A stretch of 64,000 nucleotides of DNA from an uncultured archaeon (GTDB lineage Archaea; Iainarchaeota; Iainarchaeia; Iainarchaeales; JAAZKV01). This document shows, one piece after another, positions 1-64,000 of this stretch; positions within the stretch are counted from its first letter, which is position 1, and every line of letters begins with the position of its first letter. Both the position numbers and the translations under genes were made by a program. The notes beneath the pieces are model-generated. The model was not told the origin of the DNA and did no database searches. It saw nothing but the letters and a program-made list of their open reading frames with translations. Where the stretch lies: contig CAZHNO010000001.1 in assembly GCA_964534045.1 (NCBI GenBank), positions 129,786 through 193,785 on the forward strand, read 5' to 3'.

Positions 1-100
1 ATAAACATGGGTGGTTTGAAAAATTAACCATTTATAGATAAAGTGTGAAAAATGATACGTCAATTGACTTATTTTTAGTAGTTTTTATAAAGGAAAAATC

Positions 101-1519
101 TTGCATTTTCTTATGCTGGAAATTGGTTATTTAGTGATTCCTACTGAATTTTCTAAGAAAATAAGCGAATGCAAGAGTGGAGCAGTTGTAAAGAAAAAAG
201 ACAAAAATTACTTTTTGCTGGATTTTCCTGAACTTATTGAAAGGGAACAAAAAATATTTAATGAAGTAATGAATGAATTAAAGCAATCAAAGGTAATTGT
301 CAAAGGCAAGAGTGATGTTTATTTTTTTCTTAAAAATTATTGTTTAGAAAACTTTGTTATTTTAAGAAAGGATCAACGAGAAAAAATAATTCTTTTGCTT
401 GAATGGGAGACACTTGGCAATAGTGTTTTGGAACCATTATTAAGTGAACCTGATTTTGAAGAAATTGTAATTAATGGAAAAGATAAACCGATAATGCTTT
501 ATCATAATATTTTTGGGTGGCTCACAACAAATGTATATTTTACATCTGAAGATAAGATAAAAAATATTCTAAATAGAATTGCTTCTCCATTAGGAAGGCA
601 ATTGAGTTATAATAATCCTATTTTGAATGCCACACTTAACAATGGTTCAAGATTAAATGCTTCTATGGATCCAATCGCTTTTTCTGGAATTAATGCCACT
701 ATAAGAAAATTTAAAGAAAATCCTTTCACTCCAAGAGATTTGATATCAAATAAAACAATTAATGAAAAGGCAATGGCTTTTTTGTGGCTCGCAATGCAAA
801 CTTCTTCTTCAATTCTTATTTGTGGAAATACTGGTTCTGGAAAAACAACAACCCTAAATAGTTTGTTTTGTTTTTTGCCAAATGATGAAAGAATTGTTGT
901 TGCTGAAGAAACTCCAGAAATTGTTTTACCGCAAGAGCACAAGGTTAAACTTAATACTGCTGAACAAGTGAAAATTGGTTTGGAAAAATTAATTGAAAAT
1001 ACATTTAGAATGCGGCCAGATAGGGTTATTGTTGGAGAAATTAGAAGTAAAGAAGAAGCAAAAGCTTTTGTAAATACTATGTTAGCGGGACAGGCAAAAG
1101 GTTCCTATGCAACATTTCACGCAGAAAGTGCCTCTGAAGGTTTACAAAGAATGAAAACTTTTGGTGTTGAAGAGAATACTTTAAGCGTGATTGATTTAGT
1201 TGTTGTTCAGAAAAGAATAACAAAAATTGATTCTAAGAATAATTCTAGAAAAGAGGAACGAAAAGTTACTGAAATTTGTGAAATAATTAAAAATGAAAAT
1301 GGCTTTGAATTAAACAAATTATTTGAATTTAATGATGTGAAAAGGATTTTGAAAAAGATTAATGAATCTATAAGGGTTAAAGAAAAAATAAAAAATACTT
1401 TTTCTTGTGATGAAAAAGAGTATTCAAAAATAATTGAAGAAAAAGAAATTATTTTAAAAAACCTAAACCAAGATATTTCTTTTAATGAGTTTTTTGATTT
1501 AGTGAATATTGAAAAATAA
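101..1519 (+). CDS. FlaI/TadA/VirB11-family secretion ATPase (type IV pilus/archaellum assembly ATPase), set 1
   Basis: The Walker A motif is ICGNTGSGKTTTLNSL. The Walker B / Asp box is RPDRVIVGEIRS. A His-box-like YATFHAES lies downstream, matching the FlaI/GspE/TadA core. The ORF may begin upstream of the first ATG near the window edge. Confidence 0.8.
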   Translation: MHFLMLEIGYLVIPTEFSKKISECKSGAVVKKKDKNYFLLDFPELIEREQKIFNEVMNELKQSKVIVKGKSDVYFFLKNYCLENFVILRKDQREKIILLLEWETLGNSVLEPLLSEPDFEEIVINGKDKPIMLYHNIFGWLTTNVYFTSEDKIKNILNRIASPLGRQLSYNNPILNATLNNGSRLNASMDPIAFSGINATIRKFKENPFTPRDLISNKTINEKAMAFLWLAMQTSSSILICGNTGSGKTTTLNSLFCFLPNDERIVVAEETPEIVLPQEHKVKLNTAEQVKIGLEKLIENTFRMRPDRVIVGEIRSKEEAKAFVNTMLAGQAKGSYATFHAESASEGLQRMKTFGVEENTLSVIDLVVVQKRITKIDSKNNSRKEERKVTEICEIIKNENGFELNKLFEFNDVKRILKKINESIRVKEKIKNTFSCDEKEYSKIIEEKEIILKNLNQDISFNEFFDLVNIEK

Positions 1520-1562
1520 AAAATTTAATTAATTTATTTTCAGAAAAAAAGAATTTGCTTAT

Positions 1563-3038
1563 CTAATAAGATTTTGCGATGTAGGTTATTGTTGTTGCTT
1601 TTTTTCCACAAACAATACATTTGCCTTTTGCTTTTTCATCAACATCTATTCTTGTGCCTCTGACTTCTCCACCAGTTTCTTTTTCTATTACTTCAGCACA
1701 TTTTTCTCCATCTTTATCACAAGAACAAAACTCAACTCTTGCAATTCCTTTTCCAATTATTTCATTCACTTCTTTTATTGTTGAAGCATCTCTAATTATT
1801 CTTTTGAAATTTTTATAAGCAATATCTTTCAAATTTTTTGACAAATCCTGTCCTTCTGAAAGAACTTTTTTTAACAAGTCTTTTTCATTAATTGGAACTT
1901 TCTTTTCAGTATCTCTTCTATAGAGCATTACTTTTTTATTTTTCAAATCATTTGGACCAATATCAATTCTTATTGGAACTCCTTTCATTTCCCAGAAATA
2001 ATATTTTTCTCCAGGGCGCTTATCAGAATTGTCTATTATTACTCTCAAATTTTCTTTTTCAAGCATTTCTTTTATTTCATTTGCTTTTTTCAAAACCTTT
2101 GGTTCTTTTTCTGCAAGAACTGGAATAATTACTACTTGTGCAGGAGCAATTTCAAAAGGGAATTTTAATCCTTTGTTATCTCCATGAGTTAATATTACTG
2201 AAGCAAAAATTCTTGAAACACATGGCCCATAACAAGTTAAGTATGCAAATTGTTCTTTTTCATTTTCATCAGTAAATTTTACATTAAATGGCTTTGAAAA
2301 ATTTTGCCCAAGCATGTGTGTGCTTGGTTGTTGAACAACTCTCCCACTCGGAGTTATTGCATCAGCACCAAATGTTGCATTCGCACCTGGAAATTTATCC
2401 CATTCTGGTCTTTTAAAAACAATTGTTGGAATTCCAAAAACACCATACACAATATCTTTTGTTGTTTGCATATCTGCTAAAACATTTTCATAGGCTTCTT
2501 TTTCTGTTGCAAAAGCATTATGTGTTTCAATCCAATAAAATTCTCTACTTCTTAAGAAAGGGCGAGTTGCTTTTGTTTCGTAACGAAAAACATTTGCTCT
2601 TTGATATGTTTTGAAAGGCATATCTTTGTAAGAGCGAATCCATTGTGAAAACATTGAATAGAATGCTGTTTCTGATGTTGGGCGTAAAGCTAATTTTTCT
2701 TCTAATTGAGTTTCTCCACCATGTGTTACCCAAAACACTTGTGGAGTGAAACCTTCAACGTGTTCTGCTTCTAAAAAGAAATTCTTTTCTGGTATTACTG
2801 TTGGATACCAGTATTTTTGGTGGCCTCTTTTTTTCAAATCTTTTTCTAAATAATAGAACATTGCTTCCATTGCTTCAACACTCCATGGTTGGAAAACAAG
2901 GAATCCTTTTACACCATACCTCATGTCAGCTAGTTCTGCAGATTTTATTATTTCTGTGAACCATTCACTTGGATTTTTTTCTTTGTCAATATTAAAAGTT
3001 TCCATTTTTATCAGCTTATTTTGCGTTTTAAATAACAA
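1563..3038 (-). CDS. proS: Proline--tRNA ligase, archaeal/eukaryotic type
   Basis: The N-terminus has the archaeal-type ProRS signature (SEWFTEII..AEL.D.RY.VKG). The class II motif 2 is FRYE (RANVFRYETKATRPFLRSREF). The C-terminal zinc-binding domain has CxC...C...CxxC and ends in a conserved Tyr. Confidence 0.85.
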   Translation of the reverse strand: MLFKTQNKLIKMETFNIDKEKNPSEWFTEIIKSAELADMRYGVKGFLVFQPWSVEAMEAMFYYLEKDLKKRGHQKYWYPTVIPEKNFFLEAEHVEGFTPQVFWVTHGGETQLEEKLALRPTSETAFYSMFSQWIRSYKDMPFKTYQRANVFRYETKATRPFLRSREFYWIETHNAFATEKEAYENVLADMQTTKDIVYGVFGIPTIVFKRPEWDKFPGANATFGADAITPSGRVVQQPSTHMLGQNFSKPFNVKFTDENEKEQFAYLTCYGPCVSRIFASVILTHGDNKGLKFPFEIAPAQVVIIPVLAEKEPKVLKKANEIKEMLEKENLRVIIDNSDKRPGEKYYFWEMKGVPIRIDIGPNDLKNKKVMLYRRDTEKKVPINEKDLLKKVLSEGQDLSKNLKDIAYKNFKRIIRDASTIKEVNEIIGKGIARVEFCSCDKDGEKCAEVIEKETGGEVRGTRIDVDEKAKGKCIVCGKKATTITYIAKSY

Positions 3039-3145
3039 TATCAGGAGGAAATGGTTTAAATTAGTTTTCGTGAGCTGGTAATTTCAAATTAGACAAAAGA
3101 CGAAATAAGGATTTTTATTATAAAGGATAAATTTGAATTTTCTTT

Positions 3146-4042
3146 ATGAAAATTGAAATTGATTTAGGCAAAATAGACAAGTTTTTAGATAAGATTAGAA
3201 AAAGTGTATCAAAAGAACAAGTTAATGGCAAGGAAGGGATAATTGGCAAATTGAACAATGGAAGCAAGAAGAGCTTTTTAGACAAAAAAATTGAAAAAAA
3301 AGCTGGTTTTTATGGAAAAGGTTTTGAAAAACATAAAAAAGAAAGTTTGAAATTGAGTGTTTTTGTTTCACTTTTCTTTCTACTAATAATTAACTTATAC
3401 ATAATGAATTTGTTTTTGTCCATTGCTTTCTCAATAATTTTTTTTCTATTAATTTTTTTACTTGTTCTTCAAATCCCCCTATTAAAAAAAATTAAAATGC
3501 GAAAAAAAATTGAAGCTGAGATGCCTTTTTTTCTCACAAATTTAATTACTGAATTGAAAACTGGAAAATCTGTTTTTCAAGCAATTGAAAATTGCTCAAG
3601 CAATTTAGCAGGAAAAGAGTACCACAAAATATTGGAACAAGTAAAACAAGGAGTGAGTTTTCAAGAGGCATTGCAAGAAATGAATTCTGAATTTAATAGT
3701 TTGATAATTAAAAGAGTGAATAGTAATTTGAATAATATTTATTTGAATGGAAATGATGTTTATAGTTTGAAAAAATTTACTGACGAATTGCTTTTGAGAC
3801 AAAGAATTGAAAGTAAAGAATTTAGTGGAAAAATGGTTGTTTACGCATTGGTGTTCATTGCTGTTTCTGCAATTGTGCCTGCAATGTTCACTAGCTTTAT
3901 TTTAATTGGAAGCTATTTCATGGAAATTAATTTTTCAGCTTTGCAAGTATTTTGTATAATTGTTTTTGTTTTTCCAATTATTGATGCACTAGTTTTGTTT
4001 ATGATTAATTCAAAAACACCAATATTTTTGAGAGGTAATTGA
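3146..4042 (+). CDS. T2SS-F domain membrane protein (TadB/FlaJ-like pilus platform protein), part 1
   Basis: There is a cytoplasmic N-terminus, then TM helices, then the T2SS-F-like helix motif EMPFFLTNLITELKTGKSVFQAIE, and C-terminal TM helices. The gene abuts the next gene (stop at 4040-4042, ATG at 4043) and lies near the FlaI-like ATPase. Confidence 0.55.
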   Translation: MKIEIDLGKIDKFLDKIRKSVSKEQVNGKEGIIGKLNNGSKKSFLDKKIEKKAGFYGKGFEKHKKESLKLSVFVSLFFLLIINLYIMNLFLSIAFSIIFFLLIFLLVLQIPLLKKIKMRKKIEAEMPFFLTNLITELKTGKSVFQAIENCSSNLAGKEYHKILEQVKQGVSFQEALQEMNSEFNSLIIKRVNSNLNNIYLNGNDVYSLKKFTDELLLRQRIESKEFSGKMVVYALVFIAVSAIVPAMFTSFILIGSYFMEINFSALQVFCIIVFVFPIIDALVLFMINSKTPIFLRGN

Positions 4043-4984
4043 ATGGAGGCAACTGATTTTTTTAGAAAAACATTTGCATTTATTTTTGGAGAGGAAAAAT
4101 TAAATCACTTTGAAGAAAAATTATTACTTAATAATTCTTTCAAAGGAAAATTTGATTTCTTTTTACTATTTTGTGTTGGTGAAGGAATTGCTTTTTTAAT
4201 TGGGGCAATGTTTCTGTTATTTTATATTAATCTTGAGATAGATAAAAAAATAATTTTGGTTTGTATTGTTTTTTTTGTTCCTTTTTTGCTTAATTATTTA
4301 TGGCAAGATATTAAATTTGAAAAGCGAAAAAAGAAAAAGGAAGAATTACTACCTGAACTTTTGCTTGAAGCAAGTGTTTTTTATGATAATAATTCTTTGT
4401 TGAAAAATATTGAAAAATTAGCACAAATTGATTTGCCATTATTAAATGAAGATTTTGAAAGAGTGCTTGTTTGGATTAATAATGGTTCAAGTGTTACTGA
4501 GGCATTGTTTAGAATGAAAAGACTGAATAAAAGTAAGAGCATTGACAGGGTTGTTGATTTGCTTTTACAAGGTTATGAATCTGGAATTGAAATGAATGAG
4601 TTGTTGAAGGAAACTGCTGAAGATTTATTGGAAAATAAATCTATTTTAAGAGAAAGGCAGGCAGTGATGCTTGTAACAAAATATACTTTGTTTTTAGCAT
4701 CTGGTTTAATTGTGCCAAGTATTTTTGGCTTAATAATTGGTTTAGTGAATGGTCTGAATTTTGGTTTGATTGATAGTTTGGAAATTGGTTTAAGTGTTAC
4801 GGAACGAACAACCTTGTTTTCTTTTAGTGTGTTGGGAGCAAATATTTACATTATAGAATTTACTTTGTTAAGCAGTTTCTTTTTAGCTTTGCAAGAAAAT
4901 AATAAAAAACAATTTTGGGTTTTTGCTTTTTTATTATGCCCCATTGCTTTGATTTGTTTTTTTATTGCGCAAACTTTTATCTAA
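4043..4984 (+). CDS. T2SS-F domain membrane protein (TadC/FlaJ-like pilus platform protein), part 2
   Basis: It has TM helices plus the LPELLLEASVFYDNNSLLKNIEKLAQ T2SS-F-like segment. It is translationally abutted to the preceding gene. The split two-gene arrangement is Tad-like. Confidence 0.55.
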   Translation: MEATDFFRKTFAFIFGEEKLNHFEEKLLLNNSFKGKFDFFLLFCVGEGIAFLIGAMFLLFYINLEIDKKIILVCIVFFVPFLLNYLWQDIKFEKRKKKKEELLPELLLEASVFYDNNSLLKNIEKLAQIDLPLLNEDFERVLVWINNGSSVTEALFRMKRLNKSKSIDRVVDLLLQGYESGIEMNELLKETAEDLLENKSILRERQAVMLVTKYTLFLASGLIVPSIFGLIIGLVNGLNFGLIDSLEIGLSVTERTTLFSFSVLGANIYIIEFTLLSSFFLALQENNKKQFWVFAFLLCPIALICFFIAQTFI

Positions 4985-5021
4985 TCCCAAGATTTAATAA
5001 TGAGTTAAACATTATTTTGTT

Positions 5022-5780
5022 ATGGTAAAAGAAGATAATTTTAAAGAACTTTTTACATTTGTTGAAAAAATAGATATTTCTTTACAAGGATACACTTTAA
5101 TTGAAGGTTTTCCTGATCTTGGTTTGGCGGGAACAATAGGAGCTAAATACTTGGTAGAAAAATTAAAATTTGAAGAATATGGTTATTTAGATTCTAGATT
5201 ATTTTTACCAATTATTAGAATTGAGAATGGGGTTCCAATGCACCCAGTTAGGCTGTATATCAATCGTCAATATAAAACAATAATAATTTTTTCTGAACAA
5301 ATTATTTCAAATAATATTGCAGGGTATGTTGCCCATGTTTTGGTTGATTGGATAAAGAAAAAGAAAATTAAGACTATTATTGCTACTTCTGGAATAAGTA
5401 TTCCTGATGGGAAAAGTGTTTATGCTTTCGCGAGCAATGAATATTCAAAAAGAGTAATTAAGAAAAAAGAATTAGAGTTAGTTAATAATGGTATTACTTC
5501 GGGTGTTACTGCTTTATTAATGCTTTATTTAAAGGATAATAAAATTGATGCTTTTTGTTTAATGGGTAATGCAAAAAATAATGCTGATTATCATGCAGCT
5601 GCAGAAATTGTTAAGGCTTTTTGTAAACTTATTGGAATGCCAATTGACGTAAAACCCCTATTGAAAGAGGCAAAGAAAATTGAAGCAGCAGTTACTGAAC
5701 ACCTGAAGACTCTTGAGATTCAACAAGGTGATGAATCTGATATTTCAAAAAAGATTTCTAGCACTCCAATGTATGTTTAA
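5022..5780 (+). CDS. PAC2-family proteasome assembly chaperone-like protein
   Basis: The N-terminal motif EGFPDLGLAGTIGAKYLVEKL matches the PAC2/COG1938 signature GFPGxGLVGxIA..YL. Size is about 250 aa. Confidence 0.5.
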   Translation: MVKEDNFKELFTFVEKIDISLQGYTLIEGFPDLGLAGTIGAKYLVEKLKFEEYGYLDSRLFLPIIRIENGVPMHPVRLYINRQYKTIIIFSEQIISNNIAGYVAHVLVDWIKKKKIKTIIATSGISIPDGKSVYAFASNEYSKRVIKKKELELVNNGITSGVTALLMLYLKDNKIDAFCLMGNAKNNADYHAAAEIVKAFCKLIGMPIDVKPLLKEAKKIEAAVTEHLKTLEIQQGDESDISKKISSTPMYV

Positions 5781-5883
5781 AATTCTAAAAAAATTTATTT
5801 TAATTATAAAAATTTTATTTACCAATAATTTAATTGATGGAATTTATTTTGCTTATTTAATTGTTAAAACTAGTTTTATTTAA

Positions 5884-8800
5884 TTACTTTTTCTTTTTTT
5901 GTATTTTTTGTGTTGAAATAAATGCTAACATTAAGAATGCTGCAATAAAAATTACTAATCCAGCAACTGTTTCTGGTAGAGATGGTATGTTGAATCCCGA
6001 GCCTGTTTGTGTTCCAATATTAAATGTCATTGGGTTGCCCGCTGTCCCTGTTACATTTCCATTTTCATCTGTTCCAAAGTAAGCCCCTTGATCTTTGAAT
6101 GCTTGGTTTAGTGGCATTTGTATTCCATTCTCTGGATACCATTGCCCCGTATTAGAATCAAACCAAAATGAACCATTTGGTCCTTGTGCAGTTCTCAAAG
6201 TTTCTGGTGCCGCCCCATTGTAAGATACTTTTGGGATTCCATTATCTGCATCAAATTCTAGTGTGTGTGTTTTTCCATCTGCGGTTTTGAATTGTATTGT
6301 GCCATCATCTAATTGTTTTAGTCCGCCAACAATTTCTTCATCCACCAATATTTTTCCAGTTTCTTTATCAATTACTCTAAAATAATCTTTACATTCACCT
6401 GTTTTGGGATCAACTTTTGCATAAAATTCATATATTTTTCCATCTGTTGTAAATTGTGTAAATGGACCCAAATGTTTCATTGATGTATTAAAGTTTTCTA
6501 CTCTCGCTAATCCTAATTGATCATTTGGATAACCTTCTGCTTCTAATTCTATTGCTGGTTGTTCACATTCTGTTTCAGGGTCTGTAATTGTTGTTGCTCT
6601 TGCTTTCATTCCTGAAACTTCTTTACTATTTAGAACGGCTTCTTTGTGTTGTCTTAACCAAACAACTAATTCATTTGTTTCTGGATTCAAAACAATCGAG
6701 CCGTGCTCAAAAGCCATTCCAATAAATTGTCCAGCTGAAATTTGTTTGTTTGCATCTTGTTCTAATCTTGCTTGCCAATAACCATCAATAATAAATCTTG
6801 CACCAAATTCTCCATAAACTCTATTTCCACTTCCTTCTAATTGTATTTTCCTATCTTGTACGAAAATATTTTCATAATTTTGTGTATTTATTGCTTGTAA
6901 ATTTCCAAACACTTGTGTTAATTCGTTTCCTGAATATTCTATTCCTGATTGTGCTTTGATTGCTTTTTGTATACAATCTAATACTTGTGCTTCTCTAATG
7001 TTTACTTCGCCAAGAGTGTTAATTTCAAAAACTATTTCTGAATTATTTGGTGCTGAAACTGTTGTAACTGTTTTTGGTATAACTTTTGCTGGGATTCTAT
7101 TGTCTTGTGTTGTTAGCCCAACAATTTCTGGTTTGTTTGAAACTACTTTCTTTCCATTAATTAAAATATCTCCATTTGCATAATCTTCAATCACTTCTGT
7201 GTTTCCATCTTTTGTTACTGAAACTCCATCAGTCTTTAATCCAATTGGCATTAAGTTATCTTTGAACCAAATGTAAAAGATTTCTTTTGCCATTGCATTT
7301 CCTGAGCTTGGTGGAAGCATTTCTATTGTTGCTTGTAATATGTTTGCTTGTTTTGCTTGTCCTGCAAAGTCATCAAATTCTTCTTTTATTGAACCGATTG
7401 ATTCTGCTACTGGATTATCAGTTTGTGATGTAAATTCATTAACTTTTTCAGTTAAATCAGCTATTGCCGAAGTTACTGTTTCATTTGACATTGTTTGTTT
7501 TGATTTTGCTTTTGCTTGTTCTTGACTTGGGGGAGAATAGAAATGTAAATAATATCCTTCTTTATCGTCAATACAATCTTGTAATTCAGGAGTAATTAAT
7601 ATTTGTTGAACTCCTGTTGCTATTAAACCAAAACCAGGATTTATTGCATATGCTAATGATTCAGGCGCAGAAACCAGTAATCCGGCAACATTTCCTGCCC
7701 AACCAAGTTTTAATTTTCTTAATTTTGCATCACAACTAGTTTTCTCATCATTTGCTGATGCAATATTTATTTCTTGTCCTTGAATTTCGCCTGTTGCGCC
7801 TTTTAAGTTTGAGTGGTGTACATACGCTATTAATGTTGTTCCTTCTTCTTTTGCAGTTGTTTCATCTACCGCTTCAACAATAAAACCACTTATATTTACT
7901 GGTGCTTTGATTGCGAAACCTAAATAATCTTGTTTTGAATTTATGCTCGCTGTACAACCTGAACAATTTTCATTATGGGAATAAAATGCAATGTCCATTA
8001 CTTCATCTCGCATAATGTTTGTGCTTCCTAATCCTCCTTCCCCACTATATTGTCTTAATTTTTCTCCTATTTGTGGTGAAAGAGTATCTGCTACTTCTTT
8101 TACCAAATAATTATGGACAAAAACAAAACCATTAATTACTTTTGTAAACAAATCTCCTTGGTCAGAGCCCTCATTTGCAAAAAAATCTATATATGAATCT
8201 TTGTAAATGTTATCTTGTCCTTGTGATACTATCATTGTTGTCCATGAGTCAGGAAGCATGTATGCTGAAAAGTTTTCATTTCCAAATCCTCTTTTCATTT
8301 GCCATAAACCAATTGGACCCAAAGCAACTTTTGCAAATGCAGCACTATTTAATTTTAGAGTGTAATAATCTTTAATCAAATTTTGTTCTTTTGCAAACAG
8401 AGCATCTAAAGCACTTAATGATTTTCTCTCATTAAATTCAACTCTTGTTGCTAATCCTCTTTGAACATTATTCAAGTTTATTTCTGCAATATTAATTCTT
8501 CCAGTTATTCTATCTTGTGTAATAACATTTGCAAATTCTGCAGGAGTTAGTTCTCTTGCTGGAGAATAAACTGTTTTGAATACATCCACTGTTGTTCCTG
8601 TTGCTGGATTATTTCTTAAAGCATTTACTGTTGTAGCATTCAATGGCAACATTCCTTGCCCAGGAACATTTACACTAAGCGTTCTATTACCTAATTTTGC
8701 TAACAAAGAATCTAAATCTGAAAGTGGGACTGTTTCAAATAATTCTGTTGGAGCAAGTTTGTATAATTGTACATTTCCAGTTGCTGCTCTAACCATTGAT

Positions 8801-10317
8801 GAATTAGTCCAATCACCAGTATCAGCAAAGGGTTTCAATAATCCTTTTGTGAAATTAAATGTTTCTCCAGTAGTTAAATCAACAAATCCTTCATCTGCTA
8901 CAAAACCTGCTTTTTTTACTGCAAGTCCTGCCCAACCAGTTAGTTCTTGATTTTGGTGAATCCATTGTGGAGCATCTAAGAAAACAACATCATCCCAAGA
9001 AAGATATTGATTTCCAACTCGTCTCCCATAATCAATCAAATCATTAACGCCATGTGGTGAAGATTGATATACTGATTTGGCTGCCTTTACTTGTTCATTA
9101 CTTGTGGCAGCAAATGCTTTTAAGTCATCTAATGCTTGGAAAAACTTTTTCTTTCCTTCAGGAGTTAAATTATTTAAAGGAGACTTTGCTACATCGAGTA
9201 CTTCATCAACATAGCCCCCAGCTCCTGCTGCAAAAGCTTTTTTACCAATTGTTAAATCTTTAAAATAAGTTCCTAAACCAAACTCATCTTTTAATGCATT
9301 ATATCTTTCAAATCTTTTTCTTCCTAACAATGTTAATGGAGTTTCACTAACCAAATTTTGTTTACCTTTTATCCATTTATTTACAGATTGTAATAATTTG
9401 TTCCCTGTATCTCCCTTAGGACCTGAAGTAATTAACCCTAATTGTTTTGCTGCGGAGTGGAACAAAGCTGGACCAAATGCAGATACAACCATTTCACTTG
9501 AAAACCATGAATTAAAATACTTATCAAAAACAGAGTAAGTTGAAATCATACAAGCATTGTTGTTACAAGTTGTTGCACTCTTCGCTGTGTATTGTTCGGT
9601 TTGGAAAGAATTTGCTATTTGTTCCCCTTGACTTAGTTGAACTATTTGTACATTCAAATCGTTTACATCATAAACTTGATTTTGCATTGCAGTAAATTCT
9701 TCTTCACTTAATCCAAGTGCTTTTTCTTTTGTAAAATCTGCAAAGGTTCCTGCAGCACTCACAAACATATTTGAAACACCCGTTCCAGACATTCTATAAT
9801 TCAAACCATTTCCATAAACACGACATTGTTCTTGTGACATATCTTTACATCTACCAACTCTGAGCGTGTCATCTAAAAGCAAACCAATACCAAATGGGCC
9901 TGAAATCATTCTTCCATCAAAAAAACTAAATCTATCTGGTGAAGCTGCTTGTGAAGGAGGAGATTCTTTTACCGCTGTTTTTCCATCATTATCTTTTCCA
10001 ACTAATTCTAAACCTTCTAAATTTATTCCATCAGCATTAACATCTTTTCCATCACCAATTTCTTCCCCTTGAAAGCCTTCATGAGTTAAATTCATTAAAG
10101 ATTTTGCTTCCATTGGAGTTAGGGCAGAAACATCACAAGTAAATCCTTGTGAACTAACAGGTGTTTGTTCACTCTCATTTGTATTAACATCACCATTTGT
10201 AGAATCGATTCCTTCTTCTTCAAAATATAATTGTGTTGAATAAGCAAAAGCAGGATTGCTAAATAAAAGGCAAAGTAATACTATGCCAACAAACAATCCT
10301 TTTTGGAAACTATTCAT
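5884..10317 (-). CDS. Giant (1477 aa) secreted surface protein with a C-terminal motif-TM-KKKK anchor
   Basis: The N-terminus is a Sec-type signal peptide (MNSFQKGLFVGIVLLCLLFSNPAFA/YST). The body is a long Thr/Asn/Gly-rich extracellular region. The C-terminus reads ...SLPETVAGLVIFIAAFLMLAFISTQKIQKKKK, that is, a motif, a TM helix and a basic cluster. Confidence 0.8.
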   Translation of the reverse strand: MNSFQKGLFVGIVLLCLLFSNPAFAYSTQLYFEEEGIDSTNGDVNTNESEQTPVSSQGFTCDVSALTPMEAKSLMNLTHEGFQGEEIGDGKDVNADGINLEGLELVGKDNDGKTAVKESPPSQAASPDRFSFFDGRMISGPFGIGLLLDDTLRVGRCKDMSQEQCRVYGNGLNYRMSGTGVSNMFVSAAGTFADFTKEKALGLSEEEFTAMQNQVYDVNDLNVQIVQLSQGEQIANSFQTEQYTAKSATTCNNNACMISTYSVFDKYFNSWFSSEMVVSAFGPALFHSAAKQLGLITSGPKGDTGNKLLQSVNKWIKGKQNLVSETPLTLLGRKRFERYNALKDEFGLGTYFKDLTIGKKAFAAGAGGYVDEVLDVAKSPLNNLTPEGKKKFFQALDDLKAFAATSNEQVKAAKSVYQSSPHGVNDLIDYGRRVGNQYLSWDDVVFLDAPQWIHQNQELTGWAGLAVKKAGFVADEGFVDLTTGETFNFTKGLLKPFADTGDWTNSSMVRAATGNVQLYKLAPTELFETVPLSDLDSLLAKLGNRTLSVNVPGQGMLPLNATTVNALRNNPATGTTVDVFKTVYSPARELTPAEFANVITQDRITGRINIAEINLNNVQRGLATRVEFNERKSLSALDALFAKEQNLIKDYYTLKLNSAAFAKVALGPIGLWQMKRGFGNENFSAYMLPDSWTTMIVSQGQDNIYKDSYIDFFANEGSDQGDLFTKVINGFVFVHNYLVKEVADTLSPQIGEKLRQYSGEGGLGSTNIMRDEVMDIAFYSHNENCSGCTASINSKQDYLGFAIKAPVNISGFIVEAVDETTAKEEGTTLIAYVHHSNLKGATGEIQGQEINIASANDEKTSCDAKLRKLKLGWAGNVAGLLVSAPESLAYAINPGFGLIATGVQQILITPELQDCIDDKEGYYLHFYSPPSQEQAKAKSKQTMSNETVTSAIADLTEKVNEFTSQTDNPVAESIGSIKEEFDDFAGQAKQANILQATIEMLPPSSGNAMAKEIFYIWFKDNLMPIGLKTDGVSVTKDGNTEVIEDYANGDILINGKKVVSNKPEIVGLTTQDNRIPAKVIPKTVTTVSAPNNSEIVFEINTLGEVNIREAQVLDCIQKAIKAQSGIEYSGNELTQVFGNLQAINTQNYENIFVQDRKIQLEGSGNRVYGEFGARFIIDGYWQARLEQDANKQISAGQFIGMAFEHGSIVLNPETNELVVWLRQHKEAVLNSKEVSGMKARATTITDPETECEQPAIELEAEGYPNDQLGLARVENFNTSMKHLGPFTQFTTDGKIYEFYAKVDPKTGECKDYFRVIDKETGKILVDEEIVGGLKQLDDGTIQFKTADGKTHTLEFDADNGIPKVSYNGAAPETLRTAQGPNGSFWFDSNTGQWYPENGIQMPLNQAFKDQGAYFGTDENGNVTGTAGNPMTFNIGTQTGSGFNIPSLPETVAGLVIFIAAFLMLAFISTQKIQKKKK

Positions 10318-10338
10318 TCATACACCTAAATATATTCT

Positions 10339-10890
10339 TCACAAACTAATTATTAAACTTAACAAAGGGGCTTCACTTATGCCACCATAAAAAATATACA
10401 CAAATAAGCCAAGTGGAACCCAATTAAAGAAAAATAACAATAATACCAAAAACAATGTTGTGGCAACTAGTACTCCTAAAAATTCTTTTACAAAAGGAGA
10501 ATACTTTTTTTCTTTTAACAAAGAAGTTGTAATGCTTGCAACAAACTCAAAAAATAATAATACTAATGCTAAAATTATTGTTGCAACAACAATTCTTATT
10601 AGTGCAATTCCAATCATTAAAACATATTCAAATGCAGTGTATTCCATTTCTGCATCTAATGGATTTGCCAAAGAAAAACCCAAAAAAACAAAATACAAAT
10701 ATGTCAAAAATATCATTAAAAAAATTATTGATAAATTAATTACTAAAGTTGATTTTATCCAAGTTAATTCATATTTTTCTTCTATTCTAATTCTTAATGG
10801 GTGTAATATTTTTGCTAAAACAAATAGTACTAATGCTAATGGAATTAGGAATTTTAAAAAATCAATAATTGCAAATAATACATCAACCAT
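10339..10890 (-). CDS. Polytopic membrane protein (about 5 TM), function unknown
   Basis: It has a clean multi-TM hydropathy profile. The overlapping plus-strand ORF 10460-10918 is N/K-rich low complexity and was judged spurious. Confidence 0.5.
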   Translation of the reverse strand: MVDVLFAIIDFLKFLIPLALVLFVLAKILHPLRIRIEEKYELTWIKSTLVINLSIIFLMIFLTYLYFVFLGFSLANPLDAEMEYTAFEYVLMIGIALIRIVVATIILALVLLFFEFVASITTSLLKEKKYSPFVKEFLGVLVATTLFLVLLLFFFNWVPLGLFVYIFYGGISEAPLLSLIISL

Positions 10891-11025
10891 TTTATCAAAA
10901 AAATTAACGTTTTTTTAGTATAATAATCTTTCCGCATGCGTTTTTTTGGCACATATCAAACAAAAAGCAATAAATACTCAAACACTCTTTTTATTATCAA
11001 TAACTTGTGTGAATAGAGTGGTTAA

Positions 11026-11688
11026 ATGGATTATTTTCTTTATGGATTAGCTTTGTTAGGAAGTTTTAGCTTAGGTTATTCTTTGCTACGACTTGGTTTT
11101 CCAGAAAAACAAGGACTTTCATTGATTCAAAAAGTCACATATGGTTATGCAATAGGAATTTTGATTTTTATACCTGGATTTATTGCTGAATTTACTTTTT
11201 CTAAAAAAATTTTCTTTTTGGTTTCAAGTATTTTTTATGCTTTTCTTTTTGCAGGTTTTTTGGCTAAAAGAATTTATTCTAAAGAAACTGATAATGTTGA
11301 ACTTGTGAAAGAAAATACAAAGCAAAGAATTCCTAAAAAAGTTTTAACTGAAGAAGAAAAGAAATCATCACAAAGATATGTTGAAAATGAAGTTAAAGAA
11401 AGTCAAATAAATAATGAAAAAGAATACAAAAAAATAACTGCTGAAGAACTCAAAATTGTTAATTCTGATAAGGGGGAGCAAGTTTTTAAAGAAAAAAAAC
11501 CTAGTGTAATTGAAAGCTTAAGGAAGAAAACAATCGAGGAAAATAAAGTTAGTGATAACAAAAAAAGAAGTGAAGCATTGGCTAGGTTAAAGGGATTGGC
11601 AAAACAAATGGATAAAAAAGAAATTGAAGAAGATGATGAAGATATAAGTGAAGATGAATTAAAAGAAATTAGTGAAGGGGATTATTAA
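11026..11688 (+). CDS. Membrane-anchored protein with a highly charged K/E-rich C-terminal region
   Basis: It has two N-terminal TM helices followed by a charged, low-complexity tail. Its stop overlaps the start of the next gene by 1 nt. Confidence 0.5.
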   Translation: MDYFLYGLALLGSFSLGYSLLRLGFPEKQGLSLIQKVTYGYAIGILIFIPGFIAEFTFSKKIFFLVSSIFYAFLFAGFLAKRIYSKETDNVELVKENTKQRIPKKVLTEEEKKSSQRYVENEVKESQINNEKEYKKITAEELKIVNSDKGEQVFKEKKPSVIESLRKKTIEENKVSDNKKRSEALARLKGLAKQMDKKEIEEDDEDISEDELKEISEGDY

Positions 11689-12446
11689 TGGCTGAAAGGG
11701 TTCCAAGAAGAATGAAGCGATTTTATAGACAACAGGATCAACCACAAACAGATAATGAAAATTATTCTTCAGAAAATTACTCTGAAAAAGATAATTATTC
11801 AAACACCGAATCTCATTTACCAAGTATGGATTATGAAGATTTAGAAATTGATGAAAAAAATTATCAAGAAATAAAAAAAATTGAACAAATGAATCTTGAA
11901 GAAAAACTAACTTTATTAGAAGTTCAAAAGTTTAAAAAAGAAAAGAAAAGACTTCCAAACAAAGAAGAAGCTGAACAAATAGCAGATAACTTGTATACTC
12001 AATTCAAAAACTCTGAAGAAACAACAATTAAAGAAGAAAGTCCAAGAAGTTCTAGAGAAAGGCGAAGAAGAGAAAGAACAAAACGTGGAAAAGGTGAAGA
12101 TATTGCTAATGTTTCTGAAGAAATTAATAGTGCTCCACAAGAACCAATTAACACTAATGCCAATATCAAAGATTTATTTTCTGATACTGAAACTATTGGA
12201 AAAAAGAAAAAGGGAGATGACTTTGATTTGGGAATTGATTTGGATGCAAGTGAAGACAATGATGATTTAGATGAATTAAAAGAAATAAAAACTTTAACTG
12301 GAGATGAGTGTCCAAATTGTGAACAAGAGCACGAAAAGACAATTTATTGTTCAAGTTGTGGAACTGCTTATTGTGAAAAATGTGCAAAAGGAAAAGATGT
12401 TAATGGTTATACTTGCCCTAAATGTGGAACAAAAAATAAAGCATAA
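11688..12446 (+). CDS. Charged/disordered protein with a C-terminal double zinc-ribbon
   Basis: The C-terminus carries CPNCEQEH...CSSCGTAYCEKC...CPKCG, four CxxC pairs. It is preceded by an Arg/Glu-rich stretch (RSSRERRRRERTKRGKGED). Confidence 0.5.
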   Translation: MAERVPRRMKRFYRQQDQPQTDNENYSSENYSEKDNYSNTESHLPSMDYEDLEIDEKNYQEIKKIEQMNLEEKLTLLEVQKFKKEKKRLPNKEEAEQIADNLYTQFKNSEETTIKEESPRSSRERRRRERTKRGKGEDIANVSEEINSAPQEPINTNANIKDLFSDTETIGKKKKGDDFDLGIDLDASEDNDDLDELKEIKTLTGDECPNCEQEHEKTIYCSSCGTAYCEKCAKGKDVNGYTCPKCGTKNKA

Positions 12447-12574
12447 TCTAATTTAGCTTAAAATAAATTTTTAGTCTTTTCAAAAAATAAAAAGTTATTA
12501 TAAAATTACAAAAAGTATTTTCCAATTACTATTTTTTAAAAAAACATATTGGCATCTTAAATTTAATAAAAAAA

Positions 12575-13888
12575 TTAAGACACATTTTTAACTAATTCCC
12601 ATAGTCCATTACTAACCCACATCCAATGATATCCATTAGGAGTTGCTATTCCAAATTCTTTGTAAATGTACGCTTCAGGCGAATATTTTTTATCAGCAAC
12701 ATCAAATTGTGCTCTTGTTGTACACCAATCCCCCCACTGTGCAGGCTGGTTTGTATAACCAAAATAACAAGTTTTTCTTTCTCCCTTATTTGGACTTCTT
12801 ATTCCTGGACAACCTGTTGAAAGTTTTTGTAAATCCATGTGAAAAAAATTATCCCAAATAACCCATTCATCAGGACAATCAACTAATTCTCCTCCCAACT
12901 TTGATTCAATTGAAGTAATTGGTAAATCAACTGGTGTTCCACGAGGATCATATTCATCCCCTTCCATAACGTTTGAGAAATCTATGTTTGGATTTGGGCA
13001 AGGATTTTGACTAGACTTATATGGATAATTTGGATTACAAATATCCTCAAAACCACTTTGAACAGGATATGGAAAAGAATTTTTTTCTTCTTCATTAACT
13101 TGATTGGTTTTATCTATTTCATTTTCAACATATGGACTTATTGTTAAATCAACAATTGAACAATTAAAATCAGGAGATTCTGTTAAATTGATTTCATTTA
13201 ATTCTGGAATGTCTGAAACAACCCACCCACTTAAACCAACTATAAATGGACGACCCATCTTTTGATTTTCAATTGCTGAAGAAAGAGTAACTTTTCCTAA
13301 TGCAGTATCTACTTTACCAACCTTTTGAAAAATTTGTTTTTCTAAAATTTCATTGTCATAAGGATTACAATAAAAATACACTCTTTCAACATCTTTTTCT
13401 CCATCGTAAGGCGGAAGACAACCATCACCAGTACACTGGTGAGTTGCTAATAATAAAAACAAATATTCATCTTCACTTTCACTTAAAATAAAAAAAGCAT
13501 AATCTATTGAAGTATCAAAAGGATTCATTACTTCATCAAGTGTTCGAGTAATTGCCATTCTTGTTTCGGGACTTATTTGTTGTTTGTCAGCATAATCTTC
13601 TTTTACTAGCGCAAGCAAATAATCATTTTCAAAAACTATTCCTTCATCTTCAACTTGTGAAAAAGATTTTCCATCTCTTACAACATTAATATAAGAAATT
13701 ACTTTTAATGAATCAGTGGCAAAATCTCTTGAATAAAAAGAATTTATTTGTTGTTCTGTTGGAATACCATAATTTATTGCGAAATAAAAAAGACTTGTAC
13801 AAATTATTGAAACTATGGTTAAGAAAAAAATTGAATCCATTAAAGCGGCTTGTCCACATTCATTTAGCAAAAACTTTTTCATTCCCAA
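12575..13888 (-). CDS. Pilin-like / pseudopilin-like protein with a large C-terminal domain (437 aa)
   Basis: The N-terminus has a short polar stretch, then GQAAL and a hydrophobic helix (ECG/QAALMDSIFFLTIVSIIC). It is the last gene in the minus-strand run of pilin-like genes and overlaps the upstream gene by 10 nt. Confidence 0.4.
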   Translation of the reverse strand: MGMKKFLLNECGQAALMDSIFFLTIVSIICTSLFYFAINYGIPTEQQINSFYSRDFATDSLKVISYINVVRDGKSFSQVEDEGIVFENDYLLALVKEDYADKQQISPETRMAITRTLDEVMNPFDTSIDYAFFILSESEDEYLFLLLATHQCTGDGCLPPYDGEKDVERVYFYCNPYDNEILEKQIFQKVGKVDTALGKVTLSSAIENQKMGRPFIVGLSGWVVSDIPELNEINLTESPDFNCSIVDLTISPYVENEIDKTNQVNEEEKNSFPYPVQSGFEDICNPNYPYKSSQNPCPNPNIDFSNVMEGDEYDPRGTPVDLPITSIESKLGGELVDCPDEWVIWDNFFHMDLQKLSTGCPGIRSPNKGERKTCYFGYTNQPAQWGDWCTTRAQFDVADKKYSPEAYIYKEFGIATPNGYHWMWVSNGLWELVKNVS

Positions 13889-14481
13889 ATCACCATAACC
13901 ATTATTGCAGGAACTATTAATTTGTAATCACTTTCTTGAATTGTCATATCAGTTTGAACAGCAACTGGATAAAACCGCATCAAATAATTTGATTTTTTAT
14001 CAGTTAACTTTTTTGCCCCTTTTCTCAAATATTCACAAGAATATGTTTCTTGCTCACTCCCCTTATTTAACCCAGTTAAAAAATTTTCAAATTCTCCACC
14101 CAACTCAGAAAAACTATCACTTTTAAAATCAGTTATTACTTGTTCTTTAAGTTCAGCAAGTTCCTTTAGTTTTTCATTAGAATAAATTGCAACACGAAAA
14201 TTATATTCATGAATTTCGTTTTGAACCATGGTACACCTATCTCTGAATTGGTCAACATTTAAAAGTAAAGAATCACCTTTCAAGTCACGAGAAATTGCTA
14301 ACAAACTCAAATTTTTTTTTAATTCAATATTCTTTTCAGTGTATGAATTTAAAGTTAATGCAAAAATTGTGAAAAATAAAAGTAATGCAACCACAATTGG
14401 AATTAATGATGGCAAATCATCTCCAATTGCCCCAATAAATCCCTTTGAATTAATTTTTTTAATTTTTATCTTTTTACTCAC
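13879..14481 (-). CDS. Pilin-like protein with a class III signal peptide (200 aa)
   Basis: The N-terminus is MSKKIKIKKINSKG/FIGAIGDD..LIPIVVALLLFFTIFAL. The basic stretch, KG at -2/-1 and the hydrophobic helix are typical of archaeal prepilin signals. Confidence 0.5.
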   Translation of the reverse strand: MSKKIKIKKINSKGFIGAIGDDLPSLIPIVVALLLFFTIFALTLNSYTEKNIELKKNLSLLAISRDLKGDSLLLNVDQFRDRCTMVQNEIHEYNFRVAIYSNEKLKELAELKEQVITDFKSDSFSELGGEFENFLTGLNKGSEQETYSCEYLRKGAKKLTDKKSNYLMRFYPVAVQTDMTIQESDYKLIVPAIMVMVIWE

Positions 14482-14522
14482 AATAACATCTCATTTTTAT
14501 TAATTTAATTTAAACTTAAAAA

Positions 14523-15311
14523 TTATTTAACATACCCTGCATCTTTACAATCTTGCCAAGATAATTGGTTTGATTGAGTGGTAAAATTTTCTGACTCTAT
14601 AATTTCTTTATCAATTTCAAAACATTGTCCAATTCTATCATTAGGTGCTGGATTACCCCCCCTTTCTAATGATAATTTATAACAACCAACTCGCAAAATA
14701 TTTTCTTCACAATTATTTAAATAATAAATTACTCCATTCGCATCACTAAAATTTTTTACAAGGGTGGTGCAAGGAATTATATACAAATTTAATATTCCCC
14801 CTTCAACTTCTTTTAATGTAACAAAAGCATTTGGCGGAGCATATTGATTTCCTTTATTTGATTCTCTTGGATACAAAGCAATTGAGTCTTTTATATTTCC
14901 ACTACTAATTGGATCAGTTGAAGCAATAAAACTTGGATCAACCAGAGTTACTTTTCCATTAACAATTATATTTCTTGCATCATAAATTTTTTCTTTCCCA
15001 TGTTCATTTATTGACAAAATTAATCTAGTATTATTTTCGGATTCCACTTTTGCAAAAACAAAATCATAATAAAGTCTTGAAGTGCCAAAACCAGAATCAA
15101 AATATTCTGGAATTGTTGTTGTTTCAAATGAACACAAAGAATCAATACCTAATTGTCCTGAAATTGTTTGAGCTTGTAATTCTAATGTACTTGCTGTAAT
15201 ATTTTTTAACTGCATCCCTGAAATAAAATTAAAAAACATTAAAGCAATTACCATCATTGCAACTGCAAAAATCATCATTTGCATTTTACTCAAAATAAAA
15301 CCAAGCATCAC
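14523..15311 (-). CDS. Pilin-like membrane-anchored protein (262 aa)
   Basis: The N-terminus has the hydrophobic helix MIFAVAMMVIALMFFNF after SKMQ. It sits in the same operon as the other pilin-like genes. The signal is non-canonical. Confidence 0.4.
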   Translation of the reverse strand: MMLGFILSKMQMMIFAVAMMVIALMFFNFISGMQLKNITASTLELQAQTISGQLGIDSLCSFETTTIPEYFDSGFGTSRLYYDFVFAKVESENNTRLILSINEHGKEKIYDARNIIVNGKVTLVDPSFIASTDPISSGNIKDSIALYPRESNKGNQYAPPNAFVTLKEVEGGILNLYIIPCTTLVKNFSDANGVIYYLNNCEENILRVGCYKLSLERGGNPAPNDRIGQCFEIDKEIIESENFTTQSNQLSWQDCKDAGYVK

Positions 15312-15323
15312 TATCCCTCGAAA

Positions 15324-15884
15324 TTATATTCTCCTATAAGTACAAATAACTGGATAAGTTTTTCCAGCAGCAGCAACATTTCTCAAAATATATGTTCCTG
15401 AACTAATTCTTTGTCCAGCTGCAGTTGGATTTAATGGTGTAAAACCACTTAAGTCAGCCTCATCAGTTGGACAATCAGTATCTGTTACAAAACTAGTGTA
15501 AACCGGCAAGTTCAAGCACTTTTGAATTAATCCATCAGCGATATCATCAGCACTAAAAGTAAAAACAAAACAAGACTCTACTGCTCTTCCACAAATATTA
15601 CCACACTTTTTGCTGTCTGAGTATTTATCTATTCGAACAATTGATTTGGTTTCATTATAACAAGAAGTTTCATTTGGTCTAAATTCAAATTTGTTTGATG
15701 TTCTAAATGAAGCGGTGTCTTCAAGTTTTAATTTAAATTCGGTTATTTCTTTATCAATAGTGGCTAAGCAAACTTGATCATTAGCATTAGCAATCATTTG
15801 TGAACCAATAATTACAACAAAACCCATTATTATTATTGCTACTAATAATTCAAATGGAGAATTAACTTGTGCTTTTGAATTCAT
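15324..15884 (-). CDS. Pilin-like protein with a class III signal peptide (186 aa)
   Basis: The N-terminus is MNSKA/QVNSPFELLVAIIIMGFVVIIG. It has K at -2, A at -1 and Q at +1, followed by the hydrophobic helix. Confidence 0.55.
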   Translation of the reverse strand: MNSKAQVNSPFELLVAIIIMGFVVIIGSQMIANANDQVCLATIDKEITEFKLKLEDTASFRTSNKFEFRPNETSCYNETKSIVRIDKYSDSKKCGNICGRAVESCFVFTFSADDIADGLIQKCLNLPVYTSFVTDTDCPTDEADLSGFTPLNPTAAGQRISSGTYILRNVAAAGKTYPVICTYRRI

Positions 15885-15995
15885 AAATTAAAAGGGAAAA
15901 GGTAATATTTAAACTTGAGTAATCAAAAATAAGGGTACTTTTTTACAAAAAAATATTTATTTTAATTTTAAAAATTATTTGCTTTTACAATTAAA

Positions 15996-16154
15996 TTAAT
16001 TAGAAGTTGTTTTTGGAATTGTTTTTTGAGCATTCTTGTACATTGGTTTTACTATAACAATTAGTGCTAGTGCAGCTATTGCAAAAACCAACACCATATA
16101 CACCATTCCAAAATCACTAGAAGCTGATTCTTCTTTGAACAAACTATTTTTCAT
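15996..16154 (-). CDS. Small (52 aa) single-TM protein located between pilin-like genes
   Basis: The ORF was translated by hand on the minus strand: MKNSLFKEESASSDFGMVYMVLVFAIAALALIVIVKPMYKNAQKTIPKTTSN. It is below the 60-aa cutoff of the supplied ORF track. Flp-like size. Confidence 0.3.
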   Translation of the reverse strand: MKNSLFKEESASSDFGMVYMVLVFAIAALALIVIVKPMYKNAQKTIPKTTSN

Positions 16155-16241
16155 AATAACTTAGAGTTAAAAGGAATATATTAATGTTTTGAAAAAAAAA
16201 GAAAAAAAGAAAGGAAAAATTATCCCTTTCTTTTATTTAAT

Positions 16242-16778
16242 TTAACCTGATCTATTCAATATTACTACACAAAGTTTATCGAATCCAGCTTCTTCCCATT
16301 CAGTTGGAATGTCTGAAGTACCACCTTCAAAGTGACCATCCATTTTAGCATTTAATATTGATTCTTCCAAATCATCAACATTTGCTTCACAAACAATTGT
16401 GGCTTTTGCTTTTAAAGGACTTGAAGTTTCATTAGTAATTGAAGTAGTACAAATTCCATCACTCCCTTCTTCATAACCAGTATTTGTTATTTGCGAACCA
16501 AACTTTGCTGTTCCAAATATAAATGAACAAGGATCAACTCCTTTTGCTGCAAAGTGTGATGATCTAATTGTATAACCAGCCTCTATTTGAAAAACACCAG
16601 TATCTTTTTTACCATAACTTATTGAAGACAAAGAATTTCCAATTGTTGTTGTTGCATCCCCTGTTGGAGTAGTAATATTATTTATTATTGGTAACAAAAC
16701 AAATAGTATTGCTATTGCTACTATTGCCGCAATCATCAGTTCGAAAACACTAAATGCTTGTCCACGTTGATTAACCAT
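16242..16778 (-). CDS. Pilin-like protein with a class III signal peptide (178 aa)
   Basis: The N-terminus is MVNQRG/QAFSVFELMIAAIVAIAILFVLL. RGQ plus the hydrophobic helix matches the archaeal type IV pilin signature. Confidence 0.6.
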   Translation of the reverse strand: MVNQRGQAFSVFELMIAAIVAIAILFVLLPIINNITTPTGDATTTIGNSLSSISYGKKDTGVFQIEAGYTIRSSHFAAKGVDPCSFIFGTAKFGSQITNTGYEEGSDGICTTSITNETSSPLKAKATIVCEANVDDLEESILNAKMDGHFEGGTSDIPTEWEEAGFDKLCVVILNRSG

Positions 16779-16901
16779 AATTTTAACCTCCTTTAATTAA
16801 AGATAATTAACAAAAGAAAGCAAAGGTAGTATTTAAACTTTGTTAGTAAGTTGGCTTTGTGTAAGAAGTAAGGAAAACCCTTGACTTTCTACACAAGTTA
16901 A

Positions 16902-18158
16902 TTACTTTTTACACAGACTTGTATCAACCCCTAATTCATTAGTTTCATGTATCATTACTACTATGTTATGGCACAAAATCTTGAACAATAATTCGTTTAC
17001 TTGTGCAGTATAAGTTTTTGATTTTAAAGTATCATTGAATTTAGATTTAATCATGTGAAAAGTTGTTTCCGAATTACTTCTCAAGTGATAGTGTTTCATA
17101 AACTCTTCTTTGTTGTATTGGAAATAATGAAACATTTTTCGCCATAATCTGCCACGATTTCCTGTATGACAAGTAGCAGTAATATTCTTTGAATAAGGTA
17201 TGTATGCTTGTCCGCCCATTTCTGCAACTACATTATAACTTTCTCTTGAATTGTATGCTCCGTCTGCCGTTATTTCTTGAACATCAAAATTGTTTAATCT
17301 TTGAACAAGCGGTTTGAAGCTTGAAATGTCGCCTGTTCCTTCTCCGTAAGATTTAGTTATTTCTGCGGAGCATACAATATTTGTTTTCACTCCACTTAGA
17401 AGATGTGCTTTTAACCAAATATTCTTTTTTGTAGTTCCATGTTTTTCTTGACAATATTGATTAAATGAGTTAGTTCTGAAACCGCTACTATCTACTGCAA
17501 AATTCTTTTCTACACTCTTAAGAGTTTCTGCCGTCTTAGTAATCACATCTTTTAGAATTGGAGTTAGTTCTTCTTTTTGTAAGTAGTGTCCGATTGAAGC
17601 AAAACAAGGTTTCTTTTCAACAAATCCTTTTTCTTTTGCGTTATCTAAATCACTCATAAACCTTCTTAAAGAAAATTGTGTATAAACTTTTAGAGCAGAA
17701 GAAAAAAATAAATCTTTTTGGCTTATTTTTGGTCTTCCAAATTCATAAGGTGGTTCTTGAATATTAGAAGATAAATCGTTTAAGAGTTCTAAGAAGCGTG
17801 TTTTTTCTGTTTCTTGGGATTTGTTATAAACGCTCCATGCTTGAGGATAAGTTAAACGCTTAGTTTCAATATTAGTTACTCCGTTTTGAGTAGTCGCTTT
17901 TTGTAAATAGTATTCTACTGCGAAAGCGTGTTTGCATCTTACTTGTCTTAGTTGACAATCTGGACAATTACAATTATCCAAATGTTCTGAAACTAAATAT
18001 TTCTTTTTACTTGATTGACTACTTACTAAGTAACCTTCTTTTACTTTTGTTATTGCTCTTGTTTGAGCAATTATTTTTCCTTTTTCTTCTCTTTGATTTA
18101 TCATATTTAACCACCTTCTAATAATATATATTATATATATTATATAGTTTATGAACAT
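16902..18158 (-). CDS. Transposase with an N-terminal SWIM-type zinc finger and a C-terminal DDE domain
   Basis: The SWIM-like segment is CNCPDCQLRQVRCKHAF (CxC..C..CxH). The DDE-like segments are AVDSSGF, ITADGAYNS and SNSETTFHMIKSKF (IS4/IS5-like). Confidence 0.65.
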   Translation of the reverse strand: MFINYIIYIIYIIRRWLNMINQREEKGKIIAQTRAITKVKEGYLVSSQSSKKKYLVSEHLDNCNCPDCQLRQVRCKHAFAVEYYLQKATTQNGVTNIETKRLTYPQAWSVYNKSQETEKTRFLELLNDLSSNIQEPPYEFGRPKISQKDLFFSSALKVYTQFSLRRFMSDLDNAKEKGFVEKKPCFASIGHYLQKEELTPILKDVITKTAETLKSVEKNFAVDSSGFRTNSFNQYCQEKHGTTKKNIWLKAHLLSGVKTNIVCSAEITKSYGEGTGDISSFKPLVQRLNNFDVQEITADGAYNSRESYNVVAEMGGQAYIPYSKNITATCHTGNRGRLWRKMFHYFQYNKEEFMKHYHLRSNSETTFHMIKSKFNDTLKSKTYTAQVNELLFKILCHNIVVMIHETNELGVDTSLCKK

Positions 18159-18174
18159 AACTCTTTATAAATAG

Positions 18175-18192
18175 ATATGATATATATCATAT
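18175..18192. promoter_or_regulatory. Perfect 18-bp palindrome (atatgatatatatcatat) in the divergent promoter region; candidate operator
   Basis: Palindromy was verified by reverse-complementing the sequence. It lies about 30 bp upstream of the small RHH ORF and between the divergent transposase and MTase operons. A TA-rich TATA-like tract sits at 18124-18146. Confidence 0.4.
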
Positions 18193-18223
18193 ATAACAAA
18201 GATATTTAAAGGGGAAATACATT

Positions 18224-18372
18224 ATGAGTATGATGCCAAAGACAAAATATAAAGAACCATTTGTGCAAAAAGCAATTACAATAAGAAAAGACCAAGCTGA
18301 ATTTATACAAGACAATACTATTAATTTATCTAAATTTGTGCAAAAGAAATTAGATGAGTTGATGAAAAAATA
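18224..18372 (+). CDS. Small (49 aa) ribbon-helix-helix-like DNA-binding protein; possible R-M controller
   Basis: Hand translation gives MSMMPKTKYKEPFVQKAITIRKDQAEFIQDNTINLSKFVQKKLDELMKK. A beta-strand-like KAITIRK followed by two helices fits an RHH fold. It is immediately upstream of the MTase. Confidence 0.4.
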
Positions 18373-18419
18373 AGCTCGGCAAAGAACTAAGATTAAGTTT
18401 AATAATAAGTAATGGATTT

Positions 18420-19637
18420 TTGATGATTATGAAAAAAGAAAAACCAAAAGTCGTAAGTCTATTTTCTGGTTGTGGTGGGCTTGATTTAGGATTTAAACAA
18501 GCAGGATATGAAATAATTTGGGCAAACGATTTTGATAAAGATAGCGTTGAAACTTATAAAAGAAATATTGATGACAGAATAATTTTAGGAGATATCACAA
18601 AAATCCCAAGCTCACAAATACCAAAAAATGCAGATGTATTACTTGGTGGATTTCCTTGTCAAGGATTTTCAGTTGCAAACAATAAAAGAAATGTTGATGA
18701 TAAAAGAAACTTTTTGTATAAAGAAATGTTAAGAGTAATTAAAGATACTCAACCAAAATATTTTATTGCAGAAAATGTAAAAGGAATTTTATCACTTGGA
18801 AAAGGAAAAGTAATTGAAATGATAATTAAAGATTTTAATTCATTAGGATATAAAGTAGAAAAACCATTTGTAATAAATTGCTCATATTATGGAGTTCCAC
18901 AAAATAGAGAAAGAGTAATTATAATGGGAAACCGAATTAATGCACCAAATAAATTTCCTTTAGTAACACACAAAAATGGTTATCAAACTCCAATACCTGA
19001 TTTTATAAAACCTAAAAATTTTGAAAAATTACCTTATGTTATTTCAGTTAAAGAAGCTATAGGACATTTTCCTGAACCTGAAACTAAAGAAGGTAAGAAG
19101 ATACCTAACCATACTGCTTCAAATAATGTTCAAGGACATTATATTGCAAGAAAGAATGAAATAAAACAAGCAGATGTATGTGATTATCTAAAGTATTGGA
19201 GAGCAAAGAGAAAAATAACTACCCATAAAATTGATGAATTATTAGGATACAAGCATACTGCTGGGCATTGGTTTAGAAAAGATATTTCTGGCTCAATACC
19301 TTCTCCTGAAGATTGGTTAAAGCTAAAAGAAATTTTAAAATTTGATGACAAATTTGATAAATTAGTGACTGAAGTAGAAAAGCGTGAAATTAAATTTGAG
19401 CAATCATTAAGAATTACAAATTGGGATAGACCAAGTGACACAATAACTGCAAGTGGTCCAGAAATCCATGTTAATAAAAAAAGAAGATTGACTGCACGAG
19501 AATGTGCTACTCTTCAAAGTTTTCCTGATTATTTTATTTTTGAGGGTAGTTTGTCAAGCCAATATAGACAAATTGGAAATGCTGTTCCGCCATTAATTGG
19601 AAAACATTTTGCTAAAGAAATTAAAAAGAATTTATGA
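18420..19637 (+). CDS. DNA (cytosine-5)-methyltransferase, type II R-M modification subunit
   Basis: Motif I is FSGCGGLDLGF. Motif IV is GGFPCQGFS, with the catalytic PCQ. Motif VI is ENV (AENVKG). The C-terminus has QIGNAVPP. Confidence 0.85.
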   Translation: MMIMKKEKPKVVSLFSGCGGLDLGFKQAGYEIIWANDFDKDSVETYKRNIDDRIILGDITKIPSSQIPKNADVLLGGFPCQGFSVANNKRNVDDKRNFLYKEMLRVIKDTQPKYFIAENVKGILSLGKGKVIEMIIKDFNSLGYKVEKPFVINCSYYGVPQNRERVIIMGNRINAPNKFPLVTHKNGYQTPIPDFIKPKNFEKLPYVISVKEAIGHFPEPETKEGKKIPNHTASNNVQGHYIARKNEIKQADVCDYLKYWRAKRKITTHKIDELLGYKHTAGHWFRKDISGSIPSPEDWLKLKEILKFDDKFDKLVTEVEKREIKFEQSLRITNWDRPSDTITASGPEIHVNKKRRLTARECATLQSFPDYFIFEGSLSSQYRQIGNAVPPLIGKHFAKEIKKNL

Positions 19638-20330
19638 TTAATTTCTTTTATAGATTATTCTTTCTCGCCAGTCATCTATTGAAGTTAATTTTTTTATGTC
19701 AAATCTGATGTGTTCTAAGTTATTACTTTTTGTAGGATATGATTTTACTCCTGCAAGAATTGTTTTGTGTGTATTAAAAAATTGTCCGTTTGGTATGCAA
19801 ATGAAAGAAATTTGTTCTACAAGGTTAGTTGTTGACCAGATTATTCTAAGAAAGTAGGTTATATTTGGCACACTTCCAAATAATTTGTGTTTTTCATATC
19901 GGTGAAGTTTTGGTTTCCAAACAAATTCTTTTCCATTACCTTTAATGACTTTGTGAGAATTGTTATAATCAAATGATGTTTGATTTTGTCTTATATCCAT
20001 TCTGTTTGTGTTTCCTTTTACATCTCCGTCTGTATTAAGTATTGTTTTTGCGTCAATATGGACAATTGCATCTCCGCATTCATAACATGAGTCTGATGCT
20101 CCTTGCATTGAAGCTATTCCCCAATCTAATCGTCTTGCAATCATTGCGTTCATTATGTTTTCTACTCCAGATTCTATTGGATTTACTTTAGTTGATTGGG
20201 TATAGTTGGGTATGTTTTTTTGGCTATTTATTTCATTAATAAATCTTCCAATGTTATTTGATATGATATTGCTTATTATAGTATGATATTTTTTCTCTAA
20301 TTCTTCTAATTCAATATCTGATAAAGTCAT
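19638..20330 (-). CDS. Candidate restriction endonuclease, convergent partner of the MTase
   Basis: It is convergent with and abuts the C5-MTase, the classic type II R-M arrangement. There is a possible PD-(D/E)xK-like GDAIVHIDAK. No recognisable family could be assigned. Confidence 0.35.
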   Translation of the reverse strand: MTLSDIELEELEKKYHTIISNIISNNIGRFINEINSQKNIPNYTQSTKVNPIESGVENIMNAMIARRLDWGIASMQGASDSCYECGDAIVHIDAKTILNTDGDVKGNTNRMDIRQNQTSFDYNNSHKVIKGNGKEFVWKPKLHRYEKHKLFGSVPNITYFLRIIWSTTNLVEQISFICIPNGQFFNTHKTILAGVKSYPTKSNNLEHIRFDIKKLTSIDDWRERIIYKRN

Positions 20331-20445
20331 ACTAATCTAATATTTTATTAAATATAAAAATCTTTGGAATAGACTTTTTACACAACTTTCCGACTTTATA
20401 CACAAGTAACACTATTTACACAAAGCTTAGTAAGTTAGGTTAATA

Positions 20446-22335
20446 TTATTCATTTACAATTATTCTAAAACCTGGCCCTATTACAGTTTCCCAAGGTGGA
20501 TTGAAAGGAACTTGATCAGATCCTTCATCACAATTTGCACAAATTGCTCTATCTGCGCATCTAACTCCTGCCCCCCCAATTGAATTTGTTCCACGAACAG
20601 AACGATATAATCTTCCATTCATCAATTCATGTGGTGCACTTGGTCCAATCGGATCTACAAAAACACTATCTAGAGAATTAGTATAAATATAATAATCATA
20701 AATATCAAGGGCCCATTCACCTACATTACCATGTAAATCATATAAACCAAAATTATTTGGTGTTGCTAAACCAACTTCTTTCACAGGCATTGTTGGATAC
20801 CATGATGAAGAAATTTGGGCAAGTTCAGGGCACACTGATGGATTAGCATAATAATAATCTCCATCAATATCTCCACAAGTTATTTGTTTTCCATTTGGAG
20901 GAGTATTTAATCCAGTTGAAGTTCCTGCTCTACAAATATATTCCCATTGTGATTCTGTTGGTAAATCTATTTCAAGACCAGTTTTTTGTTTTAACTTTCC
21001 AATAAAAGAACTCGAACTTGGTGCTTTGTTGCCTGTTGGCCAACTCCCACCTCTCACAATACCCCAATGCACAGAGTGCACTGGCAATTTGTCCCCAACT
21101 TGTGGCCCAGGAGTAAAACTAATCCCTGTTCCTTCAATTGTATATGTTTGATATCCAAATGCACTTGCGTAGCCACTAAAACTACTTCCATAAACTAAAT
21201 CCCATTGTTTTTGTGTTATTTCAAAAACACCTGTGTAAAAACTTTTTGTTAATTTTACAATATGTAAATCTTCATCAATATCTGGATTTCCCTCATGTGG
21301 AAGTCTTCTTCCAGGTTCTCCTTCTGGTGAACCCATAGTGAAAGTACATGCTGGGACTTTTCGCAAAATAATTTTTGTTGTTTTATAAGCACTATTTGAT
21401 AACAAATCACTTGGTTTACTTGTTAGTTCAGTTACTGGATAATTAGTTGCGCTTGGCCCTCCTGAAATATCTATTACCAAATATTCATTTGTTAAATAAG
21501 CAGATAGGTTTTCTTCTGCAATACATTCCTCTAAATTTGCTGCAACACAAACATTATTCTGACAAGTTTTTCCTGTATCACATTTTGTTCCTTTTCCACA
21601 ATTATTACAAGGATTTGTAATTGCTATTGTTTGCCCACACTCAATTGTTGATGGTGAAGGACAAGGTGTGCAATCAGTTGTTTTTGATATGCACTTTCCT
21701 GATTGGCATGTTTGACTTGGTGGGCAAGAACCACAAAAGCCCTCACAACCATCAGAACCACACGCTTTATCTTTGCAATCAGGCTCACAATCTTTTGTTT
21801 TAGGATTGGTGTCAGAATCTATTTCTTCATCCTCTAATTTTTTTCCAAAAGAAACATCACACAAAATATCACAACAATCTTCATAACCTTCTGAAGCATA
21901 AATACAAACTTCATCACTAGGATAACATTTTACATAAACTCTCGCTTCAACATTTTGTTGAATGTCAATCATTTTTCCTTCTGCCAAAACTTTTCCAAAT
22001 GCTAAGTTTGAATAGAAAGTGAAACATTCATCTGACAAGCCAGTCACATCTCTCAAATTAGTTGAAGTAAAACCAGTCCCTTCAACAAAGACAAGTGGAT
22101 TTTCTGAGTAAAATACCTTTCCATTTGGTGACTCTTTTGCTGAATTAATAAGAGAATAAAATTCATTAATTGAAGTGCTTATTCTAAGACTTTGAAAATA
22201 TGTCATTGATGAAAGAATTAAACCAAAAATAACTAAACCAATTATTCCATCAATAAGTAAACGAAAAACAGTTCCACTTTGTGCTTTGTTATCCAAAAAA
22301 TTTTTTGAAGCTTTTTTTGATAAAAATTTTTTCAT
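20446..22335 (-). CDS. Pilin-like N-terminus + cysteine-rich module + FGE-sulfatase (SUMF1/EgtB-like) domain fusion protein (629 aa)
   Basis: The N-terminus is ...DNKA/QSGTVFRLLIDGIIGLVIFGLIL, a class III-like signal. A Cys-rich stretch follows (CEPDCKDKACGSDGCEGFCGSCPPSQTCQSGKC...). The C-terminus has LPTESQWEYICRAG, GLYDLHGNVGEWALD, RSVRGT...GVRCADRA and GPGFRI, matching FGE-sulfatase domain motifs. It lacks the catalytic CxxxxC pair of bona fide FGE. Confidence 0.5.
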   Translation of the reverse strand: MKKFLSKKASKNFLDNKAQSGTVFRLLIDGIIGLVIFGLILSSMTYFQSLRISTSINEFYSLINSAKESPNGKVFYSENPLVFVEGTGFTSTNLRDVTGLSDECFTFYSNLAFGKVLAEGKMIDIQQNVEARVYVKCYPSDEVCIYASEGYEDCCDILCDVSFGKKLEDEEIDSDTNPKTKDCEPDCKDKACGSDGCEGFCGSCPPSQTCQSGKCISKTTDCTPCPSPSTIECGQTIAITNPCNNCGKGTKCDTGKTCQNNVCVAANLEECIAEENLSAYLTNEYLVIDISGGPSATNYPVTELTSKPSDLLSNSAYKTTKIILRKVPACTFTMGSPEGEPGRRLPHEGNPDIDEDLHIVKLTKSFYTGVFEITQKQWDLVYGSSFSGYASAFGYQTYTIEGTGISFTPGPQVGDKLPVHSVHWGIVRGGSWPTGNKAPSSSSFIGKLKQKTGLEIDLPTESQWEYICRAGTSTGLNTPPNGKQITCGDIDGDYYYANPSVCPELAQISSSWYPTMPVKEVGLATPNNFGLYDLHGNVGEWALDIYDYYIYTNSLDSVFVDPIGPSAPHELMNGRLYRSVRGTNSIGGAGVRCADRAICANCDEGSDQVPFNPPWETVIGPGFRIIVNE

Positions 22336-22395
22336 TTACACACACCTTCATCTTCAAAAAATATTATTCATCATTCAAAATACTATTTATCAAAA

Positions 22396-24837
22396 TCACA
22401 TCATATTTGTTATTAATAAATTTGCCCCAATTGCTGTTACTAAAAATATTATTACTGCAATTGGTAAATATTTTGCCACATTTACCCTGAATAATAAATC
22501 ATTATCTTCTTGTACCTTTGTTGTAAAATAAATCATGATTATAACTATTTCAATTACATAAATTGAAATTATTAACAAAAACATTAATGGGGTAGCAAAT
22601 TGCCCAAAAGTTTCAACACTTACATTAAATAATTGATTTACATTTATTCCCCCACCTCCAGTAATTTGTGCCATATCCATATCTTTTGCTGCTTGAACCG
22701 CAGGATCTGTTACTACTCCAGCAAGAGTCATCATTACTACTTTTTGTAAAGAAACTGTTATTCCTAAAACAATTGGCCCAATAAATACTGCCATTGTCAT
22801 CATTGTGTTGCTTACTTCTGAAACTAAATCTTTCAAGGATTTATTTACTTTGTCCATGTTTTCCATTTGTAATGAGAGAGACATTAGTGTTCTTGAAGCA
22901 ACTTCAACTCCAAGAGAAACAGAATCAACTAATAATTGCATTGCGGTTTTTAGTGTTTTTGATGGAATTCCTTTCATTGAACCATACACTGGATCAAAAA
23001 CTGCTGCGTCTAATGGTAAACCCATTAGTTCAATATTTTCAATTGTTTTTCCAAATATTCTTTGACTAATTAATAAATTTGGTAAAAATTTTTGCGTGCT
23101 TTTTAATGCACTTTCAACTGGTTTATTTTCACCCATTCTTGATGCAATAACATACATTGATTCTTTGAATTCATCTTCCATTTTCATTATTTTTAATTGG
23201 GCTTTTCGTTTGTAAATATTTCTATAATACAAAATGAATGATGCTGCACATGCTAAAGTTATAATAAAGCCTGACCAAAACAAATATTTTGTTGGATCTT
23301 TTTTTGGATTACTAACAAAAATTAAATATTCTCTTAAAGCAGTTTCGTGAGCCAATCCTTCTTCAACACTTTCGGCAATTAATCTATTATATAAATCTCC
23401 ATCTTTAACACTAAAAAATAATTCAAACGCATACAAATCAATTAATCCTTTTCCTAATTCTGTTCTACTTAAACCGTCTTCTTCAAGAATTGTTCCTAAA
23501 TCTTTATCTGCTGGAAGAATTTGTAAGTACTGCATTTCTTCACTATTTCCCAATAATATTTTTGGAGGAAATCCTTGTGTTGATAATGCAAATGAACCTA
23601 AAATTCCAACAATAATAATTATTATTGCAACCATTCTAACATCTAATTTTCCATCCATTGACCATTTTCTTGGAAGCTCAGCAAAATCATCATTTATTTC
23701 TGGTGGCTCATAAGTTGGTGGTCTTTGACTAACAGTTTTTTTTGCAAATGAATAAGCAATTAGCGGAATTCCAACACAATAAATTAAAACTAAAATTATT
23801 GGATTAGCCATTGGACTTCCTGAAAATGCAGAACCAACTGGCAAAATAATAATTAAAATTAGCGGAAGTAAAACACCTAAATAGAATAACATTACTGCTG
23901 GTTGGTTTAGTGAACGAGCATAATCTTCCATTTTTCCTTTAACACTATCCAAAACTTCCAACATTGTTTTGTCTAATAATTCATATCTTCTTGCTTCGGT
24001 TGGTTCCATTACACTTGCTCTTATTTTCATTAGTGCATCTTTTAATTCTGAAGAATATTCTCCCCAACGATAAGCTAAACCATCTAAACCTTCGGCAACT
24101 GATTCATACAAACCTAATTGAAAATCCCATAACAATCTTTTGAATTCTGTTGCTAATCTTCCCCTTCCATGTTTTGCAGAAAATTCAATTGACTTTTCTA
24201 AATTAGGAACAAGCTTCATTGACATAATCATATAACCAACCATGTCTGGAACAGAAGTTAGTGCTTTATTTTGTTCTTCTTTTGCTGCATTTAATGGATA
24301 AGAATAAATCATGTAAACGCCCATTCCAAGAACACCAAATAAAATTAGAACTATCATCAAAAACATGTTGAAAGCCATTGATGTATCATAACCAAGTGCA
24401 TTCACAAGTATTGGCCCACCAATAATATCTGAAGTATTTATTTCTCCAATTTCAAAACCAAGTCCTAAAAAATAAATTAATGCAATCAAAATCAAAATTG
24501 GTATTATATAATTTACAAACGTGCCTTTTATTGCAGCCATGAAATCTCCCGGCGTTAATCTCCAGCCAAGGAACGCAACAGCATTTTTATGTTTTTCAGA
24601 AAATTTTGCATTTTTCCTAAAAGAAGGATATTTTTGCCCCATTTTTTTACAAAAAATAACGAATGGATTTTCTTTTTCTATTAAAATTTTTCCTTCGGTT
24701 TCTCCAGCAAAATCTTCACTAGTGGTTGAAATACTCCCATATCTTTGTCCAAGTGAAGAACCAAAAATACCTTGCTTATTATTACTTTTATCTCGTCTAG
24801 GCATCGCTAATAATAAACAAAAGAAGTATAAAAACAA
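22396..24837 (-). CDS. Large (813 aa) polytopic membrane protein, putative FlaJ/PilC-like pilus platform protein, set 2
   Basis: It has many TM helices separated by cytoplasmic helical domains. It lies immediately downstream of the FlaI-like ATPase on the same strand. Confidence 0.45.
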   Translation of the reverse strand: MFLYFFCLLLAMPRRDKSNNKQGIFGSSLGQRYGSISTTSEDFAGETEGKILIEKENPFVIFCKKMGQKYPSFRKNAKFSEKHKNAVAFLGWRLTPGDFMAAIKGTFVNYIIPILILIALIYFLGLGFEIGEINTSDIIGGPILVNALGYDTSMAFNMFLMIVLILFGVLGMGVYMIYSYPLNAAKEEQNKALTSVPDMVGYMIMSMKLVPNLEKSIEFSAKHGRGRLATEFKRLLWDFQLGLYESVAEGLDGLAYRWGEYSSELKDALMKIRASVMEPTEARRYELLDKTMLEVLDSVKGKMEDYARSLNQPAVMLFYLGVLLPLILIIILPVGSAFSGSPMANPIILVLIYCVGIPLIAYSFAKKTVSQRPPTYEPPEINDDFAELPRKWSMDGKLDVRMVAIIIIIVGILGSFALSTQGFPPKILLGNSEEMQYLQILPADKDLGTILEEDGLSRTELGKGLIDLYAFELFFSVKDGDLYNRLIAESVEEGLAHETALREYLIFVSNPKKDPTKYLFWSGFIITLACAASFILYYRNIYKRKAQLKIMKMEDEFKESMYVIASRMGENKPVESALKSTQKFLPNLLISQRIFGKTIENIELMGLPLDAAVFDPVYGSMKGIPSKTLKTAMQLLVDSVSLGVEVASRTLMSLSLQMENMDKVNKSLKDLVSEVSNTMMTMAVFIGPIVLGITVSLQKVVMMTLAGVVTDPAVQAAKDMDMAQITGGGGINVNQLFNVSVETFGQFATPLMFLLIISIYVIEIVIIMIYFTTKVQEDNDLLFRVNVAKYLPIAVIIFLVTAIGANLLITNMM

Positions 24838-24902
24838 AATGGTTAATTAAAAATCAATTCATTTTACTTGGAAAAAAATAATTTAAAATCAAAAAAATAG
24901 CA

Positions 24903-27200
24903 TTAATTATTTTCTTCAGGTTCTTTTGCTTTTTGAACCATTGGTATTAGTTCTGTTAAAACCCAATTTTTATATTTTCCCAATAATTGATTGTAATCAA
25001 CTGTTCCATTTTCTTCAATTATTTCTTCTTTTAAAATCATGAGTTTGTTGGTTGCTTTGCTAGTAAATTCTGATTCTAATAATTTTTTCAAATTCAATTC
25101 ATTCTTTTTTTCTACAAGGAAAAGTTTTGCATTTCCTCTTAATCTTATTTCTGCCCAAATATCATTTACTGTCAAGCCAGAAATACTTTGTATTTTTTTT
25201 AGCAAATCAGATTCTTTCAAATTATCTTCTTGTAATTCAAGAGTGTCTTTTGCTGCATCATATTTCATTAAATCTAATAAGCCACCTTCTCTACTTGGAT
25301 CATCATTCCAATGTTTTTTAATTTCAGTAATTTCCACTACTCTTCTATGCCTTACAAGAGAGCCTTTAAATCTTATTGGACGAGCAACAATTACTAAATC
25401 AGTTGCTTTGAATGATGTTGTTGGAACACCTAAATCATTTACAACTCTATCCCATACTGAATAAGCTGAATCAGCGTGAATTGTTCCCATTACAACATTT
25501 CCAGCTGCTCCAACACGCATTGCTTCATACAATACTTTTGCTTCTGTGCTTCTTACTTCACCCAAAATTAATGCGGAGTCACCTAAACGCAAAGCTGTTC
25601 TTAGTGCTTCTTCTGGTGCAACTTCTGTTTCTGTTTTTGAAACACTAATGGCACTTTTTGTTTTCATTCTCTGAATGTTAAAACCAATTTCTTTCAAATA
25701 TGGAACAGGGAGTTCTTGAGTGTCTTCTTGAATTAAAATTCTTGAATTTTGTGGAATTTCTTGTATTACTGCACCAAGCAAAGAAGTTTTTCCTGAACCT
25801 CTACTTCCCGCAATAATTGTTGTGGTTTGCATATCAATAAAGAAAGAAATCATTCCTGCTGCAAGTGGATTTAGATAATTATTATCAATGAATTGTTCAA
25901 GAGTCCACGGAGTTAATTTGTGTAAACGAAAAGCAAAAGCTGGTCCACTGGGAGAAAGCGGAGGACCAATTACTGCCACACGAGTTTCTAATTCTTGCAA
26001 ATCAAAATCAAGCACTGGGTGTGCTTCATCAAATGGACGAGAAGACATTGCTCTTAATTTTGAAATCAAAGAGTTGGCTTCATTTTCTGTGAAAGTAACA
26101 TTTGTTTGACATTGTCCATAATCACTATGCACAAGATAAATTGGTTTTCCACCAATCGGTGAATCTAAATAAATATCAGTAATTTTTCTATCATTCAATA
26201 ATACTTCTAAAATTCCATAACCAACTGTGTATCTTGCAACAACCTTACTTAATGCAGACATTTCATTAGCATTTAATTGAACTTTATGAAATTTTGCTAC
26301 TTCTTTTATTGTTGCTTCATACATTCTTTCAAAATATTTTCTTGAAGTGGCAACCGTGCTCAAAGAAGTTTTTCCTGGTTGGTAAGAAGCAACTATTTCT
26401 CTTGTTTTACTTAAAACAAAATATTGATCTGGTGCAAGAGAATATTCTGGAGGATTAATAAAATACATTTTTTCAACTTTGTTTGGATCAGAAAAAACTT
26501 GTACTGTTGAATCACTAACAGTATATTCGTCCAATAAATTTAGTTCATCCATTCCTTTGAAAGAAAGTTTTGAACCAATGAAAGAAGGTTTTATTTCAAC
26601 TTCAAAAAGAGCTTTGTAAATTACTTTTGTATCAGGAACTTCTTGCAATTCAGTAAGAATTTTTTTTGCTCTAATAACCATTAGTGTTGCATCAAACCTA
26701 TTTCTCAAATCAATTAATGTTGCAATAAATGGTTCAGCACATTCAACATATCTTTGGTCACTTTGCTTCATCATTGATTCTTGTTTTTTTGATTCATTCA
26801 CAAGAGTTAAGTAAGCTAATAATGGATCAAAGTTAATCAAATCATTTGCAACTTTTACAATTAATCTGTGTCTGTCAGGAAAATATTGTTCACATTCTTT
26901 TATTGGTTTACCCAAATGATTATAACTCCAAATACTTTCTACAACTAATTTTTGTGCAAGGTTGGCTATTTCCATTAGCATTTGTGTTTGTTCTTTTTCA
27001 TAAACTCTTTCATAAACTTCTGCTAAAACAATTCTATCAGCTTCAACTTGTTGCAACACTTTTATTGCGTGAAATCTACAATGATGATCTTCTGCAATAG
27101 ACGCTGAATAAGCACAATGTTTACAATCAAATATTAGTGTTCTGCTACCACCAACATCTTTGACAACAAAATCTCCAACCTTAAAGCCACCAATCTTCAT
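24903..27200 (-). CDS. FlaI/GspE-family secretion ATPase with a long N-terminal extension (765 aa), set 2
   Basis: The Walker A motif is IIAGSRGSGKTSLLG. The Walker B is ALILGEVRS. The His box is VVMGTIHADSA. The extra about 300-aa N-terminus has a Cys/His cluster (CKHCAYSASIAEDHHCRFH). Confidence 0.75.
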   Translation of the reverse strand: MKIGGFKVGDFVVKDVGGSRTLIFDCKHCAYSASIAEDHHCRFHAIKVLQQVEADRIVLAEVYERVYEKEQTQMLMEIANLAQKLVVESIWSYNHLGKPIKECEQYFPDRHRLIVKVANDLINFDPLLAYLTLVNESKKQESMMKQSDQRYVECAEPFIATLIDLRNRFDATLMVIRAKKILTELQEVPDTKVIYKALFEVEIKPSFIGSKLSFKGMDELNLLDEYTVSDSTVQVFSDPNKVEKMYFINPPEYSLAPDQYFVLSKTREIVASYQPGKTSLSTVATSRKYFERMYEATIKEVAKFHKVQLNANEMSALSKVVARYTVGYGILEVLLNDRKITDIYLDSPIGGKPIYLVHSDYGQCQTNVTFTENEANSLISKLRAMSSRPFDEAHPVLDFDLQELETRVAVIGPPLSPSGPAFAFRLHKLTPWTLEQFIDNNYLNPLAAGMISFFIDMQTTTIIAGSRGSGKTSLLGAVIQEIPQNSRILIQEDTQELPVPYLKEIGFNIQRMKTKSAISVSKTETEVAPEEALRTALRLGDSALILGEVRSTEAKVLYEAMRVGAAGNVVMGTIHADSAYSVWDRVVNDLGVPTTSFKATDLVIVARPIRFKGSLVRHRRVVEITEIKKHWNDDPSREGGLLDLMKYDAAKDTLELQEDNLKESDLLKKIQSISGLTVNDIWAEIRLRGNAKLFLVEKKNELNLKKLLESEFTSKATNKLMILKEEIIEENGTVDYNQLLGKYKNWVLTELIPMVQKAKEPEENN

Positions 27201-27369
27201 TCAAAAACACCAAAAAATCAAACCAATTTAATATTATCTTTATGCTTAATAAAGGAATTAAGATGTATAAAAACAATTTGTTCAAGTTTTTTTATAATAA
27301 ACAAAAAAAAATTGTTCAAACCTGAAAACAATTTTTAGAAACAATTAAAGAAATAAATATAAATAGTGT

Positions 27370-28086
27370 TTGAATTTATACTATTACATGCAAAAAACTT
27401 TTTCTAGAGCACAAGGAACAATTGAATACTTAGTAATAATTGCAATTATTATTGTAATTGCTTTGTTTGTTACTTCTTTATTTAGTGGGGTATTTAATTC
27501 GAATGATACTGCTGAAAGTAATACTAAACTAAAAAACCAAATTGGTTATGGTGGAGTAAGTATTCTTGATGCAGCTACTGATTCAAATGGAGATGTAAGA
27601 TTAGTAATACAAAATGTTCTTGGAACGGGATACACAATCACAGGGGCAAGTAGTGAAGGAACTTCCCAATCCTCAAACAACTTTTTCTCCAGTGGACAAA
27701 AAGGAACTTATGATCTAAATAGTTTTTCTGAATGCGCTTGTGAAGAAGGGGAACTTACAAAAACTTGCACAATTAACTTATACTTACTTGCGGAAAGCAC
27801 TCTGGATCGTAACACAACAATCACTCTCGAAATTGACTGTGTTGAGGACATTATAGTCAGAGGAAGTTATATTTCTGAAAGTACAGGTGAAGAAAGCGAA
27901 AGCGGAACAATTAATTTAGATTGCACTGATTTAGATGTAAGTTCATCTGGATTTGTAACTTGCTCAGGAACAACAACACTATTATCAGATACAAATCTTT
28001 TAGGCACATGGAACTTAGATGATTTAACAGCAGGCACTGATGTTAATACAACTGGAACAGATGAAATTACTTTAGCGGAGCAATGA
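27370..28086 (+). CDS. Pilin-like protein with a class III signal peptide (238 aa)
   Basis: The N-terminus is ...KTFSRA/QGTIEYLVIIAIIIVIALFV. This is the archaeal pilin QGxxEY-type signal. The C-terminal domain is Thr/Ser-rich. The gene overlaps the next gene by 4 nt (ATGA). Confidence 0.6.
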   Translation: MNLYYYMQKTFSRAQGTIEYLVIIAIIIVIALFVTSLFSGVFNSNDTAESNTKLKNQIGYGGVSILDAATDSNGDVRLVIQNVLGTGYTITGASSEGTSQSSNNFFSSGQKGTYDLNSFSECACEEGELTKTCTINLYLLAESTLDRNTTITLEIDCVEDIIVRGSYISESTGEESESGTINLDCTDLDVSSSGFVTCSGTTTLLSDTNLLGTWNLDDLTAGTDVNTTGTDEITLAEQ

Positions 28087-29873
28087 TTTTTATGAAACGA
28101 GAAATTGGAATTATTTTGATTTTACTTTTTACAATTGGTTTTGTTTTTGCTTTTAGTGGAAGTGGTTCTGGAAGTTCAGAAGACCCATATCAAATTACTA
28201 CGTGCACTCAATTACAAGAAATGGATAATAATTTAACAGCAGATTACAAATTAATGCAAGATATTGATTGTTCAAGCATTGAAAATTTTGAATCAATTGG
28301 TGATTGGTGGAGTAGTCAAGTTTTTACTGGAAACCTAAATGGAAATTCAAAAACAATTTCTAATTTAACAATTAATAGTAGTTCAAGATATATTGGTATT
28401 TTTTCTGACTTAAGAGGAGATGTTAATCACTTAGTTTTGTTAAATCCAACCATTACAAGCACAAGTGATGGAACTGCTGCTTTAGCGGGTAGAACTGATG
28501 GAGCATACATCTATGATGTTAATGTACTCAATGCCACAATAAATGGAGGCTATTATGTGGGTGCGCTAGTTGGATACAATTACAATTATTCAACTATTAC
28601 AAACTGCCACTCAAGCGGAACAATAACTGGAACTGGAATTTATGCTGGTGGGATAACTGGATCAAATCATGTTTCAACAATTACAAATTGTGATTCTAAT
28701 GCCACTGTAAATGGAACTGAAGAAGTTGGTGGAATAACTGGTTACAATTGGGGCGGAACAGTAATATATTCTAATTTTTCTGGACAAGTTAATAGCACCA
28801 TAATCAACGCTGGTGGAATATCTGGTGGAACTAGTGGCGGAACAATTAGTCAATGTTATTCAACCGGAGATATCAATGGGGTGAGTAGAGTTGGTGGGAT
28901 AGCTGGAAGACTAGTTGGAACAATAACTAATTCTTATTTCACTGGAACAGTTAGCGGAACAAGTGAAGTTGGGGGGCTTACTTCTGCATTCAGAAGTGAT
29001 TCAACAATAACAAACTCTTATTCAAATGGGCTTGTTACTTTTACCAGTTCAGGAGGGGGATTAATTGGTTCTTGTGATGGTGGTTGTGGAAGCATAACAA
29101 ATTCTTATTGGGATACTCAAACCTCTGGACAAGAAACAAGTGCGGCAGGGACTGCAAAAACAACTTCACAACTTTCTCAACAATCAACTTACTCAAGCTG
29201 GGATTTTTCAGCAATATGGACAATTAGTGAAGGGTCAACTTATGCTTACTTTGATTGGCAAACAGAAAATATCCCAACAGTGAGTGAAACAACTTATTAT
29301 TCAACAGGAACATTTACTTCAAAAACAATTTCACTTGGAAGTGCAAAAGATTTTAATTTATTAAATTTTTCTATTACTGAACCTAGCGGAACAAATGTTC
29401 AATTTCAATTAAGAAGTGCAACAAGTGAAGTTGGTTTGGATTCTGCAACATGGTATGGCCCAACAAGCACAAGTGATTATTATACTACAACAGGAACAAC
29501 AATTAATTCTGTGCATGATGGAAATTCTTGGGTGCAATGGAAGGGTTATTTGAGTGGAAATGGTTCAGCAACACCAACCATAACTGATGTAAATATTTTG
29601 ACAACAAATCATATTGATTCTAATGCAATTTTTGTTGGAGGAAGTGGAACAAGCAGAACATGGAGCACTTACAGCATTTCACAAACATTAAATTCTGGAA
29701 GTATTAGTTGGTTTTACTGCACTAGCTGGCCTTGTTCAAGTTGGACTTCTTTAGAAAGCACAAGTGGAAGTTTGAGTGGAACAAGTGCATATATTTATTT
29801 TAGAGGATTAATGTCAGCCTCAAGCACTAACAATTCACCAAGCATTACACAAATAACAATTAATTATGAGTAA
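28083..29873 (+). CDS. GLUG-motif repeat surface protein (596 aa), co-transcribed with the pilin-like gene
   Basis: It has a signal peptide and then about 25-aa tandem repeats of the form xVGGIxGxNxGGTIxNSYxTGxVxG. Examples are EVGGITGYNWGGT and RVGGIAGRLVGTITNSYFTGTVSG. These are characteristic of the GLUG motif family. Confidence 0.5.
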   Translation: MIFMKREIGIILILLFTIGFVFAFSGSGSGSSEDPYQITTCTQLQEMDNNLTADYKLMQDIDCSSIENFESIGDWWSSQVFTGNLNGNSKTISNLTINSSSRYIGIFSDLRGDVNHLVLLNPTITSTSDGTAALAGRTDGAYIYDVNVLNATINGGYYVGALVGYNYNYSTITNCHSSGTITGTGIYAGGITGSNHVSTITNCDSNATVNGTEEVGGITGYNWGGTVIYSNFSGQVNSTIINAGGISGGTSGGTISQCYSTGDINGVSRVGGIAGRLVGTITNSYFTGTVSGTSEVGGLTSAFRSDSTITNSYSNGLVTFTSSGGGLIGSCDGGCGSITNSYWDTQTSGQETSAAGTAKTTSQLSQQSTYSSWDFSAIWTISEGSTYAYFDWQTENIPTVSETTYYSTGTFTSKTISLGSAKDFNLLNFSITEPSGTNVQFQLRSATSEVGLDSATWYGPTSTSDYYTTTGTTINSVHDGNSWVQWKGYLSGNGSATPTITDVNILTTNHIDSNAIFVGGSGTSRTWSTYSISQTLNSGSISWFYCTSWPCSSWTSLESTSGSLSGTSAYIYFRGLMSASSTNNSPSITQITINYE

Positions 29874-29963
29874 AAAAATAATTTGTATTTAGAAAACACT
29901 TTGTGCCAATTGACTTGATTATAAAAAAGCTAATTTATTAAACTCAAAAGCATTATTTTTCTT

Positions 29964-30569
29964 ATGCAAAAAAAGAATTCATTTTTTGAAAATATAAATA
30001 ATTACACAAAACCTTTACAAAAATATATTAAAACACAAGAAGAAAAAATTAAAAAAAATCCAAAAAAACAATTGAGTTTTTTTATTCTCGGGTTTATATT
30101 ATTTTATTTAATTTTTACAACTATATTAATTCCATTTCAAATGCCAATAAAAAATTTTACTGGAGAAGTGGTTGTTGGTTTTTTGAGTGTTCAAGGTTTG
30201 GAAATTGAAAAAAATGGTTTTGTTTTGGATGAATTTGGGGAAGAAAATTATACTTTCACTCTAAAAGAAAAAAGTCAAGTTTTTTTTATTTCATGGTTAT
30301 GCACAGGAATATTAGAAATAATAATTTTGTTAGGAGCAATTTTTGCTAGCTTTGGAGTTAATTGGAGAAAGAAATTATTAGGAATGAGTGGAGCAATAGT
30401 TGCTGGAATAATTTTTAACTTTATTAGAATTTGGTTAACAATAAACATTTTTATTTTAACAAATGCTGAAACAACAAATATTGCGCATGATTTGTTATTC
30501 AGATTGGTGCTTTTTATATACATTTCAGCATATTATATTATTTGGTTTAATTACACTCAAAGGAAATGA
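29964..30569 (+). CDS. Small polytopic membrane protein, possible short archaeosortase/exosortase-family protein (201 aa)
   Basis: It has about 5 TM helices. A conserved-looking Cys sits in a TM (ISWLCTGILE). An N..R motif (FNFIRIW) lies about 42 aa downstream, and a second Arg (LFRLV) follows. This spacing is reminiscent of the Cys/Arg active-site layout of ArtA-like enzymes. The assignment is speculative. Confidence 0.3.
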   Translation: MQKKNSFFENINNYTKPLQKYIKTQEEKIKKNPKKQLSFFILGFILFYLIFTTILIPFQMPIKNFTGEVVVGFLSVQGLEIEKNGFVLDEFGEENYTFTLKEKSQVFFISWLCTGILEIIILLGAIFASFGVNWRKKLLGMSGAIVAGIIFNFIRIWLTINIFILTNAETTNIAHDLLFRLVLFIYISAYYIIWFNYTQRK

Positions 30570-30574
30570 TTTGA

Positions 30575-31261
30575 ATGAGTAGGCATCATAGGTTTAGGGA
30601 TTTTTTACATGGTTTTCATAGACATGAAAAAGTAAGCCCTGAAACCGAAGCAATAATGAAAAAAATGAGGGAAGTACAAGAAAGAAAAGACCCAAGAGAT
30701 ACTGTTGCCGGAAGAATCAAGGAAAGGTTTAGCAGACCAACAAAAGAACATGTTGAAGCTGTACTGGAAACGGCAAGAATATTAGCAAATCATCCTTCTC
30801 AATATAACATTAGGACTATTGATGGTGCTGGTTCGGCAGTAAGCACTTTGAATGAATTAAAACATTTATTAAGGCAAAATCTTCCAGATGGAGTAAGAGC
30901 AAGGATTAATTTTCAAATAGAAAACTTAGAAAACACCATTAAAGAAGTTAATATGCGAGAATATGCAGGAAAAACTAAACATGGAATTTCTGAAAAAGAA
31001 TTAGCGCACTTAGACGGAAACTTACACCGAGAAAAAAACATTGTCAGGGATGTTTGGCGTTCTATTTCTGACCCAAAACACCCAAGAAGAAGAACAATAA
31101 ATGAGGTTATCAAAGAAGCAAGAGAAAGAAAAGCTGAATTAGGAAAAGAACTTGAAAAGGCAAGAGACAATAAAGAACACCAATTAGTAATTGACAATCT
31201 AATATCAAGAATGGATGAGTGGACAATACTAGAAGAAAAAGTAAAGCATGGAGAAAGATAA
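30575..31261 (+). CDS. Hypothetical soluble charged protein with a His-rich N-terminus (228 aa)
   Basis: Long ORF with the His-rich N-terminus MSRHHRFRDFLHGFHRHEK and a helical K/E/R-rich body. Confidence 0.45.
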   Translation: MSRHHRFRDFLHGFHRHEKVSPETEAIMKKMREVQERKDPRDTVAGRIKERFSRPTKEHVEAVLETARILANHPSQYNIRTIDGAGSAVSTLNELKHLLRQNLPDGVRARINFQIENLENTIKEVNMREYAGKTKHGISEKELAHLDGNLHREKNIVRDVWRSISDPKHPRRRTINEVIKEARERKAELGKELEKARDNKEHQLVIDNLISRMDEWTILEEKVKHGER

Positions 31262-31323
31262 AATTTAGTTATTTTATTATTAAACAGCAATATTTTTAAC
31301 CAAGTTCAATTAATAATTCTATA

Positions 31324-34300
31324 ATGGTTGATGTTGGAAAATTCTTTGACAAAAAAGTACTCGTGCTAATTGTGATTATTTTACTTATTTTAATTGGTTT
31401 TGTTATTTTTGGAACACAACAAAAAGAAATAAACCAAGAATTTGAATTTTATGATTCTATTGTTTCAAAAAATGTTTTAATAGGAAGTGAAAGAATTGAA
31501 ACTTACACAATAAATCTACAAAATCCAGTTTTTGGTTACCTAATAATCCCAAAAACCATTGTAGAAGATGCAAGTAAATTGGCAATAAGCGGAGATTTTG
31601 ACGCTGAAATAATTGAAAATTATCCAATATTGAAAATTGAATCAAACGATTATTCACCAGGAACAAAAAACTTAATTATTAAAAGTACAATTGGGAATGC
31701 AGAGCACACAAGCATTCTATTCTTGATTCCGCTTGTAGAATATAATTCATTCAGCGAAACAGAACTTGCTGATTTGGAAGAAACAATAACCCAATTTTCA
31801 CAACTTGATGAAAATTATTTTACCTTTGAAGAAACAGAAAAAATAATGAAAGAATTTGAAGAAGGAACAAAAGAAAATTCAGAATCTGCTGACTTTAAAA
31901 AAAAAAACGAGAACACAAAAATTTCTTTAGCTGAAGTAAATTATATTTCACCTTTTAACTCATTAGTAAACACTTTAAACAGCACTTATAACGTAAGAGA
32001 GAAATCCAACACCAAACTAGTAAAAAAACCTGAAATTGAAAAACCAGTAACTCTCCAAAATAATCCAACAGAAATTTTAAACAAAATCTTACAACCAAGA
32101 ATCCAAGCAAATAATATTGGTGGAGAATTTTCAATAACAATAAACTTTAAACCAGAAAAAAAAAGTTATGCTCTTCCAGAAAAAATTTTAATGACATACA
32201 ATGAAAAAATTCCAAAAATAACATGGAATGCAATAGTAATTATAAATGAAGAAACAAATATTTCAGATGGAACAGAACTTGTTTTTACAGGACCTGAAAA
32301 TTTTGATTTCAGCTACTTGCGTCTGACAAAGCAAAACTACTCAACACTTGGCGCAACCGATGAAGAAATAATTGCACAAATAAATGAAAATGATGAAAGT
32401 AAACCGATTTACCTTGTTTCAATTGGAATTGACACTGGCAATTATGATGAAACTGAAATTATAGAAAAAATAACAATTAAGCATGATGGAATTTTAATTC
32501 CAAAAATATATTCTTCAGAAATTAGGTTAATTAAAAATAATTGTGCAGAAAGAACAAATTACTATTGGTTTGGAAATGAAACTAACTTTAATTATGAAAT
32601 TCAAAAAGAATATTCAAACGCAACAATATGTTTGAAAGAATTCACAGAATTTTCACTCACAGAAAAAATACTTTCGTATGATATTAATTTTGGAAACAAG
32701 GAAGAAATTGATTCATCTCTTTTAATTGGAGCAATTAATACTGATCCGTCTTCTTCAAAAAAAATTGAAGAAGAAATTCAAAAAATTAATGAAAAAAGCC
32801 TTTCTGATTTTTACAATGCTGAAGAACACCACAAAAAGTGGATGGGAGAATATAATTCGATTGCACATGAGGCTATTGAGGAACTTAACTTTCTTGATTC
32901 AAAAACTACTGATAATACGACAAAAGAAATAATACAAAAGAATATTCTTTGGTTTGAATATCTTATTATTGAACAAAAATTGAAGAACGATCCAACAGAT
33001 AGAAATACACTTGAAGAATCAGTAGAAAAATATTTAGACTATTTTTTTTATCCAATTCCAACTTATCTTATGACAGAAGAAGCAATTAGTGAAAAAAGAA
33101 AAGAAATTCTAGAAATTCAAGAAACTAAATATGGAACTTACTCAAAATGGCTCCTTACCGAAATAGCATCAAAATATTATTTGATTGAAGAATTATTAAT
33201 TGAAAAAGAAAAAGCATTCGCATTATTACTCTTAGAAAAATCAAAAGGCAGTGGTTGTCCAACAGCATTGAGTGTAGAACAATACATATTCAATACAGCC
33301 TCTCCACAATACCCTTTACAAATGAATAAAGACTTCAGAGACATAGTGAAGTTTCTTTCAATAAATGAAGCCAAATATATTAGTACTGGTTCAACAAGTG
33401 TTATTGGTGGGCAAAGACAATTAACAGAAATAGAGGCAACTTTGAAAAGATTTCAAGATTCTACTTATTGCACTTTAAACCTTGAAGAATTTGAAAACCC
33501 ACCACCTAGCTTTTTTGGCTCAACAGAAAATGCACAATTATTTAACTTCAAAAGAATTTCCCTTAGAAATTTAATCAAAAATAGTGTTAAAGAAAAAGTT
33601 GGTTTAAGACTATCTGCATATTTATTATACAATTATTCAGAAATTCTAGAAAAAGCAACAAGTGAAACGCTTAGAAGTTTGGAAAGACAGGAAACTAATT
33701 TTAACACAGAATATGAAAAAATACAAATGCCAAAAAAAGGAGGATTAACTTTACTTGAATTATATAATATAAAAGATATCAATACGATTTCAGCTCTTCT
33801 TGGAACAAACTTACAAGATATAAAAAATGACCTTGCAATTGAAAGCATACAATCAGCATTCAACAATCAACTCAAACCAATAATTTCTGTTGTGAAAAAT
33901 CAAAAGTTTTTGGGTTTCGTAAAAAATATTGGAGTGGCTGAAAAACTAGAAGGGCACTTAGCAATAGTTGACAATACAATTAATTCTGAACTGCAAATAA
34001 CTGCAAAAAAAATTATTGAAAAAGAGGATTCGGAAAAATTCAATTATATACTTTACAATCTCACAACCGGAAAATTACTTGAGAATTATGGTGAAGAAAT
34101 AAACACAAAAATGAAACTCATTGAAGGATTAAAACAATTAAAAACAAGTTTGCTAGAAGGCAAAGATTTTGTTGACATACTGAACGAAAAAACACAAGAA
34201 TTTGAAAATAAAGAATTAAATATACTTGCTCCCGAGGAAACAATAACTGAAATAATAAATCCTCAAGATCCAAGAGCTACAACCCTAATCATAAAAAAAA

Positions 34301-37300
34301 CTAACCCTAAATATTCTGCCTGGGCGGAAAAAGTAAATTCATTAGGTGAAGAAAATTATTCTGTTTTAGCTTTAAATCAACCAGTAATAAAAGCAGAAAT
34401 AGAAAAACAACAAATTATTGAAAGTAATCAGACAAAAAAAAGTGAAGAAATTAAATTAGCTAAAACGGAAAAAGAAAAACTGAAAATTCTTTTGCCTGAA
34501 GAAGATCAGGCAAAAATAATGCTGAAAATAGCTGATTATTATTATGATTCTGGATTATATTGGGAAGCATATCAGAATTATGCTTACATAAAAGAACAAT
34601 TACCAAACTCAACAACAGCAACTTATGCAAGCACAAAAATGTTTTCTATGGAAAAAGGCACTGGAATGTTTTTTGGAAAAATGTATTGGGAAACATATGG
34701 AAAAATAGCTAAAGAATTTACAACAGTTTCAATGATTGCTTCATACTTAGCAATTTATGGAACACTAAAATTCCTTGCTACTCCAGAGATAGCTTCGGCA
34801 AGAAATATTAAAAATATTGACAAAGCACATAATACAAAACTAACCCAAACACTCGCTAACGCAGATGATTATATTATTACAGGCTCCGGAGAATGGATAA
34901 CTATTACATCACAAACACAACAAATAGGAAACGCTAAAGCAATACAAAATGCAATAAAAGGATTTGAGATAGTAAACGGACAACTTGTACAATTGAATCT
35001 AAAAACATCAAGAGTATATTCAATGCTTGAAAATTTTAAGGCATTAAGAACACAAAGATTTTTTAACAAAATATTTGAAAGCAACACTTGGAAAGTGCTT
35101 ACAAAAGATAGACTTGTAAATGAACAATGGTATCAAAATTTTATTGAAAAAAAAGTTGCTTATGATACAAAAGAATTTTTGAGAACAAAATATGGAATGG
35201 ACTCAGTGCTCTTTGCAGAAAATCCTTCTGATGAATTGATTAAGGCATGGGTAAGGTCTTATAATTCAGATCCCGTTCAAGCGCTTGATAAAGATAATTT
35301 CAAAATATTTTTGAATAGAACTAGCCAAGCACTAACTGAAAAAGTAACAGAACTTAGAAATTATCGCGCTCTTACTTCTACAGAAACAAAAGATTTATTA
35401 GCAACAATAGAAATGTTAAAACAAACAACTGTTTATGTTGATGATGTTGTTGCACAAAGCACAGCCATTGTCCCAGCAAATTATTATATGAAAGGAGCAC
35501 TTGCCAAAATGCAAGCAAGACAAGCATTTTCTTTAAGTGAAGTAACAAGGGCAAAAGCTTTGCTCACTGATGGCAGTTCAACAGCCCTTGTAAAAGATTT
35601 TTTGGGTTCTCCTATTGATGACATAATAAGTTTTTCAAGAACTGATGTGGCTTACTCATCAGCATTAATGCTTACTCAAAAAGAAACAAAATTAGCAACA
35701 ATAAACACAAGGATTAGTGAACTTGAAACTTACTTAGCTAAATATGGAAAAACAAGTTCATTACTTTCAAATCCATGGCAGGCTGAATTAATGGAATTAA
35801 AAAATCAAAGTGCATTATTAACTGCAAGTGATTATGCGGATGATGTTGTAAGTATTGCATGCAGTGCTCCTTGTGGATTTAAAATAAAAAGTGTTGAAGG
35901 AAGTACTGAAATAAATTTTGGTGATGTTGAAGCAAAAACAGAAGCAATTTCTTGGGATCCTAACAAAACACTTGTAATTGAAGACGCAACAGTTGATGGG
36001 GCAAAAGCAACTATAAAAGTTGAACAAATAATTGATATAGCTCTACCAAAAGCAATAATTACAACAAGTCAAACTACTAATGGAGAAGTTCTGTTGAAAA
36101 TAATGTCTCCAAAAATAATGTCTGTTCAAACACTTGAAGGAGGAATATTAACTGGAATTGGAGCGGATTTAACTCCAAATTCACCTTGGACAACAATAAA
36201 ATTTAATTTAGATGGAAAAGGAGGGCGGATTTTTTTTGTGAATGAAGAATCCACTACACTAGGTGCACATCAAAAAGGTCAAGAAGCCATTAATGTAAAT
36301 ATTGATAGTCATTTAACTGACAAAATGACTCAAGAAATTGGTTTGAAAAATGCATTGAAAGTTACTACTGCACATGAAACAACACACTTTGGATTTTATT
36401 CACTTGCACCAAATGAAAGACAAGTTGCATTTGATGCTATTGAAACAACTATTGGTAGTGATGATAAACTTTATGCATTATATTATAAATTTTTGGCTTG
36501 GGAACATGGAAATCCAGATTATTTTTTGAGAAGCGGCACTATTGAAGAAATTTATGCAAAATATAAAAAAAATTTATCTGTGAATGGAATTGCAAATAAT
36601 CTTTCCCCAGCAGAAGAAACACAAATACTAGATGAATATATTAATGCAATAAAAAACAATTCAGGAAAAAGTTATGGAATAAAATTAGATGACCCAAATA
36701 AACAAATGCTTATTGATGGAGCAAAAGAAAGGGTTGGTGAATTAAGAATTTCTAAAGTAAGTGTTCAAACTCCAAGTGGAAAACAAGAATATTATATTAA
36801 TAGTGATACTTTGTTTGACGAATTAACCTCAGTTATGGCTGAACAAAAGTTTTATCCTGAAAGGGTTGTTGATAGTGCAACTCTTCAAAAACTCAAAGGT
36901 GCTTTGCCACAAAAAGCATCTGGAATAATCTCTGAAGCACAAAGTATTGCTGATGAAGCTGTAAACACTGCTTATTCTTCAGGAAAGCATCCTGCACTAC
37001 AAGCATCAACTCAAGAAATAACTACACCAATTCTTACACAAGGACAATGCATTTCTGGATGTTTGTATCCAACAAGATCAGCATCAATAATAAACGACCC
37101 AACACTTGCTACAGAAGGAAAGCTTGTGGAACCAACCCAATCTTTAAAAGTATCAAAAGGTTCAATTTTTAGTTCAGAAAAAGATTTACCTAAACTAAAA
37201 GAGGATTACGCACGATTAATTCATTTTACAAGCAATCAAAGAGGGGTTGAACTTGCATTAAAACAAGGTTTTATTTATGAACAACAAGGTGCAATTTCTT

Positions 37301-39513
37301 CAACTGCAACAATTTTTACTAATGAAGAAGAAGCAAGTGCTTGGATAACTAGTGGAAGTAAAGAATATTCAAGATTTGAAAATGACAGATTTATTGTTAT
37401 AATGGACATTCCCCAATCACAATTAAGATTACATAATGATGTTGCCAAAGCACCAGGAATTATTCCAAAAGAAAATATTATTGGAGTAATTGATAGACAA
37501 GCAATTGGTGCCCAAGGACCGATTGCAGTTGATATGGCAAGGGTTGAGAGTGTTTCAGTTACTTTTAATCAACAAACTAATCTTGAAACATCAAACAATT
37601 TTGTTTTACCAAAAGAAGAAATTTGGGGAGGAGAATCTGGTTTTTTAGAAATTAAGGAAGGGATTCCTTTGGGAACAAATTCTGATTTAGTTGTTGAAAT
37701 TGATGGAGAAAAATATTTGAAGTTAATCCCTGGAAAAAAAATCATTCTTGAAAGATTTATAACTATTGATCCAAATCAATTAGAAAGTATTTACATAAGC
37801 CAGCTTTTAACTGGAAGAATAATGTCTCCACAAAAATTTGCGCAAGTTAGTGGACAACCTATTTCTTCTGTATTTGGAACAGAAGTTTTTAGTGATAGTG
37901 AAAATTTGGTAAATTTTGATGAAATTCTTGAAGATGCGTTAAGTGAAACAATAGCTGGTTGGGGAGTATCAACAACATATACTGATTGGATTTCAAAAAC
38001 ACCCCCAATTAGTAATGACAAAATAAAAATAATTTTTTCTTTTGAAGTTCCAACAGAAAGAGTTTTTGCTGGACAAATTAAAAAAAGTCCAACTTATTCT
38101 GGACAAGTTCAAAGTAATATACCATTGAATAAAAACAATGAAAAATTAGCCGAATTTGGTTTTTCAGATCCTGGATCTGAAGACGAAATAATGTTCCCAA
38201 TTGAAGTTCCAAACGAATACTATAAAGGGGCAAGATTTTTTTATAATGGGAAAGAATGGACAATTGAACAATTATTGAATGAGCTTGGAATTAAACCACA
38301 AAATGTTAGTTCATCTGAAAAGATAACTTTTACTTGCAAAAGTCCTTGTTACTTTGATTCAACTAGTTCTCCAATTAAACCTATAGAAAGGTTAGATGGT
38401 TCATTACAATTAACTAGTGAAAATTTTGGAGAAGTTAATAGTTTTGAACTTATTAGGTATGGTGCATTTGAAGGAGAAGAAGTGGGGGCAGTGATGACAA
38501 AAGTAAATTTGGCTGGAAAAGAAATGGCAATTCTTGAACAATCATTAAAAGCAAATCATGATGCGATACTAGTTTTTGAAAATACACAAGCAGGAACTAG
38601 TTTAAAAATATTTTATAATGGGAATAGAATTCTTGATCAATCTAATTCATTAACAACTTTGAAACCCTATCTTGACACTTTAGGGTATGAAACTTGGCAG
38701 GTAACTGGCAGTGAAGAACTTAAAAATTTCAAGATTTTTGTTCCTAATAAAATAGGCTCACATGTTGTTGCAAATAATTTTGATGAAGCCAGAAAAGCAG
38801 TTTTCCAAAATAATATGCAAGAAGAAATTGCTCTCTCAATTGAAAAACTTGGACTTAAGTTAGATGACGCAATAATAAAATTTTCTGATGGTTCAACAAG
38901 CACTGCTGCTGAATTATTAGTGGATAATACACAATTGCCATCTTTTGAAAGTGTTACACAAAATAGTGGAGTTCAGATTCTGCAAGGAATCCCTGGAAAA
39001 AGTGGTTGGGGTTATATGCATACAAAATTACATCTTGTAGATTATGCTAATGAACAAGAATTTGAATCATTTATAAAAAGTACTTTACAATCCCCTGATT
39101 TTAAAATAACAAAAAATAATGAACCAGCAACTCTTTGGTTTAAAGAAATTAATGCAGGTGAATCAAAATTTAATATGGTTGTTTCAAAAACAGAAAATGG
39201 GGTTGAAAAAATGGTTACAATGTACCCTCTAAGAAATGGTGCTGAGTTTATGCAAATCATAAGAACTGAAGCTGGACGAGGAAACGTTCAAGGATATAAG
39301 TCAAATACTGATTCAACTAAAAAAGCAATTAAACTAAATAATGACTTTTTCTTAGAACTAAGTAAAGGTTCTGATGGATTAACAATTAATGCAAAAGCAA
39401 TAAGGGGTGTTCCAGAAGAAGCAGGATTTGAAACCGCTGGAAAAAGTAATATAAATAATTATTTCAGAGGTATTGAAAACTATGAAACTGATTTAATTAT
39501 TTTAGGAGAATAA
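31324..39513 (+). CDS. Giant membrane-anchored surface protein 1 (2729 aa)
   Basis: The N-terminus is MVDVGKFFDKK plus a TM signal anchor. A very long extracellular region follows. There is an internal HETTH (HEXXH) motif near aa 1690. Confidence 0.8.
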   Translation: MVDVGKFFDKKVLVLIVIILLILIGFVIFGTQQKEINQEFEFYDSIVSKNVLIGSERIETYTINLQNPVFGYLIIPKTIVEDASKLAISGDFDAEIIENYPILKIESNDYSPGTKNLIIKSTIGNAEHTSILFLIPLVEYNSFSETELADLEETITQFSQLDENYFTFEETEKIMKEFEEGTKENSESADFKKKNENTKISLAEVNYISPFNSLVNTLNSTYNVREKSNTKLVKKPEIEKPVTLQNNPTEILNKILQPRIQANNIGGEFSITINFKPEKKSYALPEKILMTYNEKIPKITWNAIVIINEETNISDGTELVFTGPENFDFSYLRLTKQNYSTLGATDEEIIAQINENDESKPIYLVSIGIDTGNYDETEIIEKITIKHDGILIPKIYSSEIRLIKNNCAERTNYYWFGNETNFNYEIQKEYSNATICLKEFTEFSLTEKILSYDINFGNKEEIDSSLLIGAINTDPSSSKKIEEEIQKINEKSLSDFYNAEEHHKKWMGEYNSIAHEAIEELNFLDSKTTDNTTKEIIQKNILWFEYLIIEQKLKNDPTDRNTLEESVEKYLDYFFYPIPTYLMTEEAISEKRKEILEIQETKYGTYSKWLLTEIASKYYLIEELLIEKEKAFALLLLEKSKGSGCPTALSVEQYIFNTASPQYPLQMNKDFRDIVKFLSINEAKYISTGSTSVIGGQRQLTEIEATLKRFQDSTYCTLNLEEFENPPPSFFGSTENAQLFNFKRISLRNLIKNSVKEKVGLRLSAYLLYNYSEILEKATSETLRSLERQETNFNTEYEKIQMPKKGGLTLLELYNIKDINTISALLGTNLQDIKNDLAIESIQSAFNNQLKPIISVVKNQKFLGFVKNIGVAEKLEGHLAIVDNTINSELQITAKKIIEKEDSEKFNYILYNLTTGKLLENYGEEINTKMKLIEGLKQLKTSLLEGKDFVDILNEKTQEFENKELNILAPEETITEIINPQDPRATTLIIKKTNPKYSAWAEKVNSLGEENYSVLALNQPVIKAEIEKQQIIESNQTKKSEEIKLAKTEKEKLKILLPEEDQAKIMLKIADYYYDSGLYWEAYQNYAYIKEQLPNSTTATYASTKMFSMEKGTGMFFGKMYWETYGKIAKEFTTVSMIASYLAIYGTLKFLATPEIASARNIKNIDKAHNTKLTQTLANADDYIITGSGEWITITSQTQQIGNAKAIQNAIKGFEIVNGQLVQLNLKTSRVYSMLENFKALRTQRFFNKIFESNTWKVLTKDRLVNEQWYQNFIEKKVAYDTKEFLRTKYGMDSVLFAENPSDELIKAWVRSYNSDPVQALDKDNFKIFLNRTSQALTEKVTELRNYRALTSTETKDLLATIEMLKQTTVYVDDVVAQSTAIVPANYYMKGALAKMQARQAFSLSEVTRAKALLTDGSSTALVKDFLGSPIDDIISFSRTDVAYSSALMLTQKETKLATINTRISELETYLAKYGKTSSLLSNPWQAELMELKNQSALLTASDYADDVVSIACSAPCGFKIKSVEGSTEINFGDVEAKTEAISWDPNKTLVIEDATVDGAKATIKVEQIIDIALPKAIITTSQTTNGEVLLKIMSPKIMSVQTLEGGILTGIGADLTPNSPWTTIKFNLDGKGGRIFFVNEESTTLGAHQKGQEAINVNIDSHLTDKMTQEIGLKNALKVTTAHETTHFGFYSLAPNERQVAFDAIETTIGSDDKLYALYYKFLAWEHGNPDYFLRSGTIEEIYAKYKKNLSVNGIANNLSPAEETQILDEYINAIKNNSGKSYGIKLDDPNKQMLIDGAKERVGELRISKVSVQTPSGKQEYYINSDTLFDELTSVMAEQKFYPERVVDSATLQKLKGALPQKASGIISEAQSIADEAVNTAYSSGKHPALQASTQEITTPILTQGQCISGCLYPTRSASIINDPTLATEGKLVEPTQSLKVSKGSIFSSEKDLPKLKEDYARLIHFTSNQRGVELALKQGFIYEQQGAISSTATIFTNEEEASAWITSGSKEYSRFENDRFIVIMDIPQSQLRLHNDVAKAPGIIPKENIIGVIDRQAIGAQGPIAVDMARVESVSVTFNQQTNLETSNNFVLPKEEIWGGESGFLEIKEGIPLGTNSDLVVEIDGEKYLKLIPGKKIILERFITIDPNQLESIYISQLLTGRIMSPQKFAQVSGQPISSVFGTEVFSDSENLVNFDEILEDALSETIAGWGVSTTYTDWISKTPPISNDKIKIIFSFEVPTERVFAGQIKKSPTYSGQVQSNIPLNKNNEKLAEFGFSDPGSEDEIMFPIEVPNEYYKGARFFYNGKEWTIEQLLNELGIKPQNVSSSEKITFTCKSPCYFDSTSSPIKPIERLDGSLQLTSENFGEVNSFELIRYGAFEGEEVGAVMTKVNLAGKEMAILEQSLKANHDAILVFENTQAGTSLKIFYNGNRILDQSNSLTTLKPYLDTLGYETWQVTGSEELKNFKIFVPNKIGSHVVANNFDEARKAVFQNNMQEEIALSIEKLGLKLDDAIIKFSDGSTSTAAELLVDNTQLPSFESVTQNSGVQILQGIPGKSGWGYMHTKLHLVDYANEQEFESFIKSTLQSPDFKITKNNEPATLWFKEINAGESKFNMVVSKTENGVEKMVTMYPLRNGAEFMQIIRTEAGRGNVQGYKSNTDSTKKAIKLNNDFFLELSKGSDGLTINAKAIRGVPEEAGFETAGKSNINNYFRGIENYETDLIILGE

Positions 39514-39542
39514 ATTTAAACTAAATTGACAAGGTAATTATT

Positions 39543-39800
39543 ATGAGAAAAAGTATTGTGAAATCAAAAACTAATTTGGAGGTCCACCCGGATCTTGTAT
39601 TAGCGAAAAGAGCAGCTGAAGCTAGAGCAAAAAATCTTAAAACAAATAATATTCGTTATTTAAGACAAGCAATAAAACTTTTTACTCAAGCAGAAGAAAA
39701 AGCTAGACAAAGCGGAAAAAAATTTGAAGCTGATTATTTCAGAGGACAAGCTAGTAAGTTAATGGATGTTTTTAAAGAAATTAAACCTGAAAAAAAATAA
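39543..39800 (+). CDS. Small basic protein (85 aa), hypothetical
   Basis: Short helical Lys/Arg/Ala-rich ORF between giant genes. It may be a small nucleic-acid-binding protein or may be spurious. Confidence 0.35.
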   Translation: MRKSIVKSKTNLEVHPDLVLAKRAAEARAKNLKTNNIRYLRQAIKLFTQAEEKARQSGKKFEADYFRGQASKLMDVFKEIKPEKK

Positions 39801-39883
39801 TTGTAACTTACAAGAAACGTTTATTAATAACTCTTGTTTAAGTAATATATAGTATATAATTAGTTTACGTGAACAAATAAATC

Positions 39884-42800
39884 GTGGTTGGTTTGATTTC
39901 GGAAAAATTATCTGGGTTTTATACAAAATTAGAAGATAAGTATTTTGATGTACTTGATGCATTGGATGCAAAAGGCTTGCCTGTATATAAATACAGTGAT
40001 TTTTTTGAAGATAAGGGAATTCCTAGTTTTATTGTTACAATAACAATAATTTTGCTTTTAATAATGTTATTAGGTTTTGCTTTTACTGGAGCAAATCTTG
40101 GTTCTGGAGAAATAATTGTTTCATTAAAGGATTCAGTAACTGGACAACCTTTGAGAAATGTTTCTTTGAAATTATTTGATACACAAAATACTATTTTGTT
40201 TGATAAATCTGTGAGTGATGGGGATAGAGTTGAAATTGCAGCGTTAGCCCAAGGAACAAAAATAAGAATTTTAGCTGCAAAAGATGGTTATGCTAGTTTT
40301 CAAGATGAATTTCTTATTGGAAAAGAAAGTGCTACTCGTGCAATTTATTTAAACAAAAGGTTTGTTGGAATTAATGCAATGTTGAGACTTACTGATATTG
40401 AAACTGGAACAAAAATTAAGGGTGCAAGTGTTACTGCAAGATATGGTGATGAAATTTACAATTTTTTTGAAGATGGAAATGGATTATATAGAAAGGATAA
40501 TATTCCTGAAGGGGAAACTGTTTTGTTAAGTGTTACTGCTGATGGTTATAATTTAATTAGTGATCAGGCAATTGTTTTCTTTTCTGAAACTATTAGAGAT
40601 TTATCTTTGAGTCCTAGCAATGATGGTTTTGTTGGTTTGGCAAATGTAATAATTACAGTTAGTAATGCAGATGGTTTGGCAATTGAGGGAGCTGAGGTAA
40701 CTGTATATAATAAAGAGAACCAAGCAGTGTTAATGAAAAAAGAAACTACTCAAGGAGCAGTTTCTGGACAAATACAAACTGGAATTCAATTGAAAATCAC
40801 TATCAAAAAAGAGGGTTATTTGAATTATGATTCTGATGTTGAACTTGGTGGATTGACAATTAGAAAACAAGAAGATAAAATTGATTTAATAATGAAACAA
40901 GGTGGGGAAAAATTAATTGTTAATGTTGTTAATGAGTTAGGTTTGAGTTTGAGTGATTCTATTGTTCAAGTTTATAGTGAAAGAGGAGAATTAATTGATA
41001 GAAAAATTAGTGTTGTTGGTGGAGCAGAATTTTCTGGTTTAGACCCTGAAGCAACAATATTAATCACTGCTTACAAAGAAGGTTATTTGCCTAGTCAAGC
41101 AAAGGTTTTTGTTGGAGCAACTGAATCTGTGCCAATTATTTTGAAAGAAATCACATCAGGAAATTCTTTTAGATTAGATATATTTACTTTGGATAATATT
41201 GGAGATGCTGTTTCTGGAGCCAATGTTGAAATAAAATATTTTGATGAAGATGGCAACAAATTACCATATGGTTTTGATAACTTGCGAACTAGTTTGGCAG
41301 GATATGTTGCAGCAATAGTTGCATTAAATAAAACTTATGAAGTGAGTGCTGAAACTTCAATTATGCAAGGAAAAACAACAATTGATATTACTGAAGGAAC
41401 AATAGACAACAAAGTATACATAACAATGTTGATGAAACCAAATGTTGTTGAATTAAAATTAAGAGATTTGTTAGGAAATAAGGTTAGTGGAACAGCAATT
41501 GTTTCAACTATTGAAGGAGATATCCTTTATGATGGAAATATTACTAATTCAAGTGTTTTCTTTGATGCTTATGGAAAAGAATTGGTTGAGTTGCAAGTTA
41601 AATTAGCAGATGGAAATGTTTTTACTGAAAATGTTTATGTGAAAGGAAAAAAAATAGTTGATGTAATTGTTTATGATAAGGAAAATGCTAATCTTGCACC
41701 AGTAATTGAATTTGTTGGAATTGAAACAGAGAATGGGGAAGAAGCAAAAGGCTTGACTCCAGGAGCATTTTATTGGGCTAAGTTTTCTGTAAAGTGGCCT
41801 GTTGCTGCTGAAAAGGGGGGGGTACATTTTAGAACAGGGAGTGATAGTGTTGAATTTGCTGATTCTGAAAATGTTGCATTGTTTGATTTGGCTTTGAGCG
41901 GAGCAAACACTTTTTTATCTTACTCTTATAACCCTGAACCATTACCTGGAAATGAAGCACTTGATAGAAGTAATCAAGGTTATGTTGATGAGGCAAATAA
42001 ATGGGTTGAAGGAGAAGTAACAAATCCAAAGGGAACTTACATTGCTAAAGTAAAAATTAGGGTTAGTGATTTTACTGCAGGAAAAATAAATTTGAAATAC
42101 AGGGCTTGGAGTGAAGTGCAAGATGAAACTTATAGAACTCCAACGGATTCTGTTCTAGGAAATTCTGCATTCAATATTGAAAAGGCTTCTTTGTATGCTG
42201 AAACATTAGTAGAAAGTTTAACATTATATGAGTCTTTACCAGAGTGTAATGATAGTGTTTGTGTTGCGTATAATTTTGTTGATGAGACTGAAAGTTATTA
42301 TGATTTAGGAAAATTTGAAGCACTGCAAGGAAAAGTTTATGCACTTGAAACAGAATTTACTGCAATTGAAGGAGATTATTTACAAGTTAACTTGACTACT
42401 GATTCAAACATTGCTTTCATTGGAACACAAAGCGGAAATTTTAAGTTCATGGAAAATAGTGGTTATATTAATACAAAAGAAGCAAGTGTAACTGTTTCAT
42501 TAACACAAAATGGAAAACAAAAAATAAGATTTTATTTTGTTGCAAACGGCATTGGAACAAACATAATTAATTTTAGTGCAACTGGTTCTGGGGAAATAGA
42601 AAAACAAATTTCTTTTGATTCTGTTAATGAAAAAGAAATGCTAATAGAGTTGAGCGAAAAGAAAGTTGGTTTAGGAAGAAATTTTACTGTGAAAGTTTTG
42701 GAAAGCAATTTGAAAGGAATTGAAAACGCGCTAGTGAAAATAATTAATAAAAAAGGAGAAGTTGTGAAGAGTGTTGTTGGAGATGGCACTGATGGAAAAG

Positions 42801-45800
42801 GAAAAAGTGGATTGTATAGAATTGAAAATGATTTAGAAGCTGGAGTTTATGTTGTAAGAGTTGAAGCAAGCAAATTCAAATCAAAAGAAGAAGCATTGCT
42901 TGTAACAATGAGTGAAATACTTTCAATTACTGATGATTTAGTTGTAAAAATGTTATTGGAAGAAAAAAGCAAATATGTTGAAGCAAAATTAACTAACAAT
43001 TCTGAATTCACCATAAATAATATAATTATTGATACAGAAAATTCTGAAAACTTTAAGATTGATGTTGTTAGTATTCCAATGCTTGGAAAAAATCAAAGCC
43101 AAACCCTACAAATAAGAGTAACTTATATTGGGACAAGTGAAAGTGCAGATGAAACCTTTACTATTAGTGTAAAAGGAATGGTTGAAGGAACATTCTTGAC
43201 TAGTATTAGTACTACTTTAAGTGCTAGTTATAATAGAGTAATGGATAATAGTTGTTTGAAATTTGAGCCAAGTTCTTTAAAGTTAGCAATGGTTGGAAAC
43301 AATGGAGCTAGTGCAAGTGATACCATAACAGTAAAAAATAATTGTGAAATACCAGTTTCACTAACACCAATAACAATAGAAAAAACAAGAAGAAGCAATA
43401 TTGCTGTTAACGGAGAAGCAATTTCTTTACAAGTTGGACAAACACAAAACATAACAATCAATGCAATTAATATGGCTGATAGATTGTTCAATAGAAATGA
43501 AATTTATAATTATGAAATATTATACGATGCTAATTATATTACTAAAAGAATAAATGTTTCTGTTGAATTAATTAATCCACAAATTGCTTTGAGTTATCCT
43601 GGACAAATAACATTATTCTTAGCACAAAATAGTCCTACTGCAAAAGCTATTTCTGCTCAACCAATATTTGTGACAAATGTTTCACAATATAGTGTTGAAG
43701 GAATAAAATTTTCTACAGAAAAAGAATATGCAAGTGAGAGCAATGTAAAATTAAGTATTGAACCAGCAGACATGGTTTCTTTAGAAGCAGGACAAAGCAT
43801 TAACCCAGCAAAAATATTATTTGCTGAAGCATCAACAAAATATTCTGAACCAGTAAGGGGAACAGTAACTATTACTGGAAAAATCGGAAATTTAAATAAT
43901 AGAATTGGCACAAGCGATAATTATAATTACCAAGACTTTTTGAGTGGAAAATATTCTATAAATAATTATCAAAATAATAGTGCAGGGTATACAAGCACAA
44001 GTAATACTCTTGGAGTAATTGATGTCTTAGTTTATTACTCTGGTTTTGATTGTTTGAAAACAACAATTAGTAATGGAACATTCAATTTAAGTCAAGAAGG
44101 TTTAGGAAGAACAGCAACTATTTCAATACAAAATAATTGTGCAGAACCAGTAAGAGTGATTGATATTAAATCAAATTATCCAACTTTAGCATTTTCTATC
44201 CCTAATGTAATTGTTCAACCAAATACAACTATAGAAACACAAATGGGTGTAATGGTTGTTGGTGGACAAACAAAACTAAGAAACTTCCCAATAACTTTGA
44301 GAGGAATGACTGAAATAAGCCAAACAGTAATTGAAGCATCACCAATGAATATTGATGTGTTCTCTGGAGTAAATTTTAATGAGGAATATAGTAAGGCGGA
44401 AAAAGGAATTAGCGTAAATATTTGTGGAGAAGAAACAAAAGAATTAATTGATATTCCACGAGAAGCTAGCGGAAATGATTGTTCGCAGGGATATTGTGAT
44501 GCAGAACAAGCTTCTGAATATATAGCAAAAAAACTTGATACTGCAATAAAAAAAGCTGAAGCACAAGCATATTCAGCCCAAACAACTAATGAATCAATGC
44601 TTTGCTTGACAAAAGGATTCTGTACATTTGGAGATATTGGAACACAACAAACAAGCTTTGACTTGTACTTAAAGAATGATGTTGTGAGCACGGAAGCAAT
44701 GCGAAATGCTTTTGAAAAATTCGCTTCTGGAAGCACAGGAATAAGTGGAATAAGTTCTGCTGAATTTAGATTTGAAACAGGAAATGTGAGTGATGAAATA
44801 CTTGGAGCAATAGCAAGAAGTGGTTATGGAAAACAAGTAATAATTGATGATAGTATTAGTGGATGTGGTTATTACAAAATTGTTATTAGTGGAGTGTTCC
44901 CTGTTACAGGAGAAGGAGTAAATTTCTTAATGCCAATATTATCAATCAAAGCAGAACCATTAATTGGCAAGGGAAAAATACAAACAAAAGAATGTGAAGA
45001 TAGTATTGAGAACTTAGTGAACTTTACACCAATTGACAAAAAATATTCTTTAGGAAATACTGGCGGAACTTGGTTAACATCAATTGAAGCAGAAAAATCG
45101 TTACAAGAAATGGCAAAAAATATTTCAAAGAAATTAGTGAATAATGAAAATAGAGTTGGACAAGGAACAGGAAACAAATTAATTTTAAGAGAAGCACCAT
45201 TAACAGATGCCCTTGCAGAAGTTTGCTTAATTGGTGGAGAAAAAGCAATAATTGAAGTGAATATTAATTCTCAATTAACTGAATTAAATTCTGCAAAAAA
45301 AGATTTTGAAGATGAAGTAGTAAAACTTGTAACAAATGCAATCGCAAGTAATTTCGGAGAAAATTGCTTAACAAAACATGCAGAAGGATACAAGTGCGTT
45401 CAACTAACTGATTTGAGTGGATTGGAAGGCGGATTGTTACTAAAATTAAATTCAAAAAATTTATCACTAGGAAAAGATGGTGGTTGTGTAACTGGTGAAG
45501 TGAGTTCAAGTTTACCAGAAACAATAGAGTTTAGTGTAATTCCTTATACTGAAAACAAAGAATTTTTGAACATAACAAAAATAACTGTGGAAGAAATAAG
45601 CAAAAATAATGAAACAAACACTAATAATAATGCTGAAAATAATGAATCAAAAGAAGATGATGAAGATAGTGAATCAGAAATAAGTGAGGATAATGTTCTT
45701 GAAGGAAAGAAAGTTTATGAAATAGAATTTAAGGGAAGTAAAATCTCAAAAGAAACTCCTGTAAAAGTAAAACTTGATACTATTTCAACTGATAAGGAAC

Positions 45801-48367
45801 AAAAATACAAAAAAGAAATAAAAATTTGTGCTTATTCTGGAGAAAAAGAAGCCGAGTATTTACATGCAAACAATGTGCAATTTATTATTAAAGCAATAAA
45901 CAAAAATACTGGAAATAGAAAAACAAGTGATGCTGATGGAACAATAACAATTTTGACTGATGCTTTGCACCCAGATGATTTAGCAGAAATACTTGGACAA
46001 AAAAGAAAATTTATACCTAATAAAGGAGAAAAAAATCCATATTATTTCACTGCAATGTGGAAGGGAGAACCAGAAATAATTGAAGACTTTAGAAAATATT
46101 ATGGAGACCTAATTGAATTAGGTTTGAGAAATGATGATTTTACAAAAAGCGCATCTGGGGATATGGAAGCAACAAAAGCCGGAGCAAAAATAATTAATGA
46201 ATCAAAAAGCAAAGCAATAAATTCATACTTAATGAGTTGTGGAATAACATCAGGATTATGTAATATGGCAACTAACTTAGGTGGAATAGGAAATGCTGGT
46301 TTTAGTGCATTAATGGATTGTGGTATTCCAGCAGCAACAATATTCAAAGCTGATTTGGCTGAAAGTTACGGATTTATGAGTACTTTCTATGAGTGGGGTT
46401 CTGACTTACCATTAATTGGCGATGCATTCAAAATTGAAGAAGCAACACTTGAAGCAAGAGACTGGAGTCCTTATACAGAAGCACAGGTTGTTGGAGCAGG
46501 ATATGGTGCAATGCAAGCAGCTGGAGCAAAATTACTAACACAAGTAGCTAGAGGAAAATATGGAACATTAAATACTACAGCAATAAATGATATAGCAACA
46601 GCAACTTATGTAAAAAACTTTGACACATCTTTGAAAAATACTTTGAATTCAACATTTGTAAATTCTTCCGGTTCGGATGCATTCAGAAAAGAAGCTGTTG
46701 ATTTTGTTCAAGAAAAATTTACTGAAGAATTACAACGTGCAACAAAAGAAAAAATTGGTGGATTCCATGGAGCCCATATTTTAGGAAGTAGAAAAACTTT
46801 GACTGAAAAACAAGCACAAGATATTTTAAGACTTGCAAAAGAAAAAGCTGAAAAAGACTTTTTAGATGACTTTTTGCTTAAAGCAGAAGCAGGTGGAGAT
46901 GCAACAGCAACAAGAATGAGACAATTATTAACTGAAAAAGGAATAACAACAGATGATGAATTACTGGGTGGATTACAAAGCTCAACTTTGAAAAATAAAA
47001 TTTCAACTGTTAGAGAAAGTGCATGGAAAGGAAAAGTTTCTAGTGCAGTTGATGAAATACCTAATGATTGGTTAGCTGGTTTGGATGACCCAGCAATAAT
47101 GAAACAAGAAGTTACAAGTAAAGTAAGAAACATTGTAAGAAATAATTTAGATGATATTGCAAGAGCAAAAGGAGTTGCTGTTACTGATGAAATGGTTGAA
47201 GCTGCAATGCGACAAATAAATGCAGATGATTTAATTGCACTAGCATCAAGAAGAGCTGCAAGCCAAGGATTAAATGGAACACAATTAGTAATTAATTTGA
47301 CTGCACCACAAGGAACTGTTGCACAAGCAACACAAGAAAGTTATTATAGAATATTAAATGAAACAATGAAAAATCAAATTGATGATGCTATAAAAGCTGG
47401 AATTATTAGTGATGATACATTAAAAGCAGTAGTAAAATCACAAGCTGATGATTTTGCAAGAATTTTAAAATCAGAATTAGTTGGTTTAGATAATGTAAAT
47501 TTAAGCAAGAGAACAATCACAGCAAAAATTGGAGAACTATTGAGAAGTCCAAGATTTTATGGCTCACTTGTATTAGGAGCAGGATGTGCATTCTTAGGAA
47601 ATGCAGTTGGAGTAAAATTTTATAAGGATTCAATAGAAGAAAGCAATCAAAAACAAAGAAATTTAACAAGCATAATGCCTGAAGGCTCAATAATGAAAGG
47701 AGAAACATACAAAATGATAATTGAAACAAAAGTGGCTGGAGAAACAAATGAAGAAGCAGGAATATCCGCAAAACTTTATTGGGTTGATACTGATGAAGAA
47801 AGAAAAGAAATGGAATTAGCACTAGCAAATGATAAAAATAATAATGAAATTAAAGGAACAAAATTACAATGGACTTCTGAATTACATAGCAAGAGGCCTG
47901 AAGAAAGACCATTATCTGAATATTTATTATACACAAAAGTTACTGATTTGAGACCATTATTACAAAGCGCTGGTTTCAAAGAAGATTTGAGAGAAAGAAT
48001 AATTTCAGCAATAGCAAATCCTTACTCGCAAAAACTAATTGACAAATATGCTCATGCAAATGGAGCAGAACCAATGCTAATAAAAGGAACACAAGTGCCA
48101 GAAACTTGGGTTGGAGCAATAATCGCAACAGATAATTATAGTGAAGAAACACTTGAAAGAGAATACAAAACAACAAAAGAAGATGAAAAGAAAGTGAAGA
48201 ATAGGATAATTGAACTTGGAAAAATAATTGAAACTAAGAATGAAATAAAAATCACTGAGGAAGTTGCAAGAGAATTTTACACTGATTCTGATAAGGCAGA
48301 TAAATTTTTCAAAATAACTAGTTCTTGGGATAAAGCATACGGACAAAAAGCACTAGAAAAAGAATGA
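39884..48367 (+). CDS. Giant membrane-anchored surface protein 2 (2827 aa) with Ig/CarboxypepD_reg-like repeats
   Basis: The conserved N-terminal cytoplasmic motif LEDKYFDVLDALDAKGLPVYKYSDFFEDKGIPSF is followed by a TM helix. Repeated about 90-aa beta domains follow (for example ITVSNADGLAIEGAEVTVY, VNVVNELGLSLSDSIVQVY). The C-terminal about 750 aa are non-repetitive and helical. Confidence 0.8.
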   Translation: MVGLISEKLSGFYTKLEDKYFDVLDALDAKGLPVYKYSDFFEDKGIPSFIVTITIILLLIMLLGFAFTGANLGSGEIIVSLKDSVTGQPLRNVSLKLFDTQNTILFDKSVSDGDRVEIAALAQGTKIRILAAKDGYASFQDEFLIGKESATRAIYLNKRFVGINAMLRLTDIETGTKIKGASVTARYGDEIYNFFEDGNGLYRKDNIPEGETVLLSVTADGYNLISDQAIVFFSETIRDLSLSPSNDGFVGLANVIITVSNADGLAIEGAEVTVYNKENQAVLMKKETTQGAVSGQIQTGIQLKITIKKEGYLNYDSDVELGGLTIRKQEDKIDLIMKQGGEKLIVNVVNELGLSLSDSIVQVYSERGELIDRKISVVGGAEFSGLDPEATILITAYKEGYLPSQAKVFVGATESVPIILKEITSGNSFRLDIFTLDNIGDAVSGANVEIKYFDEDGNKLPYGFDNLRTSLAGYVAAIVALNKTYEVSAETSIMQGKTTIDITEGTIDNKVYITMLMKPNVVELKLRDLLGNKVSGTAIVSTIEGDILYDGNITNSSVFFDAYGKELVELQVKLADGNVFTENVYVKGKKIVDVIVYDKENANLAPVIEFVGIETENGEEAKGLTPGAFYWAKFSVKWPVAAEKGGVHFRTGSDSVEFADSENVALFDLALSGANTFLSYSYNPEPLPGNEALDRSNQGYVDEANKWVEGEVTNPKGTYIAKVKIRVSDFTAGKINLKYRAWSEVQDETYRTPTDSVLGNSAFNIEKASLYAETLVESLTLYESLPECNDSVCVAYNFVDETESYYDLGKFEALQGKVYALETEFTAIEGDYLQVNLTTDSNIAFIGTQSGNFKFMENSGYINTKEASVTVSLTQNGKQKIRFYFVANGIGTNIINFSATGSGEIEKQISFDSVNEKEMLIELSEKKVGLGRNFTVKVLESNLKGIENALVKIINKKGEVVKSVVGDGTDGKGKSGLYRIENDLEAGVYVVRVEASKFKSKEEALLVTMSEILSITDDLVVKMLLEEKSKYVEAKLTNNSEFTINNIIIDTENSENFKIDVVSIPMLGKNQSQTLQIRVTYIGTSESADETFTISVKGMVEGTFLTSISTTLSASYNRVMDNSCLKFEPSSLKLAMVGNNGASASDTITVKNNCEIPVSLTPITIEKTRRSNIAVNGEAISLQVGQTQNITINAINMADRLFNRNEIYNYEILYDANYITKRINVSVELINPQIALSYPGQITLFLAQNSPTAKAISAQPIFVTNVSQYSVEGIKFSTEKEYASESNVKLSIEPADMVSLEAGQSINPAKILFAEASTKYSEPVRGTVTITGKIGNLNNRIGTSDNYNYQDFLSGKYSINNYQNNSAGYTSTSNTLGVIDVLVYYSGFDCLKTTISNGTFNLSQEGLGRTATISIQNNCAEPVRVIDIKSNYPTLAFSIPNVIVQPNTTIETQMGVMVVGGQTKLRNFPITLRGMTEISQTVIEASPMNIDVFSGVNFNEEYSKAEKGISVNICGEETKELIDIPREASGNDCSQGYCDAEQASEYIAKKLDTAIKKAEAQAYSAQTTNESMLCLTKGFCTFGDIGTQQTSFDLYLKNDVVSTEAMRNAFEKFASGSTGISGISSAEFRFETGNVSDEILGAIARSGYGKQVIIDDSISGCGYYKIVISGVFPVTGEGVNFLMPILSIKAEPLIGKGKIQTKECEDSIENLVNFTPIDKKYSLGNTGGTWLTSIEAEKSLQEMAKNISKKLVNNENRVGQGTGNKLILREAPLTDALAEVCLIGGEKAIIEVNINSQLTELNSAKKDFEDEVVKLVTNAIASNFGENCLTKHAEGYKCVQLTDLSGLEGGLLLKLNSKNLSLGKDGGCVTGEVSSSLPETIEFSVIPYTENKEFLNITKITVEEISKNNETNTNNNAENNESKEDDEDSESEISEDNVLEGKKVYEIEFKGSKISKETPVKVKLDTISTDKEQKYKKEIKICAYSGEKEAEYLHANNVQFIIKAINKNTGNRKTSDADGTITILTDALHPDDLAEILGQKRKFIPNKGEKNPYYFTAMWKGEPEIIEDFRKYYGDLIELGLRNDDFTKSASGDMEATKAGAKIINESKSKAINSYLMSCGITSGLCNMATNLGGIGNAGFSALMDCGIPAATIFKADLAESYGFMSTFYEWGSDLPLIGDAFKIEEATLEARDWSPYTEAQVVGAGYGAMQAAGAKLLTQVARGKYGTLNTTAINDIATATYVKNFDTSLKNTLNSTFVNSSGSDAFRKEAVDFVQEKFTEELQRATKEKIGGFHGAHILGSRKTLTEKQAQDILRLAKEKAEKDFLDDFLLKAEAGGDATATRMRQLLTEKGITTDDELLGGLQSSTLKNKISTVRESAWKGKVSSAVDEIPNDWLAGLDDPAIMKQEVTSKVRNIVRNNLDDIARAKGVAVTDEMVEAAMRQINADDLIALASRRAASQGLNGTQLVINLTAPQGTVAQATQESYYRILNETMKNQIDDAIKAGIISDDTLKAVVKSQADDFARILKSELVGLDNVNLSKRTITAKIGELLRSPRFYGSLVLGAGCAFLGNAVGVKFYKDSIEESNQKQRNLTSIMPEGSIMKGETYKMIIETKVAGETNEEAGISAKLYWVDTDEERKEMELALANDKNNNEIKGTKLQWTSELHSKRPEERPLSEYLLYTKVTDLRPLLQSAGFKEDLRERIISAIANPYSQKLIDKYAHANGAEPMLIKGTQVPETWVGAIIATDNYSEETLEREYKTTKEDEKKVKNRIIELGKIIETKNEIKITEEVAREFYTDSDKADKFFKITSSWDKAYGQKALEKE

Positions 48368-48454
48368 AAAAAATAAATAATTCTCTAAAAAATAATAAAA
48401 CTTTCAAACACTAACTGCAGTAAGTCTTTTTAATAAGAAAAACTTTTCTTAATA

Positions 48455-49912
48455 ATGATTCTAAAAATGAATTCACGTGGATTTAATTTATTTTCTGCTT
48501 TGGTTGCTGCAGTGTTATTAATGAGCGGAGTAGTTTTAATCAACATGCTAATTAGCACAGAAGAAAAAATTGGAACAGAAGTTTACTTAATGACAAATAA
48601 TTTTAGTTTAAGTGATGCTGCATCAATAGCGAAAGCTGATGCTTTACAAAGTTTTAATTATAATTTCAGAGAAAGTTTAGAAGATTACTTAACTTTAAGC
48701 GAAGCGGAAATCGCAGATGGAACAACCTTTGACCTAATAAATACTGATGATTTGGGTGGAAATCAATGGAATACTTTATTACAAAACTTTGAAACCGCAG
48801 TATTACTAAGTGGAACAACAATAAAAGATGAAGATGGAACTGAAATAGAAAGACAAAACTTTGAAGCGGTTATACAATATGTTGCTGACAGAACAATAAA
48901 TCAATTTCATGATGGAAGATATGGCAGGTATCATGTTTCTTTAAGTTCACGGGATAGTGAAGCAGTAAATGCTGTTAGAACAGTAATGGAAAATGTAATA
49001 GTAAAAAATGCTGGCGAAATGGATTTTTTAAAAGTGGTTGGTTGTGATGCAACAAGCTGTGAAGTAGGAACATTTTATTTCATTATTCCATTAGATTTAA
49101 TGACTAATGAAGATTATGAAGCTTTGCCAAGAATTGTTGTAAAAGATTTAATAACCGGTGAAGAAATAAAAGTTGCTTTGTTACCAAAAACCAGATTGAA
49201 TATTTACATACCTTTAAGATTTTTTAAAGCAGTTCATGAATCAATAAGAAATGCTAAAGCAATACAAAATGTTGAAACTATGATTGGAGCAAAAGCAATG
49301 CTTGGTTATTGTGATTCTGGCTCTTGTGTACCAAGAAAAGATCCATTACAAGCAACTAGTGGTAATTGGGACAAAGAATGTAGAAATACAAGTGAGACTG
49401 GGATTAGACAAGAATTAACCTCGCACAGCTTATTAATTACTGACGATTATAAAATAATACAAAATCAAATTGGGGCTGTTGCATTAAGAGCGTTTGCTAA
49501 ATTTCATGGTTGTGAATATGGAGTTGCAGAATATTATTATTATCATGCTCAAGACCCAACTTTTACTAATTATAATTGGACAACCGTTGGGTTGGAAGGA
49601 GAGTTAAGTATTGGAATAAAAGGTTATCCAAAATGCCCATTCAACAAAATTAATGGAATAATAAAATCCAATGAAACAAAGGATCTTAGTGGGACTGGTG
49701 GTGGAGCAGGAACTGGTTTGTATTGTTCAACACTAACAAAAATTGAAGCAAGTGTAATGTTTGTTGACACTAATCCATTATATATTGTGAGTGGCGAAAA
49801 AAATGTTTATAGAATAGGAATAAATGGAAAGAGTTTTGATGCAATGCAAAGCAATTTAGGAAGTTGTTCAAGTGGATCAAATCAATGTTGTATTCCAGGC
49901 ACCTGTCCATGA
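48455..49912 (+). CDS. Large pilin-like protein (485 aa) with a Cys-rich C-terminus
   Basis: The N-terminus is MILKMNSRG/FNLFSALVAAVLLMSGVVLINML, with RG at -2/-1 and F at +1 plus a hydrophobic helix. The C-terminus is GSCSSGSNQCCIPGTCP. Confidence 0.5.
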   Translation: MILKMNSRGFNLFSALVAAVLLMSGVVLINMLISTEEKIGTEVYLMTNNFSLSDAASIAKADALQSFNYNFRESLEDYLTLSEAEIADGTTFDLINTDDLGGNQWNTLLQNFETAVLLSGTTIKDEDGTEIERQNFEAVIQYVADRTINQFHDGRYGRYHVSLSSRDSEAVNAVRTVMENVIVKNAGEMDFLKVVGCDATSCEVGTFYFIIPLDLMTNEDYEALPRIVVKDLITGEEIKVALLPKTRLNIYIPLRFFKAVHESIRNAKAIQNVETMIGAKAMLGYCDSGSCVPRKDPLQATSGNWDKECRNTSETGIRQELTSHSLLITDDYKIIQNQIGAVALRAFAKFHGCEYGVAEYYYYHAQDPTFTNYNWTTVGLEGELSIGIKGYPKCPFNKINGIIKSNETKDLSGTGGGAGTGLYCSTLTKIEASVMFVDTNPLYIVSGEKNVYRIGINGKSFDAMQSNLGSCSSGSNQCCIPGTCP

Positions 49913-50006
49913 ACATAAAAAAGATTTATATATAACAAAATCTTCCATATATCATTAATATTTTGAAAGAGTATTAATTTACGACAAGAGATATATTAAT
50001 AAACAA

Positions 50007-53000
50007 TTGAAAGTAATAATATATAGTGAACAAGTTATTGGGGTATTGACGATGGTTGATTTAAAGGGAGCTTATTTTTCTTTAGAAGATAAGTGGTACT
50101 CTTTCGTTGACAAAGTATCTGATAAGTTGCCTTTTTTTGGAAAAGTTGTTGATAAAATTGAAGAAAAAAATATCCCCAGTTTTCCAGTTGCAATAGCAAT
50201 TGTAATTGTATTAATTTTAGTAATCTTATTTTTATTAAGTGGAACAGGACAAGCATTAACAATAGCAATTTATGATGAAAATGGAAATCCAATTGATAGC
50301 GCAGAAGTAAGTGTTTTTTTGGACGGAAAATTAGTTGATTCTAGACCAACAACTACTGATGGAAAAGTAACATTCTTTTTAGCTGATGCTGGTTACACAA
50401 TAAAAATTGATAAAGATGGTTTTGTTTCAATAACAAAAGAAAATATTCGCCCAGCACAATACGCTGAAGAATTTACTTTAAGTAAAGATGATGTTGCATT
50501 AACAAGAGCAATTTCTTTGAAAAGTGCAACTGGACAATTGGTTTCAGGAACAGGAATAGTAATGTACACTTGTACTGATACTGGAGAACAAAAAGTTGGA
50601 AATTATTCAAATGGTTCATTCAAAGCAGATTTTTCTGATTGTTCACAAATAAGAATTGATTCAATTTCTGGATACACCATTGTTTCTGGAATAGCAACTA
50701 TTTCAAATACAAATAACATTGTTCTTGAAGCAATTGATACACAAACTGGAACAATAACAGTTAGTGTTAGTGGAGATGGAAGTTTAGCAGGAGTAAGAGT
50801 AACTATTAATGGAGAAGATGGAACTCCAGTTGAAACTAAAACTCTTGGTGAAGGTGGAGTTATTACTTTTGAAAATGCTCCAACAAAAAAATATTTTGTG
50901 AGCGTTCATGATCCAAATGGAAAATTTAAAGGTTACCAAGGAAATACTTTAGGAGAAATAAAAGAATTGAGAAAAAATGAAACTATTTCATTTAACTTAG
51001 TATTAGAAAAAACAGTTTCTGCAACAATCACAGTTAATGTAAAAGATTTTGATAATTCTGCACCAATAATTGGAGCAGAAGTAAGATTATTATCTAAAAG
51101 CACTCAAGAAACAATTGATACTGAAATAACAGGAATAACTGGACAAATTATTTTTAATGTTCCAGCAAATAGTGAGTATTTAGTTAGTACAGAGCACCCA
51201 GAATATATAATTGGGACGTCACAAAATGCAACAAGCAATGATATAATTAATTTCAATCTTATAAAAGCAACTGAAGCAAATTCACAAACATTAAAAGTAA
51301 AGGTTGTTGACCCACAAGGAAAACCAATTGATAATGTAAAAATTTCTCTAAAGAAATTAGATGATATAAAAGTTGGAGACAAAACAACTGGTGCAGATGG
51401 TATTGCTGAATTTTACAATTTAGAAATTACAAGCTATTATGCTTATGCAATAAAAGAAGGATTTGCTGGAGTAACTTCTAATGCTGTTCAAGTTCTTCCA
51501 CGAAGAGAAAATATACTGCCAATAATAATTGATATTGGAAATGGAGAAATAAAATTAAGTGTTGTTGATGAAGCACTTGGAATAATGCCCGGAGTTAATG
51601 TAAAAGCAATTAATTATTTCACAAAAGAAGTTGAAGAGGAACAAACAACTTCACAAACAGGAGAAGCATCATTTACACTAAGAGAAGATAAGAAAATTTA
51701 TTTCATAGTTTCAGCAGCAGGTTATCCTGAATATTATACAACAACAATGAATCCTGATTCAGATTCAACAATTGAAAGAATGGTTCAATTAGAAAGAAGC
51801 ACTGACTCAGTAAAAGTAAAAATAATTGGAATTTATTCTGGTGATTCAGAAATTGGTGCTGAAAGAATTGTTGGACAAGGAAGATATATTGTTAAAGCAG
51901 TTGTTGAAGTTCCAAAAGGAACTTTTTCAGAAGCAGGTTTCCATTTGAGAACAGGAAAGGCAACAGAAAATACCATTAATTTAATGGAAGAAGATCTTGC
52001 AAAATTAGGAAATGTTTATTCATCAGCACAAACTACAACAAAAGGAACTACTTATAGTCCACCAAATAATTATGCTGTTGATTCAGTAAATTTAACAAGC
52101 GGAACAGCAAAGTGGATAGAAGCCAAGTGGAAAAATCCACAAGAAGGAATTTATGAAATTGAAACTGAATTAATAATTGATGATGTAAATCCTAACTCAG
52201 GAATAAATTTATGGTATAGGGCTTATGCAAAAGGAGCAAGCACTCTAAGAAGTCCAACAAACTCTAATTCAGGACACGAATTATATGCAAGCGCAAACAA
52301 TTATTTATTAGTTAGCGGAGCAACAAATTTATGCAAAGAATCTTTTTGTGTAAGCAAAGAAGTTACAACACAAACAGGAACTAATGCTGGAAGAGTACAA
52401 TATATTAGTAACAAAATTAGTGCAAGCAAAAATACTATTTACACATTGAAAGCTAATTTGATTAGTAGAAAAGTAATTAATGGTGCTGTGCTAGAAATTG
52501 AAGGAAAGGGAATACAAATACAAGAAATTCTTGTAAATGGGTTAGAAAAAGAGGATAGCACTAGCTTAGGAACACTTGGAAAGGATTCTTTTACTGAAAT
52601 TGAAATAACATTTGAAGCAATTAGTTCAGGGACTGGAAGCTTAAAGTTAAAAATAAATTCTTCATCAACAACAGAATTAGAAGAAAATATTATTGTTGAT
52701 GTAAAAGCAAACAAGAAATTTAACCTTGATATTATTCCAAAACAAATAATTCCTTATGTAAACAATACAATGTTCTTTGAAGTAACAGATGGAAATGATT
52801 CTATAAAAGATGTTTTAATACAAATAAAATCTAACAATGATGTTTTGGAAACTATTGAAACTGGAAGTGAAGGATTAGCACAATATGAATTAAGTTCACC
52901 AAGCATTGGAGATATAATTACTATTACTGCATCAAAAGAAAATTATGATACAATTGAAATAACAAAAGCAGTTGATGAAAGATTACTAATAATTACTCCA

Positions 53001-56000
53001 CCAGAAATAAGTGAAACAATAAAAATTGGTGAAACTGCAAGCATTGAAACCACAATCATATTAGAGAATGCAACTGCCGAAAAATTATTAATTGATAGAT
53101 TTAATTTAAGCGGGGAATTAAGTTCTTACTTAGATATTTCACTAAATAATATTGAAGGAACAAGCATCGATGTTGAAAAAGATGCAAATCATATTTTGAA
53201 AATAAAACCAAATGCTACTGCAAAGAAATTAAGAGAACCAAAAACAATTACTGGAACAATAGAAATAATTACAAAAGTTGACGGAACAAACCAAAGTTAT
53301 TCAAGCGAATTACCAATTAGTGTTAGATTATCGATGCCTGGATACCTTGATAGTGACAAGTGCTTGAAAATCACTCCAGGAAGTTTAGAATATAATACTT
53401 CAACAAGTGAAGTAACTCAAAGTGTTGAAGTAGAAAATTCATGCACAGCAGAAGGAATTAAAGTTAACTTGTTTGAAATGGAAGCAAAATTAAATGAAGT
53501 AAGCAAATTTGGAACAATAAATGTTTCAGGAGTAGGCTTCATGAATACATCAATAGGTGATTCTTACTCAAAAATTGCAGATATTTTTGAAAATGGTTCA
53601 AAAGAAACACTAAGTATTAGATTTAATCCAAATGCTAGTTTGTCATCAGGAAAACAAACACTAACAATGATGGTTAGAGCAAAAAATAATACCGAAGATG
53701 GAGAAGAAACAATTGAAACAAAAATAACACTAAATATTTCAATGAGTAATTTATCAAAGTGCATTGAAGTAGAAGAACCTGCAGATGGAATTGTGTTAGA
53801 TGTTGCAGGATGGAATATGGGATACAATAGAATAATTAATAGTAATTTATCATCTTATGCACAAACATACCAAGGATTCACTAACAGAGGACAACAATCA
53901 ATGCCTTATGGAATGCAACAAGCATTGCCATTCATGGGAAAAGGTGGAAGCGAATATGAGCAAGATAGATTTATAATAAAAAATAATTGTGCTGTTGATG
54001 TTGAAATTGATCTTGATCCTGATTCAAGAATAAATGTTAACGAAGAAAAATTTACTATATCAGCAAATAGTGATGCCACAGTAACAGTTAGTCCGGGATA
54101 TACTCTTGGAAAATATAATGTCGGTGTTAATGCAAAAATAGTTGATTCAACAGAATCACATTACAAAGTTGATTCAGTAAGTGTTACTGTTAGAAGATTA
54201 GGAGAAATTGATTCTGAATGTATAAAAACAAATGTTTCAAAATTAACATTCAATTCATTCTTATACAAAGCAGAAAAATACAAAGTATACAATTATTGTT
54301 ATAACTCAGGAGTAATGCTTGCAAGAAATAATGCGGTTTCAATACAATGTGATTCGCCAACTCCTGCACAAGGCACAGCTGTTCCTTATATGCAAGTAGG
54401 TATGGAACAAATATATGCAAACCAATACCCAATAACAAACACTTACCAATCATATAATTCTTATCTACAACCACAAGGGTGTGGAACAAATTCTTGTTCA
54501 TTCATTGCAGGAACAAGAACATTCAATTATAGATTGCTTGATCAAAGTGGGGGCGTAGAAGAGTTAACTTTTGAAGTTTTACCAAGTTCACAATATCTTC
54601 CTCAAAGAAGATTATTTGATTCACAAAGAAACACTTATGGATTCTTCCAAAACCTAGCAGACATTAGACAATGGGCAACAGAAACAGATGCACGAACAGA
54701 AGTTTATGGAAACTTGAATGTACAATACTCTAATCAGTATGGTTCAACACAATGCATGTCATTCCCAATAACAATAGAAGATAATTGGAGAATGCTTGAA
54801 AGTATTGACTCTGCAATTAATTGGGGAGATCCAAATGCAAAACCACAAGAGTGTGTGGGAAGCGAAGAGAAAAAAGCACTAGATATTGTGAGATATTGGG
54901 TTGAAAGAGGAAATGGAAAAGGAGCAATACCTGATTCAGAATACAGAGAAAATGGAGTTTATTTACATTTAGCTGAACCACCAGCAGTAAATATTGGGCC
55001 TTCACCAACAAACACTACATACTACCCACAATACTCAGGCACAAAAGGAACAAGCAGTGCAAAAAATTGTGGATTGTTAGATTCATTAAGTGATTTAAAA
55101 TACTCAACTGATTTCGGCGGAGTTGTAATAGGCGTAGAAACACTAAAGAAAGGAAGTTTAATGGGCAATACATTAGGACCAAATTTAGCAGTGTCAATTG
55201 ATAGAACAGGAATACAATACAGTTGTGTTTACATTAATACAACAGTAAGTGCAAAATTAAGAAGAGCAATTAATTTAGAAACCGCAGAAATAACTTGGCC
55301 ACTAAAAGCAATAGTAACAAGACCAGGATATGTAATACCAAGTGGATTCAAACCAGAAACTGATTGTTATAATGTAGGAACTGGAGAATTAGATTGTGAA
55401 TTACTAGCAAGACAATACATAAAGAAAGGATATAAAGAATTCATTAAAGCTTATTCTCAATGTGCACAATCAATAACAGAAGAATACATGAAAGAATTAG
55501 CAAAAGAACAAACATTTGAAGGAGCATGCACAACAGATTCAACAGAATATGGATTTGACAAAATAAACAAAACAAGTGCTGAAGAAATTAGCACTAGCGA
55601 TGCAAAAACATATTGCCAAGAAAACTTTTGTAACAATGATATGCTACAATTATTCTTACTAGATAAATATAAAACATTAAAAGAAAAATTAAATAACTTT
55701 GCAGGAATAGAATCACAAGTTAATAGCGTTGAAAGCAATTTAAAATTGTCAGAAATTTATAAATTAGCTCCAACAAAAGATTTGAACACTTGTGAAAAAA
55801 CAGAAAAATATTATTCTGGAACAAGTGATGTTTACATTGAAGTAGATATTGAAAAATTCATTAATGAAAAATCATGGAAAGATTCTGTTCTTAACGATAC
55901 ACCAACTAGCGATTCACGCCCATCACTAGTATCAATGATGACAATACTAAATAATTTGAAAAACACTGATACCCACAAAGAGTACTTTATATTATACAAT

Positions 56001-57080
56001 AATTCTGGAAATAAATATATTGCATTAGAAGCATACATAAAAGCATTAGAAAAAGCTAGTGACATTACTCAAGTGCCAACTTCAGCAACACAAATAGACA
56101 TAGTAAATTGTGCACAATACAATCCAATAAAGAAAGAACTGCTTGAAAAAATTGCTAATGGAACACCAAGAGTTGTAAAATTAATAAAAGTAGGAAAAAC
56201 AACTTATGACACTAATGAACAAAATGCAATTTATGTAAGAAACAATAATTTATTAGAAATAACTAAATTAGCACAATTCAATAAAATTTATAACAAGCCA
56301 TTATATTTAACGGCAGAAGATAAAGTAAATGATTTAGAAAGTGGTTTATTAGATAAATTTAATGCTTATCCAAAAGGATTTGAAACAACAATCAATGGAA
56401 GAACAGGACCAGCAATATACAATGCAAACATTGATGGAATAATATTAGAAATAAAAGACAAAACTGATGCAAGCATTATAGTTGAATTAAGTGATAAAAA
56501 TGAATACAAAAAATCATCAAACAATATACTATTGACAAAAGCATTTAACATTGCAGAAATAAATAAATCAAACAGCAAAGCAAACGAAGCAATAATTATT
56601 GATGAAACTGGATACTATGTAAGAACACCAGTTGTGTTAACAGCAACATTACATGCATCTGAACCAACAATAAGTTACACAAATGGAATCTCAGCAGCTG
56701 ATTCAAGTTTAATAAAATGGAACATGAGTGGAAAAATAATCTCTGATACAAAAACTGGAAATGATTATTTAGTTGATGTTGGAACAAGTTCTGTTGCAAG
56801 AACACTAAAAGGAATATATTATTATCCAGAAAATGGTGCATTAATTTTCACAACTGAAAACAAAGACGGAGTTAGAATAAATGCAGAAGCAAAAGTATTC
56901 AACTCGGGACAAAATGCTAGCACATCAACTGCAAATGTAAAAACAGATGATATTGAATTAAACTTAACAATGCCAACATTAAAAGAAATAATTGACTTAG
57001 TGAAAAAGAATGATTATGCTTGTGTTGCTGAAGAAGGAAAAAGCATTATTTGGAATGAAAATGAGATTTTGGCGAAGTGA
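50007..57080 (+). CDS. Giant membrane-anchored surface protein 3 (2357 aa); probable true start at 50052
   Basis: From Met-16 (MVDLKGAYFSLEDKWYSFVDKVSDKLPFFGKVVDKIEEKNIPSF) it carries the conserved N-terminal motif and a TM helix, then CarboxypepD_reg-like repeats (LTIAIYDENGNPIDSAEVSVFLDG etc.). The 50052 start aligns with the giant 2 and giant 4 N-termini. Confidence 0.8.
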   Translation: MKVIIYSEQVIGVLTMVDLKGAYFSLEDKWYSFVDKVSDKLPFFGKVVDKIEEKNIPSFPVAIAIVIVLILVILFLLSGTGQALTIAIYDENGNPIDSAEVSVFLDGKLVDSRPTTTDGKVTFFLADAGYTIKIDKDGFVSITKENIRPAQYAEEFTLSKDDVALTRAISLKSATGQLVSGTGIVMYTCTDTGEQKVGNYSNGSFKADFSDCSQIRIDSISGYTIVSGIATISNTNNIVLEAIDTQTGTITVSVSGDGSLAGVRVTINGEDGTPVETKTLGEGGVITFENAPTKKYFVSVHDPNGKFKGYQGNTLGEIKELRKNETISFNLVLEKTVSATITVNVKDFDNSAPIIGAEVRLLSKSTQETIDTEITGITGQIIFNVPANSEYLVSTEHPEYIIGTSQNATSNDIINFNLIKATEANSQTLKVKVVDPQGKPIDNVKISLKKLDDIKVGDKTTGADGIAEFYNLEITSYYAYAIKEGFAGVTSNAVQVLPRRENILPIIIDIGNGEIKLSVVDEALGIMPGVNVKAINYFTKEVEEEQTTSQTGEASFTLREDKKIYFIVSAAGYPEYYTTTMNPDSDSTIERMVQLERSTDSVKVKIIGIYSGDSEIGAERIVGQGRYIVKAVVEVPKGTFSEAGFHLRTGKATENTINLMEEDLAKLGNVYSSAQTTTKGTTYSPPNNYAVDSVNLTSGTAKWIEAKWKNPQEGIYEIETELIIDDVNPNSGINLWYRAYAKGASTLRSPTNSNSGHELYASANNYLLVSGATNLCKESFCVSKEVTTQTGTNAGRVQYISNKISASKNTIYTLKANLISRKVINGAVLEIEGKGIQIQEILVNGLEKEDSTSLGTLGKDSFTEIEITFEAISSGTGSLKLKINSSSTTELEENIIVDVKANKKFNLDIIPKQIIPYVNNTMFFEVTDGNDSIKDVLIQIKSNNDVLETIETGSEGLAQYELSSPSIGDIITITASKENYDTIEITKAVDERLLIITPPEISETIKIGETASIETTIILENATAEKLLIDRFNLSGELSSYLDISLNNIEGTSIDVEKDANHILKIKPNATAKKLREPKTITGTIEIITKVDGTNQSYSSELPISVRLSMPGYLDSDKCLKITPGSLEYNTSTSEVTQSVEVENSCTAEGIKVNLFEMEAKLNEVSKFGTINVSGVGFMNTSIGDSYSKIADIFENGSKETLSIRFNPNASLSSGKQTLTMMVRAKNNTEDGEETIETKITLNISMSNLSKCIEVEEPADGIVLDVAGWNMGYNRIINSNLSSYAQTYQGFTNRGQQSMPYGMQQALPFMGKGGSEYEQDRFIIKNNCAVDVEIDLDPDSRINVNEEKFTISANSDATVTVSPGYTLGKYNVGVNAKIVDSTESHYKVDSVSVTVRRLGEIDSECIKTNVSKLTFNSFLYKAEKYKVYNYCYNSGVMLARNNAVSIQCDSPTPAQGTAVPYMQVGMEQIYANQYPITNTYQSYNSYLQPQGCGTNSCSFIAGTRTFNYRLLDQSGGVEELTFEVLPSSQYLPQRRLFDSQRNTYGFFQNLADIRQWATETDARTEVYGNLNVQYSNQYGSTQCMSFPITIEDNWRMLESIDSAINWGDPNAKPQECVGSEEKKALDIVRYWVERGNGKGAIPDSEYRENGVYLHLAEPPAVNIGPSPTNTTYYPQYSGTKGTSSAKNCGLLDSLSDLKYSTDFGGVVIGVETLKKGSLMGNTLGPNLAVSIDRTGIQYSCVYINTTVSAKLRRAINLETAEITWPLKAIVTRPGYVIPSGFKPETDCYNVGTGELDCELLARQYIKKGYKEFIKAYSQCAQSITEEYMKELAKEQTFEGACTTDSTEYGFDKINKTSAEEISTSDAKTYCQENFCNNDMLQLFLLDKYKTLKEKLNNFAGIESQVNSVESNLKLSEIYKLAPTKDLNTCEKTEKYYSGTSDVYIEVDIEKFINEKSWKDSVLNDTPTSDSRPSLVSMMTILNNLKNTDTHKEYFILYNNSGNKYIALEAYIKALEKASDITQVPTSATQIDIVNCAQYNPIKKELLEKIANGTPRVVKLIKVGKTTYDTNEQNAIYVRNNNLLEITKLAQFNKIYNKPLYLTAEDKVNDLESGLLDKFNAYPKGFETTINGRTGPAIYNANIDGIILEIKDKTDASIIVELSDKNEYKKSSNNILLTKAFNIAEINKSNSKANEAIIIDETGYYVRTPVVLTATLHASEPTISYTNGISAADSSLIKWNMSGKIISDTKTGNDYLVDVGTSSVARTLKGIYYYPENGALIFTTENKDGVRINAEAKVFNSGQNASTSTANVKTDDIELNLTMPTLKEIIDLVKKNDYACVAEEGKSIIWNENEILAK

Positions 57081-57086
57081 TGCCAA

Positions 57087-57584
57087 ATGGATCAAAAAGC
57101 ACTAGCACTTTTGCTACTATCATTAATATCACTATTACTAACTTTCGCATATACATTCCTAAATCCAATGTACAATCCATTTGGAACTAACCCATTAACA
57201 ATATTAGTAATAATTTTTTTTATTTTCGGAGCAGTTGGATTTGGTTTTTTATCATTTATTCCCCATGCAATACTTGGCTTATCACTGGGCTCACAAAAAA
57301 ACTCAATAATATTCATATACATAATTCCAATTGTTATTGCAACTTATGCAGGATTAAAATTAGGTTCAATTTTATTAGATGATTTTATGAATAAAAAATA
57401 TTTTTTAGAAGAAATCAAACCAATAATCATAATGTTTGCTATTGCAATTATTATAGCAATTTCAATAGAAGCACTAATGCCATACATAATGAATACGCAA
57501 TTTTGGCCAGAGGATTTCTTTGGAATGAAAATAACTGAAGGCGAAAATCTAGCAAATATCTTTGAACAACTAAAACAAGCATAG
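57087..57584 (+). CDS. Small polytopic membrane protein (165 aa)
   Basis: It has 4-5 TM helices and lies immediately downstream of giant 3 on the same strand. No GxGD motif is present, so it is not an obvious prepilin peptidase. Confidence 0.45.
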   Translation: MDQKALALLLLSLISLLLTFAYTFLNPMYNPFGTNPLTILVIIFFIFGAVGFGFLSFIPHAILGLSLGSQKNSIIFIYIIPIVIATYAGLKLGSILLDDFMNKKYFLEEIKPIIIMFAIAIIIAISIEALMPYIMNTQFWPEDFFGMKITEGENLANIFEQLKQA

Positions 57585-57651
57585 TGCTTAGAAAAGTATA
57601 TAAATAACGGAAGATTAGTTATTTACAGTTATTAAGTTAAGTGATTAAAAA

Positions 57652-60600
57652 ATGGGCTTTGGGGACAAACTTAAAGATATCTACTTCGCGGGCGAAGAAA
57701 AATGGTACAATACACTTGACAAAATAGATGAGCATTTACCAATATACAAAATTGTTGATAGAGTAGATGAAATTGTTCCCAGTTTTGCATTACTAATTGT
57801 GCTTGTTATAATATTATTATTGCTGTTTGGTTTGAGTTTATTTGCAATAGGACAACAAGAAGCCGTGCTAAAAATAACAGTTGTAAATAATGATGGTGCT
57901 GGAATAAGCGGAGCAAAAGTCAGCCTTGAAGGAATTGAAGAAACTTTTTATTCAAATGATTTTGGTTTAATACAAGATATTATTGTGCCATATGGTTACA
58001 CAATAAGTGTTACTGCAGAAAAAGATGGAAAGAAAAAAACTCTCCCAGTAAAAATATCTTTTATTGAAACAAATCATGAAATAATTTTGCCAGTAGATAT
58101 TATAAGTTTTAGTTCAAAAACAGTACAATTTCTTTCAGAAGATGGAACATTAATTACTGATCCTTTAACATTAAATTATTCTTGTTCAGAAGGAACTGCT
58201 CCACAAAGCGAAACAATCTATGATGGAACAGCAAATATTTCAGTACCAGCAAATTGCGGAGCACTATCACTAACAATCACATCAACAAAATATGAAACAA
58301 AGATAACACCAATAACAAATGCTTCAACAACAATAATTCTTACAGAAACTCAACCAAAAGAAACTGGAAAGGCTTACATAACACTTGAAAGTGGCGGTGT
58401 AAAAGTAACTGAAGAAATTGAAGTAATGGCTTACAAAGCAGACATGCCTTACTTACCTGAAGAAACAGTTACTGCTGAAAATGGAATAGCAACTTTTACT
58501 ATAACAGAAGGAGATTATATTTTCAAAACAAAACAAATGCTAGGATACAAACAAGGAACAACAAGCAGAGTAAGTGTGAGTAGCACAACTGCATTAAATG
58601 AAACAATTGAATTAGAAAAAAGTATTCTTGGAAAAATTAGTGTGAAAGTAAAAAGAGGAACAATTAATTTTGAAGATGCTTTAGTAACAATAAGAAAAAC
58701 AACAGAACTAGCAAGAGATGAAACCGATTATAATGGAATAGTAGAATTTGAAGTTGCTGAACAAGGTCCATTCATAATTACTGCAACAGCAGAAGGATAT
58801 TGTGATGAATCAAAAAGTGCTAATGTTGGAGACACAGTAGAATTATCAATGAAACTAGATAATGGTTCTTGTGGAAGTGAATTAAAAGTAAAAGTTGTTG
58901 ACCAAGATAACAAACCAATACAATATGCAAGAGTAATATTATTCGGAGAAACAAGTGAAGATGCTTACAAATTAAGTTATACAGATAAAATCACTGATTA
59001 TAATGGACAAACAAGTTGGAATCCAGTGAAGTATGCAGAAGAAGGAGAAAAATACAAAGTGTTTGCTTACAAAGGAGATTATTCAGGATGGAGTGAAGCA
59101 TTTACTTTTGATGCAATACGAAGCGAAGAAGAAATTTTGATAAGAGTTGAATTACCACTTGGTTTAGTAAATGTAAATGTAAGTGATAGAGATGGTTTGC
59201 CAGTAAAGTTTGCCGAAGTGCAATTATTTGAAGCACATGGAAATAATAAAGTAACAGGAAAAAAATTAACTGAAGTAAACGGAGCAATAACATTTAGTGT
59301 AAAAGCAGGACAAAAAGTTTATGCAGTAGTACAAAGCGAAGGATATGAAAGTTATATGGCAATGCCATTAGAAGTAAAAGGAAATGGAACAATAAACTTT
59401 GATGTAACATTAGGAAAGCCACCAGCAGAAGAATTAGTTGTTAACCCACTAGGATTATTCAAAAATGATTCAAAGGTATTGAGAGCACAACCAGGAGAAG
59501 AATATTTAGCTAAATTTGAAATTATTGCTCCAATAAGATATTCAGAACTAGGATTCTTTGCAAGAGCAGGAAAAGAAAATATTACAAAAACAGAATTAGA
59601 TAAACTTTATATTAAAGAATTAATTGCACCCGGAGAAAAAGTTTATGATAATTATGAAATAGATGAAGAAACATTGTACGGAGCGACATACAATCCACCA
59701 AATGGATATAGCATAGAATCAGATTACTTGAATTTAGAAGAAAGCAAATGGGCACAAACAGTATGGACAGAAAATGGTTATGTTGTTGGAAAAATAATTG
59801 TTGGAGTAAAAATAAAAATTAGGGAAAATGCAAAACTAAATGAACAACTTGAATTAGGGTATAGAGTTTGGGGAATTGATGATGGTTATGAAAGAGACCC
59901 GGTTGATAATTTATTAGGAACAAGTCAAAGCAATTCAAACAAACAAGCGTTATATGCATCAACAAAAACAATGTATATATGGGTTGGAGTAGAGTCTTTG
60001 TGTGAAACACAAGGAGAAAATTCTTTCTGTATAACATCAACAATAACAGATGAGGATTTAATAACAACAAGCTTTGATACAACAGTTGATTTACAAAACA
60101 ATGCTGAATATGATTTAGCAATAAAAGTGTATAATAATTCTGAAAGAAATTTTGATGTATCAAAAATCAAATTTGAAAACACAGAAGAAAATTTACTATT
60201 AAAAAATTACTCAATGATAAAACCAAATGGTTCAGTATCAACAGGAACAATAAATGATTATTTAACTGATTGGATTGACACAGGAGAATACAAGAAACAC
60301 ACTGAAATACAAATAACTTCAATGAAAATAACTCCACAAAAAACAGGTTATGCCCCATTATTATTAAAATTAAGAGATACTTCAACAATACTATTTGAAA
60401 AAATATTCAATATTAATGTAACTTCTGATAAGAAAATGAATGTTCAATTCTTATATGATAATGAATATCAAGATGCTGTTCCAAAAATAATTTCAGGACA
60501 AAAACAAAACTTAACACTAAGAGTAAAAAATACTGCAAATGGTTTAGAAATAAGTGATGCTTTTGTAAAATTATATGATAGGTTCGGAACAAAACTAGCA

Positions 60601-63600
60601 GAAAAACAAACTAATTCAATTGGAATAGTAACAATAGAAATACCAGCTTCATTACCTGGAGAAAAATTAAAATTAAATGTTGAAAAAGCAGGTTATGAAA
60701 CAAAAATAATTGATTTTGCTATAAGCGAAGATGTTGTTGATGTTAGTCCTGAAACATTAAGCTTTACTGTGAATCCCCAAACACAACCAGAAGACACAAA
60801 AACTGTGAAAATAGAAAACAAAACAGGTTTTGAACTAACAATTAAAGAAATAAAATATGTTGGAAAAACAAAAGGATTATTGAGCGAAAAACAAATGGAA
60901 TCATGGTTTGATTTACAAAAGGGCGTTAAAATTGCAATGAATGACTATGAAGAAATTGATTTCAAAGTAATTTCAGCAAATGTAATACCTTCAGCAGATG
61001 ATTTAGAAGGAGTATTCCAAATTATAGTAACAAATGGTGTAAAGAGTTGGGTAAAAGAAATTGACACAAAAATTAGAGTTGGATTAGGACAAGATGTGGA
61101 TAATCCATCTTGTTTAGAATTAACACAAACTTCATGGAAGGCTTCAACACAAGGAGAAGAAATAGAATTAGCATTTGAAATTAATAATAATTGTAGAGCA
61201 GAAGGAACACCAGTAAACTTGAAAAATCTAGGAGCGAAATTAGAACCTAGTGGAAATACTGTTGGAAGCTTTTCAGCAACAACAACCGGAGCATACACTG
61301 CATTGAGCAGAGGATATACTCGTGTATTTAAAACAAGTGTTGCAGGCGAAGAAACAACACCAGTAATATTAAGATTCACTCCATATGGCGGAGCAAATGG
61401 AACAACAACTGGAACAATTACATTTGAAGCAATAAATAAAACAGATTCAACAGACCAAATAATTAGTGCAACAATAGATTATTCATTGAACATAATTGAT
61501 TCAAGTTGTTTAGTAATTGGTGCAGATTTAGTAAAGGTACCTGATGAAGGAAGTGCATCATTCAGTATTACAAACAATTGTCCTGAAAGTGCAAGCATAC
61601 AAATAGAATCATCACTAGAATTAAGTGATAAAATATTTACACTAAGTCCTAACGAATCAAAAGACACAACAATAACAAGAAACGAAGGAGACATTCCAGG
61701 AGCTTACAATAATTTAGTTTATGGAAGAATTGGAAATCAAAAACAACAACTAATAGGAAATGTAAAAGCAATACTTGACGCTGATCCAAACTCATGCTTC
61801 TCACTTTCACGATATGAATATGATGTTTATGATTCACCATACAACGAATTTGATGGAACAGACACGGGATATTTAAGAAATTCATGCACACAAAAAAATG
61901 TAACAGTAGAAGTAACAGGACAACACGACTTTGACTGGGATAAAGTATTGAGAGACATGCTTGTAGGTGCGGTTGCTGGCTTTGTAACAAGCGGAGAGTT
62001 AACACCTTGGGATGATAAATTATTCAAAATATTTGATGGAAACAAAAGCTTAAACAAAAAAAATGCTGAAGCAAAAACACTACTAAAACAAAATTTGAAT
62101 TATGATTTTGCTCAATCAAAATCAATAATGGCCGATGGAATTACATTAATTGACGGAAATATTAATGCATTGAAAGCTAAAAATGATAATTTAATAACAA
62201 AGGCAACTGCAAAGAAGAGTGAACAAGCTAGTAATGCGCCTTGCCAAGACTGCCTTGCAAAATTCATTAGTGCTTTGGAAGCTAACAATGCATACTTAGA
62301 AGACAAGTCACAAAGTGCACACAGAAGATATACTGAATTAGGAGATGAATTTGATGACAAGGTAACTGAATTACAGACTGGTCTAGAAAATTTATATTTA
62401 CAAGCAAGCAGAGACATTGATGCTGGAAAAGAAGCAAACGAGAGTCTAAAAGAAAAATATAACATTAAGAGGACTCAATTAATAAGAGATTTCAATGCTG
62501 AAGTTAACAGAATAAATAATGAAATTACAACAATGGTAAACGATATAAACAAAAGTATTGGAGTTGAATGGAAAAACAAGGTTGATACAATTGCAAATAA
62601 AACTTGTTTGACAACAACATGTAAGAATGCACAAGCTCCTGCTCAACCAACTGCAGATGAGATTTCAACAGAAATTGCAAAAGCTAATCCAAAAATTGAA
62701 AGTCCACCAAAAGCAAATGGTGCTGACAAAGTTGAAGCAACAATCGGCACAACATCAAGCAGTGGCACACCAAACCAGACATTTTCAAGTGAAGAACAAT
62801 TAAACTCTACAAAAGCAGCTGATAAACAAAAATGCGTTACAAATAGCGGAAGTTATATTGCAGATTCATATGCTGGGCTTAACAAAACTATTGAAGCAAC
62901 TTGTGCATTGCCACCTGGAAGAATAGATATTTCTGATAGTTTAAGAATTACAACAGGGGTTTGTTGTATAAATGAAACGGAGAATCAAGTTGCCACTCCT
63001 GCTAATCAAACTCCTTCTCAACGATATATTGTGGTAAAAAATGATGGGCAGTATTATAATGATCTTGTTTCAAGCAACAAGAATGATTATTATATTTATG
63101 ATACTCAAACTAAAAAATATTATATTAACCCTGATACCAGTGCACCAGTAACACGCCCAGCTACAAACCAAGATGTTTTAATAAACCAAGTTGCTCAACT
63201 GAATTCATCTGCTGGAACAGCAGGCTTCATCCTAGCAACTAACATGGCTACTGGTTCAGGAAATAGTGGTTTCAATATTAGTAATGCTTTGACTTATAAT
63301 TTAGTAAATATTGCTGCTGGAAGTATGGGCGGAAGTGCTTTAGGTGGAGCATTATTAACAGGCGCACTAAGTATATTGCAAGGACAAAATTTAGATATAT
63401 TATATAATGATACTTTTACTGTTGCCCTAGTAGAAATAATTGGTGTTTCTTTACAAAGTGAAGGCGGAGTAAGTATGAGTGTTGGGGAAACAACTTATGA
63501 TTATGATGATTATTATTCAAGCGGTTCAGCAAATCAAACTGCTACAACAACAAACACAAATTACACTACGTCCCAAACAGGATACAATTATAATGCAAGT

Positions 63601-64000
63601 GCAATGAGTGCAACAATTGGCTTAACCGAAATAAGAGAATTAACTTTCGCTGGAGGACAAACAACTGACACTCCATACAAACCATTTGAAGGAATCATTA
63701 CTGTTACAGGAGAAGAAAAAGTATATAATACTGATTACAAATATGATGACATTTTGAAAGCAGCAAAAGAAAGAGAAGAATATGAAGATGATGAGGGCAA
63801 TTGGTTTGAAGAAATAATTAATCCAACACAACCAACTCTAGCTGATATGACAACAGAAGATTTAACAGTGAGTGAAACGAGAGCTTATGAAAAGAAATTC
63901 CATGTATTATTTAATAGCTTTGAATATGTTGAATGTGGACCAAAAACTTATCCTTGTCAACCAACTCAAATAAACAATTGTACAGTTGGAAACAAAACAG
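57652..64000 (+). CDS. Giant membrane-anchored surface protein 4 (more than 2116 aa, 3' end beyond the window)
   Basis: The ORF was hand-translated from the ATG at 57652 and stays open to the window end. The N-terminus MGFGDKLKDIYFAGEEKWYNTLDKIDEHLPIYKIVDRVDEIVPSF plus a TM helix matches giants 2 and 3. CarboxypepD_reg-like repeats follow (LKITVVNNDGAGISGAKVSLEG, LKVKVVDQDNKPIQYARVILFG). Confidence 0.75.
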   Translation, partial: MGFGDKLKDIYFAGEEKWYNTLDKIDEHLPIYKIVDRVDEIVPSFALLIVLVIILLLLFGLSLFAIGQQEAVLKITVVNNDGAGISGAKVSLEGIEETFYSNDFGLIQDIIVPYGYTISVTAEKDGKKKTLPVKISFIETNHEIILPVDIISFSSKTVQFLSEDGTLITDPLTLNYSCSEGTAPQSETIYDGTANISVPANCGALSLTITSTKYETKITPITNASTTIILTETQPKETGKAYITLESGGVKVTEEIEVMAYKADMPYLPEETVTAENGIATFTITEGDYIFKTKQMLGYKQGTTSRVSVSSTTALNETIELEKSILGKISVKVKRGTINFEDALVTIRKTTELARDETDYNGIVEFEVAEQGPFIITATAEGYCDESKSANVGDTVELSMKLDNGSCGSELKVKVVDQDNKPIQYARVILFGETSEDAYKLSYTDKITDYNGQTSWNPVKYAEEGEKYKVFAYKGDYSGWSEAFTFDAIRSEEEILIRVELPLGLVNVNVSDRDGLPVKFAEVQLFEAHGNNKVTGKKLTEVNGAITFSVKAGQKVYAVVQSEGYESYMAMPLEVKGNGTINFDVTLGKPPAEELVVNPLGLFKNDSKVLRAQPGEEYLAKFEIIAPIRYSELGFFARAGKENITKTELDKLYIKELIAPGEKVYDNYEIDEETLYGATYNPPNGYSIESDYLNLEESKWAQTVWTENGYVVGKIIVGVKIKIRENAKLNEQLELGYRVWGIDDGYERDPVDNLLGTSQSNSNKQALYASTKTMYIWVGVESLCETQGENSFCITSTITDEDLITTSFDTTVDLQNNAEYDLAIKVYNNSERNFDVSKIKFENTEENLLLKNYSMIKPNGSVSTGTINDYLTDWIDTGEYKKHTEIQITSMKITPQKTGYAPLLLKLRDTSTILFEKIFNINVTSDKKMNVQFLYDNEYQDAVPKIISGQKQNLTLRVKNTANGLEISDAFVKLYDRFGTKLAEKQTNSIGIVTIEIPASLPGEKLKLNVEKAGYETKIIDFAISEDVVDVSPETLSFTVNPQTQPEDTKTVKIENKTGFELTIKEIKYVGKTKGLLSEKQMESWFDLQKGVKIAMNDYEEIDFKVISANVIPSADDLEGVFQIIVTNGVKSWVKEIDTKIRVGLGQDVDNPSCLELTQTSWKASTQGEEIELAFEINNNCRAEGTPVNLKNLGAKLEPSGNTVGSFSATTTGAYTALSRGYTRVFKTSVAGEETTPVILRFTPYGGANGTTTGTITFEAINKTDSTDQIISATIDYSLNIIDSSCLVIGADLVKVPDEGSASFSITNNCPESASIQIESSLELSDKIFTLSPNESKDTTITRNEGDIPGAYNNLVYGRIGNQKQQLIGNVKAILDADPNSCFSLSRYEYDVYDSPYNEFDGTDTGYLRNSCTQKNVTVEVTGQHDFDWDKVLRDMLVGAVAGFVTSGELTPWDDKLFKIFDGNKSLNKKNAEAKTLLKQNLNYDFAQSKSIMADGITLIDGNINALKAKNDNLITKATAKKSEQASNAPCQDCLAKFISALEANNAYLEDKSQSAHRRYTELGDEFDDKVTELQTGLENLYLQASRDIDAGKEANESLKEKYNIKRTQLIRDFNAEVNRINNEITTMVNDINKSIGVEWKNKVDTIANKTCLTTTCKNAQAPAQPTADEISTEIAKANPKIESPPKANGADKVEATIGTTSSSGTPNQTFSSEEQLNSTKAADKQKCVTNSGSYIADSYAGLNKTIEATCALPPGRIDISDSLRITTGVCCINETENQVATPANQTPSQRYIVVKNDGQYYNDLVSSNKNDYYIYDTQTKKYYINPDTSAPVTRPATNQDVLINQVAQLNSSAGTAGFILATNMATGSGNSGFNISNALTYNLVNIAAGSMGGSALGGALLTGALSILQGQNLDILYNDTFTVALVEIIGVSLQSEGGVSMSVGETTYDYDDYYSSGSANQTATTTNTNYTTSQTGYNYNASAMSATIGLTEIRELTFAGGQTTDTPYKPFEGIITVTGEEKVYNTDYKYDDILKAAKEREEYEDDEGNWFEEIINPTQPTLADMTTEDLTVSETRAYEKKFHVLFNSFEYVECGPKTYPCQPTQINNCTVGNKT

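What the first reader, a model, noticed from the sequence alone, without database searches (positions are those of the whole stretch)
16883..20409. R-M / transposase island inserted into the pilus gene cluster, flanked by 18-bp direct repeats
The direct repeats are gactttctacacaagtta (16883-16900) and gactttatacacaagtaa (20392-20409). They bracket exactly four genes: the SWIM+DDE transposase, the RHH protein, the C5-MTase and the convergent candidate REase. Extra TACACAA motifs lie on both flanks. An inverted copy sits at about 16857-16866 (tttgtgtaag). The genes on either side are all pilin-like or pilus-assembly genes on the same strand. The island therefore appears to split a once-contiguous operon (ATPase, platform, pilin-FGE, then five pilins). 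This is a compact example of a mobile type II R-M cassette, a possible defence island.
Basis: seen in the sequence. Interest (0 to 1): 0.6.

Follow-up and report, generated by a model that had tools for sequence, protein, structure and literature searches.

The report
Archaeal transposon carrying a restriction-modification system
A 3.6-kb jumping gene related to the bacterial element IS903 has carried a complete DNA restriction-modification defence system into the pilus gene cluster of a DPANN archaeon, and its relatives carry other restriction systems in the same slot.

Summary
The two 18-bp direct repeats are real (16/18 identical). They are not the edges of the island and not a target duplication. 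They are two of six copies of a 13-nt motif (ACTTTNTACACAA) lying inside the ends of a 3,575-bp transposon (16853-20427). The true ends are terminal inverted repeats (GCTTTGTGTAA, exact 11/11), flanked by a perfect 9-bp target duplication, TAGTAAGTT. A related genome (L103, about 91% identical) shows the empty site: FGE-domain gene, 97 bp, pilin gene, with no motif. The transposase has the IS903 catalytic core (DDE, YREK) plus an N-terminal SWIM-like zinc finger. The GGCTTTGT termini and the 9-bp duplication also match IS903. The cargo is a C5 methyltransferase and a convergent BglI/SfiI/MwoI-fold endonuclease; this pair also occurs, 79% identical, without any transposase in another genome. 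Twelve related elements keep the same 3+3 motif layout, and those with both ends readable have 9-bp duplications. Verdict: an undescribed cargo-carrying variant of IS903-like elements in DPANN archaea.

The parts
16844..16852 (.). Left copy of the 9-bp target-site duplication, TAGTAAGTT
   Evidence: The exact repeat TTAGTAAGTT occurs only at 16843-52 and 20427-36 in the window. The 9-bp length is set by relatives with perfect 9-bp duplications. The empty site L103 has a single related sequence here.
16853..20427 (-). Whole transposon (3,575 bp): IS903-like backbone plus R-M cargo. The transposase reads on the minus strand.
   Evidence: Terminal inverted repeats plus the target duplication. Homology to L018, L026 and L070 stops exactly at 16853. 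Homology to L020, L078 and L087 stops at 20426-20429.
16853..16869 (-). Transposase-side terminal inverted repeat GGCTTTGTGTAAGAAGT. It contains motif copy 1 (16857-16869), which is inverted relative to the other five copies.
   Evidence: The first 8 nt are identical to the IS903 terminus GGCTTTGT.
16854..16898 (-). Hairpin formed by terminal copy 1 and subterminal copy 2, with a T-rich loop. Probable end-of-transposase terminator or insulator.
   Evidence: A comparable hairpin is predicted in 11 of 12 family members, and the inner stem differs in sequence while staying paired in several (GTCC/GGAC, GTGCTT/AAGCAC, CAAGG/CCTT). L022's minimum-energy fold differs. The function is inferred.
16883..16900 (+). 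It is subterminal motif copy 2 (core 16884-16896).
16904..16916 (+). Subterminal motif copy 3 (ACTTTTTACACAG). It overlaps the last transposase codons and lies just inside the stop codon.
   Evidence: The same position is conserved in relatives.
16902..18104 (-). Transposase, 400 aa (an upstream in-frame ATG at 18158 would give 418 aa). It has an N-terminal CxCx2Cx6CxH SWIM-like zinc finger and a DDE_Tnp_1 catalytic core.
   Evidence: Pfam DDE_Tnp_1 E=1.3e-15; SWIM E=0.0026, below cutoff. NCBIfam IS5_2 gives 117.5 bits against a cutoff of 140. BLASTP against IS903 Tnp gives E=4e-13; D205, D281 and E346 align with the IS903 DDE residues, and Y(2)R(3)E(6)K is present. P0001 is the 100%-identical 400-aa form.
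17896..17914 (+). Internal end-like sequence inside the transposase gene (17/19 match to the cargo-side terminus). Significance unknown.
   Evidence: Inverted repeat I16. An equivalent sequence is present in L018.
18105..18223 (.). Divergent promoter/operator region between the transposase and the small ORF. It holds an AT-rich inverted repeat (18125-18145 / 18175-18195, 90% complementary) and a conserved TTTATAAA box.
   Evidence: I10, I1. The stretch CATATCTATTTATAAAGA is shared with L018. Homology to relatives with the type-A small ORF begins at 18179. The function is inferred.
18224..18373 (+). 49-aa small ORF, a putative ribbon-helix-helix-like DNA-binding protein. It is a backbone gene, not cargo.
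   Evidence: It is 83% identical to the 47-aa ORF of L078/L087, whose cargo is different. A small ORF sits divergent from the transposase in all 13 elements. Fold evidence is only weak.
18423..19637 (+). Cargo: C5 cytosine DNA methyltransferase (404 aa from the ATG at 18423; the ORF opens at TTG 18420).
   Evidence: Pfam DNA_methylase E=1e-80. TIGR00675 dcm. The catalytic domain's best PDB match is M.HaeIII, E=2e-52. PADLOC MTase_II E=1e-100.
19638..20330 (-). Cargo: type II restriction endonuclease of the BglI/SfiI/MwoI fold (230 aa). It is convergent with the methyltransferase and abuts it.
   Evidence: AlphaFold model with pLDDT 86. Foldseek: BglI E=2e-13, SfiI E=1e-8. Precomputed Pfam PF27366 MwoI_N. 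Invariant D80...D93-x-K95. Homologues pair with C5 methyltransferases.
18441..20331 (.). Extent of the R-M cassette shared (78.6% nt) with L106, a transposase-free defence island. It is absent from the other family members.
   Evidence: L106 context.
20368..20427 (+). Cargo-side end: three motif copies in one orientation (20373-85, 20393-405, 20411-23), ending in the terminal inverted repeat ...TTACACAAAGCT.
   Evidence: This 60-bp block is 73-92% identical in L078, L087, L020, L022, L027 and L028.
20428..20436 (.). Right copy of the 9-bp target-site duplication, TAGTAAGTT
16830..16837 (-). TATA-like box (TTTAAATA on the minus strand) of the downstream pilin gene, 15 bp from the transposon end.
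   Evidence: It is conserved in the empty site L103.

Best explanation
The region 16853-20427 is one autonomous DDE transposon (a 'transporter IS') of an IS903-like lineage found mainly in DPANN archaea. Its backbone has three parts. The first is a 400-aa transposase: an IS903-type DDE/YREK core with an N-terminal SWIM-like zinc finger. The second is a small DNA-binding gene transcribed divergently from the transposase. The third is a pair of structured ends, each with three copies of the 13-nt motif TTGTGTAnAAAGT spaced 18-20 bp apart. The outermost copies form the terminal inverted repeats GGCTTTGTGTAA. Between the small gene's stop codon and the inner edge of the far end lies a cargo slot. 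Here the slot holds a complete type II R-M system, a C5 methyltransferase plus a BglI/SfiI/MwoI-fold endonuclease. The element inserted into the spacer between an FGE-domain pilin-like gene and a pilin gene and duplicated 9 bp (TAGTAAGTT). Shown: the boundaries, the target duplication, the empty site, the protein families and folds, the conserved end layout, the different cargo in relatives, and a transposase-free copy of the same R-M cassette elsewhere. Inferred: the six motifs are transposase binding sites, perhaps read by the zinc-finger domain. The chemistry is inferred to be IS903-like, with a 9-bp staggered target cut. The small protein is inferred to regulate the divergent promoter. The hairpin at the transposase end is inferred to terminate or insulate transcription. 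The R-M cargo is inferred both to defend the host and to stabilise the element by post-segregational killing.
For: Boundaries. The exact 11-nt terminal inverted repeat and the flanking exact direct repeat each occur only twice in 64 kb. Homology to relatives ends exactly at these points. Empty sites. L103 aligns collinearly across the junction and has no motif. L108 has an uninterrupted cluster. L102 is a 100%-identical filled site from another sample. IS903 affinity. The shared terminus is GGCTTTGT. The target duplication is 9 bp in window, L001, L020, L022+L023, L027, L028, L030 and L031, and in distant members L036, L037, L043, L046 and L067/L093. The DDE residues and the YREK signature align with IS903 Tnp at E=4e-13. 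Mobility. The element encoding P0006 is found with two different flanks. Layout. The 3+3 motif arrangement, with one inverted copy, is seen in all 12 relatives that have readable ends. In L031 all six copies carry the same variant, TGTGTAAGTAWT. Cargo. The methyltransferase and endonuclease are identified. The cassette is 78.6% identical to transposase-free L106. Relatives carry type IIG or M+S systems and other methyltransferases in the same slot. DNA methyltransferase families occur in 15 of 127 cargo-side ORFs against 1 of 77 control-side ORFs, Fisher p=0.006. Host. The ATPase is 75-84% identical to proteins named from Candidatus Diapherotrites or Iainarchaeum.
Against: Nothing here tests activity. 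Only one copy of this exact element is seen, and its transposition, methylation and cleavage are untested. NCBIfam's IS5 model scores below its cutoff (117.5 against 140). The SWIM hit is below Pfam's cutoff. The ribbon-helix-helix assignment of the small ORF is weak. Three of the 13 close relatives (L001, L029, L031) have cargo with no recognisable R-M gene. The census rests on a few dozen metagenomic contigs, many of them truncated. How cargo is exchanged is unknown. The one-base asymmetry of the termini (G at 16853; T at 20427, read as A in the transposase orientation) leaves the exact end-points uncertain by 1 bp.
Confidence: 0.85

Rival explanations
1. One reading: the 18-bp direct repeats are the insertion scar. 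They would be a long target duplication or att-like sites of a site-specific R-M/transposase island, and an empty site would retain one copy.
For: The repeats are real, statistically unexpected, and bracket exactly the four genes. Insertion of R-M units with long target duplications, and an R-M element bounded by 16-bp direct repeats derived from an IS, are documented in bacteria (PMC2853133, PMC2875022).
Against: The empty site L103 has no copy of the repeat. The same motif, in the same 3+3 arrangement, flanks related transposases at unrelated loci in other genomes, so it belongs to the element and not to the target. A perfect 9-bp duplication and terminal inverted repeats lie outside the 18-bp repeats.
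Confidence: 0.03
2. Two separate events: a simple IS (transposase only) landed next to an R-M island that was already there, or the reverse. The four genes would then not be one mobile unit.
For: The R-M cassette exists elsewhere without a transposase (L106). R-M genes are often merely adjacent to transposases (PMC2853133).
Against: There is no end-like motif between the transposase and the R-M genes; the only internal match lies inside the coding sequence at 17896. The single pair of terminal repeats and the single 9-bp duplication enclose all four genes. The empty sites lack both modules together. Twelve relatives place their cargo in the same slot within the same ends.
Confidence: 0.05
3. 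The TACACAA motif is a host regulatory or intergenic motif, for example a pilin-operon promoter element, and only by coincidence flanks the island.
For: Both motif clusters lie upstream of minus-strand genes (the pilin gene and the endonuclease gene).
Against: Six of the eight matches in 64 kb are at the two ends, and none lies upstream of any other pilin-like gene. The motif is absent from L103 and L108. It co-varies with the transposase lineage.
Confidence: 0.02
4. The element is a dead relic: correctly delimited but no longer able to move, with an R-M system that may be decayed or a solitary methyltransferase.
For: Only one copy of this exact element was found, and always at the same site (L102 is the same junction). 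The termini differ at the outermost base. The subterminal copies differ at 1-2 positions.
Against: All four ORFs are intact, with the catalytic residues conserved. The target duplication is perfect (9/9) and the terminal repeat is 11/11 identical, which points to a recent event. A 67%-identical sister element occurs at two sites.
Confidence: 0.15

Closest known systems
IS903 (IS5 family, IS903 group)
   Same: The transposase core is of DDE_Tnp_1 type. D/D/E and Y(2)R(3)E(6)K align with IS903 at E=4e-13. The termini begin GGCTTTGT in both. The target duplication is 9 bp. The cargo-side flank shows TTY at -4 to -2 in most insertions, resembling the WTTYA half of the published IS903 target motif (PMC2577343, Table 1).
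   Different: IS903 is about 1.06 kb, has one gene and has simple 18-bp inverted repeats. This element is 3.6 kb (relatives 3-7.5 kb). Its transposase is about 80-90 aa longer at the N-terminus and carries a SWIM-like zinc finger. It has a divergent small gene, a cargo slot, and three motif copies per end. Identity to IS903 Tnp is only 24%. NCBIfam's IS5 model scores below its cutoff. The hosts are mainly DPANN archaea.
Transporter IS (tIS) / unit transposons with passenger genes
   Same: A single transposase and one pair of terminal inverted repeats enclose passenger genes that can be lost only by events independent of transposition (definition as in PMC9330008).
   Different: In my literature searches I found no tIS lineage whose members carry different R-M systems in one fixed slot, and none described from DPANN archaea. 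The searches cover only the open-access library.
Transposon-like R-M units of Furuta, Abe & Kobayashi 2010 (PMC2853133)
   Same: R-M genes are enclosed by imperfect inverted repeats and a short target duplication (8 bp there), and an empty site is available for comparison.
   Different: Those units have no transposase of their own, and the authors could not say what moves them. They are bacterial, and the paper states that no archaeal case survived its selection. Here the transposase lies inside the unit and the family can be traced.
PluTI element of Photorhabdus (PMC2875022)
   Same: It is an R-M-carrying putative mobile element whose terminal regions hold short direct repeats identical to part of an IS.
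   Different: In the window the direct repeats are internal sites of a complete transposon that has its own inverted termini and its own transposase.
Tn7 and phage Mu ends (multiple transposase-binding sites per end)
   Same: Several spaced copies of a short motif lie in each end, and the two ends are asymmetric (my own knowledge of Tn7 TnsB sites and Mu L1-L3/R1-R3; not tested here).
   Different: The transposase family is unrelated. In those systems the sites in the two ends are inverted relative to each other, whereas here five of the six copies share one orientation and only the outermost copy at the transposase end is inverted. No accessory targeting proteins are encoded.
BglI / SfiI / MwoI type II restriction enzymes with C5 methyltransferases
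   Same: The endonuclease model superposes on BglI (TM 0.74) and SfiI. The Pfam family is MwoI_N. A D...DxK motif is invariant. The gene pair is convergent.
   Different: Identity to the solved enzymes is 12-16%. No PADLOC model matches it. The recognition sequence is unknown.

Membership tests
IS5 family, IS903 group | DDE transposase of the DDE_Tnp_1 type with the Y(2)R(3)E(6)K signature | tested here: met
   Pfam DDE_Tnp_1 E=1.3e-15. D205, D281 and E346 and the stretch YHLRSNSETTFHMIK align with IS903 D/D/E and YNRRSIAETAMYRVK.
IS5 family, IS903 group | Score above the curated cutoff of a family model | tested here: not met
   NCBIfam NF033579 transpos_IS5_2 scores 117.5 bits against a cutoff of 140 and matches only residues 141-400.
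IS5 family, IS903 group | Terminal inverted repeats beginning GGC | tested here: met
   The transposase end reads GGCTTTGTGTAAGAAGT. The cargo end reads (A)GCTTTGTGTAAATAGT, and GGC in several relatives. IS903 reads GGCTTTGTTGAATAAATC.
IS5 family, IS903 group | 9-bp target-site duplication | tested here: met
   Window TAGTAAGTT, plus 12 further elements with perfect 9-bp duplications.
IS5 family, IS903 group | Compact single-gene IS of about 1 kb | tested here: not met
   The element is 3,575 bp with four genes, and relatives are 3.0-7.5 kb. It is therefore filed as a cargo-carrying derivative, not as an ordinary IS903-group IS.
Type II restriction-modification system | DNA methyltransferase with the conserved catalytic domain | tested here: met
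   PF00145 E=1e-80 over the whole profile. M.HaeIII and M.HhaI are the best PDB matches. PADLOC MTase_II.
Type II restriction-modification system | Adjacent separate endonuclease with a nuclease fold and a catalytic motif | tested here: met
   BglI/SfiI fold. Invariant D80, D93 and K95. Adjacency to C5 methyltransferases is conserved at 44% and 86% identity.
Type II restriction-modification system | Matching specificity of the methyltransferase and the endonuclease, and activity of both | not testable with these tools
   This needs methylome data, a REBASE comparison or biochemistry.
Transporter IS / unit transposon | Passenger genes inside one pair of terminal inverted repeats together with the transposase, and one target duplication around the whole | tested here: met
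R-M insertion with long target duplication (Kobayashi type) | The flanking direct repeats are copies of a sequence present once at the empty site | tested here: not met
   The 18-bp repeat is absent from the empty site L103. Only the 9-bp sequence region is shared.
C-protein-controlled R-M system | The small regulator gene belongs to the R-M unit and moves with it | tested here: not met
   The 49-aa ORF is 83% identical to that of L078/L087, which carry a different R-M gene. It is absent from the transposase-free copy of the same R-M cassette in L106.

The most novel reading that the evidence does not exclude
The family does not insert at random. In 5 of 13 independent insertions the transposase-side end lies exactly 15 bp (the 9-bp duplication plus 6 bp) upstream of a TATA-like octamer, T[AT]TAA[AG]TA, of a gene that reads away from the element. 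Two further elements (L028, L030) have a TATA-like box at the mirrored position on the other flank. This is what would be expected if the transposase, possibly through its extra zinc-finger domain, targets archaeal promoter DNA or the TBP/TFB-bent pre-initiation complex. The element would then dock just upstream of the BRE/TATA region, where it disrupts neither the gene nor its promoter. That would make it a promoter-targeting, defence-carrying transposon, loosely analogous to the targeting of Ty3 to Pol III initiation sites.
Probability: 0.3. Interest if true: 0.8.

Novelty: new variant of a known kind. Interest (0 to 1): 0.62.

Why it matters
R-M systems are known to be mobile, but the vehicle is usually unclear. 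The classic survey (PMC2853133) found transposon-like R-M units with no transposase and no archaeal examples. Here the vehicle can be read in full: an IS903-like transposase, structured ends, and a fixed cargo slot. Relatives fill the slot with type II, type IIG-like or M+S systems and other methyltransferase genes. The same R-M cassette also occurs elsewhere without the backbone. This gives a concrete and testable route for defence-gene exchange in DPANN archaea, which have tiny genomes and for which little is known about mobile elements. It also offers a compact natural cargo-carrying DDE transposon with defined ends, and a possible case of insertion targeted next to promoters. For annotation, the lesson is practical: short direct repeats near an island may be internal transposase sites and not the insertion scar.

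Tried and rejected
1. Exact-protein look-ups of the window transposase and of P0001 found nothing. Near relatives had to be used instead.
2. A generic search for inverted repeats in more distant loci gave many chance hits. I accepted only those starting GGCTTTG and carrying a 9-bp duplication.
4. A single-sequence AlphaFold model of the 49-aa ORF gave one long helix, which does not decide the ribbon-helix-helix question. Pfam gave only sub-threshold CcdA/RHH/MazE hits for the small ORFs.
5. tRNA and Rfam scans of the window found nothing, so a tRNA-targeted integrative element was ruled out. No integrase is present either.
6. NCBIfam on neighbouring ORFs did not help identify the host. Homologues of the ATPase did.
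7. I considered the small ORF as a C-protein of the R-M system and rejected this.
8. I considered a symmetric IS903-type target motif (WTTYA-N9-TRAAW). Only the left half (TTY) is visible.
9. Literature searches for a described R-M-carrying IS903-like or DPANN transposon family found none. The library covers open-access papers only, and ISfinder and TnCentral could not be consulted.

Full report
**1. The observation**

GACTTTCTACACAAGTTA lies at 16883-16900 and GACTTTATACACAAGTAA at 20392-20409, 16/18 identical.
- They are not a pair. They are two of six copies of a 13-nt motif, ACTTTNTACACAA.
  - Left copies: 16857-69 (inverted), 16884-96 and 16904-16.
  - Right copies: 20373-85, 20393-405 and 20411-23.
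  - Spacing is 18-20 bp. Only two weak one-mismatch matches occur elsewhere in the 64 kb. Eight matches were found against 1.6 expected from shuffles.
- The motif is therefore not a common intergenic motif of this genome.

**2. The real boundaries**

- Outside the 18-mers lies an exact 11-nt inverted repeat, GCTTTGTGTAA. It occurs at 16854-64 on the plus strand and at 20416-26 on the minus strand. These are its only exact copies in the window.
- Abutting it is an exact direct repeat, TTAGTAAGTT, at 16843-52 and 20427-36. It also occurs only twice in the window.
- Relatives fix the details. Homology to L018, L026 and L070 stops at 16853. Homology to L020, L078 and L087 stops at 20426-29.
- Related elements have perfect 9-bp duplications:
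  - L020 CACAAAACG; L001 CAACTAACA; L027 CCAATTTAA.
  - L028 TTACAAATA; L030 TGAAAACCA; L031 GCTTTTAGT.
  - The L022 cargo end paired with the L023 transposase end: GTTATTATG.
  - Distant, GC-rich members L036, L037, L043, L046 and L067/L093.
- The element is therefore 16853-20427 (3,575 bp), and its target duplication is TAGTAAGTT (16844-52 and 20428-36).

**3. Empty sites**

- L102, from another sample, is 100% identical and shows the same filled junction.
- L103 is about 91% identical over the pilin genes. It runs from the end of the FGE-domain gene through a 97-bp spacer into the pilin gene.
  - The window flanks, rejoined with one copy of the duplication, align collinearly with L103 across the junction.
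  - No TACACA motif occurs there.
- L108 (GCA_041657605.1) has ATPase (84% identity), platform protein (72%) and a run of pilin-like genes, with no transposase, R-M genes or motif.
- So the island is an insertion.

**4. The genes**

- *Transposase, 16902-18104(-).*
  - It is 400 aa, and P0001 is the identical database form.
  - It has a DDE_Tnp_1 core (E=1.3e-15) and a sub-threshold SWIM hit over CNCPDCQLRQVRCKH.
  - NCBIfam's IS5_2 model matches residues 141-400 but scores below its cutoff.
  - Against an IS903 copy fetched from a Klebsiella plasmid (L107), BLASTP gives E=4e-13. D205, D281 and E346 align with the IS903 residues at CDS positions 136, 208 and 274. From memory these are the published D121/D193/E259, offset by 15 residues. 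The Y(2)R(3)E(6)K signature is present.
  - The IS903 terminus GGCTTTGTTGAATAAATC shares its first 8 nt with this element's GGCTTTGTGTAAGAAGT.
- *49-aa ORF, 18224-18373(+).* It looks ribbon-helix-helix-like, but the evidence is weak: CcdA at E=0.087 and an uninformative AlphaFold model.
- *Methyltransferase, 18423-19637(+).* It is a full-length C5 enzyme.
- *230-aa ORF, 19638-20330(-).* It is a restriction endonuclease.
  - The AlphaFold model has pLDDT 86.
  - Foldseek gives BglI at E=2e-13 (TM 0.74) and SfiI at E=1e-8.
  - The precomputed Pfam family is MwoI_N. D80, D93 and K95 are invariant across 35 homologues.
  - Homologues at 44% and 86% identity sit convergent with 410-425-aa C5 methyltransferases.

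**5. The family**

- The transposase has 3,387 homologues at E<=1e-5. The named ones are mostly DPANN archaea (Micrarchaeota, Diapherotrites/Iainarchaeota).
- The window's host is of the same kind. Its FlaI-like ATPase is 75-84% identical to proteins named from Candidatus Diapherotrites or Iainarchaeum.
- Every relative at >=58% transposase identity with readable ends keeps the same architecture.
  - The cargo end has three motif copies in one orientation.
  - The transposase end has two copies in that same orientation plus an inverted terminal copy.
  - The last two copies are predicted to form a hairpin with a T-rich loop in 11 of 12 elements. The inner stem changes sequence while staying paired in several. 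L022's minimum-energy fold is different.
- In L031 all six copies carry the same variant, TGTGTAAGTAWT. That is what co-evolution of binding sites with their own transposase would produce. Binding itself is inferred.
- All 13 elements have a small ORF (45-70 aa) divergent from the transposase. Two clear sequence types (A and B) exist, together with RHH-like and MazE/AbrB-like variants.
  - The window's type B ORF is 83% identical to that of L078/L087, which carry different cargo.
  - The ORF therefore belongs to the backbone and not to the R-M system.

**6. The cargo**

- Pairwise DNA comparison divides the window element into three blocks.

| Block | Window coordinates | Found in |
|---|---|---|
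| Backbone, cargo-side end | 20427-20368 | Relatives, 73-92% identical |
| R-M cassette | 20331-18441 | Absent from all other family members; 78.6% identical to L106 |
| Backbone, small ORF + transposase + end | 18373-16853 | Relatives |

- In L106 the cassette sits without a transposase in a defence island containing Vsr, PDDEXK, GmrSD, NERD and PLD genes.
- Relatives fill the same slot with other genes.

| Element | Cargo in the slot |
|---|---|
| L018 | 1,078-aa type IIG R-M-S fusion |
| L078/L087 | 796-aa N6-MTase with S domain |
| P0003 contig | 811-aa N6-MTase with HSDR_N domain |
| L028, L020 | 1,267-aa and 1,368-aa N6_Mtase/Eco57I proteins |
| L021, L022, L030 | Separate M + S genes |
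| L027 | N4/N6 methyltransferase with a winged-helix gene |
| L001, L029, L031 | No recognisable R-M gene (L031 has a NYN-domain gene) |

- At least 10 of the 13 elements carry methyltransferase or R-M genes.
- Across 51 loci, DNA methyltransferase Pfam families are the commonest hits among ORFs within 4 kb on the cargo side. They occur in 15 of 127 such ORFs, against 1 of 77 ORFs on the far side (Fisher p=0.006).
- A 44%-identical Planctomycetaceae element (L009) also carries an N6-MTase.

**7. Mechanism (largely inferred)**

- By analogy with IS903, the transposase would bind the ends, cleave at GGCTTTG, and insert with a 9-bp stagger.
- The three sites per end and the extra zinc-finger domain have no counterpart in IS903.
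- The divergent promoter region (18105-18223) holds a 21-nt AT-rich inverted repeat and a TTTATAAA box shared with L018. It is a plausible operator for the small protein.
- The R-M cargo would restrict incoming DNA. As is established for type II systems generally, it would also penalise loss of the element. This was not tested here.

**8. An unexpected regularity**

- In 5 of 13 independent insertions (window, L018, L020, L021, L023) a TATA-like octamer starts exactly at +16 from the transposase-side end. These are the only five matches to that octamer anywhere in the 60-nt flanks.
- None of 100,000 random placements of these hits put all five at +16.
- In the window this octamer is the TTTAAATA box at 16830-37, which is also conserved in the empty site L103.
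- L028 and L030 have TATA-like sequences at the mirrored position on the other flank.
- This lies beyond the 5-bp flanks of the published IS903 target motif, WTTYA-N9-TRAAW (PMC2577343). It suggests docking next to promoters, but the sample is small.

**9. Comparison with the literature**

- R-M units flanked by inverted repeats with 8-bp duplications, but lacking a transposase, were described in bacteria. That survey recovered no archaeal case (PMC2853133).
- An R-M element with IS-derived 16-bp direct repeats (PluTI) and IS-linked R-M movement are also known.
- Transporter ISs are a recognised category (PMC9330008).
- I found no description of an IS903-like lineage with this end architecture and serial R-M cargo, nor of R-M-carrying transposons in DPANN. 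ISfinder could not be checked.

**10. Verdict**

- The "mobile R-M cassette" idea is right. The repeat-as-scar idea is wrong.
- The element is best described as a new cargo-carrying variant of IS903-like transposons.

Noticed in passing
window 16830-16837; L018 4858-4865; L020 8578-8585; L021 3430-3437; L023 2021-2028: A TATA-like octamer, T[AT]TAA[AG]TA, starts exactly 16 nt beyond the transposase-side end in 5 of 13 independent insertions. L028 and L030 have a TATA-like box at the mirrored position on the cargo-side flank. This may reflect insertion targeted next to promoters.
   Followed up: partly
window 17896-17914: A sequence inside the transposase gene (codons for EYYLQKA) matches the cargo-side terminus at 17 of 19 positions. 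The equivalent sequence is present in L018. It could be an internal binding site, a cryptic end, or coincidence with a conserved peptide.
   Followed up: no
L022 8720 versus L023 2006 (also L024, L025): The element encoding the identical transposase P0006 has two different transposase-side flanks. GTTATTATG matches the cargo-side duplication of L022, and the other flank is ACAACCAAG. So there are two insertion sites, or the L022 assembly is chimeric.
   Followed up: partly
L106 1-12699: The same methyltransferase + endonuclease cassette (78.6% nt) lies with no transposase in a defence island containing Vsr, PDDEXK, GmrSD/SLFN, NERD and PLD genes, with an integrase at the far end.
   Followed up: partly
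L104 2974-5925 / L105: Two adjacent MwoI_N-family genes (345 aa and 226 aa) lie next to a C5 methyltransferase and near a reverse-transcriptase gene (RVT_1). This may be a heterodimeric variant of the endonuclease.
   Followed up: no
L009, L006, L036, L037, L043, L046, L067/L093: Relatives with 40-44% transposase identity occur in GC-rich contigs, including MAGs labelled Planctomycetaceae (L009) and Xanthobacteraceae (L006). Those in which ends were found (all but L006) have GGCTTTGC termini, and L036, L037, L043, L046 and L067/L093 also have 9-bp duplications and 1.2-4 kb of extra genes. L009 carries an N6-MTase and L043 a GHKL-ATPase-like gene. The lineage spans both prokaryotic domains.
   Followed up: partly
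window 24903-27200: The FlaI-like pilus ATPase is 765 aa, without an intein. Several homologues at 61-86% identity (P0202, P0203, P0219, P0221, P0247 and others) are about 1,270-1,290 aa and carry intein/homing-endonuclease Pfam domains.
   Followed up: no
window 20446-22335: The 629-aa gene upstream of the insertion fuses a pilin-like N-terminus (class III signal-peptide-like KAQSGTVFRLL...) to an FGE-sulfatase domain. Its L108 homologue is only 160 aa and covers the N-terminal part alone.
   Followed up: partly
window 5884-10317, 31324-39513, 39884-48367, 50007-57080; 29964-30569: Four giant ORFs (1,477-2,827 aa) lie near an exosortase/archaeosortase-family gene. They are presumably sorted surface proteins. 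The 64-kb window contains no tRNA or Rfam hit.
   Followed up: no
L020 8249-8500; L022 8285-8656; L028 10234-10951; L030 5612-6141; L031 10581-11282: Several relatives have a second, smaller cargo position between the transposase stop codon and the subterminal motifs. It holds 66-233-aa ORFs, and in L031 a NYN-domain protein with a PADLOC HEC-09 hit. The window element has none, because its stop codon abuts the motif.
   Followed up: partly

Follow-up and report, generated by a model that had tools for sequence, protein, structure and literature searches.

[quoted passage not shown] A modular pilin was described as an N-terminal pilin module followed by an additional C-terminal module of a kind not restricted to T4P biology (Raynaud et al. 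2021), and the architecture IPR012902-IPR005532, which joins a prepilin motif to a SUMF/FGE domain, is listed for 8 proteins. Among archaea, TFF loci such as those of the Sulfolobus bindosome, the Methanococcus Epd locus and 'system 2' encode several pilins together with large adhesin-like or binding-domain proteins (PMC4858521). With regard to the FGE fold, TvpA was reported to be a ligand-binding protein devoid of FGly-generating activity (PMC5758913); among DGR targets, FGE-sulfatase CLec proteins form the largest class, and DPANN archaea commonly carry DGRs.

The 64-kb stretch of DNA analysed in this study (the window) encodes on its minus strand a protein of 629 aa (20446..22335, identical to database protein P0001, which NCBI places on a contig of 314 kb), and the ORF was found exactly as given in the earlier note. 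An SD-like sequence, GAAGGTG (22343..22349, minus strand), was read 7 nt 5' of the ATG. The protein has a four-part architecture, all parts lying on the minus strand: a class III-type leader (residues 1-18, MKKFLSKKASKNFLDNKA, 22282..22335) with a prepilin-peptidase site KA/Q predicted by motif scan (the slash marks the cleavage position); a pilin-shaped module of about 150 aa (residues 19-169, 21829..22281), which ends in CCDILCDVSFGKKL and was delimited by an AF2 model, its family and synteny; an acidic, Cys-rich linker or stalk of 114 aa (residues 170-283, 21487..21828), recognized by its Cys spacing; and a 346-aa FGE-sulfatase-fold (C-type-lectin-like) module (residues 284-629, 20449..21486), identified by Pfam and by its fold and including the pre-domain YLVIDISGGPSATNYPV. 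The N-terminal helix is the sole hydrophobic segment of the protein. The arrangement that characterizes a modular pilin is recognized in residues 19-169, which match a stand-alone family, and in residues 284-629, which match PF03781. We consider it probable that the protein is an archaeal modular pilin, composed of a minor-pilin-like carrier whose small beta head is disulfide-bonded, a disulfide-rich stalk and a non-catalytic adhesin of FGE-type C-type-lectin fold.

To describe the carrier, its N-terminus, homologs and predicted structure were studied. The N-terminus, MKKFLSKKASKNFLDNKA/QSGTVFRLLIDGIIGLVIFGLIL, shows a short charged leader ending in [KR][GA] (NKA in this protein) and a hydrophobic helix, and the pattern [KR][GA]/Q...F-x-L was also detected by motif scan in ORFs 15324-15884, 16242-16778 and 27370-28086, in accordance with the KA/Q prepilin-like signal already described as common to this gene and the neighbouring pilin genes. 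The N-terminal module is a member of a DPANN (Iainarchaeota-like) family. An exhaustive search for this family yielded 153 matches among 1.84e9 representatives, of which the best 150 are considered here, and 36 matches in a second set of 5.8e9; in both sets the relatives are almost all stand-alone proteins of about 130-200 aa without any Pfam domain. Across 156 family members, position -1 of the cleavage site is G or A in 100% and position -2 is K or R in 82%, with Q at +1, and the site is also kept in 9 orthologs. Position +7 is Arg or Lys in 77% of the carrier family, and Arg+7 and Asp+11 are present in all orthologs, as in the window protein, whereas Glu+7 was found in both adjacent pilins at all loci compared, which indicates that the carrier is a distinct, non-major subunit.

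In the AF2 model of this module (pLDDT 89.3) a helix of 52 residues (17-68) is packed on a beta sheet of 8 strands, a head with 6 Cys, and this is the 'lollipop' architecture of pilins, a helix of about 50 N-terminal residues on a beta sheet. The fold searches with the head domain gave no detectable match to solved pilins or archaellins, and homology of the head with the neighbouring pilins was rejected, since BLASTP was not significant. The Pfam model Class_IIIsignal (PF04021) did not match the 629-aa protein at E<=1; within the window it matched ORF 27370-28086 only.

The location inside a pilus operon, also proposed earlier, was corroborated: the gene lies directly downstream of genes for an ATPase and a large membrane protein, and pilin-like genes follow it. 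The former is a secretion ATPase of T2SSE/FlaI type (765 aa, 24903..27200, minus strand) with an extended N-terminus, which matched Pfam T2SSE at 2.2e-18 and NCBIfam FlaI at 3.2e-46, the latter below the equivalog cut-off; its orthologs in loci L003 and L010 are 78-86% identical. The second is a conserved polytopic membrane protein (813 aa, 22396..24837, minus strand), whose orthologs, adjacent to the pilin-like gene at 8 loci, are 60-73% identical. Its position alone suggests a platform, and an assignment to T2SSF/TadC found no support, with no T2SSF match at E<=10 and none in the PDB. Downstream, a pilin of 178 aa (16242..16778, minus strand) with the N-terminus RG/QAFSVFELMIAAIV and Glu+7 was identified by synteny; its first 30 or so residues are nearly invariant in 7 loci, and it is likely the major pilin. 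A second pilin with Glu+7 (186 aa, KA/QVNSPFELLVAIII, 15324..15884, minus strand) was identified by motif scan and synteny. No prepilin peptidase gene was found within the 64-kb window. The gene order ATPase, membrane protein of about 800 aa, carrier, pilin of about 175 aa, membrane protein of about 51-64 aa and pilin of about 188 aa was observed in nine related loci. The N-terminal part of the window protein, for which a pilin-type N-terminus had been claimed, is a member of a conserved pilin-like family whose place within an operon of type IV pilus-like composition is constant.

The same operon encodes a further subunit with a C-terminal extension. It is a protein of 437 aa (12575..13888, minus strand) with the pilin-like N-terminus G/QAALMDSIFFL. 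Its orthologs (243-276 aa) align to residues 1-249 only, and residues from about 250 to 437 constitute a second graft specific to the window, without Pfam or PDB match. This second graft is Cys- and Trp-rich and is unrelated to the FGE graft.

At the nine syntenic loci the ortholog of the carrier occupies the same place in the operon as a protein of about 150-185 aa, and these orthologs end at ...SFGKxL, equivalent to residue 168 or so, exactly where the linker of the window protein begins. This coincidence indicates that the extension is a lineage-specific graft, so far unique. The fusion of a pilin-like part with an FGE domain is thus real and exceptional, as its relatives encode the pilin-like part of about 165 aa alone, and the graft is specific to this genome; the same fusion, which the earlier note had suggested to look for in related genomes, was not found in any of the nine syntenic loci. 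No further copy of the fusion junction was obtained by exact-sequence contig look-up or from the JGI metagenomes with a junction-spanning query. Within the carrier family this fusion is exceptional, but an FGE domain on a pilin is less unusual than the earlier note supposed, since modular pilins are widespread in bacteria and 8 proteins combine a prepilin motif with IPR005532, which we take to be the FGE/SUMF domain. The GC3 of the graft is 0.135-0.15, equal to that of the host genes, and its codon usage is native. A recent import from high-GC bacteria was rejected on the basis of the uniform GC3 across the junction.

The linker contains 17 Cys in residues 170-283, arranged in two units of roughly 8 Cys each. 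It had been described as a string of CxxC/EGF-like repeats; the Cys-rich character was retained, but the label 'EGF-like' is unsupported, since neither an EGF model nor any other model of Pfam and NCBIfam matched the linker even at E<=1. Its assignment to a named family of Cys-rich repeats was discarded for the same reason. No relative of the pilin module has this linker, nor do the bacterial homologs of the FGE module, and weak similarity was detected only to the Cys-rich repeats of P0035, a relative of the FGE-fold module. Co-inheritance of the linker with the FGE module from bacteria was not observed, P0035 alone having a weakly similar region.

The C-terminal module was matched by PF03781 over residues 327-549 (E=9.4e-15, 55.4 bits, cut-off 23.3), above the gathering score, and the profile search thus bore out the FGE-sulfatase domain proposed before; the motifs LPTESQWEYICRAG, LHGNVGEW and VRCADRA were all located in it. 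The AF2 model of the module (pTM 0.84; pLDDT<50 at the ligand-facing tail, model residues 331-342) retrieved solved members of the family with Foldseek, all with probability 1.00, among them PvdO (6e-12), TvpA (1.5e-10, third) and FGEs (about 1e-8), with ToxD also among the top matches, and the FGE fold was thereby verified. PvdO was the top match both in Foldseek and in the single-sequence PDB search, and among solved structures the subfamily profile matched TvpA best (E=1.6e-36). Human FGE carries its catalytic Cys pair in GGSYMCHRSYCYRY, before RCAAR; in the alignment the window protein has at this place GTNSIGGAGV, without Cys, before RCADR, so the loss of the catalytic cysteines, recognized earlier from the sequence, was upheld. 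The tail consists of RCADR and a 14-aa insert that contains Cys. None of the NCBIfam equivalog cut-offs was reached (PvdO 44.8 vs 500, GldK 41.9 vs 350, GldJ 21.9 vs 458). Some homologs bear the database name 'SUMF1/EgtB/PvdO family nonheme iron enzyme'. P0035, which has the same tail subtype, is a Sec-secreted surface protein with Cys-rich repeats, anchored by its C-terminus. The module has the FGE fold and has lost the catalytic cysteines, and we infer that it binds a ligand without catalysis.

A transposon of 3.57 kb (16854..20426) is inserted outside the gene, 9 nt past its stop codon. Its limits are marked by terminal inverted repeats of 11 bp, GCTTTGTGTAA, and by a direct repeat of 10 bp, AACTTACTAA, at 16843-16852 and 20427-20436, which represents its own target-site duplication; each of these sequences occurs in the window exactly two times. 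Pfam and NCBIfam matches identified three genes in the transposon, for a DDE transposase (16902-18158), for an m5C methyltransferase (18420-19637) and, putatively, for a restriction enzyme (19638-20330). The transposon is missing from all syntenic loci. The possibility that this R-M/IS block brought the graft was ruled out by the inverted repeats of the transposon itself and by the 10-bp duplication, both outside the gene; as the duplication lies 9 nt past the true stop, the graft is older than the insertion or independent of it. The transposon may disturb the expression of the remaining downstream pilin genes.

As a modular pilin, the protein would enter the membrane and lose its leader to a prepilin (class III signal) peptidase that cuts at KA/Q. 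The machine formed by the upstream ATPase and membrane protein would then build the N-terminal helix into a pilus with the downstream Glu+7 pilins. The stalk would keep the FGE-fold module clear of the filament, where a ligand on a surface or on the host cell of the DPANN archaeon could be bound, and because of its bulk the module is probably placed at the pilus tip. Leader cleavage, incorporation into the pilus, ligand binding and tip position are proposed parts of this model.

Other explanations were also considered. The protein could be a surface receptor, only anchored in the membrane or part of a short pseudopilus-like structure resembling the Sulfolobus bindosome, with the module placed at the cell envelope and not on a long pilus. 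Binding domains are indeed known from archaeal class III signal proteins other than classical pilins (bindosome, SPIII), the head domain lacks a detectable fold match to pilins, and in P0035 a module of this type is displayed on a membrane anchor; however, the carrier is strictly conserved in an operon of pilus type that also encodes two or more Glu+7 pilins, and its stand-alone relatives of about 150 aa have no obvious role other than that of a filament or assembly subunit, and we regard a surface receptor as rather unlikely. It is highly improbable that the module is an active oxidative enzyme of the FGE/PvdO/EgtB type, tethered at the surface and modifying pilins, surface proteins or a small molecule. 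Membership of the PF03781 superfamily, PvdO as best Foldseek and PDB match and the enzyme names given to homologs would agree with it, but both FGE catalytic cysteines are absent, the scores are well under all the NCBIfam equivalog cut-offs, the operon contains neither a sulfatase nor a partner gene, and TvpA, the nearest profile relative, was reported as non-enzymatic.

TvpA is also the best match of the subfamily profile, and in the tails of the bacterial homologs conserved positions alternate with hypervariable ones, as they do in variable regions, both of which would suit a DGR-diversified receptor with the C-terminal tail as its variable region. Against it, no direct repeat of the 3' end of the gene (20446-20600) is present in the 64-kb window; the tail of the query departs from the variable-region consensus, with RCADR and the 14-aa insert, and has no Asn/AAY-rich pattern; and no RT occurs within 10 kb of the one close bacterial homolog tested. 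No reverse transcriptase was detected among approximately 25 of the 40 ORFs of at least 110 aa in the window, the remainder being two giant ORFs at its 3' end (one of 2357 aa and one of >2117 aa that runs off the end) and short antisense ORFs (111-173 aa), most of them overlapping. With no template repeat in the window and no RT among the ORFs scanned, the gene is not regarded as a DGR target here, and we give this explanation hardly any probability. An artefact, whether from chimeric assembly or from the loss of a stop codon through a sequencing error that joined two genes, is as improbable as the tethered enzyme: only one contig, from a metagenome-assembled genome, has the fusion, and a mobile element adjoins the gene, yet 460 codons follow the junction without a stop, GC3 does not differ between its two sides, the extension starts exactly at the natural C-terminus of the family with a typical acidic linker, the transposon duplication lies 9 nt past the true stop, and a second protein of the operon bears a comparable graft.

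DPANN archaea are tiny and most of them depend on attachment to host cells. A modular pilin with a grafted lectin-fold domain is a candidate attachment factor in this group, for which closely related operons, whose version of the subunit has no graft, offer a natural control. The modular-pilin design, previously surveyed with the bacterial prepilin signature only, would be extended to an archaeal type IV filament, and FGE-fold binding modules circulate among the surface proteins of low-GC uncultured organisms. The FGE graft on the Arg+7 subunit and the other graft on the 437-aa subunit raise the possibility, which we hold tentatively and with some doubt, that pilus subunits serve as interchangeable carriers for receptor-binding modules. 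If such grafts did set the attachment to hosts or surfaces, they would represent a plug-in change of host range in archaea, distinct from hypermutation by DGRs.

The window protein was finally compared with the systems described in other organisms. It resembles PilB (vWA) and PilC (lectin) of Streptococcus sanguinis in having a small pilin module, a linker and a bulky C-terminal module, in being encoded as a minor pilin in a T4P operon, and in an expected role in adhesion, probably at the tip. It differs from bacterial modular pilins in its archaeal (DPANN) carrier, the [KR][GA]/Q site, the lack of detectable similarity in sequence or fold to bacterial pilins and the 114-aa stalk with 17 Cys, and unlike PilB, the orthologs of which are ubiquitous in its species, the graft is found in a single genome. 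The tip minor pilins GspK (type II secretion) and TcpB/CofB (type IVb pili) are large, carry extra domains and have been proposed as filament caps. In them the conserved acidic residue of the N-terminal helix is replaced; GspK is without Glu5. These proteins are related to the one described here by analogy only; it has Arg+7 and Asp+11 instead of Glu+7.

With TvpA (Treponema denticola variable protein 1, PDB 2Y3C), the best solved-structure relative of the module, the protein shares the FGE fold; unlike this lipoprotein, which is diversified by a DGR, it has a different tail subtype and a pilin-like carrier, and no TR, VR or RT was found for it in the window. With human SUMF1 and bacterial FGEs it shares the Pfam family, the fold and the motifs WEYxCRxG and RCAxR, which in human FGE hold the structural disulfide Cys235-Cys346, but it lacks the catalytic Cu-binding pair Cys336/Cys341 (GGSYMCHRSYC) and has an extracellular pilin-like anchor, in contrast to a soluble maturation enzyme. 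Among the archaeal TFF loci, the ATPase with extended N-terminus and the single platform gene of 'system 2' have their counterparts in this operon, which differs from those loci as described in the FGE-fold module, in this carrier family and in the direct in-frame graft on an otherwise stand-alone subunit.

The FGE-bearing gene (20446-22335, minus strand) comprises a 629-aa ORF, with a Shine-Dalgarno-like GAAGGTG located 7 nt 5' of the ATG. The GC content of the window is ~30%, and archaeal housekeeping genes are present, among them PAC2 and a ProRS of archaeal type. Those relatives of the operon that carry a name are DPANN archaea, namely MAGs of Ca. Iainarchaeum ('ainarchaeum'), Diapherotrites and Micrarchaeota. 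Four parts were recognised in the protein: a leader (residues 1-18) ending in NKA/Q, where the slash marks the predicted cleavage site, a pilin-like module (residues 19-169), a Cys-rich linker (residues 170-283), and an FGE module (residues 284-629; Pfam PF03781). The leader pattern, [KR][GA]/Q....F-x-L, was also found in three window ORFs (15324-15884, 16242-16778 and 27370-28086), the last of which additionally matched Pfam Class_IIIsignal. The AlphaFold2 model of the pilin-like module, obtained with a 37-sequence family alignment, had a pLDDT of 89.3 and showed a single unbroken helix (17-68) followed by a beta sheet; the predicted shape is the pilin 'lollipop'. This N-terminal helix is the sole hydrophobic segment of the protein.

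The FGE module scored 55.4 bits against PF03781 (cut-off 23.3), was modelled by AF2 with a pTM of 0.84, and retrieved PvdO, TvpA, ToxD and true FGEs in Foldseek, each with a probability of 1.00, in agreement with the FGE-sulfatase domain proposed in the earlier note. The loss of the catalytic Cys pair, also claimed there, was borne out: in human FGE the catalytic cysteines lie within GGSYMCHRSYCYRY, immediately N-terminal to RCAAR in the alignment, and the corresponding segment before RCADR, GTNSIGGAGV, contains no cysteine. All NCBIfam scores of the module were far under the cut-offs (PvdO 44.8 vs 500; GldK 41.9 vs 350). With a subfamily profile, the best match was TvpA (PDB 2Y3C; E=1.6e-36), followed by true FGEs (about 1e-30). 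TvpA, whose C-type-lectin fold is of the FGE type, is the variable protein of a DGR and is reported to lack FGly-generating activity and to have a binding role (PMC5758913).

The top-scoring homologs of the module (36-42% identity) were secreted proteins of bacteria in which 2-4 modules stand in tandem; one of these proteins has a clearly bacterial gut-metagenome context. The tail of the query is of a different subtype, with RCADR in place of CRSAxR and a 14-aa Cys-containing insertion. The same 'RC + Cys-insert' tail was found in P0035, a 953-aa protein encoded on a 35%-GC contig (L016, 753-3614) with one FGE module and Cys-rich repeats, which is a surface protein in view of its Sec signal and C-terminal TM anchor; it suggests that surface modules with the FGE fold form a pool among low-GC uncultured organisms. 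The gut-metagenome bacterial proteins P0002-P0031 (L014, L015) have 2-4 tandem FGE modules, and invariant and hypervariable positions alternate in their C-terminal tails, as in DGR variable regions; no reverse transcriptase was found within 10 kb of the one such locus examined. The linker has an acidic start followed by 17 Cys in two roughly 8-Cys units. Since neither Pfam nor NCBIfam gave a match to the linker at E<=1, its earlier description as EGF-like is unsupported.

The fusion is genuine and specific to this lineage. Residues 1-285, used as a query, retrieved only four homologs, all stand-alone (165-168 aa) and terminating in ...CCEIxCxVSFGKxL, the counterpart of query residues ~155-168. 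Exhaustive phmmer comparison of residues 1-170 with 1.84 billion representatives gave 153 matches; almost all of the best 150 were 130-200 aa long and aligned over their full length with query residues 14-168, and among these 150 the query alone carries a large C-terminal domain. In a 5.8-billion set, a profile search detected 36 carrier-family proteins of 129-204 aa, with no Pfam domain in any of them. Nine independent loci share one gene order, as far as each contig reaches: ATPase, ~800-aa membrane protein, carrier gene, ~175-aa pilin, ~51-64-aa membrane protein, ~188-aa pilin, and proteins of ~260, ~200 and ~250 aa. When the same fusion was sought in these relatives, as had been recommended, the carrier ortholog covered query residues 1-169 only (9/9 loci).

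The pilus operon is split by a 3.57-kb transposon with three genes (16854-20426; 16843-20436 with the flanking repeats). Its ends carry terminal inverted repeats of 11 bp that match perfectly, GCTTTGTGTAA, and a 10-bp target-site duplication, AACTTACTAA, lies on either side as a direct repeat. The 64-kb window contains two copies, and no more, of each of these sequences. The cargo, a DDE_Tnp_1+SWIM transposase, a dcm-type m5C methyltransferase and a putative restriction endonuclease, sits between the FGE-bearing gene and the next pilin gene and is missing in the loci of relatives; given the last two genes, a restriction-modification system travels as transposon cargo. This mobile DNA is separate from the FGE-bearing gene. 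The duplication starts 9 nt past its stop codon, and excision of the element in silico yielded an 83-nt spacer with a Shine-Dalgarno AAGGAGGT ahead of the 178-aa pilin gene. Before the insertion, therefore, the operon simply included the FGE-bearing gene in line with its other members.

Among 156 members of the carrier family the median leader length is 7 aa, position -1 is always G/A, -2 is K/R in 82%, and +1 is Q. The family signature is QSG(A/T)VFRLM(I/V)D(A/G)IIGL; position +7 is Arg/Lys in 77% and Glu in only seven members. The carrier subunit has Arg+7 and Asp+11 in all nine operons (L001, L003, L004, L007-L009, L011-L013), whereas both the ~175-aa pilin (N-terminus QAFSVFELMIAAIVAIAILFVLLPI, nearly invariant) and the ~188-aa pilin (SPFELLVA) of the same operons have Glu+7. 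The ~175-aa protein is likely the major pilin, and this charge pattern suggests that the carrier is a specialised minor subunit. Arg+7 could pair with Glu+7 of an adjacent subunit in the filament core or, alternatively, form an internal i/i+4 pair with Asp+11.

A 437-aa operon protein (12575-13888, minus strand) has the pilin-like N-terminus G/QAALMDSIFFL. Its orthologs in seven loci have 243-276 aa; residues ~250-437 (about 190 aa, Cys/Trp-rich) are specific to the window and matched nothing in Pfam or PDB. As a second graft, it is a hint that pilus subunits of this genome may have acquired C-terminal extensions repeatedly. The polytopic membrane protein adjoining the pilus ATPase (22396-24837, minus strand; 813 aa) shows 60-73% identity among relatives. 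No T2SSF/TadC domain was detected in it, only a sub-threshold DUF2207_C match; possibly it is a platform protein that is either novel or highly divergent. In L003 (1-3519) the orthologous ATPase is split by an intein (Pfam Intein_splicing and LAGLIDADG_3), which the ATPase of the window lacks.

A second type IV filament gene set lies at 101-4984 (plus strand), with a T2SSE ATPase (101-1519) and adjacent T2SSF genes (3146-4042 and 4043-4984); a ProRS gene (1563-3038, minus strand) lies between the ATPase and this pair. The two T2SSF genes resemble the split-platform arrangement described for archaeal 'system 1'. A GLUG-repeat protein (28083-29873, plus strand) and an exosortase/archaeosortase-family gene (29964-30569, plus strand; TIGR04178, 39 bits vs cut-off 23) are followed by four giant ORFs (2729, 2827, 2357 and >2117 aa) within 28083-64000 (plus strand), the last of which exits the window. 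Hardly any Pfam matches were obtained for these four, and no C-terminal sorting signal was recognised in them.

On balance, we favour the 629-aa protein as an archaeal modular pilin that displays a lectin-fold module for ligand binding. The leader would be cut off at KA/Q, and the ATPase and membrane protein encoded upstream would assemble the N-terminal helix into the filament alongside the Glu+7 pilins, with the disulfide-rich stalk projecting the module outward. Being bulky, the module is probably at the filament tip, and it would bind a ligand on a surface or a host cell.

The same hydrophobic helix could instead hold an anchored surface receptor outside any filament; with the gene in line in a pilus operon, this is unlikely. 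An enzymatic role, which the family of the module might suggest, is very improbable with the catalytic cysteines lost. The likeness to TvpA raises the possibility of a DGR target, rejected for this locus after a direct test and regarded as extremely unlikely: the 3' end of the gene is not repeated in the window, and no reverse transcriptase was matched among the window ORFs scanned, a set that covered all but some short antisense ORFs and the pair of giant ones at the 3' end. With regard to an assembly artefact, no second copy of the fusion junction was found, so the fusion rests on one contig (314 kb), and the NCBI cluster identical to the protein holds one sequence. The linker and the FGE module have GC3 values of 0.15 and 0.135, no different from the host genes around them (0.12-0.16); the graft (residues 170-629) is thus neither a fresh import nor an obvious chimera, and an artefact is highly unlikely.

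In the modular pilin proposed here, a DPANN archaeon has a specific candidate for an attachment factor, and the graft-free sister operons are natural controls. We take IPR005532 to be the SUMF/FGE domain. Bacterial modular pilins are well described, such as S. sanguinis PilB with a vWA module and PilC with a lectin module, and a survey based on IPR012902, the prepilin signature of bacteria, listed >1,200 of them in 264 architectures, the IPR012902-IPR005532 architecture having 8 entries in its dataset (PMC8179133). Bacterial pilin-FGE fusions therefore already exist, although uncharacterised. Adhesin-like and binding-domain proteins are known from type IV filament loci of archaea. The window locus fits the account of archaeal 'system 2', in which an ATPase with a long N-terminus and one membrane component occur together with several pilins and with large adhesin-like proteins close by. 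The finding is thus an independent archaeal instance of a known design and not a new type of system.

What the first reader, a model, noticed from the sequence alone, without database searches (positions are those of the whole stretch)
39884..57850. Conserved about 45-aa cytoplasmic N-terminal motif shared by giants 2, 3 and 4: a private targeting signal?
The three N-termini are:
- 39884-40090: LEDKYFDVLDALDAKGLPVYKYSDFFEDKGIPSF + TM.
- 50052-50250: LEDKWYSFVDKVSDKLPFFGKVVDKIEEKNIPSF + TM.
- 57652-57850: GEEKWYNTLDKIDEHLPIYKIVDRVDEIVPSF + TM.
They align as [ED][ED]K[WY][YF]xxxDxxxxxLPxxxxxDxx[ED]xxx[IV]PSF immediately before the signal-anchor helix, while the extracellular parts diverge. Giant 1 carries only a short version (MVDVGKFFDKK). 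A conserved cytoplasmic prefix on type II-oriented giant proteins could be a recognition tag for a dedicated insertion or secretion machine. The neighbouring FlaI/FlaJ-like systems are a candidate for that machine.
Basis: seen in the sequence. Interest (0 to 1): 0.7.

Follow-up and report, generated by a model that had tools for sequence, protein, structure and literature searches.

The report
Conserved N-terminal anchor of archaeal giants
Three giant surface-protein genes in this DPANN archaeal window start with the same unannotated ~45-residue two-helix module plus membrane anchor, which marks more than 1000 related giant-protein clusters and lies beside a pilus-type assembly machine, but whether it is a targeting signal is untested.

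Summary
An HMM built only from outside sequences hits the window at exactly three places, the N-termini of giants 2, 3 and 4 (E 4e-23, 1e-20, 2e-17).

The motif is about 10 residues longer than reported. Its consensus is xxxLKxxYxxLEDK[WY]YxxLDxLDxKG[IV]PVYKxxDxxExxG[IV]PSF, followed by a ~24-residue uncharged helix. AlphaFold2 models it as helix, turn, helix, turn, TM helix (pLDDT 95 and 90).

An exhaustive profile search found 1018 protein clusters. In the 150 best, the motif sits at the N-terminus, and the full-length proteins are 1200-3075 aa. All 53 genome loci are archaeal MAGs, and all but one of the named ones are Iainarchaeota or Micrarchaeota. Pfam, NCBIfam and PDB sequences hold no matching family.

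Giants 2-4 are ancient paralogs in a conserved cassette. That cassette is linked to a long-N-domain pilus-type ATPase: 14 of 16 ATPase loci with full flanks carry a motif giant. It is also linked to a mini-archaeosortase-like gene. Giant 1 does not carry the motif.

My best reading is a cytoplasmic hairpin plus uncleaved signal anchor that serves as a docking or assembly handle. Topology, cleavage state and partner are inferred, not shown.

The parts
39893..40030 (+). g2 N-terminal motif (aa 1-46, MISEKLSGFYTKLEDKYFDVLDALDAKGLPVYKYSDFFEDKGIPSF)
   Evidence: The external HMM scores it at E 4.2e-23. AlphaFold2 gives H2-26, a turn, H31-39 and a turn. The TTG start is supported by homologues that begin MISEKL.
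40031..40102 (+). g2 signal-anchor helix
   Evidence: Hydropathy peak of 2.95 at aa 46-64. AlphaFold2 helix 45-66.
50052..50183 (+). g3 N-terminal motif (aa 1-44)
   Evidence: The external HMM scores it at E 1.3e-20. AlphaFold2 gives H4-25 and H27-38 at pLDDT 95. The ATG is conserved in P0034.
50184..50255 (+). g3 signal-anchor helix
   Evidence: Hydropathy peak of 3.47 at aa 44-62. AlphaFold2 helix 43-62.
57652..57786 (+). g4 N-terminal motif (aa 1-45)
   Evidence: The external HMM scores it at E 1.8e-17. Translation.
57787..57858 (+). g4 signal-anchor helix
   Evidence: Hydropathy peak of 3.32 at aa 48-66.
39893..48367 (+). g2-type giant gene (2824 aa)
   Evidence: ORF. CarboxypepD_reg domain. 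Orthologs at 38-48% identity in L001, L003, L005 and L010.
48455..49912 (+). 485-aa pilin-like protein with a class III-type leader (NSRGFNLFSALVA)
   Evidence: Translation. Homologues lie next to motif giants in 21 of 53 loci.
50052..57080 (+). g3-type giant gene (2342 aa)
   Evidence: CarboxypepD_reg, SdrD_B, Big_1, bMG3 and MG4 domains. The L047 ortholog is 40% identical over 2482 aa.
57087..57584 (+). 165-aa protein with 4 TM helices that always follows g3-type giants
   Evidence: jackhmmer finds it directly after g3-type genes in 9 loci. TM count.
57652..64000 (+). g4-type giant gene (open at the window end, more than 2116 aa)
   Evidence: Homologous to g3 over about 1250 aa.
29964..30569 (+). 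Mini exosortase/archaeosortase-family protein (201 aa)
   Evidence: TIGR04178 scores 39.1 bits against a cut-off of 23. The ISWLCTG, NxxRI and AHDxLFR motifs are conserved. The gene lies 92-471 nt upstream of g2-type genes in 8 loci. It is present in 35 of 52 ATPase loci.
24903..27200 (-). 765-aa pilus-type (T2SSE/FlaI-like) ATPase with a ~330-aa N-terminal extension
   Evidence: PF00437 matches aa 372-607. FlaI model scores 158 bits, below its cut-off. It is 72-81% identical in loci that carry g2-type giants.
22396..24837 (-). 813-aa polytopic membrane protein, the likely single-gene platform
   Evidence: At least 9 hydropathy peaks. It is adjacent to the ATPase, and it is 58-64% identical in L001, L003 and L009. 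No T2SSF Pfam hit was found.

Best explanation
**What it is.** The three N-termini are copies of a family-defining N-terminal module that Pfam, NCBIfam and PDB sequences do not cover. The module has three parts:
- an amphipathic helix of about 22-25 residues;
- a short second helix;
- a transmembrane helix of about 24 residues.

Two G-[IVL]-P turns join these helices. The 'PSF' is the N-cap of the TM helix, just as 'PVY' is the N-cap of helix 2.

**Where it occurs.** The module heads a large family of adhesin-like surface proteins of 1200-3100 aa in DPANN archaea (Iainarchaeota and Micrarchaeota). These proteins occur as ancient paralogs (g2, g3 and g4 types) in a conserved cassette:
- mini-archaeosortase-like gene;
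- g2;
- a ~480-aa pilin-like protein;
- g3;
- a small 4-TM protein;
- g4.

The cassette is transcribed divergently from a pilus-type ATPase/platform pair.

**Proposed mechanism.**
1. The hairpin folds in the cytoplasm as soon as it is made.
2. It keeps the N-terminus inside while the long hydrophobic helix acts as an uncleaved type II signal anchor. The Ig-like ectodomain is threaded out.
3. The hairpin then remains as a cytoplasmic handle. A conserved acidic and aromatic ridge (E12, Y16, D20, D/S23 in g3 numbering) docks the giants to a conserved partner. The most likely partners are the co-encoded pilus-type machine (the ATPase N-domain or the platform loops) or the sister giants.

**Shown versus inferred.** Shown: existence, extent, conservation, position, predicted secondary structure, distribution and gene linkage. 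Inferred: N-in topology, lack of cleavage, and the docking function and partner.
For: **A real and specific domain**
- The external HMM hits only the three N-termini in the window.
- The exhaustive profile search gives 1018 clusters at E<=1e-3 and 457 at E<=1e-10. All 150 listed hits match at the N-terminus.
- In 53 genome loci, every motif ORF that is complete within its locus is 1295-2971 aa.
- The logo from 200 sequences has near-invariant Y8, E12, K14, D20, P27, D34, E/D37, P42 and F44.
- Mean pairwise identity is 46% for the motif, 26% for the TM and 22% for the next domain.
- The motif stays recognisable where BLAST no longer aligns the ectodomain, for example L036 and L041 against g2-g4.

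**Structure**
- AlphaFold2 gives pLDDT 95.1 for g3 and 89.6 for g2, both as helix, turn, helix, turn, TM helix.

**Anchor rather than signal peptide**
- The uncharged run after PSF has a median of 24 residues, with the 5th to 95th percentile at 18-29.

**Ectodomain probably outside the cell**
- It carries CarboxypepD_reg, Big_1, SdrD_B, bMG3 and MG4 domains.

**Family-specific, not a general need of large exported proteins**
- Giant 1 and the 1477-aa protein in the same window lack the motif.

**Linkage to a machine**
- 14 of 16 ATPase loci with full 10-kb upstream flanks carry a motif giant, and 22 of 29 with at least 2 kb upstream do.
- The ATPase is adjacent to g2-type genes in L001, L003, L005, L006, L008, L009 and L010.
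- A 2026 preprint notes that archaeal 'system 2' type IV filament loci have long-N ATPases, a single platform gene and large adhesin-like proteins.

**Paralog-specific subtypes kept across genomes**
- See L047, L017 and L014. This fits a role in assembly or docking.
Against: - Topology is not demonstrated. The N-domain is acidic (mean net charge -2.9), against the positive-inside rule, and the flank after the TM is also negative at -1.4.
- N-glycosylation sequon enrichment in the ectodomains is weak (z 0.45 to 2.8).
- The short linker after the TM is rich in G, S, A and T, so it could be a signal peptidase site.
- No partner has been identified.
- The ATPase linkage is gene neighbourhood only. 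It involves the g2-type gene and a clade with at least 52% ATPase N-domain identity, and the loci were not de-replicated (L073 and L075 look identical).
- Only the best 150 of the 1018 hits could be inspected.
- The AlphaFold2 monomer models say nothing about binding.
- Shared ancestry alone explains why the three paralogs carry the same leader.
Confidence: 0.45

Rival explanations
1. The motif is an extended, cleaved signal peptide. The 45-residue module would be an unusually long n-region that modulates SRP/Sec targeting or slows translocation of very large cargo. Signal peptidase I would remove it together with the hydrophobic helix. This would work like ESPR in autotransporters or YSIRK and KxYKxGKxW in Gram-positive giant adhesins.
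For: - The motif is always at the extreme N-terminus.
- It is found only on very large exported proteins.
- The linker after the helix is rich in small residues, with plausible -3/-1 sites such as g3 TGQA|L.
Against: - The hydrophobic run has a median of 24 residues, which is anchor-like and not the length usual for signal-peptide h-regions.
- The n-region is acidic (-2.9) instead of basic.
- It is a confidently folded two-helix unit with invariant charged residues.
- Pfam gives no ESPR or YSIRK hit.
- Giant 1 and the 1477-aa protein are exported without it.
Confidence: 0.17
2. The motif has no dedicated partner and is an inherited leader kept by generic constraints. The hairpin would only need to fold fast enough to force N-in/C-out insertion of an anchor whose flanks lack positive charge. 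The three copies would simply reflect gene triplication.
For: - g2, g3 and g4 are paralogs.
- All motif proteins form one transitively connected ectodomain superfamily.
- The charge pattern gives no topology cue of its own, so a folding-based topology determinant is plausible.
Against: - Near-invariance of specific charged residues (E12 99%, D20 100%, D34 95%, E/D37 99%) across clusters that are less than 50% identical is more than a fold-fast constraint would need.
- Paralog-specific subtypes are conserved across phylum-level distances.
- There is tight neighbourhood linkage to a conserved machine.
Confidence: 0.2
3. '[IV]PSF + TM' is a sorting signal for the co-encoded mini-archaeosortase. 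It would be an N-terminal counterpart of PGF-CTERM that is cleaved, or used to release or re-anchor the giant.
For: - An exosortase/archaeosortase-family gene with conserved Cys, Arg and His lies 92-471 nt upstream of g2-type genes in 8 loci. It is present in 35 of 52 ATPase loci.
- P-S-F directly before a TM helix resembles P-G-F.
- ArtA can process a tripartite signal that is not at the C-terminus (review PMC6098224).
- No canonical C-terminal signal is seen in any cassette protein inspected.
Against: - The signal would be at the wrong end and on the wrong membrane face. Hydropathy and the positive-inside rule place the enzyme's Cys, Arg and His at the outer face, whereas PSF is at the inner face if the giants are N-in (inference).
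- There is no basic cluster after the TM; the net charge is -1.4.
- The parallel 'G-I-P-V-Y' turn before helix 2 suggests that PSF is a structural N-cap.
Confidence: 0.1
4. The giants are modular pilins. The motif would be a long class III-type leader removed by a prepilin peptidase, so that the hydrophobic helix enters a pilus-like fibre carrying the giant as a tip or minor subunit.
For: - The locus is full of class III-leader proteins, with a pilin-like gene between g2 and g3.
- Many g2-type sequences read [KR]G|IPSF before the helix.
- Modular pilins with large grafted domains are known in Streptococcus sanguinis (from my own knowledge; PMC9934059 was listed but not read).
Against: - g3, g4 and other types lack G or A at the corresponding position (KN-IPSF, EI-VPSF, KV-VPSF).
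- The leader is 45 aa, acidic and folded.
- PF04021 does not hit the giants.
- AlphaFold2 shows a helix of about 20 residues and a separate beta-sandwich. It does not show a long alpha-1 helix packed on a sheet.
Confidence: 0.05

Closest known systems
Large adhesin-like proteins encoded in archaeal type IV filament 'system 2' loci (bioRxiv 10.64898/2026.04.22.720090)
   Same: The ATPase has an extended N-terminus. There is a probable single-gene platform, several class III pilins, and large Ig-rich adhesin-like proteins in the same locus.
   Different: The passages of that preprint I read describe no conserved N-terminal motif, no three-paralog cassette and no archaeosortase-like gene. It reports system 2 mainly in Euryarchaeota, whereas this is DPANN.
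ESPR (autotransporters and two-partner secretion), YSIRK-G/S and KxYKxGKxW leaders of very large bacterial surface proteins
   Same: These are conserved sequence motifs placed N-terminal to the hydrophobic core on very large secreted or surface proteins, and they are lineage-restricted.
   Different: They are bacterial, short, part of a cleaved signal peptide and not folded domains. Here the module is 45 aa, acidic, two-helix and followed by an anchor-length helix. There are no Pfam hits to those families.
PilN N-terminal motif binding PilM, and the GspL cytoplasmic domain binding GspE, in bacterial type IV pilus and type II secretion systems
   Same: These are bitopic proteins. Their short conserved cytoplasmic N-terminus precedes a single TM and docks to the cytoplasmic ATPase or actin-like component of a type IV filament machine. 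This is the 'works like' model I favour.
   Different: There is no sequence relationship. PilN and GspL are small assembly proteins, not giant adhesin-like proteins. The interaction here is hypothetical.
PGF-CTERM / archaeosortase A sorting signal
   Same: P-[GS]-F lies immediately before a TM helix, and an exosortase/archaeosortase-family gene is adjacent.
   Different: The motif is N-terminal rather than C-terminal. No basic tail follows it, and it is predicted to lie on the opposite membrane face.
Giant proteins next to type II secretion-like loci in Omnitrophota (bioRxiv 10.1101/2023.11.21.568195)
   Same: Giant surface or attachment proteins are genomically linked to a type II/IV-family machine in ultra-small or predatory and symbiotic prokaryotes.
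   Different: Those are bacterial, are defined as larger than 10,000 aa, and have different domains. That preprint reports no shared N-terminal motif in the passages read.

Membership tests
Class III (prepilin) signal peptide / type IV pilin | A short basic leader that ends in [KR]-[GA] directly before the hydrophobic helix, with a match to PF04021 | tested here: not met
   The leader is about 45 aa with net charge -2.9. The position before [IV]PSF is G in 67% and N in 31% of sequences, and g4-type sequences lack it. PF04021 hits the 27370 pilin but none of the giants.
Class III (prepilin) signal peptide / type IV pilin | A long N-terminal alpha-1 helix whose C-terminal half packs on a beta-sheet | tested here: not met
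   AlphaFold2 gives a helix of 20-22 residues, then a linker and a separate beta-sandwich.
Sec-type cleaved signal peptide | A short basic n-region and a short h-region (typically 7-15 residues, from established knowledge), followed by an A-x-A-type site | tested here: not met
   The n-region is 45 aa and acidic. The uncharged run has a median of 24 residues. The linker of small residues after the helix leaves cleavage possible but unproven.
ESPR (PF13018) / YSIRK (PF04650) leaders | A match to the family profile | tested here: not met
   Pfam hmmscan found no such hit for the three giants or for the 57 motif sequences, even at E<=10.
Exosortase/archaeosortase sorting signal (PEP-CTERM, PGF-CTERM) | A tripartite signal of signature motif, TM helix and basic cluster at or near the C-terminus | tested here: not met
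   A P-S-F + TM stretch is present, but at the N-terminus. The 15 residues after the TM have net charge -1.4. The C-termini of g2, g3 and g4 types have no TM.
Exosortase/archaeosortase family (for the gene at 29964-30569) | A match to the TIGR04178 signature above its cut-off, and conserved Cys, Arg and His | tested here: met
   It scores 39.1 bits against a cut-off of 23. ISWLCTG, NxxRI and AHDxLFR are conserved in 10 homologues. No subfamily model reaches its cut-off.
HeH / Ish1 (PF10281) helix-extension-helix motif | A match to the family profile above the gathering score of 26.6 bits | tested here: not met
   7 of 57 motif sequences hit at 14-19 bits. The hits cover only 12-15 residues (LLDWLDxKGIPVY). 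This is a lead, not membership.
Archaeal type IV filament 'system 2' locus | An ATPase with an extended N-terminus, a single platform gene, class III pilins and large adhesin-like proteins | tested here: inconclusive
   The ATPase is 765 aa with its T2SSE domain at 372-607. The 813-aa neighbour has at least 9 TM helices but no T2SSF Pfam hit. Pilins with class III leaders are present. The arCOG and MacSyFinder models were not available.
Micrarchaeota S-layer protein (SLP_Mh) | A protein of about 101 kDa with an N-terminal S-layer domain | tested here: not met
   The giants are 2100-2800 aa, and Pfam finds no S-layer domain in them.

The most novel reading that the evidence does not exclude
The hairpin plus PSF-TM module is a new class of N-terminal sorting or assembly signal. 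It would be read by a dedicated apparatus made of the long-N pilus-type ATPase, its platform and the mini-archaeosortase. That apparatus would mount three paralogous giants and a large pilin-like protein into one host-attachment organelle of DPANN archaea. If so, this would be the first archaeal case of a private cytoplasmic tag coupling giant adhesins to a type IV filament machine, and possibly the first archaeosortase-family enzyme that acts on an N-terminal anchor.
Probability: 0.15. Interest if true: 0.85.

Novelty: new variant of a known kind. Interest (0 to 1): 0.55.

Why it matters
DPANN archaea are tiny symbionts, and how they attach to hosts is largely unknown.

- This module is a clean sequence handle (one HMM) that retrieves a whole family of giant surface proteins. 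It also retrieves their conserved cassette from metagenomes.
- The module ties those proteins to a specific pilus-type machine and to an archaeosortase-like enzyme.
- If the hairpin is a docking tag, it gives a direct, testable link between a cytoplasmic motor and giant adhesins.
- At the least, it deserves a domain-family entry. It also corrects the start codons of giant 2 and giant 3.

Tried and rejected
- **Word-index protein search** with the 3-sequence and 57-sequence motif alignments returned only 5 and 12 short fragments. It was not useful for architecture, so I replaced it with the exhaustive representative search.
- **Foldseek against afdb50** was not available.
- **Foldseek against PDB** matched only the beta-sandwich, with nothing at E<1e-3.
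- **Profile search against PDB sequences** gave no hit below E 0.16.
- **Pfam and NCBIfam** have no family for the motif. The Ish1/HeH resemblance is below threshold, so I rejected it as membership.
- **Sequon enrichment**, used as a topology test, was inconclusive.
- **S-layer protein:** rejected, because the known Micrarchaeota S-layer protein is a different ~101-kDa protein.
- **Motif grafted on unrelated ectodomains:** rejected, because all motif proteins connect transitively into one superfamily.
- **Giant 1 'short version':** rejected.
- **Literature searches** for the motif, for Iainarchaeota giants and for DPANN archaeosortases found no prior description.
- **Source-contig look-up** gave only a 5.7-kb Logan contig.

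Full report
**Context**

The window has about 30% GC. It encodes class III-leader proteins, a PAC2-family protein and a class II prolyl-tRNA synthetase with the ProRS-C_1 C-terminal domain. It holds two pilus-type (type IV filament) systems:
- An ATPase at 101-1519 with a split platform at 3146-4984.
- Pilin-like genes at 13879-16778, 20446-22335 and 27370-28086, an 813-aa protein with at least 9 TM helices at 22396-24837, and a 765-aa ATPase at 24903-27200.

Downstream lie:
- a mini exosortase/archaeosortase-family gene (29964-30569; TIGR04178 at 39 bits);
- giant 1 (31324-39513);
- giant 2 (39893-48367);
- a 485-aa pilin-like gene (48455-49912);
- giant 3 (50052-57080);
- a 165-aa 4-TM gene (57087-57584);
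- giant 4 (57652 to the window end).

The three N-termini read as reported and share 14 invariant columns. A core regex finds them and nothing else in six frames. An HMM built only from sequences of other genomes hits the window at exactly these three ORF starts, with E 4.2e-23, 1.3e-20 and 1.8e-17, and nothing else at E<=10.

Homologues fix the starts at TTG 39893 (MISEKL...), ATG 50052 (MVDLK...) and ATG 57652. Giant 1 has no motif.

**What the motif is**

A logo from 200 sequences gives xxxLKxxYxxLEDK[WY]YxxLDxLDxKG[IV]PVYKxxDxxExxG[IV]PSF. In g3 numbering the conserved positions are:
- Y8 98%
- E12 99%
- K14 92%
- D20 100%
- P27 96%
- D34 95%
- E/D37 99%
- P42 97%
- F44 92%

An uncharged run follows, with a median of 24 residues. 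The module is acidic, with mean net charge -2.9.

AlphaFold2 with family alignments predicts, at pLDDT 95.1 (g3) and 89.6 (g2), helix 1 (about 22-25 aa), a turn, helix 2 (9-12 aa), a turn, the TM helix, and then a beta-sandwich. The two turns are the repeated G-[IVL]-P elements. PSF therefore looks like the N-cap of the TM helix, parallel to PVY at helix 2. On a helical wheel the conserved hydrophobic residues of helix 1 form one stripe. E12, Y16, D20 and D/S23 form an adjacent ridge (my inference).

No Pfam, NCBIfam or PDB-sequence family matches. Seven of 57 members give sub-threshold Ish1 (helix-extension-helix) hits of 14-19 bits over 12-15 residues. I treat that as a lead only. Foldseek against PDB aligned only the beta-sandwich.

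**Distribution**

A scan of one genome per GTDB species found 53 loci, all in archaeal MAGs. The names are:
- Iainarchaeum or 'ainarchaeum': 14
- Micrarchaeota: 4
- 'Thaumarchaeota' bin: 1
- unnamed archaeon: the rest

Iainarchaeota belong to the kingdom Nanobdellati in the NCBI taxonomy. In the loci examined the motif opens a giant ORF, and the ORFs complete within their locus are 1295-2971 aa.

The exhaustive profile search of 1.84 billion representatives gave 1018 clusters at E<=1e-3 and 457 at E<=1e-10. All 150 listed hits match at the N-terminus, and the long ones are 1200-3075 aa. I could not inspect the other 868.

**Relationship of the giants**

- g3 and g4 are homologous over about 1200-1300 aa (24% identity, E 1.5e-47).
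- g2 shares the first ~260 aa and a ~300-aa central region with g3. With g4 it shares the central region and a repeat-domain stretch.
- g1 is unrelated.

All 128 long motif proteins form one transitively linked ectodomain superfamily. Some members (L036, L041, L025, L031) share no BLAST-detectable ectodomain similarity with g2-g4 while keeping the motif. Mean pairwise identity is 46% for the motif, 26% for the TM and 22% for the next domain. So the motif is the best-conserved part of an old paralogous family. It is not a tag grafted onto unrelated proteins.

**Gene neighbourhood**

A cassette recurs: mini-archaeosortase-like, g2-type, ~480-aa pilin-like, g3-type, ~165-aa 4-TM protein, g4-type (L047, L017, L014, L019, L023).
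- The pilin-like gene is present in 21 of 53 loci.
- The 4-TM protein follows g3-type genes in 9 loci.
- The archaeosortase-like gene lies 92-471 nt upstream of g2-type genes in 8 loci, and 925 nt upstream in L012.
- The 765-aa ATPase is 72-81% identical and divergently adjacent in seven of these loci.

I then searched metagenomes from the other side, using the ATPase's specific N-domain. 14 of 16 loci with a full 10-kb upstream flank carry a motif giant, and 22 of 29 with at least 2 kb upstream do. This holds down to 52% ATPase N-domain identity. The archaeosortase-like gene is present in 35 of 52 of these loci. The loci were not de-replicated.

The system at 101-4984 shows no such linkage. 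In the window, giant 1 and two small genes separate the archaeosortase-like gene from g2. Giant 1 has no homologue in any fetched locus.

**Mechanism**

The ectodomains carry domain families typical of extracellular proteins: CarboxypepD_reg, Big_1, SdrD_B, bMG3 and MG4. The hydrophobic helix has anchor length. I therefore infer a type II orientation, with the hairpin in the cytoplasm and uncleaved.

Three things argue for a specific interaction surface rather than a mere insertion aid:
- charged residues that are near-invariant;
- paralog-specific subtypes that are kept across genomes;
- the linkage to the ATPase and platform.

By analogy with PilN-PilM and GspL-GspE (established knowledge of type IV pilus and type II secretion systems), I propose that the hairpin docks the giants to the co-encoded machine or to each other.

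Several facts weigh against certainty:
- The flank charges give no topology cue.
- Sequon enrichment is weak.
- The small-residue linker after the TM could be a peptidase site.
- No interaction has been tested.

**Rivals**

1. *A cleaved extended leader, like ESPR or YSIRK.* Disfavoured by the helix length, the acidity, the folded state and the absence of profile hits.
2. *A generic inherited leader acting only as a topology determinant.* This is compatible with the paralogy but not easily with the invariant surface residues.
3. *A sorting signal for the adjacent archaeosortase-like enzyme.* PSF resembles PGF, and ArtA can process a non-C-terminal signal. However, the signal is at the wrong end, has no basic tail, and lies on the opposite membrane face to the predicted catalytic residues.
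4. *A long class III leader on modular pilins.* The cleavage-site and fold criteria are not met.

**Comparison with the literature**

A 2026 preprint on archaeal type IV filament machineries states that 'system 2' loci have long-N ATPases, one platform gene and large adhesin-like proteins. The locus type is therefore known in outline. I found no description of this motif, of the three-giant cassette or of the archaeosortase link. The characterised Micrarchaeota S-layer protein is a different ~101-kDa protein. Omnitrophota giant genes next to type II secretion-like loci are a bacterial parallel.

**Verdict**

Novelty: a new, unannotated N-terminal domain family on a known kind of locus. Interest is moderate, at 0.55.

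Noticed in passing
window 29964-30569; L001 9191-9865, L005 9271-9909, L010 3155-3832 and others: A ~200-aa exosortase/archaeosortase-family protein (conserved ISWLCTG, NxxRI, AHDxLFR) is the most constant neighbour of the long-N pilus-type ATPase (35 of 52 loci). It sits directly upstream of g2-type giants. No cassette protein inspected has a canonical C-terminal sorting signal, so its substrate is unknown.
   Followed up: partly
window 16902-20330: A DDE transposase (16902-18158), a C-5 cytosine methyltransferase (18420-19637) and a 230-aa ORF (19638-20330) interrupt the pilin cluster. In L001 the homologues of the flanking pilin genes are adjacent, so this looks like a mobile-element or restriction-modification insertion.
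   Followed up: partly
window 20446-22335 (- strand): A pilin-like N-terminus (class III-type leader NKAQSGTVFRLLIDG) is fused to an FGE-sulfatase domain, giving 629 aa. The L001 homologue is only 187 aa, so this may be a modular pilin.
   Followed up: no
window 31324-39513: Giant 1 (2729 aa) has a short N-terminus plus a TM, no motif, no Pfam domain and no homologue in any of the 105 fetched loci. It carries an HETTH (HExxH) metalloprotease-like motif at aa 1684 (nt 36373). It appears to be inserted between the archaeosortase-like gene and g2.
   Followed up: partly
window 46238-46345, 47555-47614 (g2); 63214-63384 (g4): Glycine-rich hydrophobic stretches lie deep in the C-terminal parts of g2 and g4, for example GTAGFILATNMATGSGNSGF...GGALLTGALSILQG. 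They resemble glycine-zipper or membrane-inserting segments and could engage a host membrane.
   Followed up: no
window 57018-57059 (g3 C-terminus); C-termini of P0013, P0058, L053 and others: g3- and g4-type giants share a conserved C-terminal motif, C[VI]x(3-9)[FIW]WN, often followed by another Cys. No C-terminal TM is present.
   Followed up: partly
window 57087-57584; L014 17461-17943, L017 17877-18479, L019 17457-17960 and others: A ~165-aa protein with 4 TM helices and no Pfam family lies immediately after g3-type genes in 9 loci (jackhmmer). It is a candidate membrane partner of the giants.
   Followed up: partly
window 24903-27200 (- strand), aa 1-330: The ATPase N-terminal extension is extremely conserved, with 81% mean column identity across 7 genomes. 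It carries a Cys/His cluster (DCKHC...HHCRFH) and an invariant IKPSFIGSKLSF stretch.
   Followed up: no
window 28083-29873: A secreted 596-aa protein carries a GLUG motif and weak similarity to the N-terminal region of M26 IgA1 proteases. It lies between the pilin at 27370 and the archaeosortase-like gene, and is seen in only a few related loci.
   Followed up: no
L031 16630-17676: A 349-aa polytopic protein lies directly after a motif giant. Its N-terminus (SDLKKGLIQNKIVFP) looks like that of an A24 prepilin peptidase. This was seen in a single locus only.
   Followed up: no
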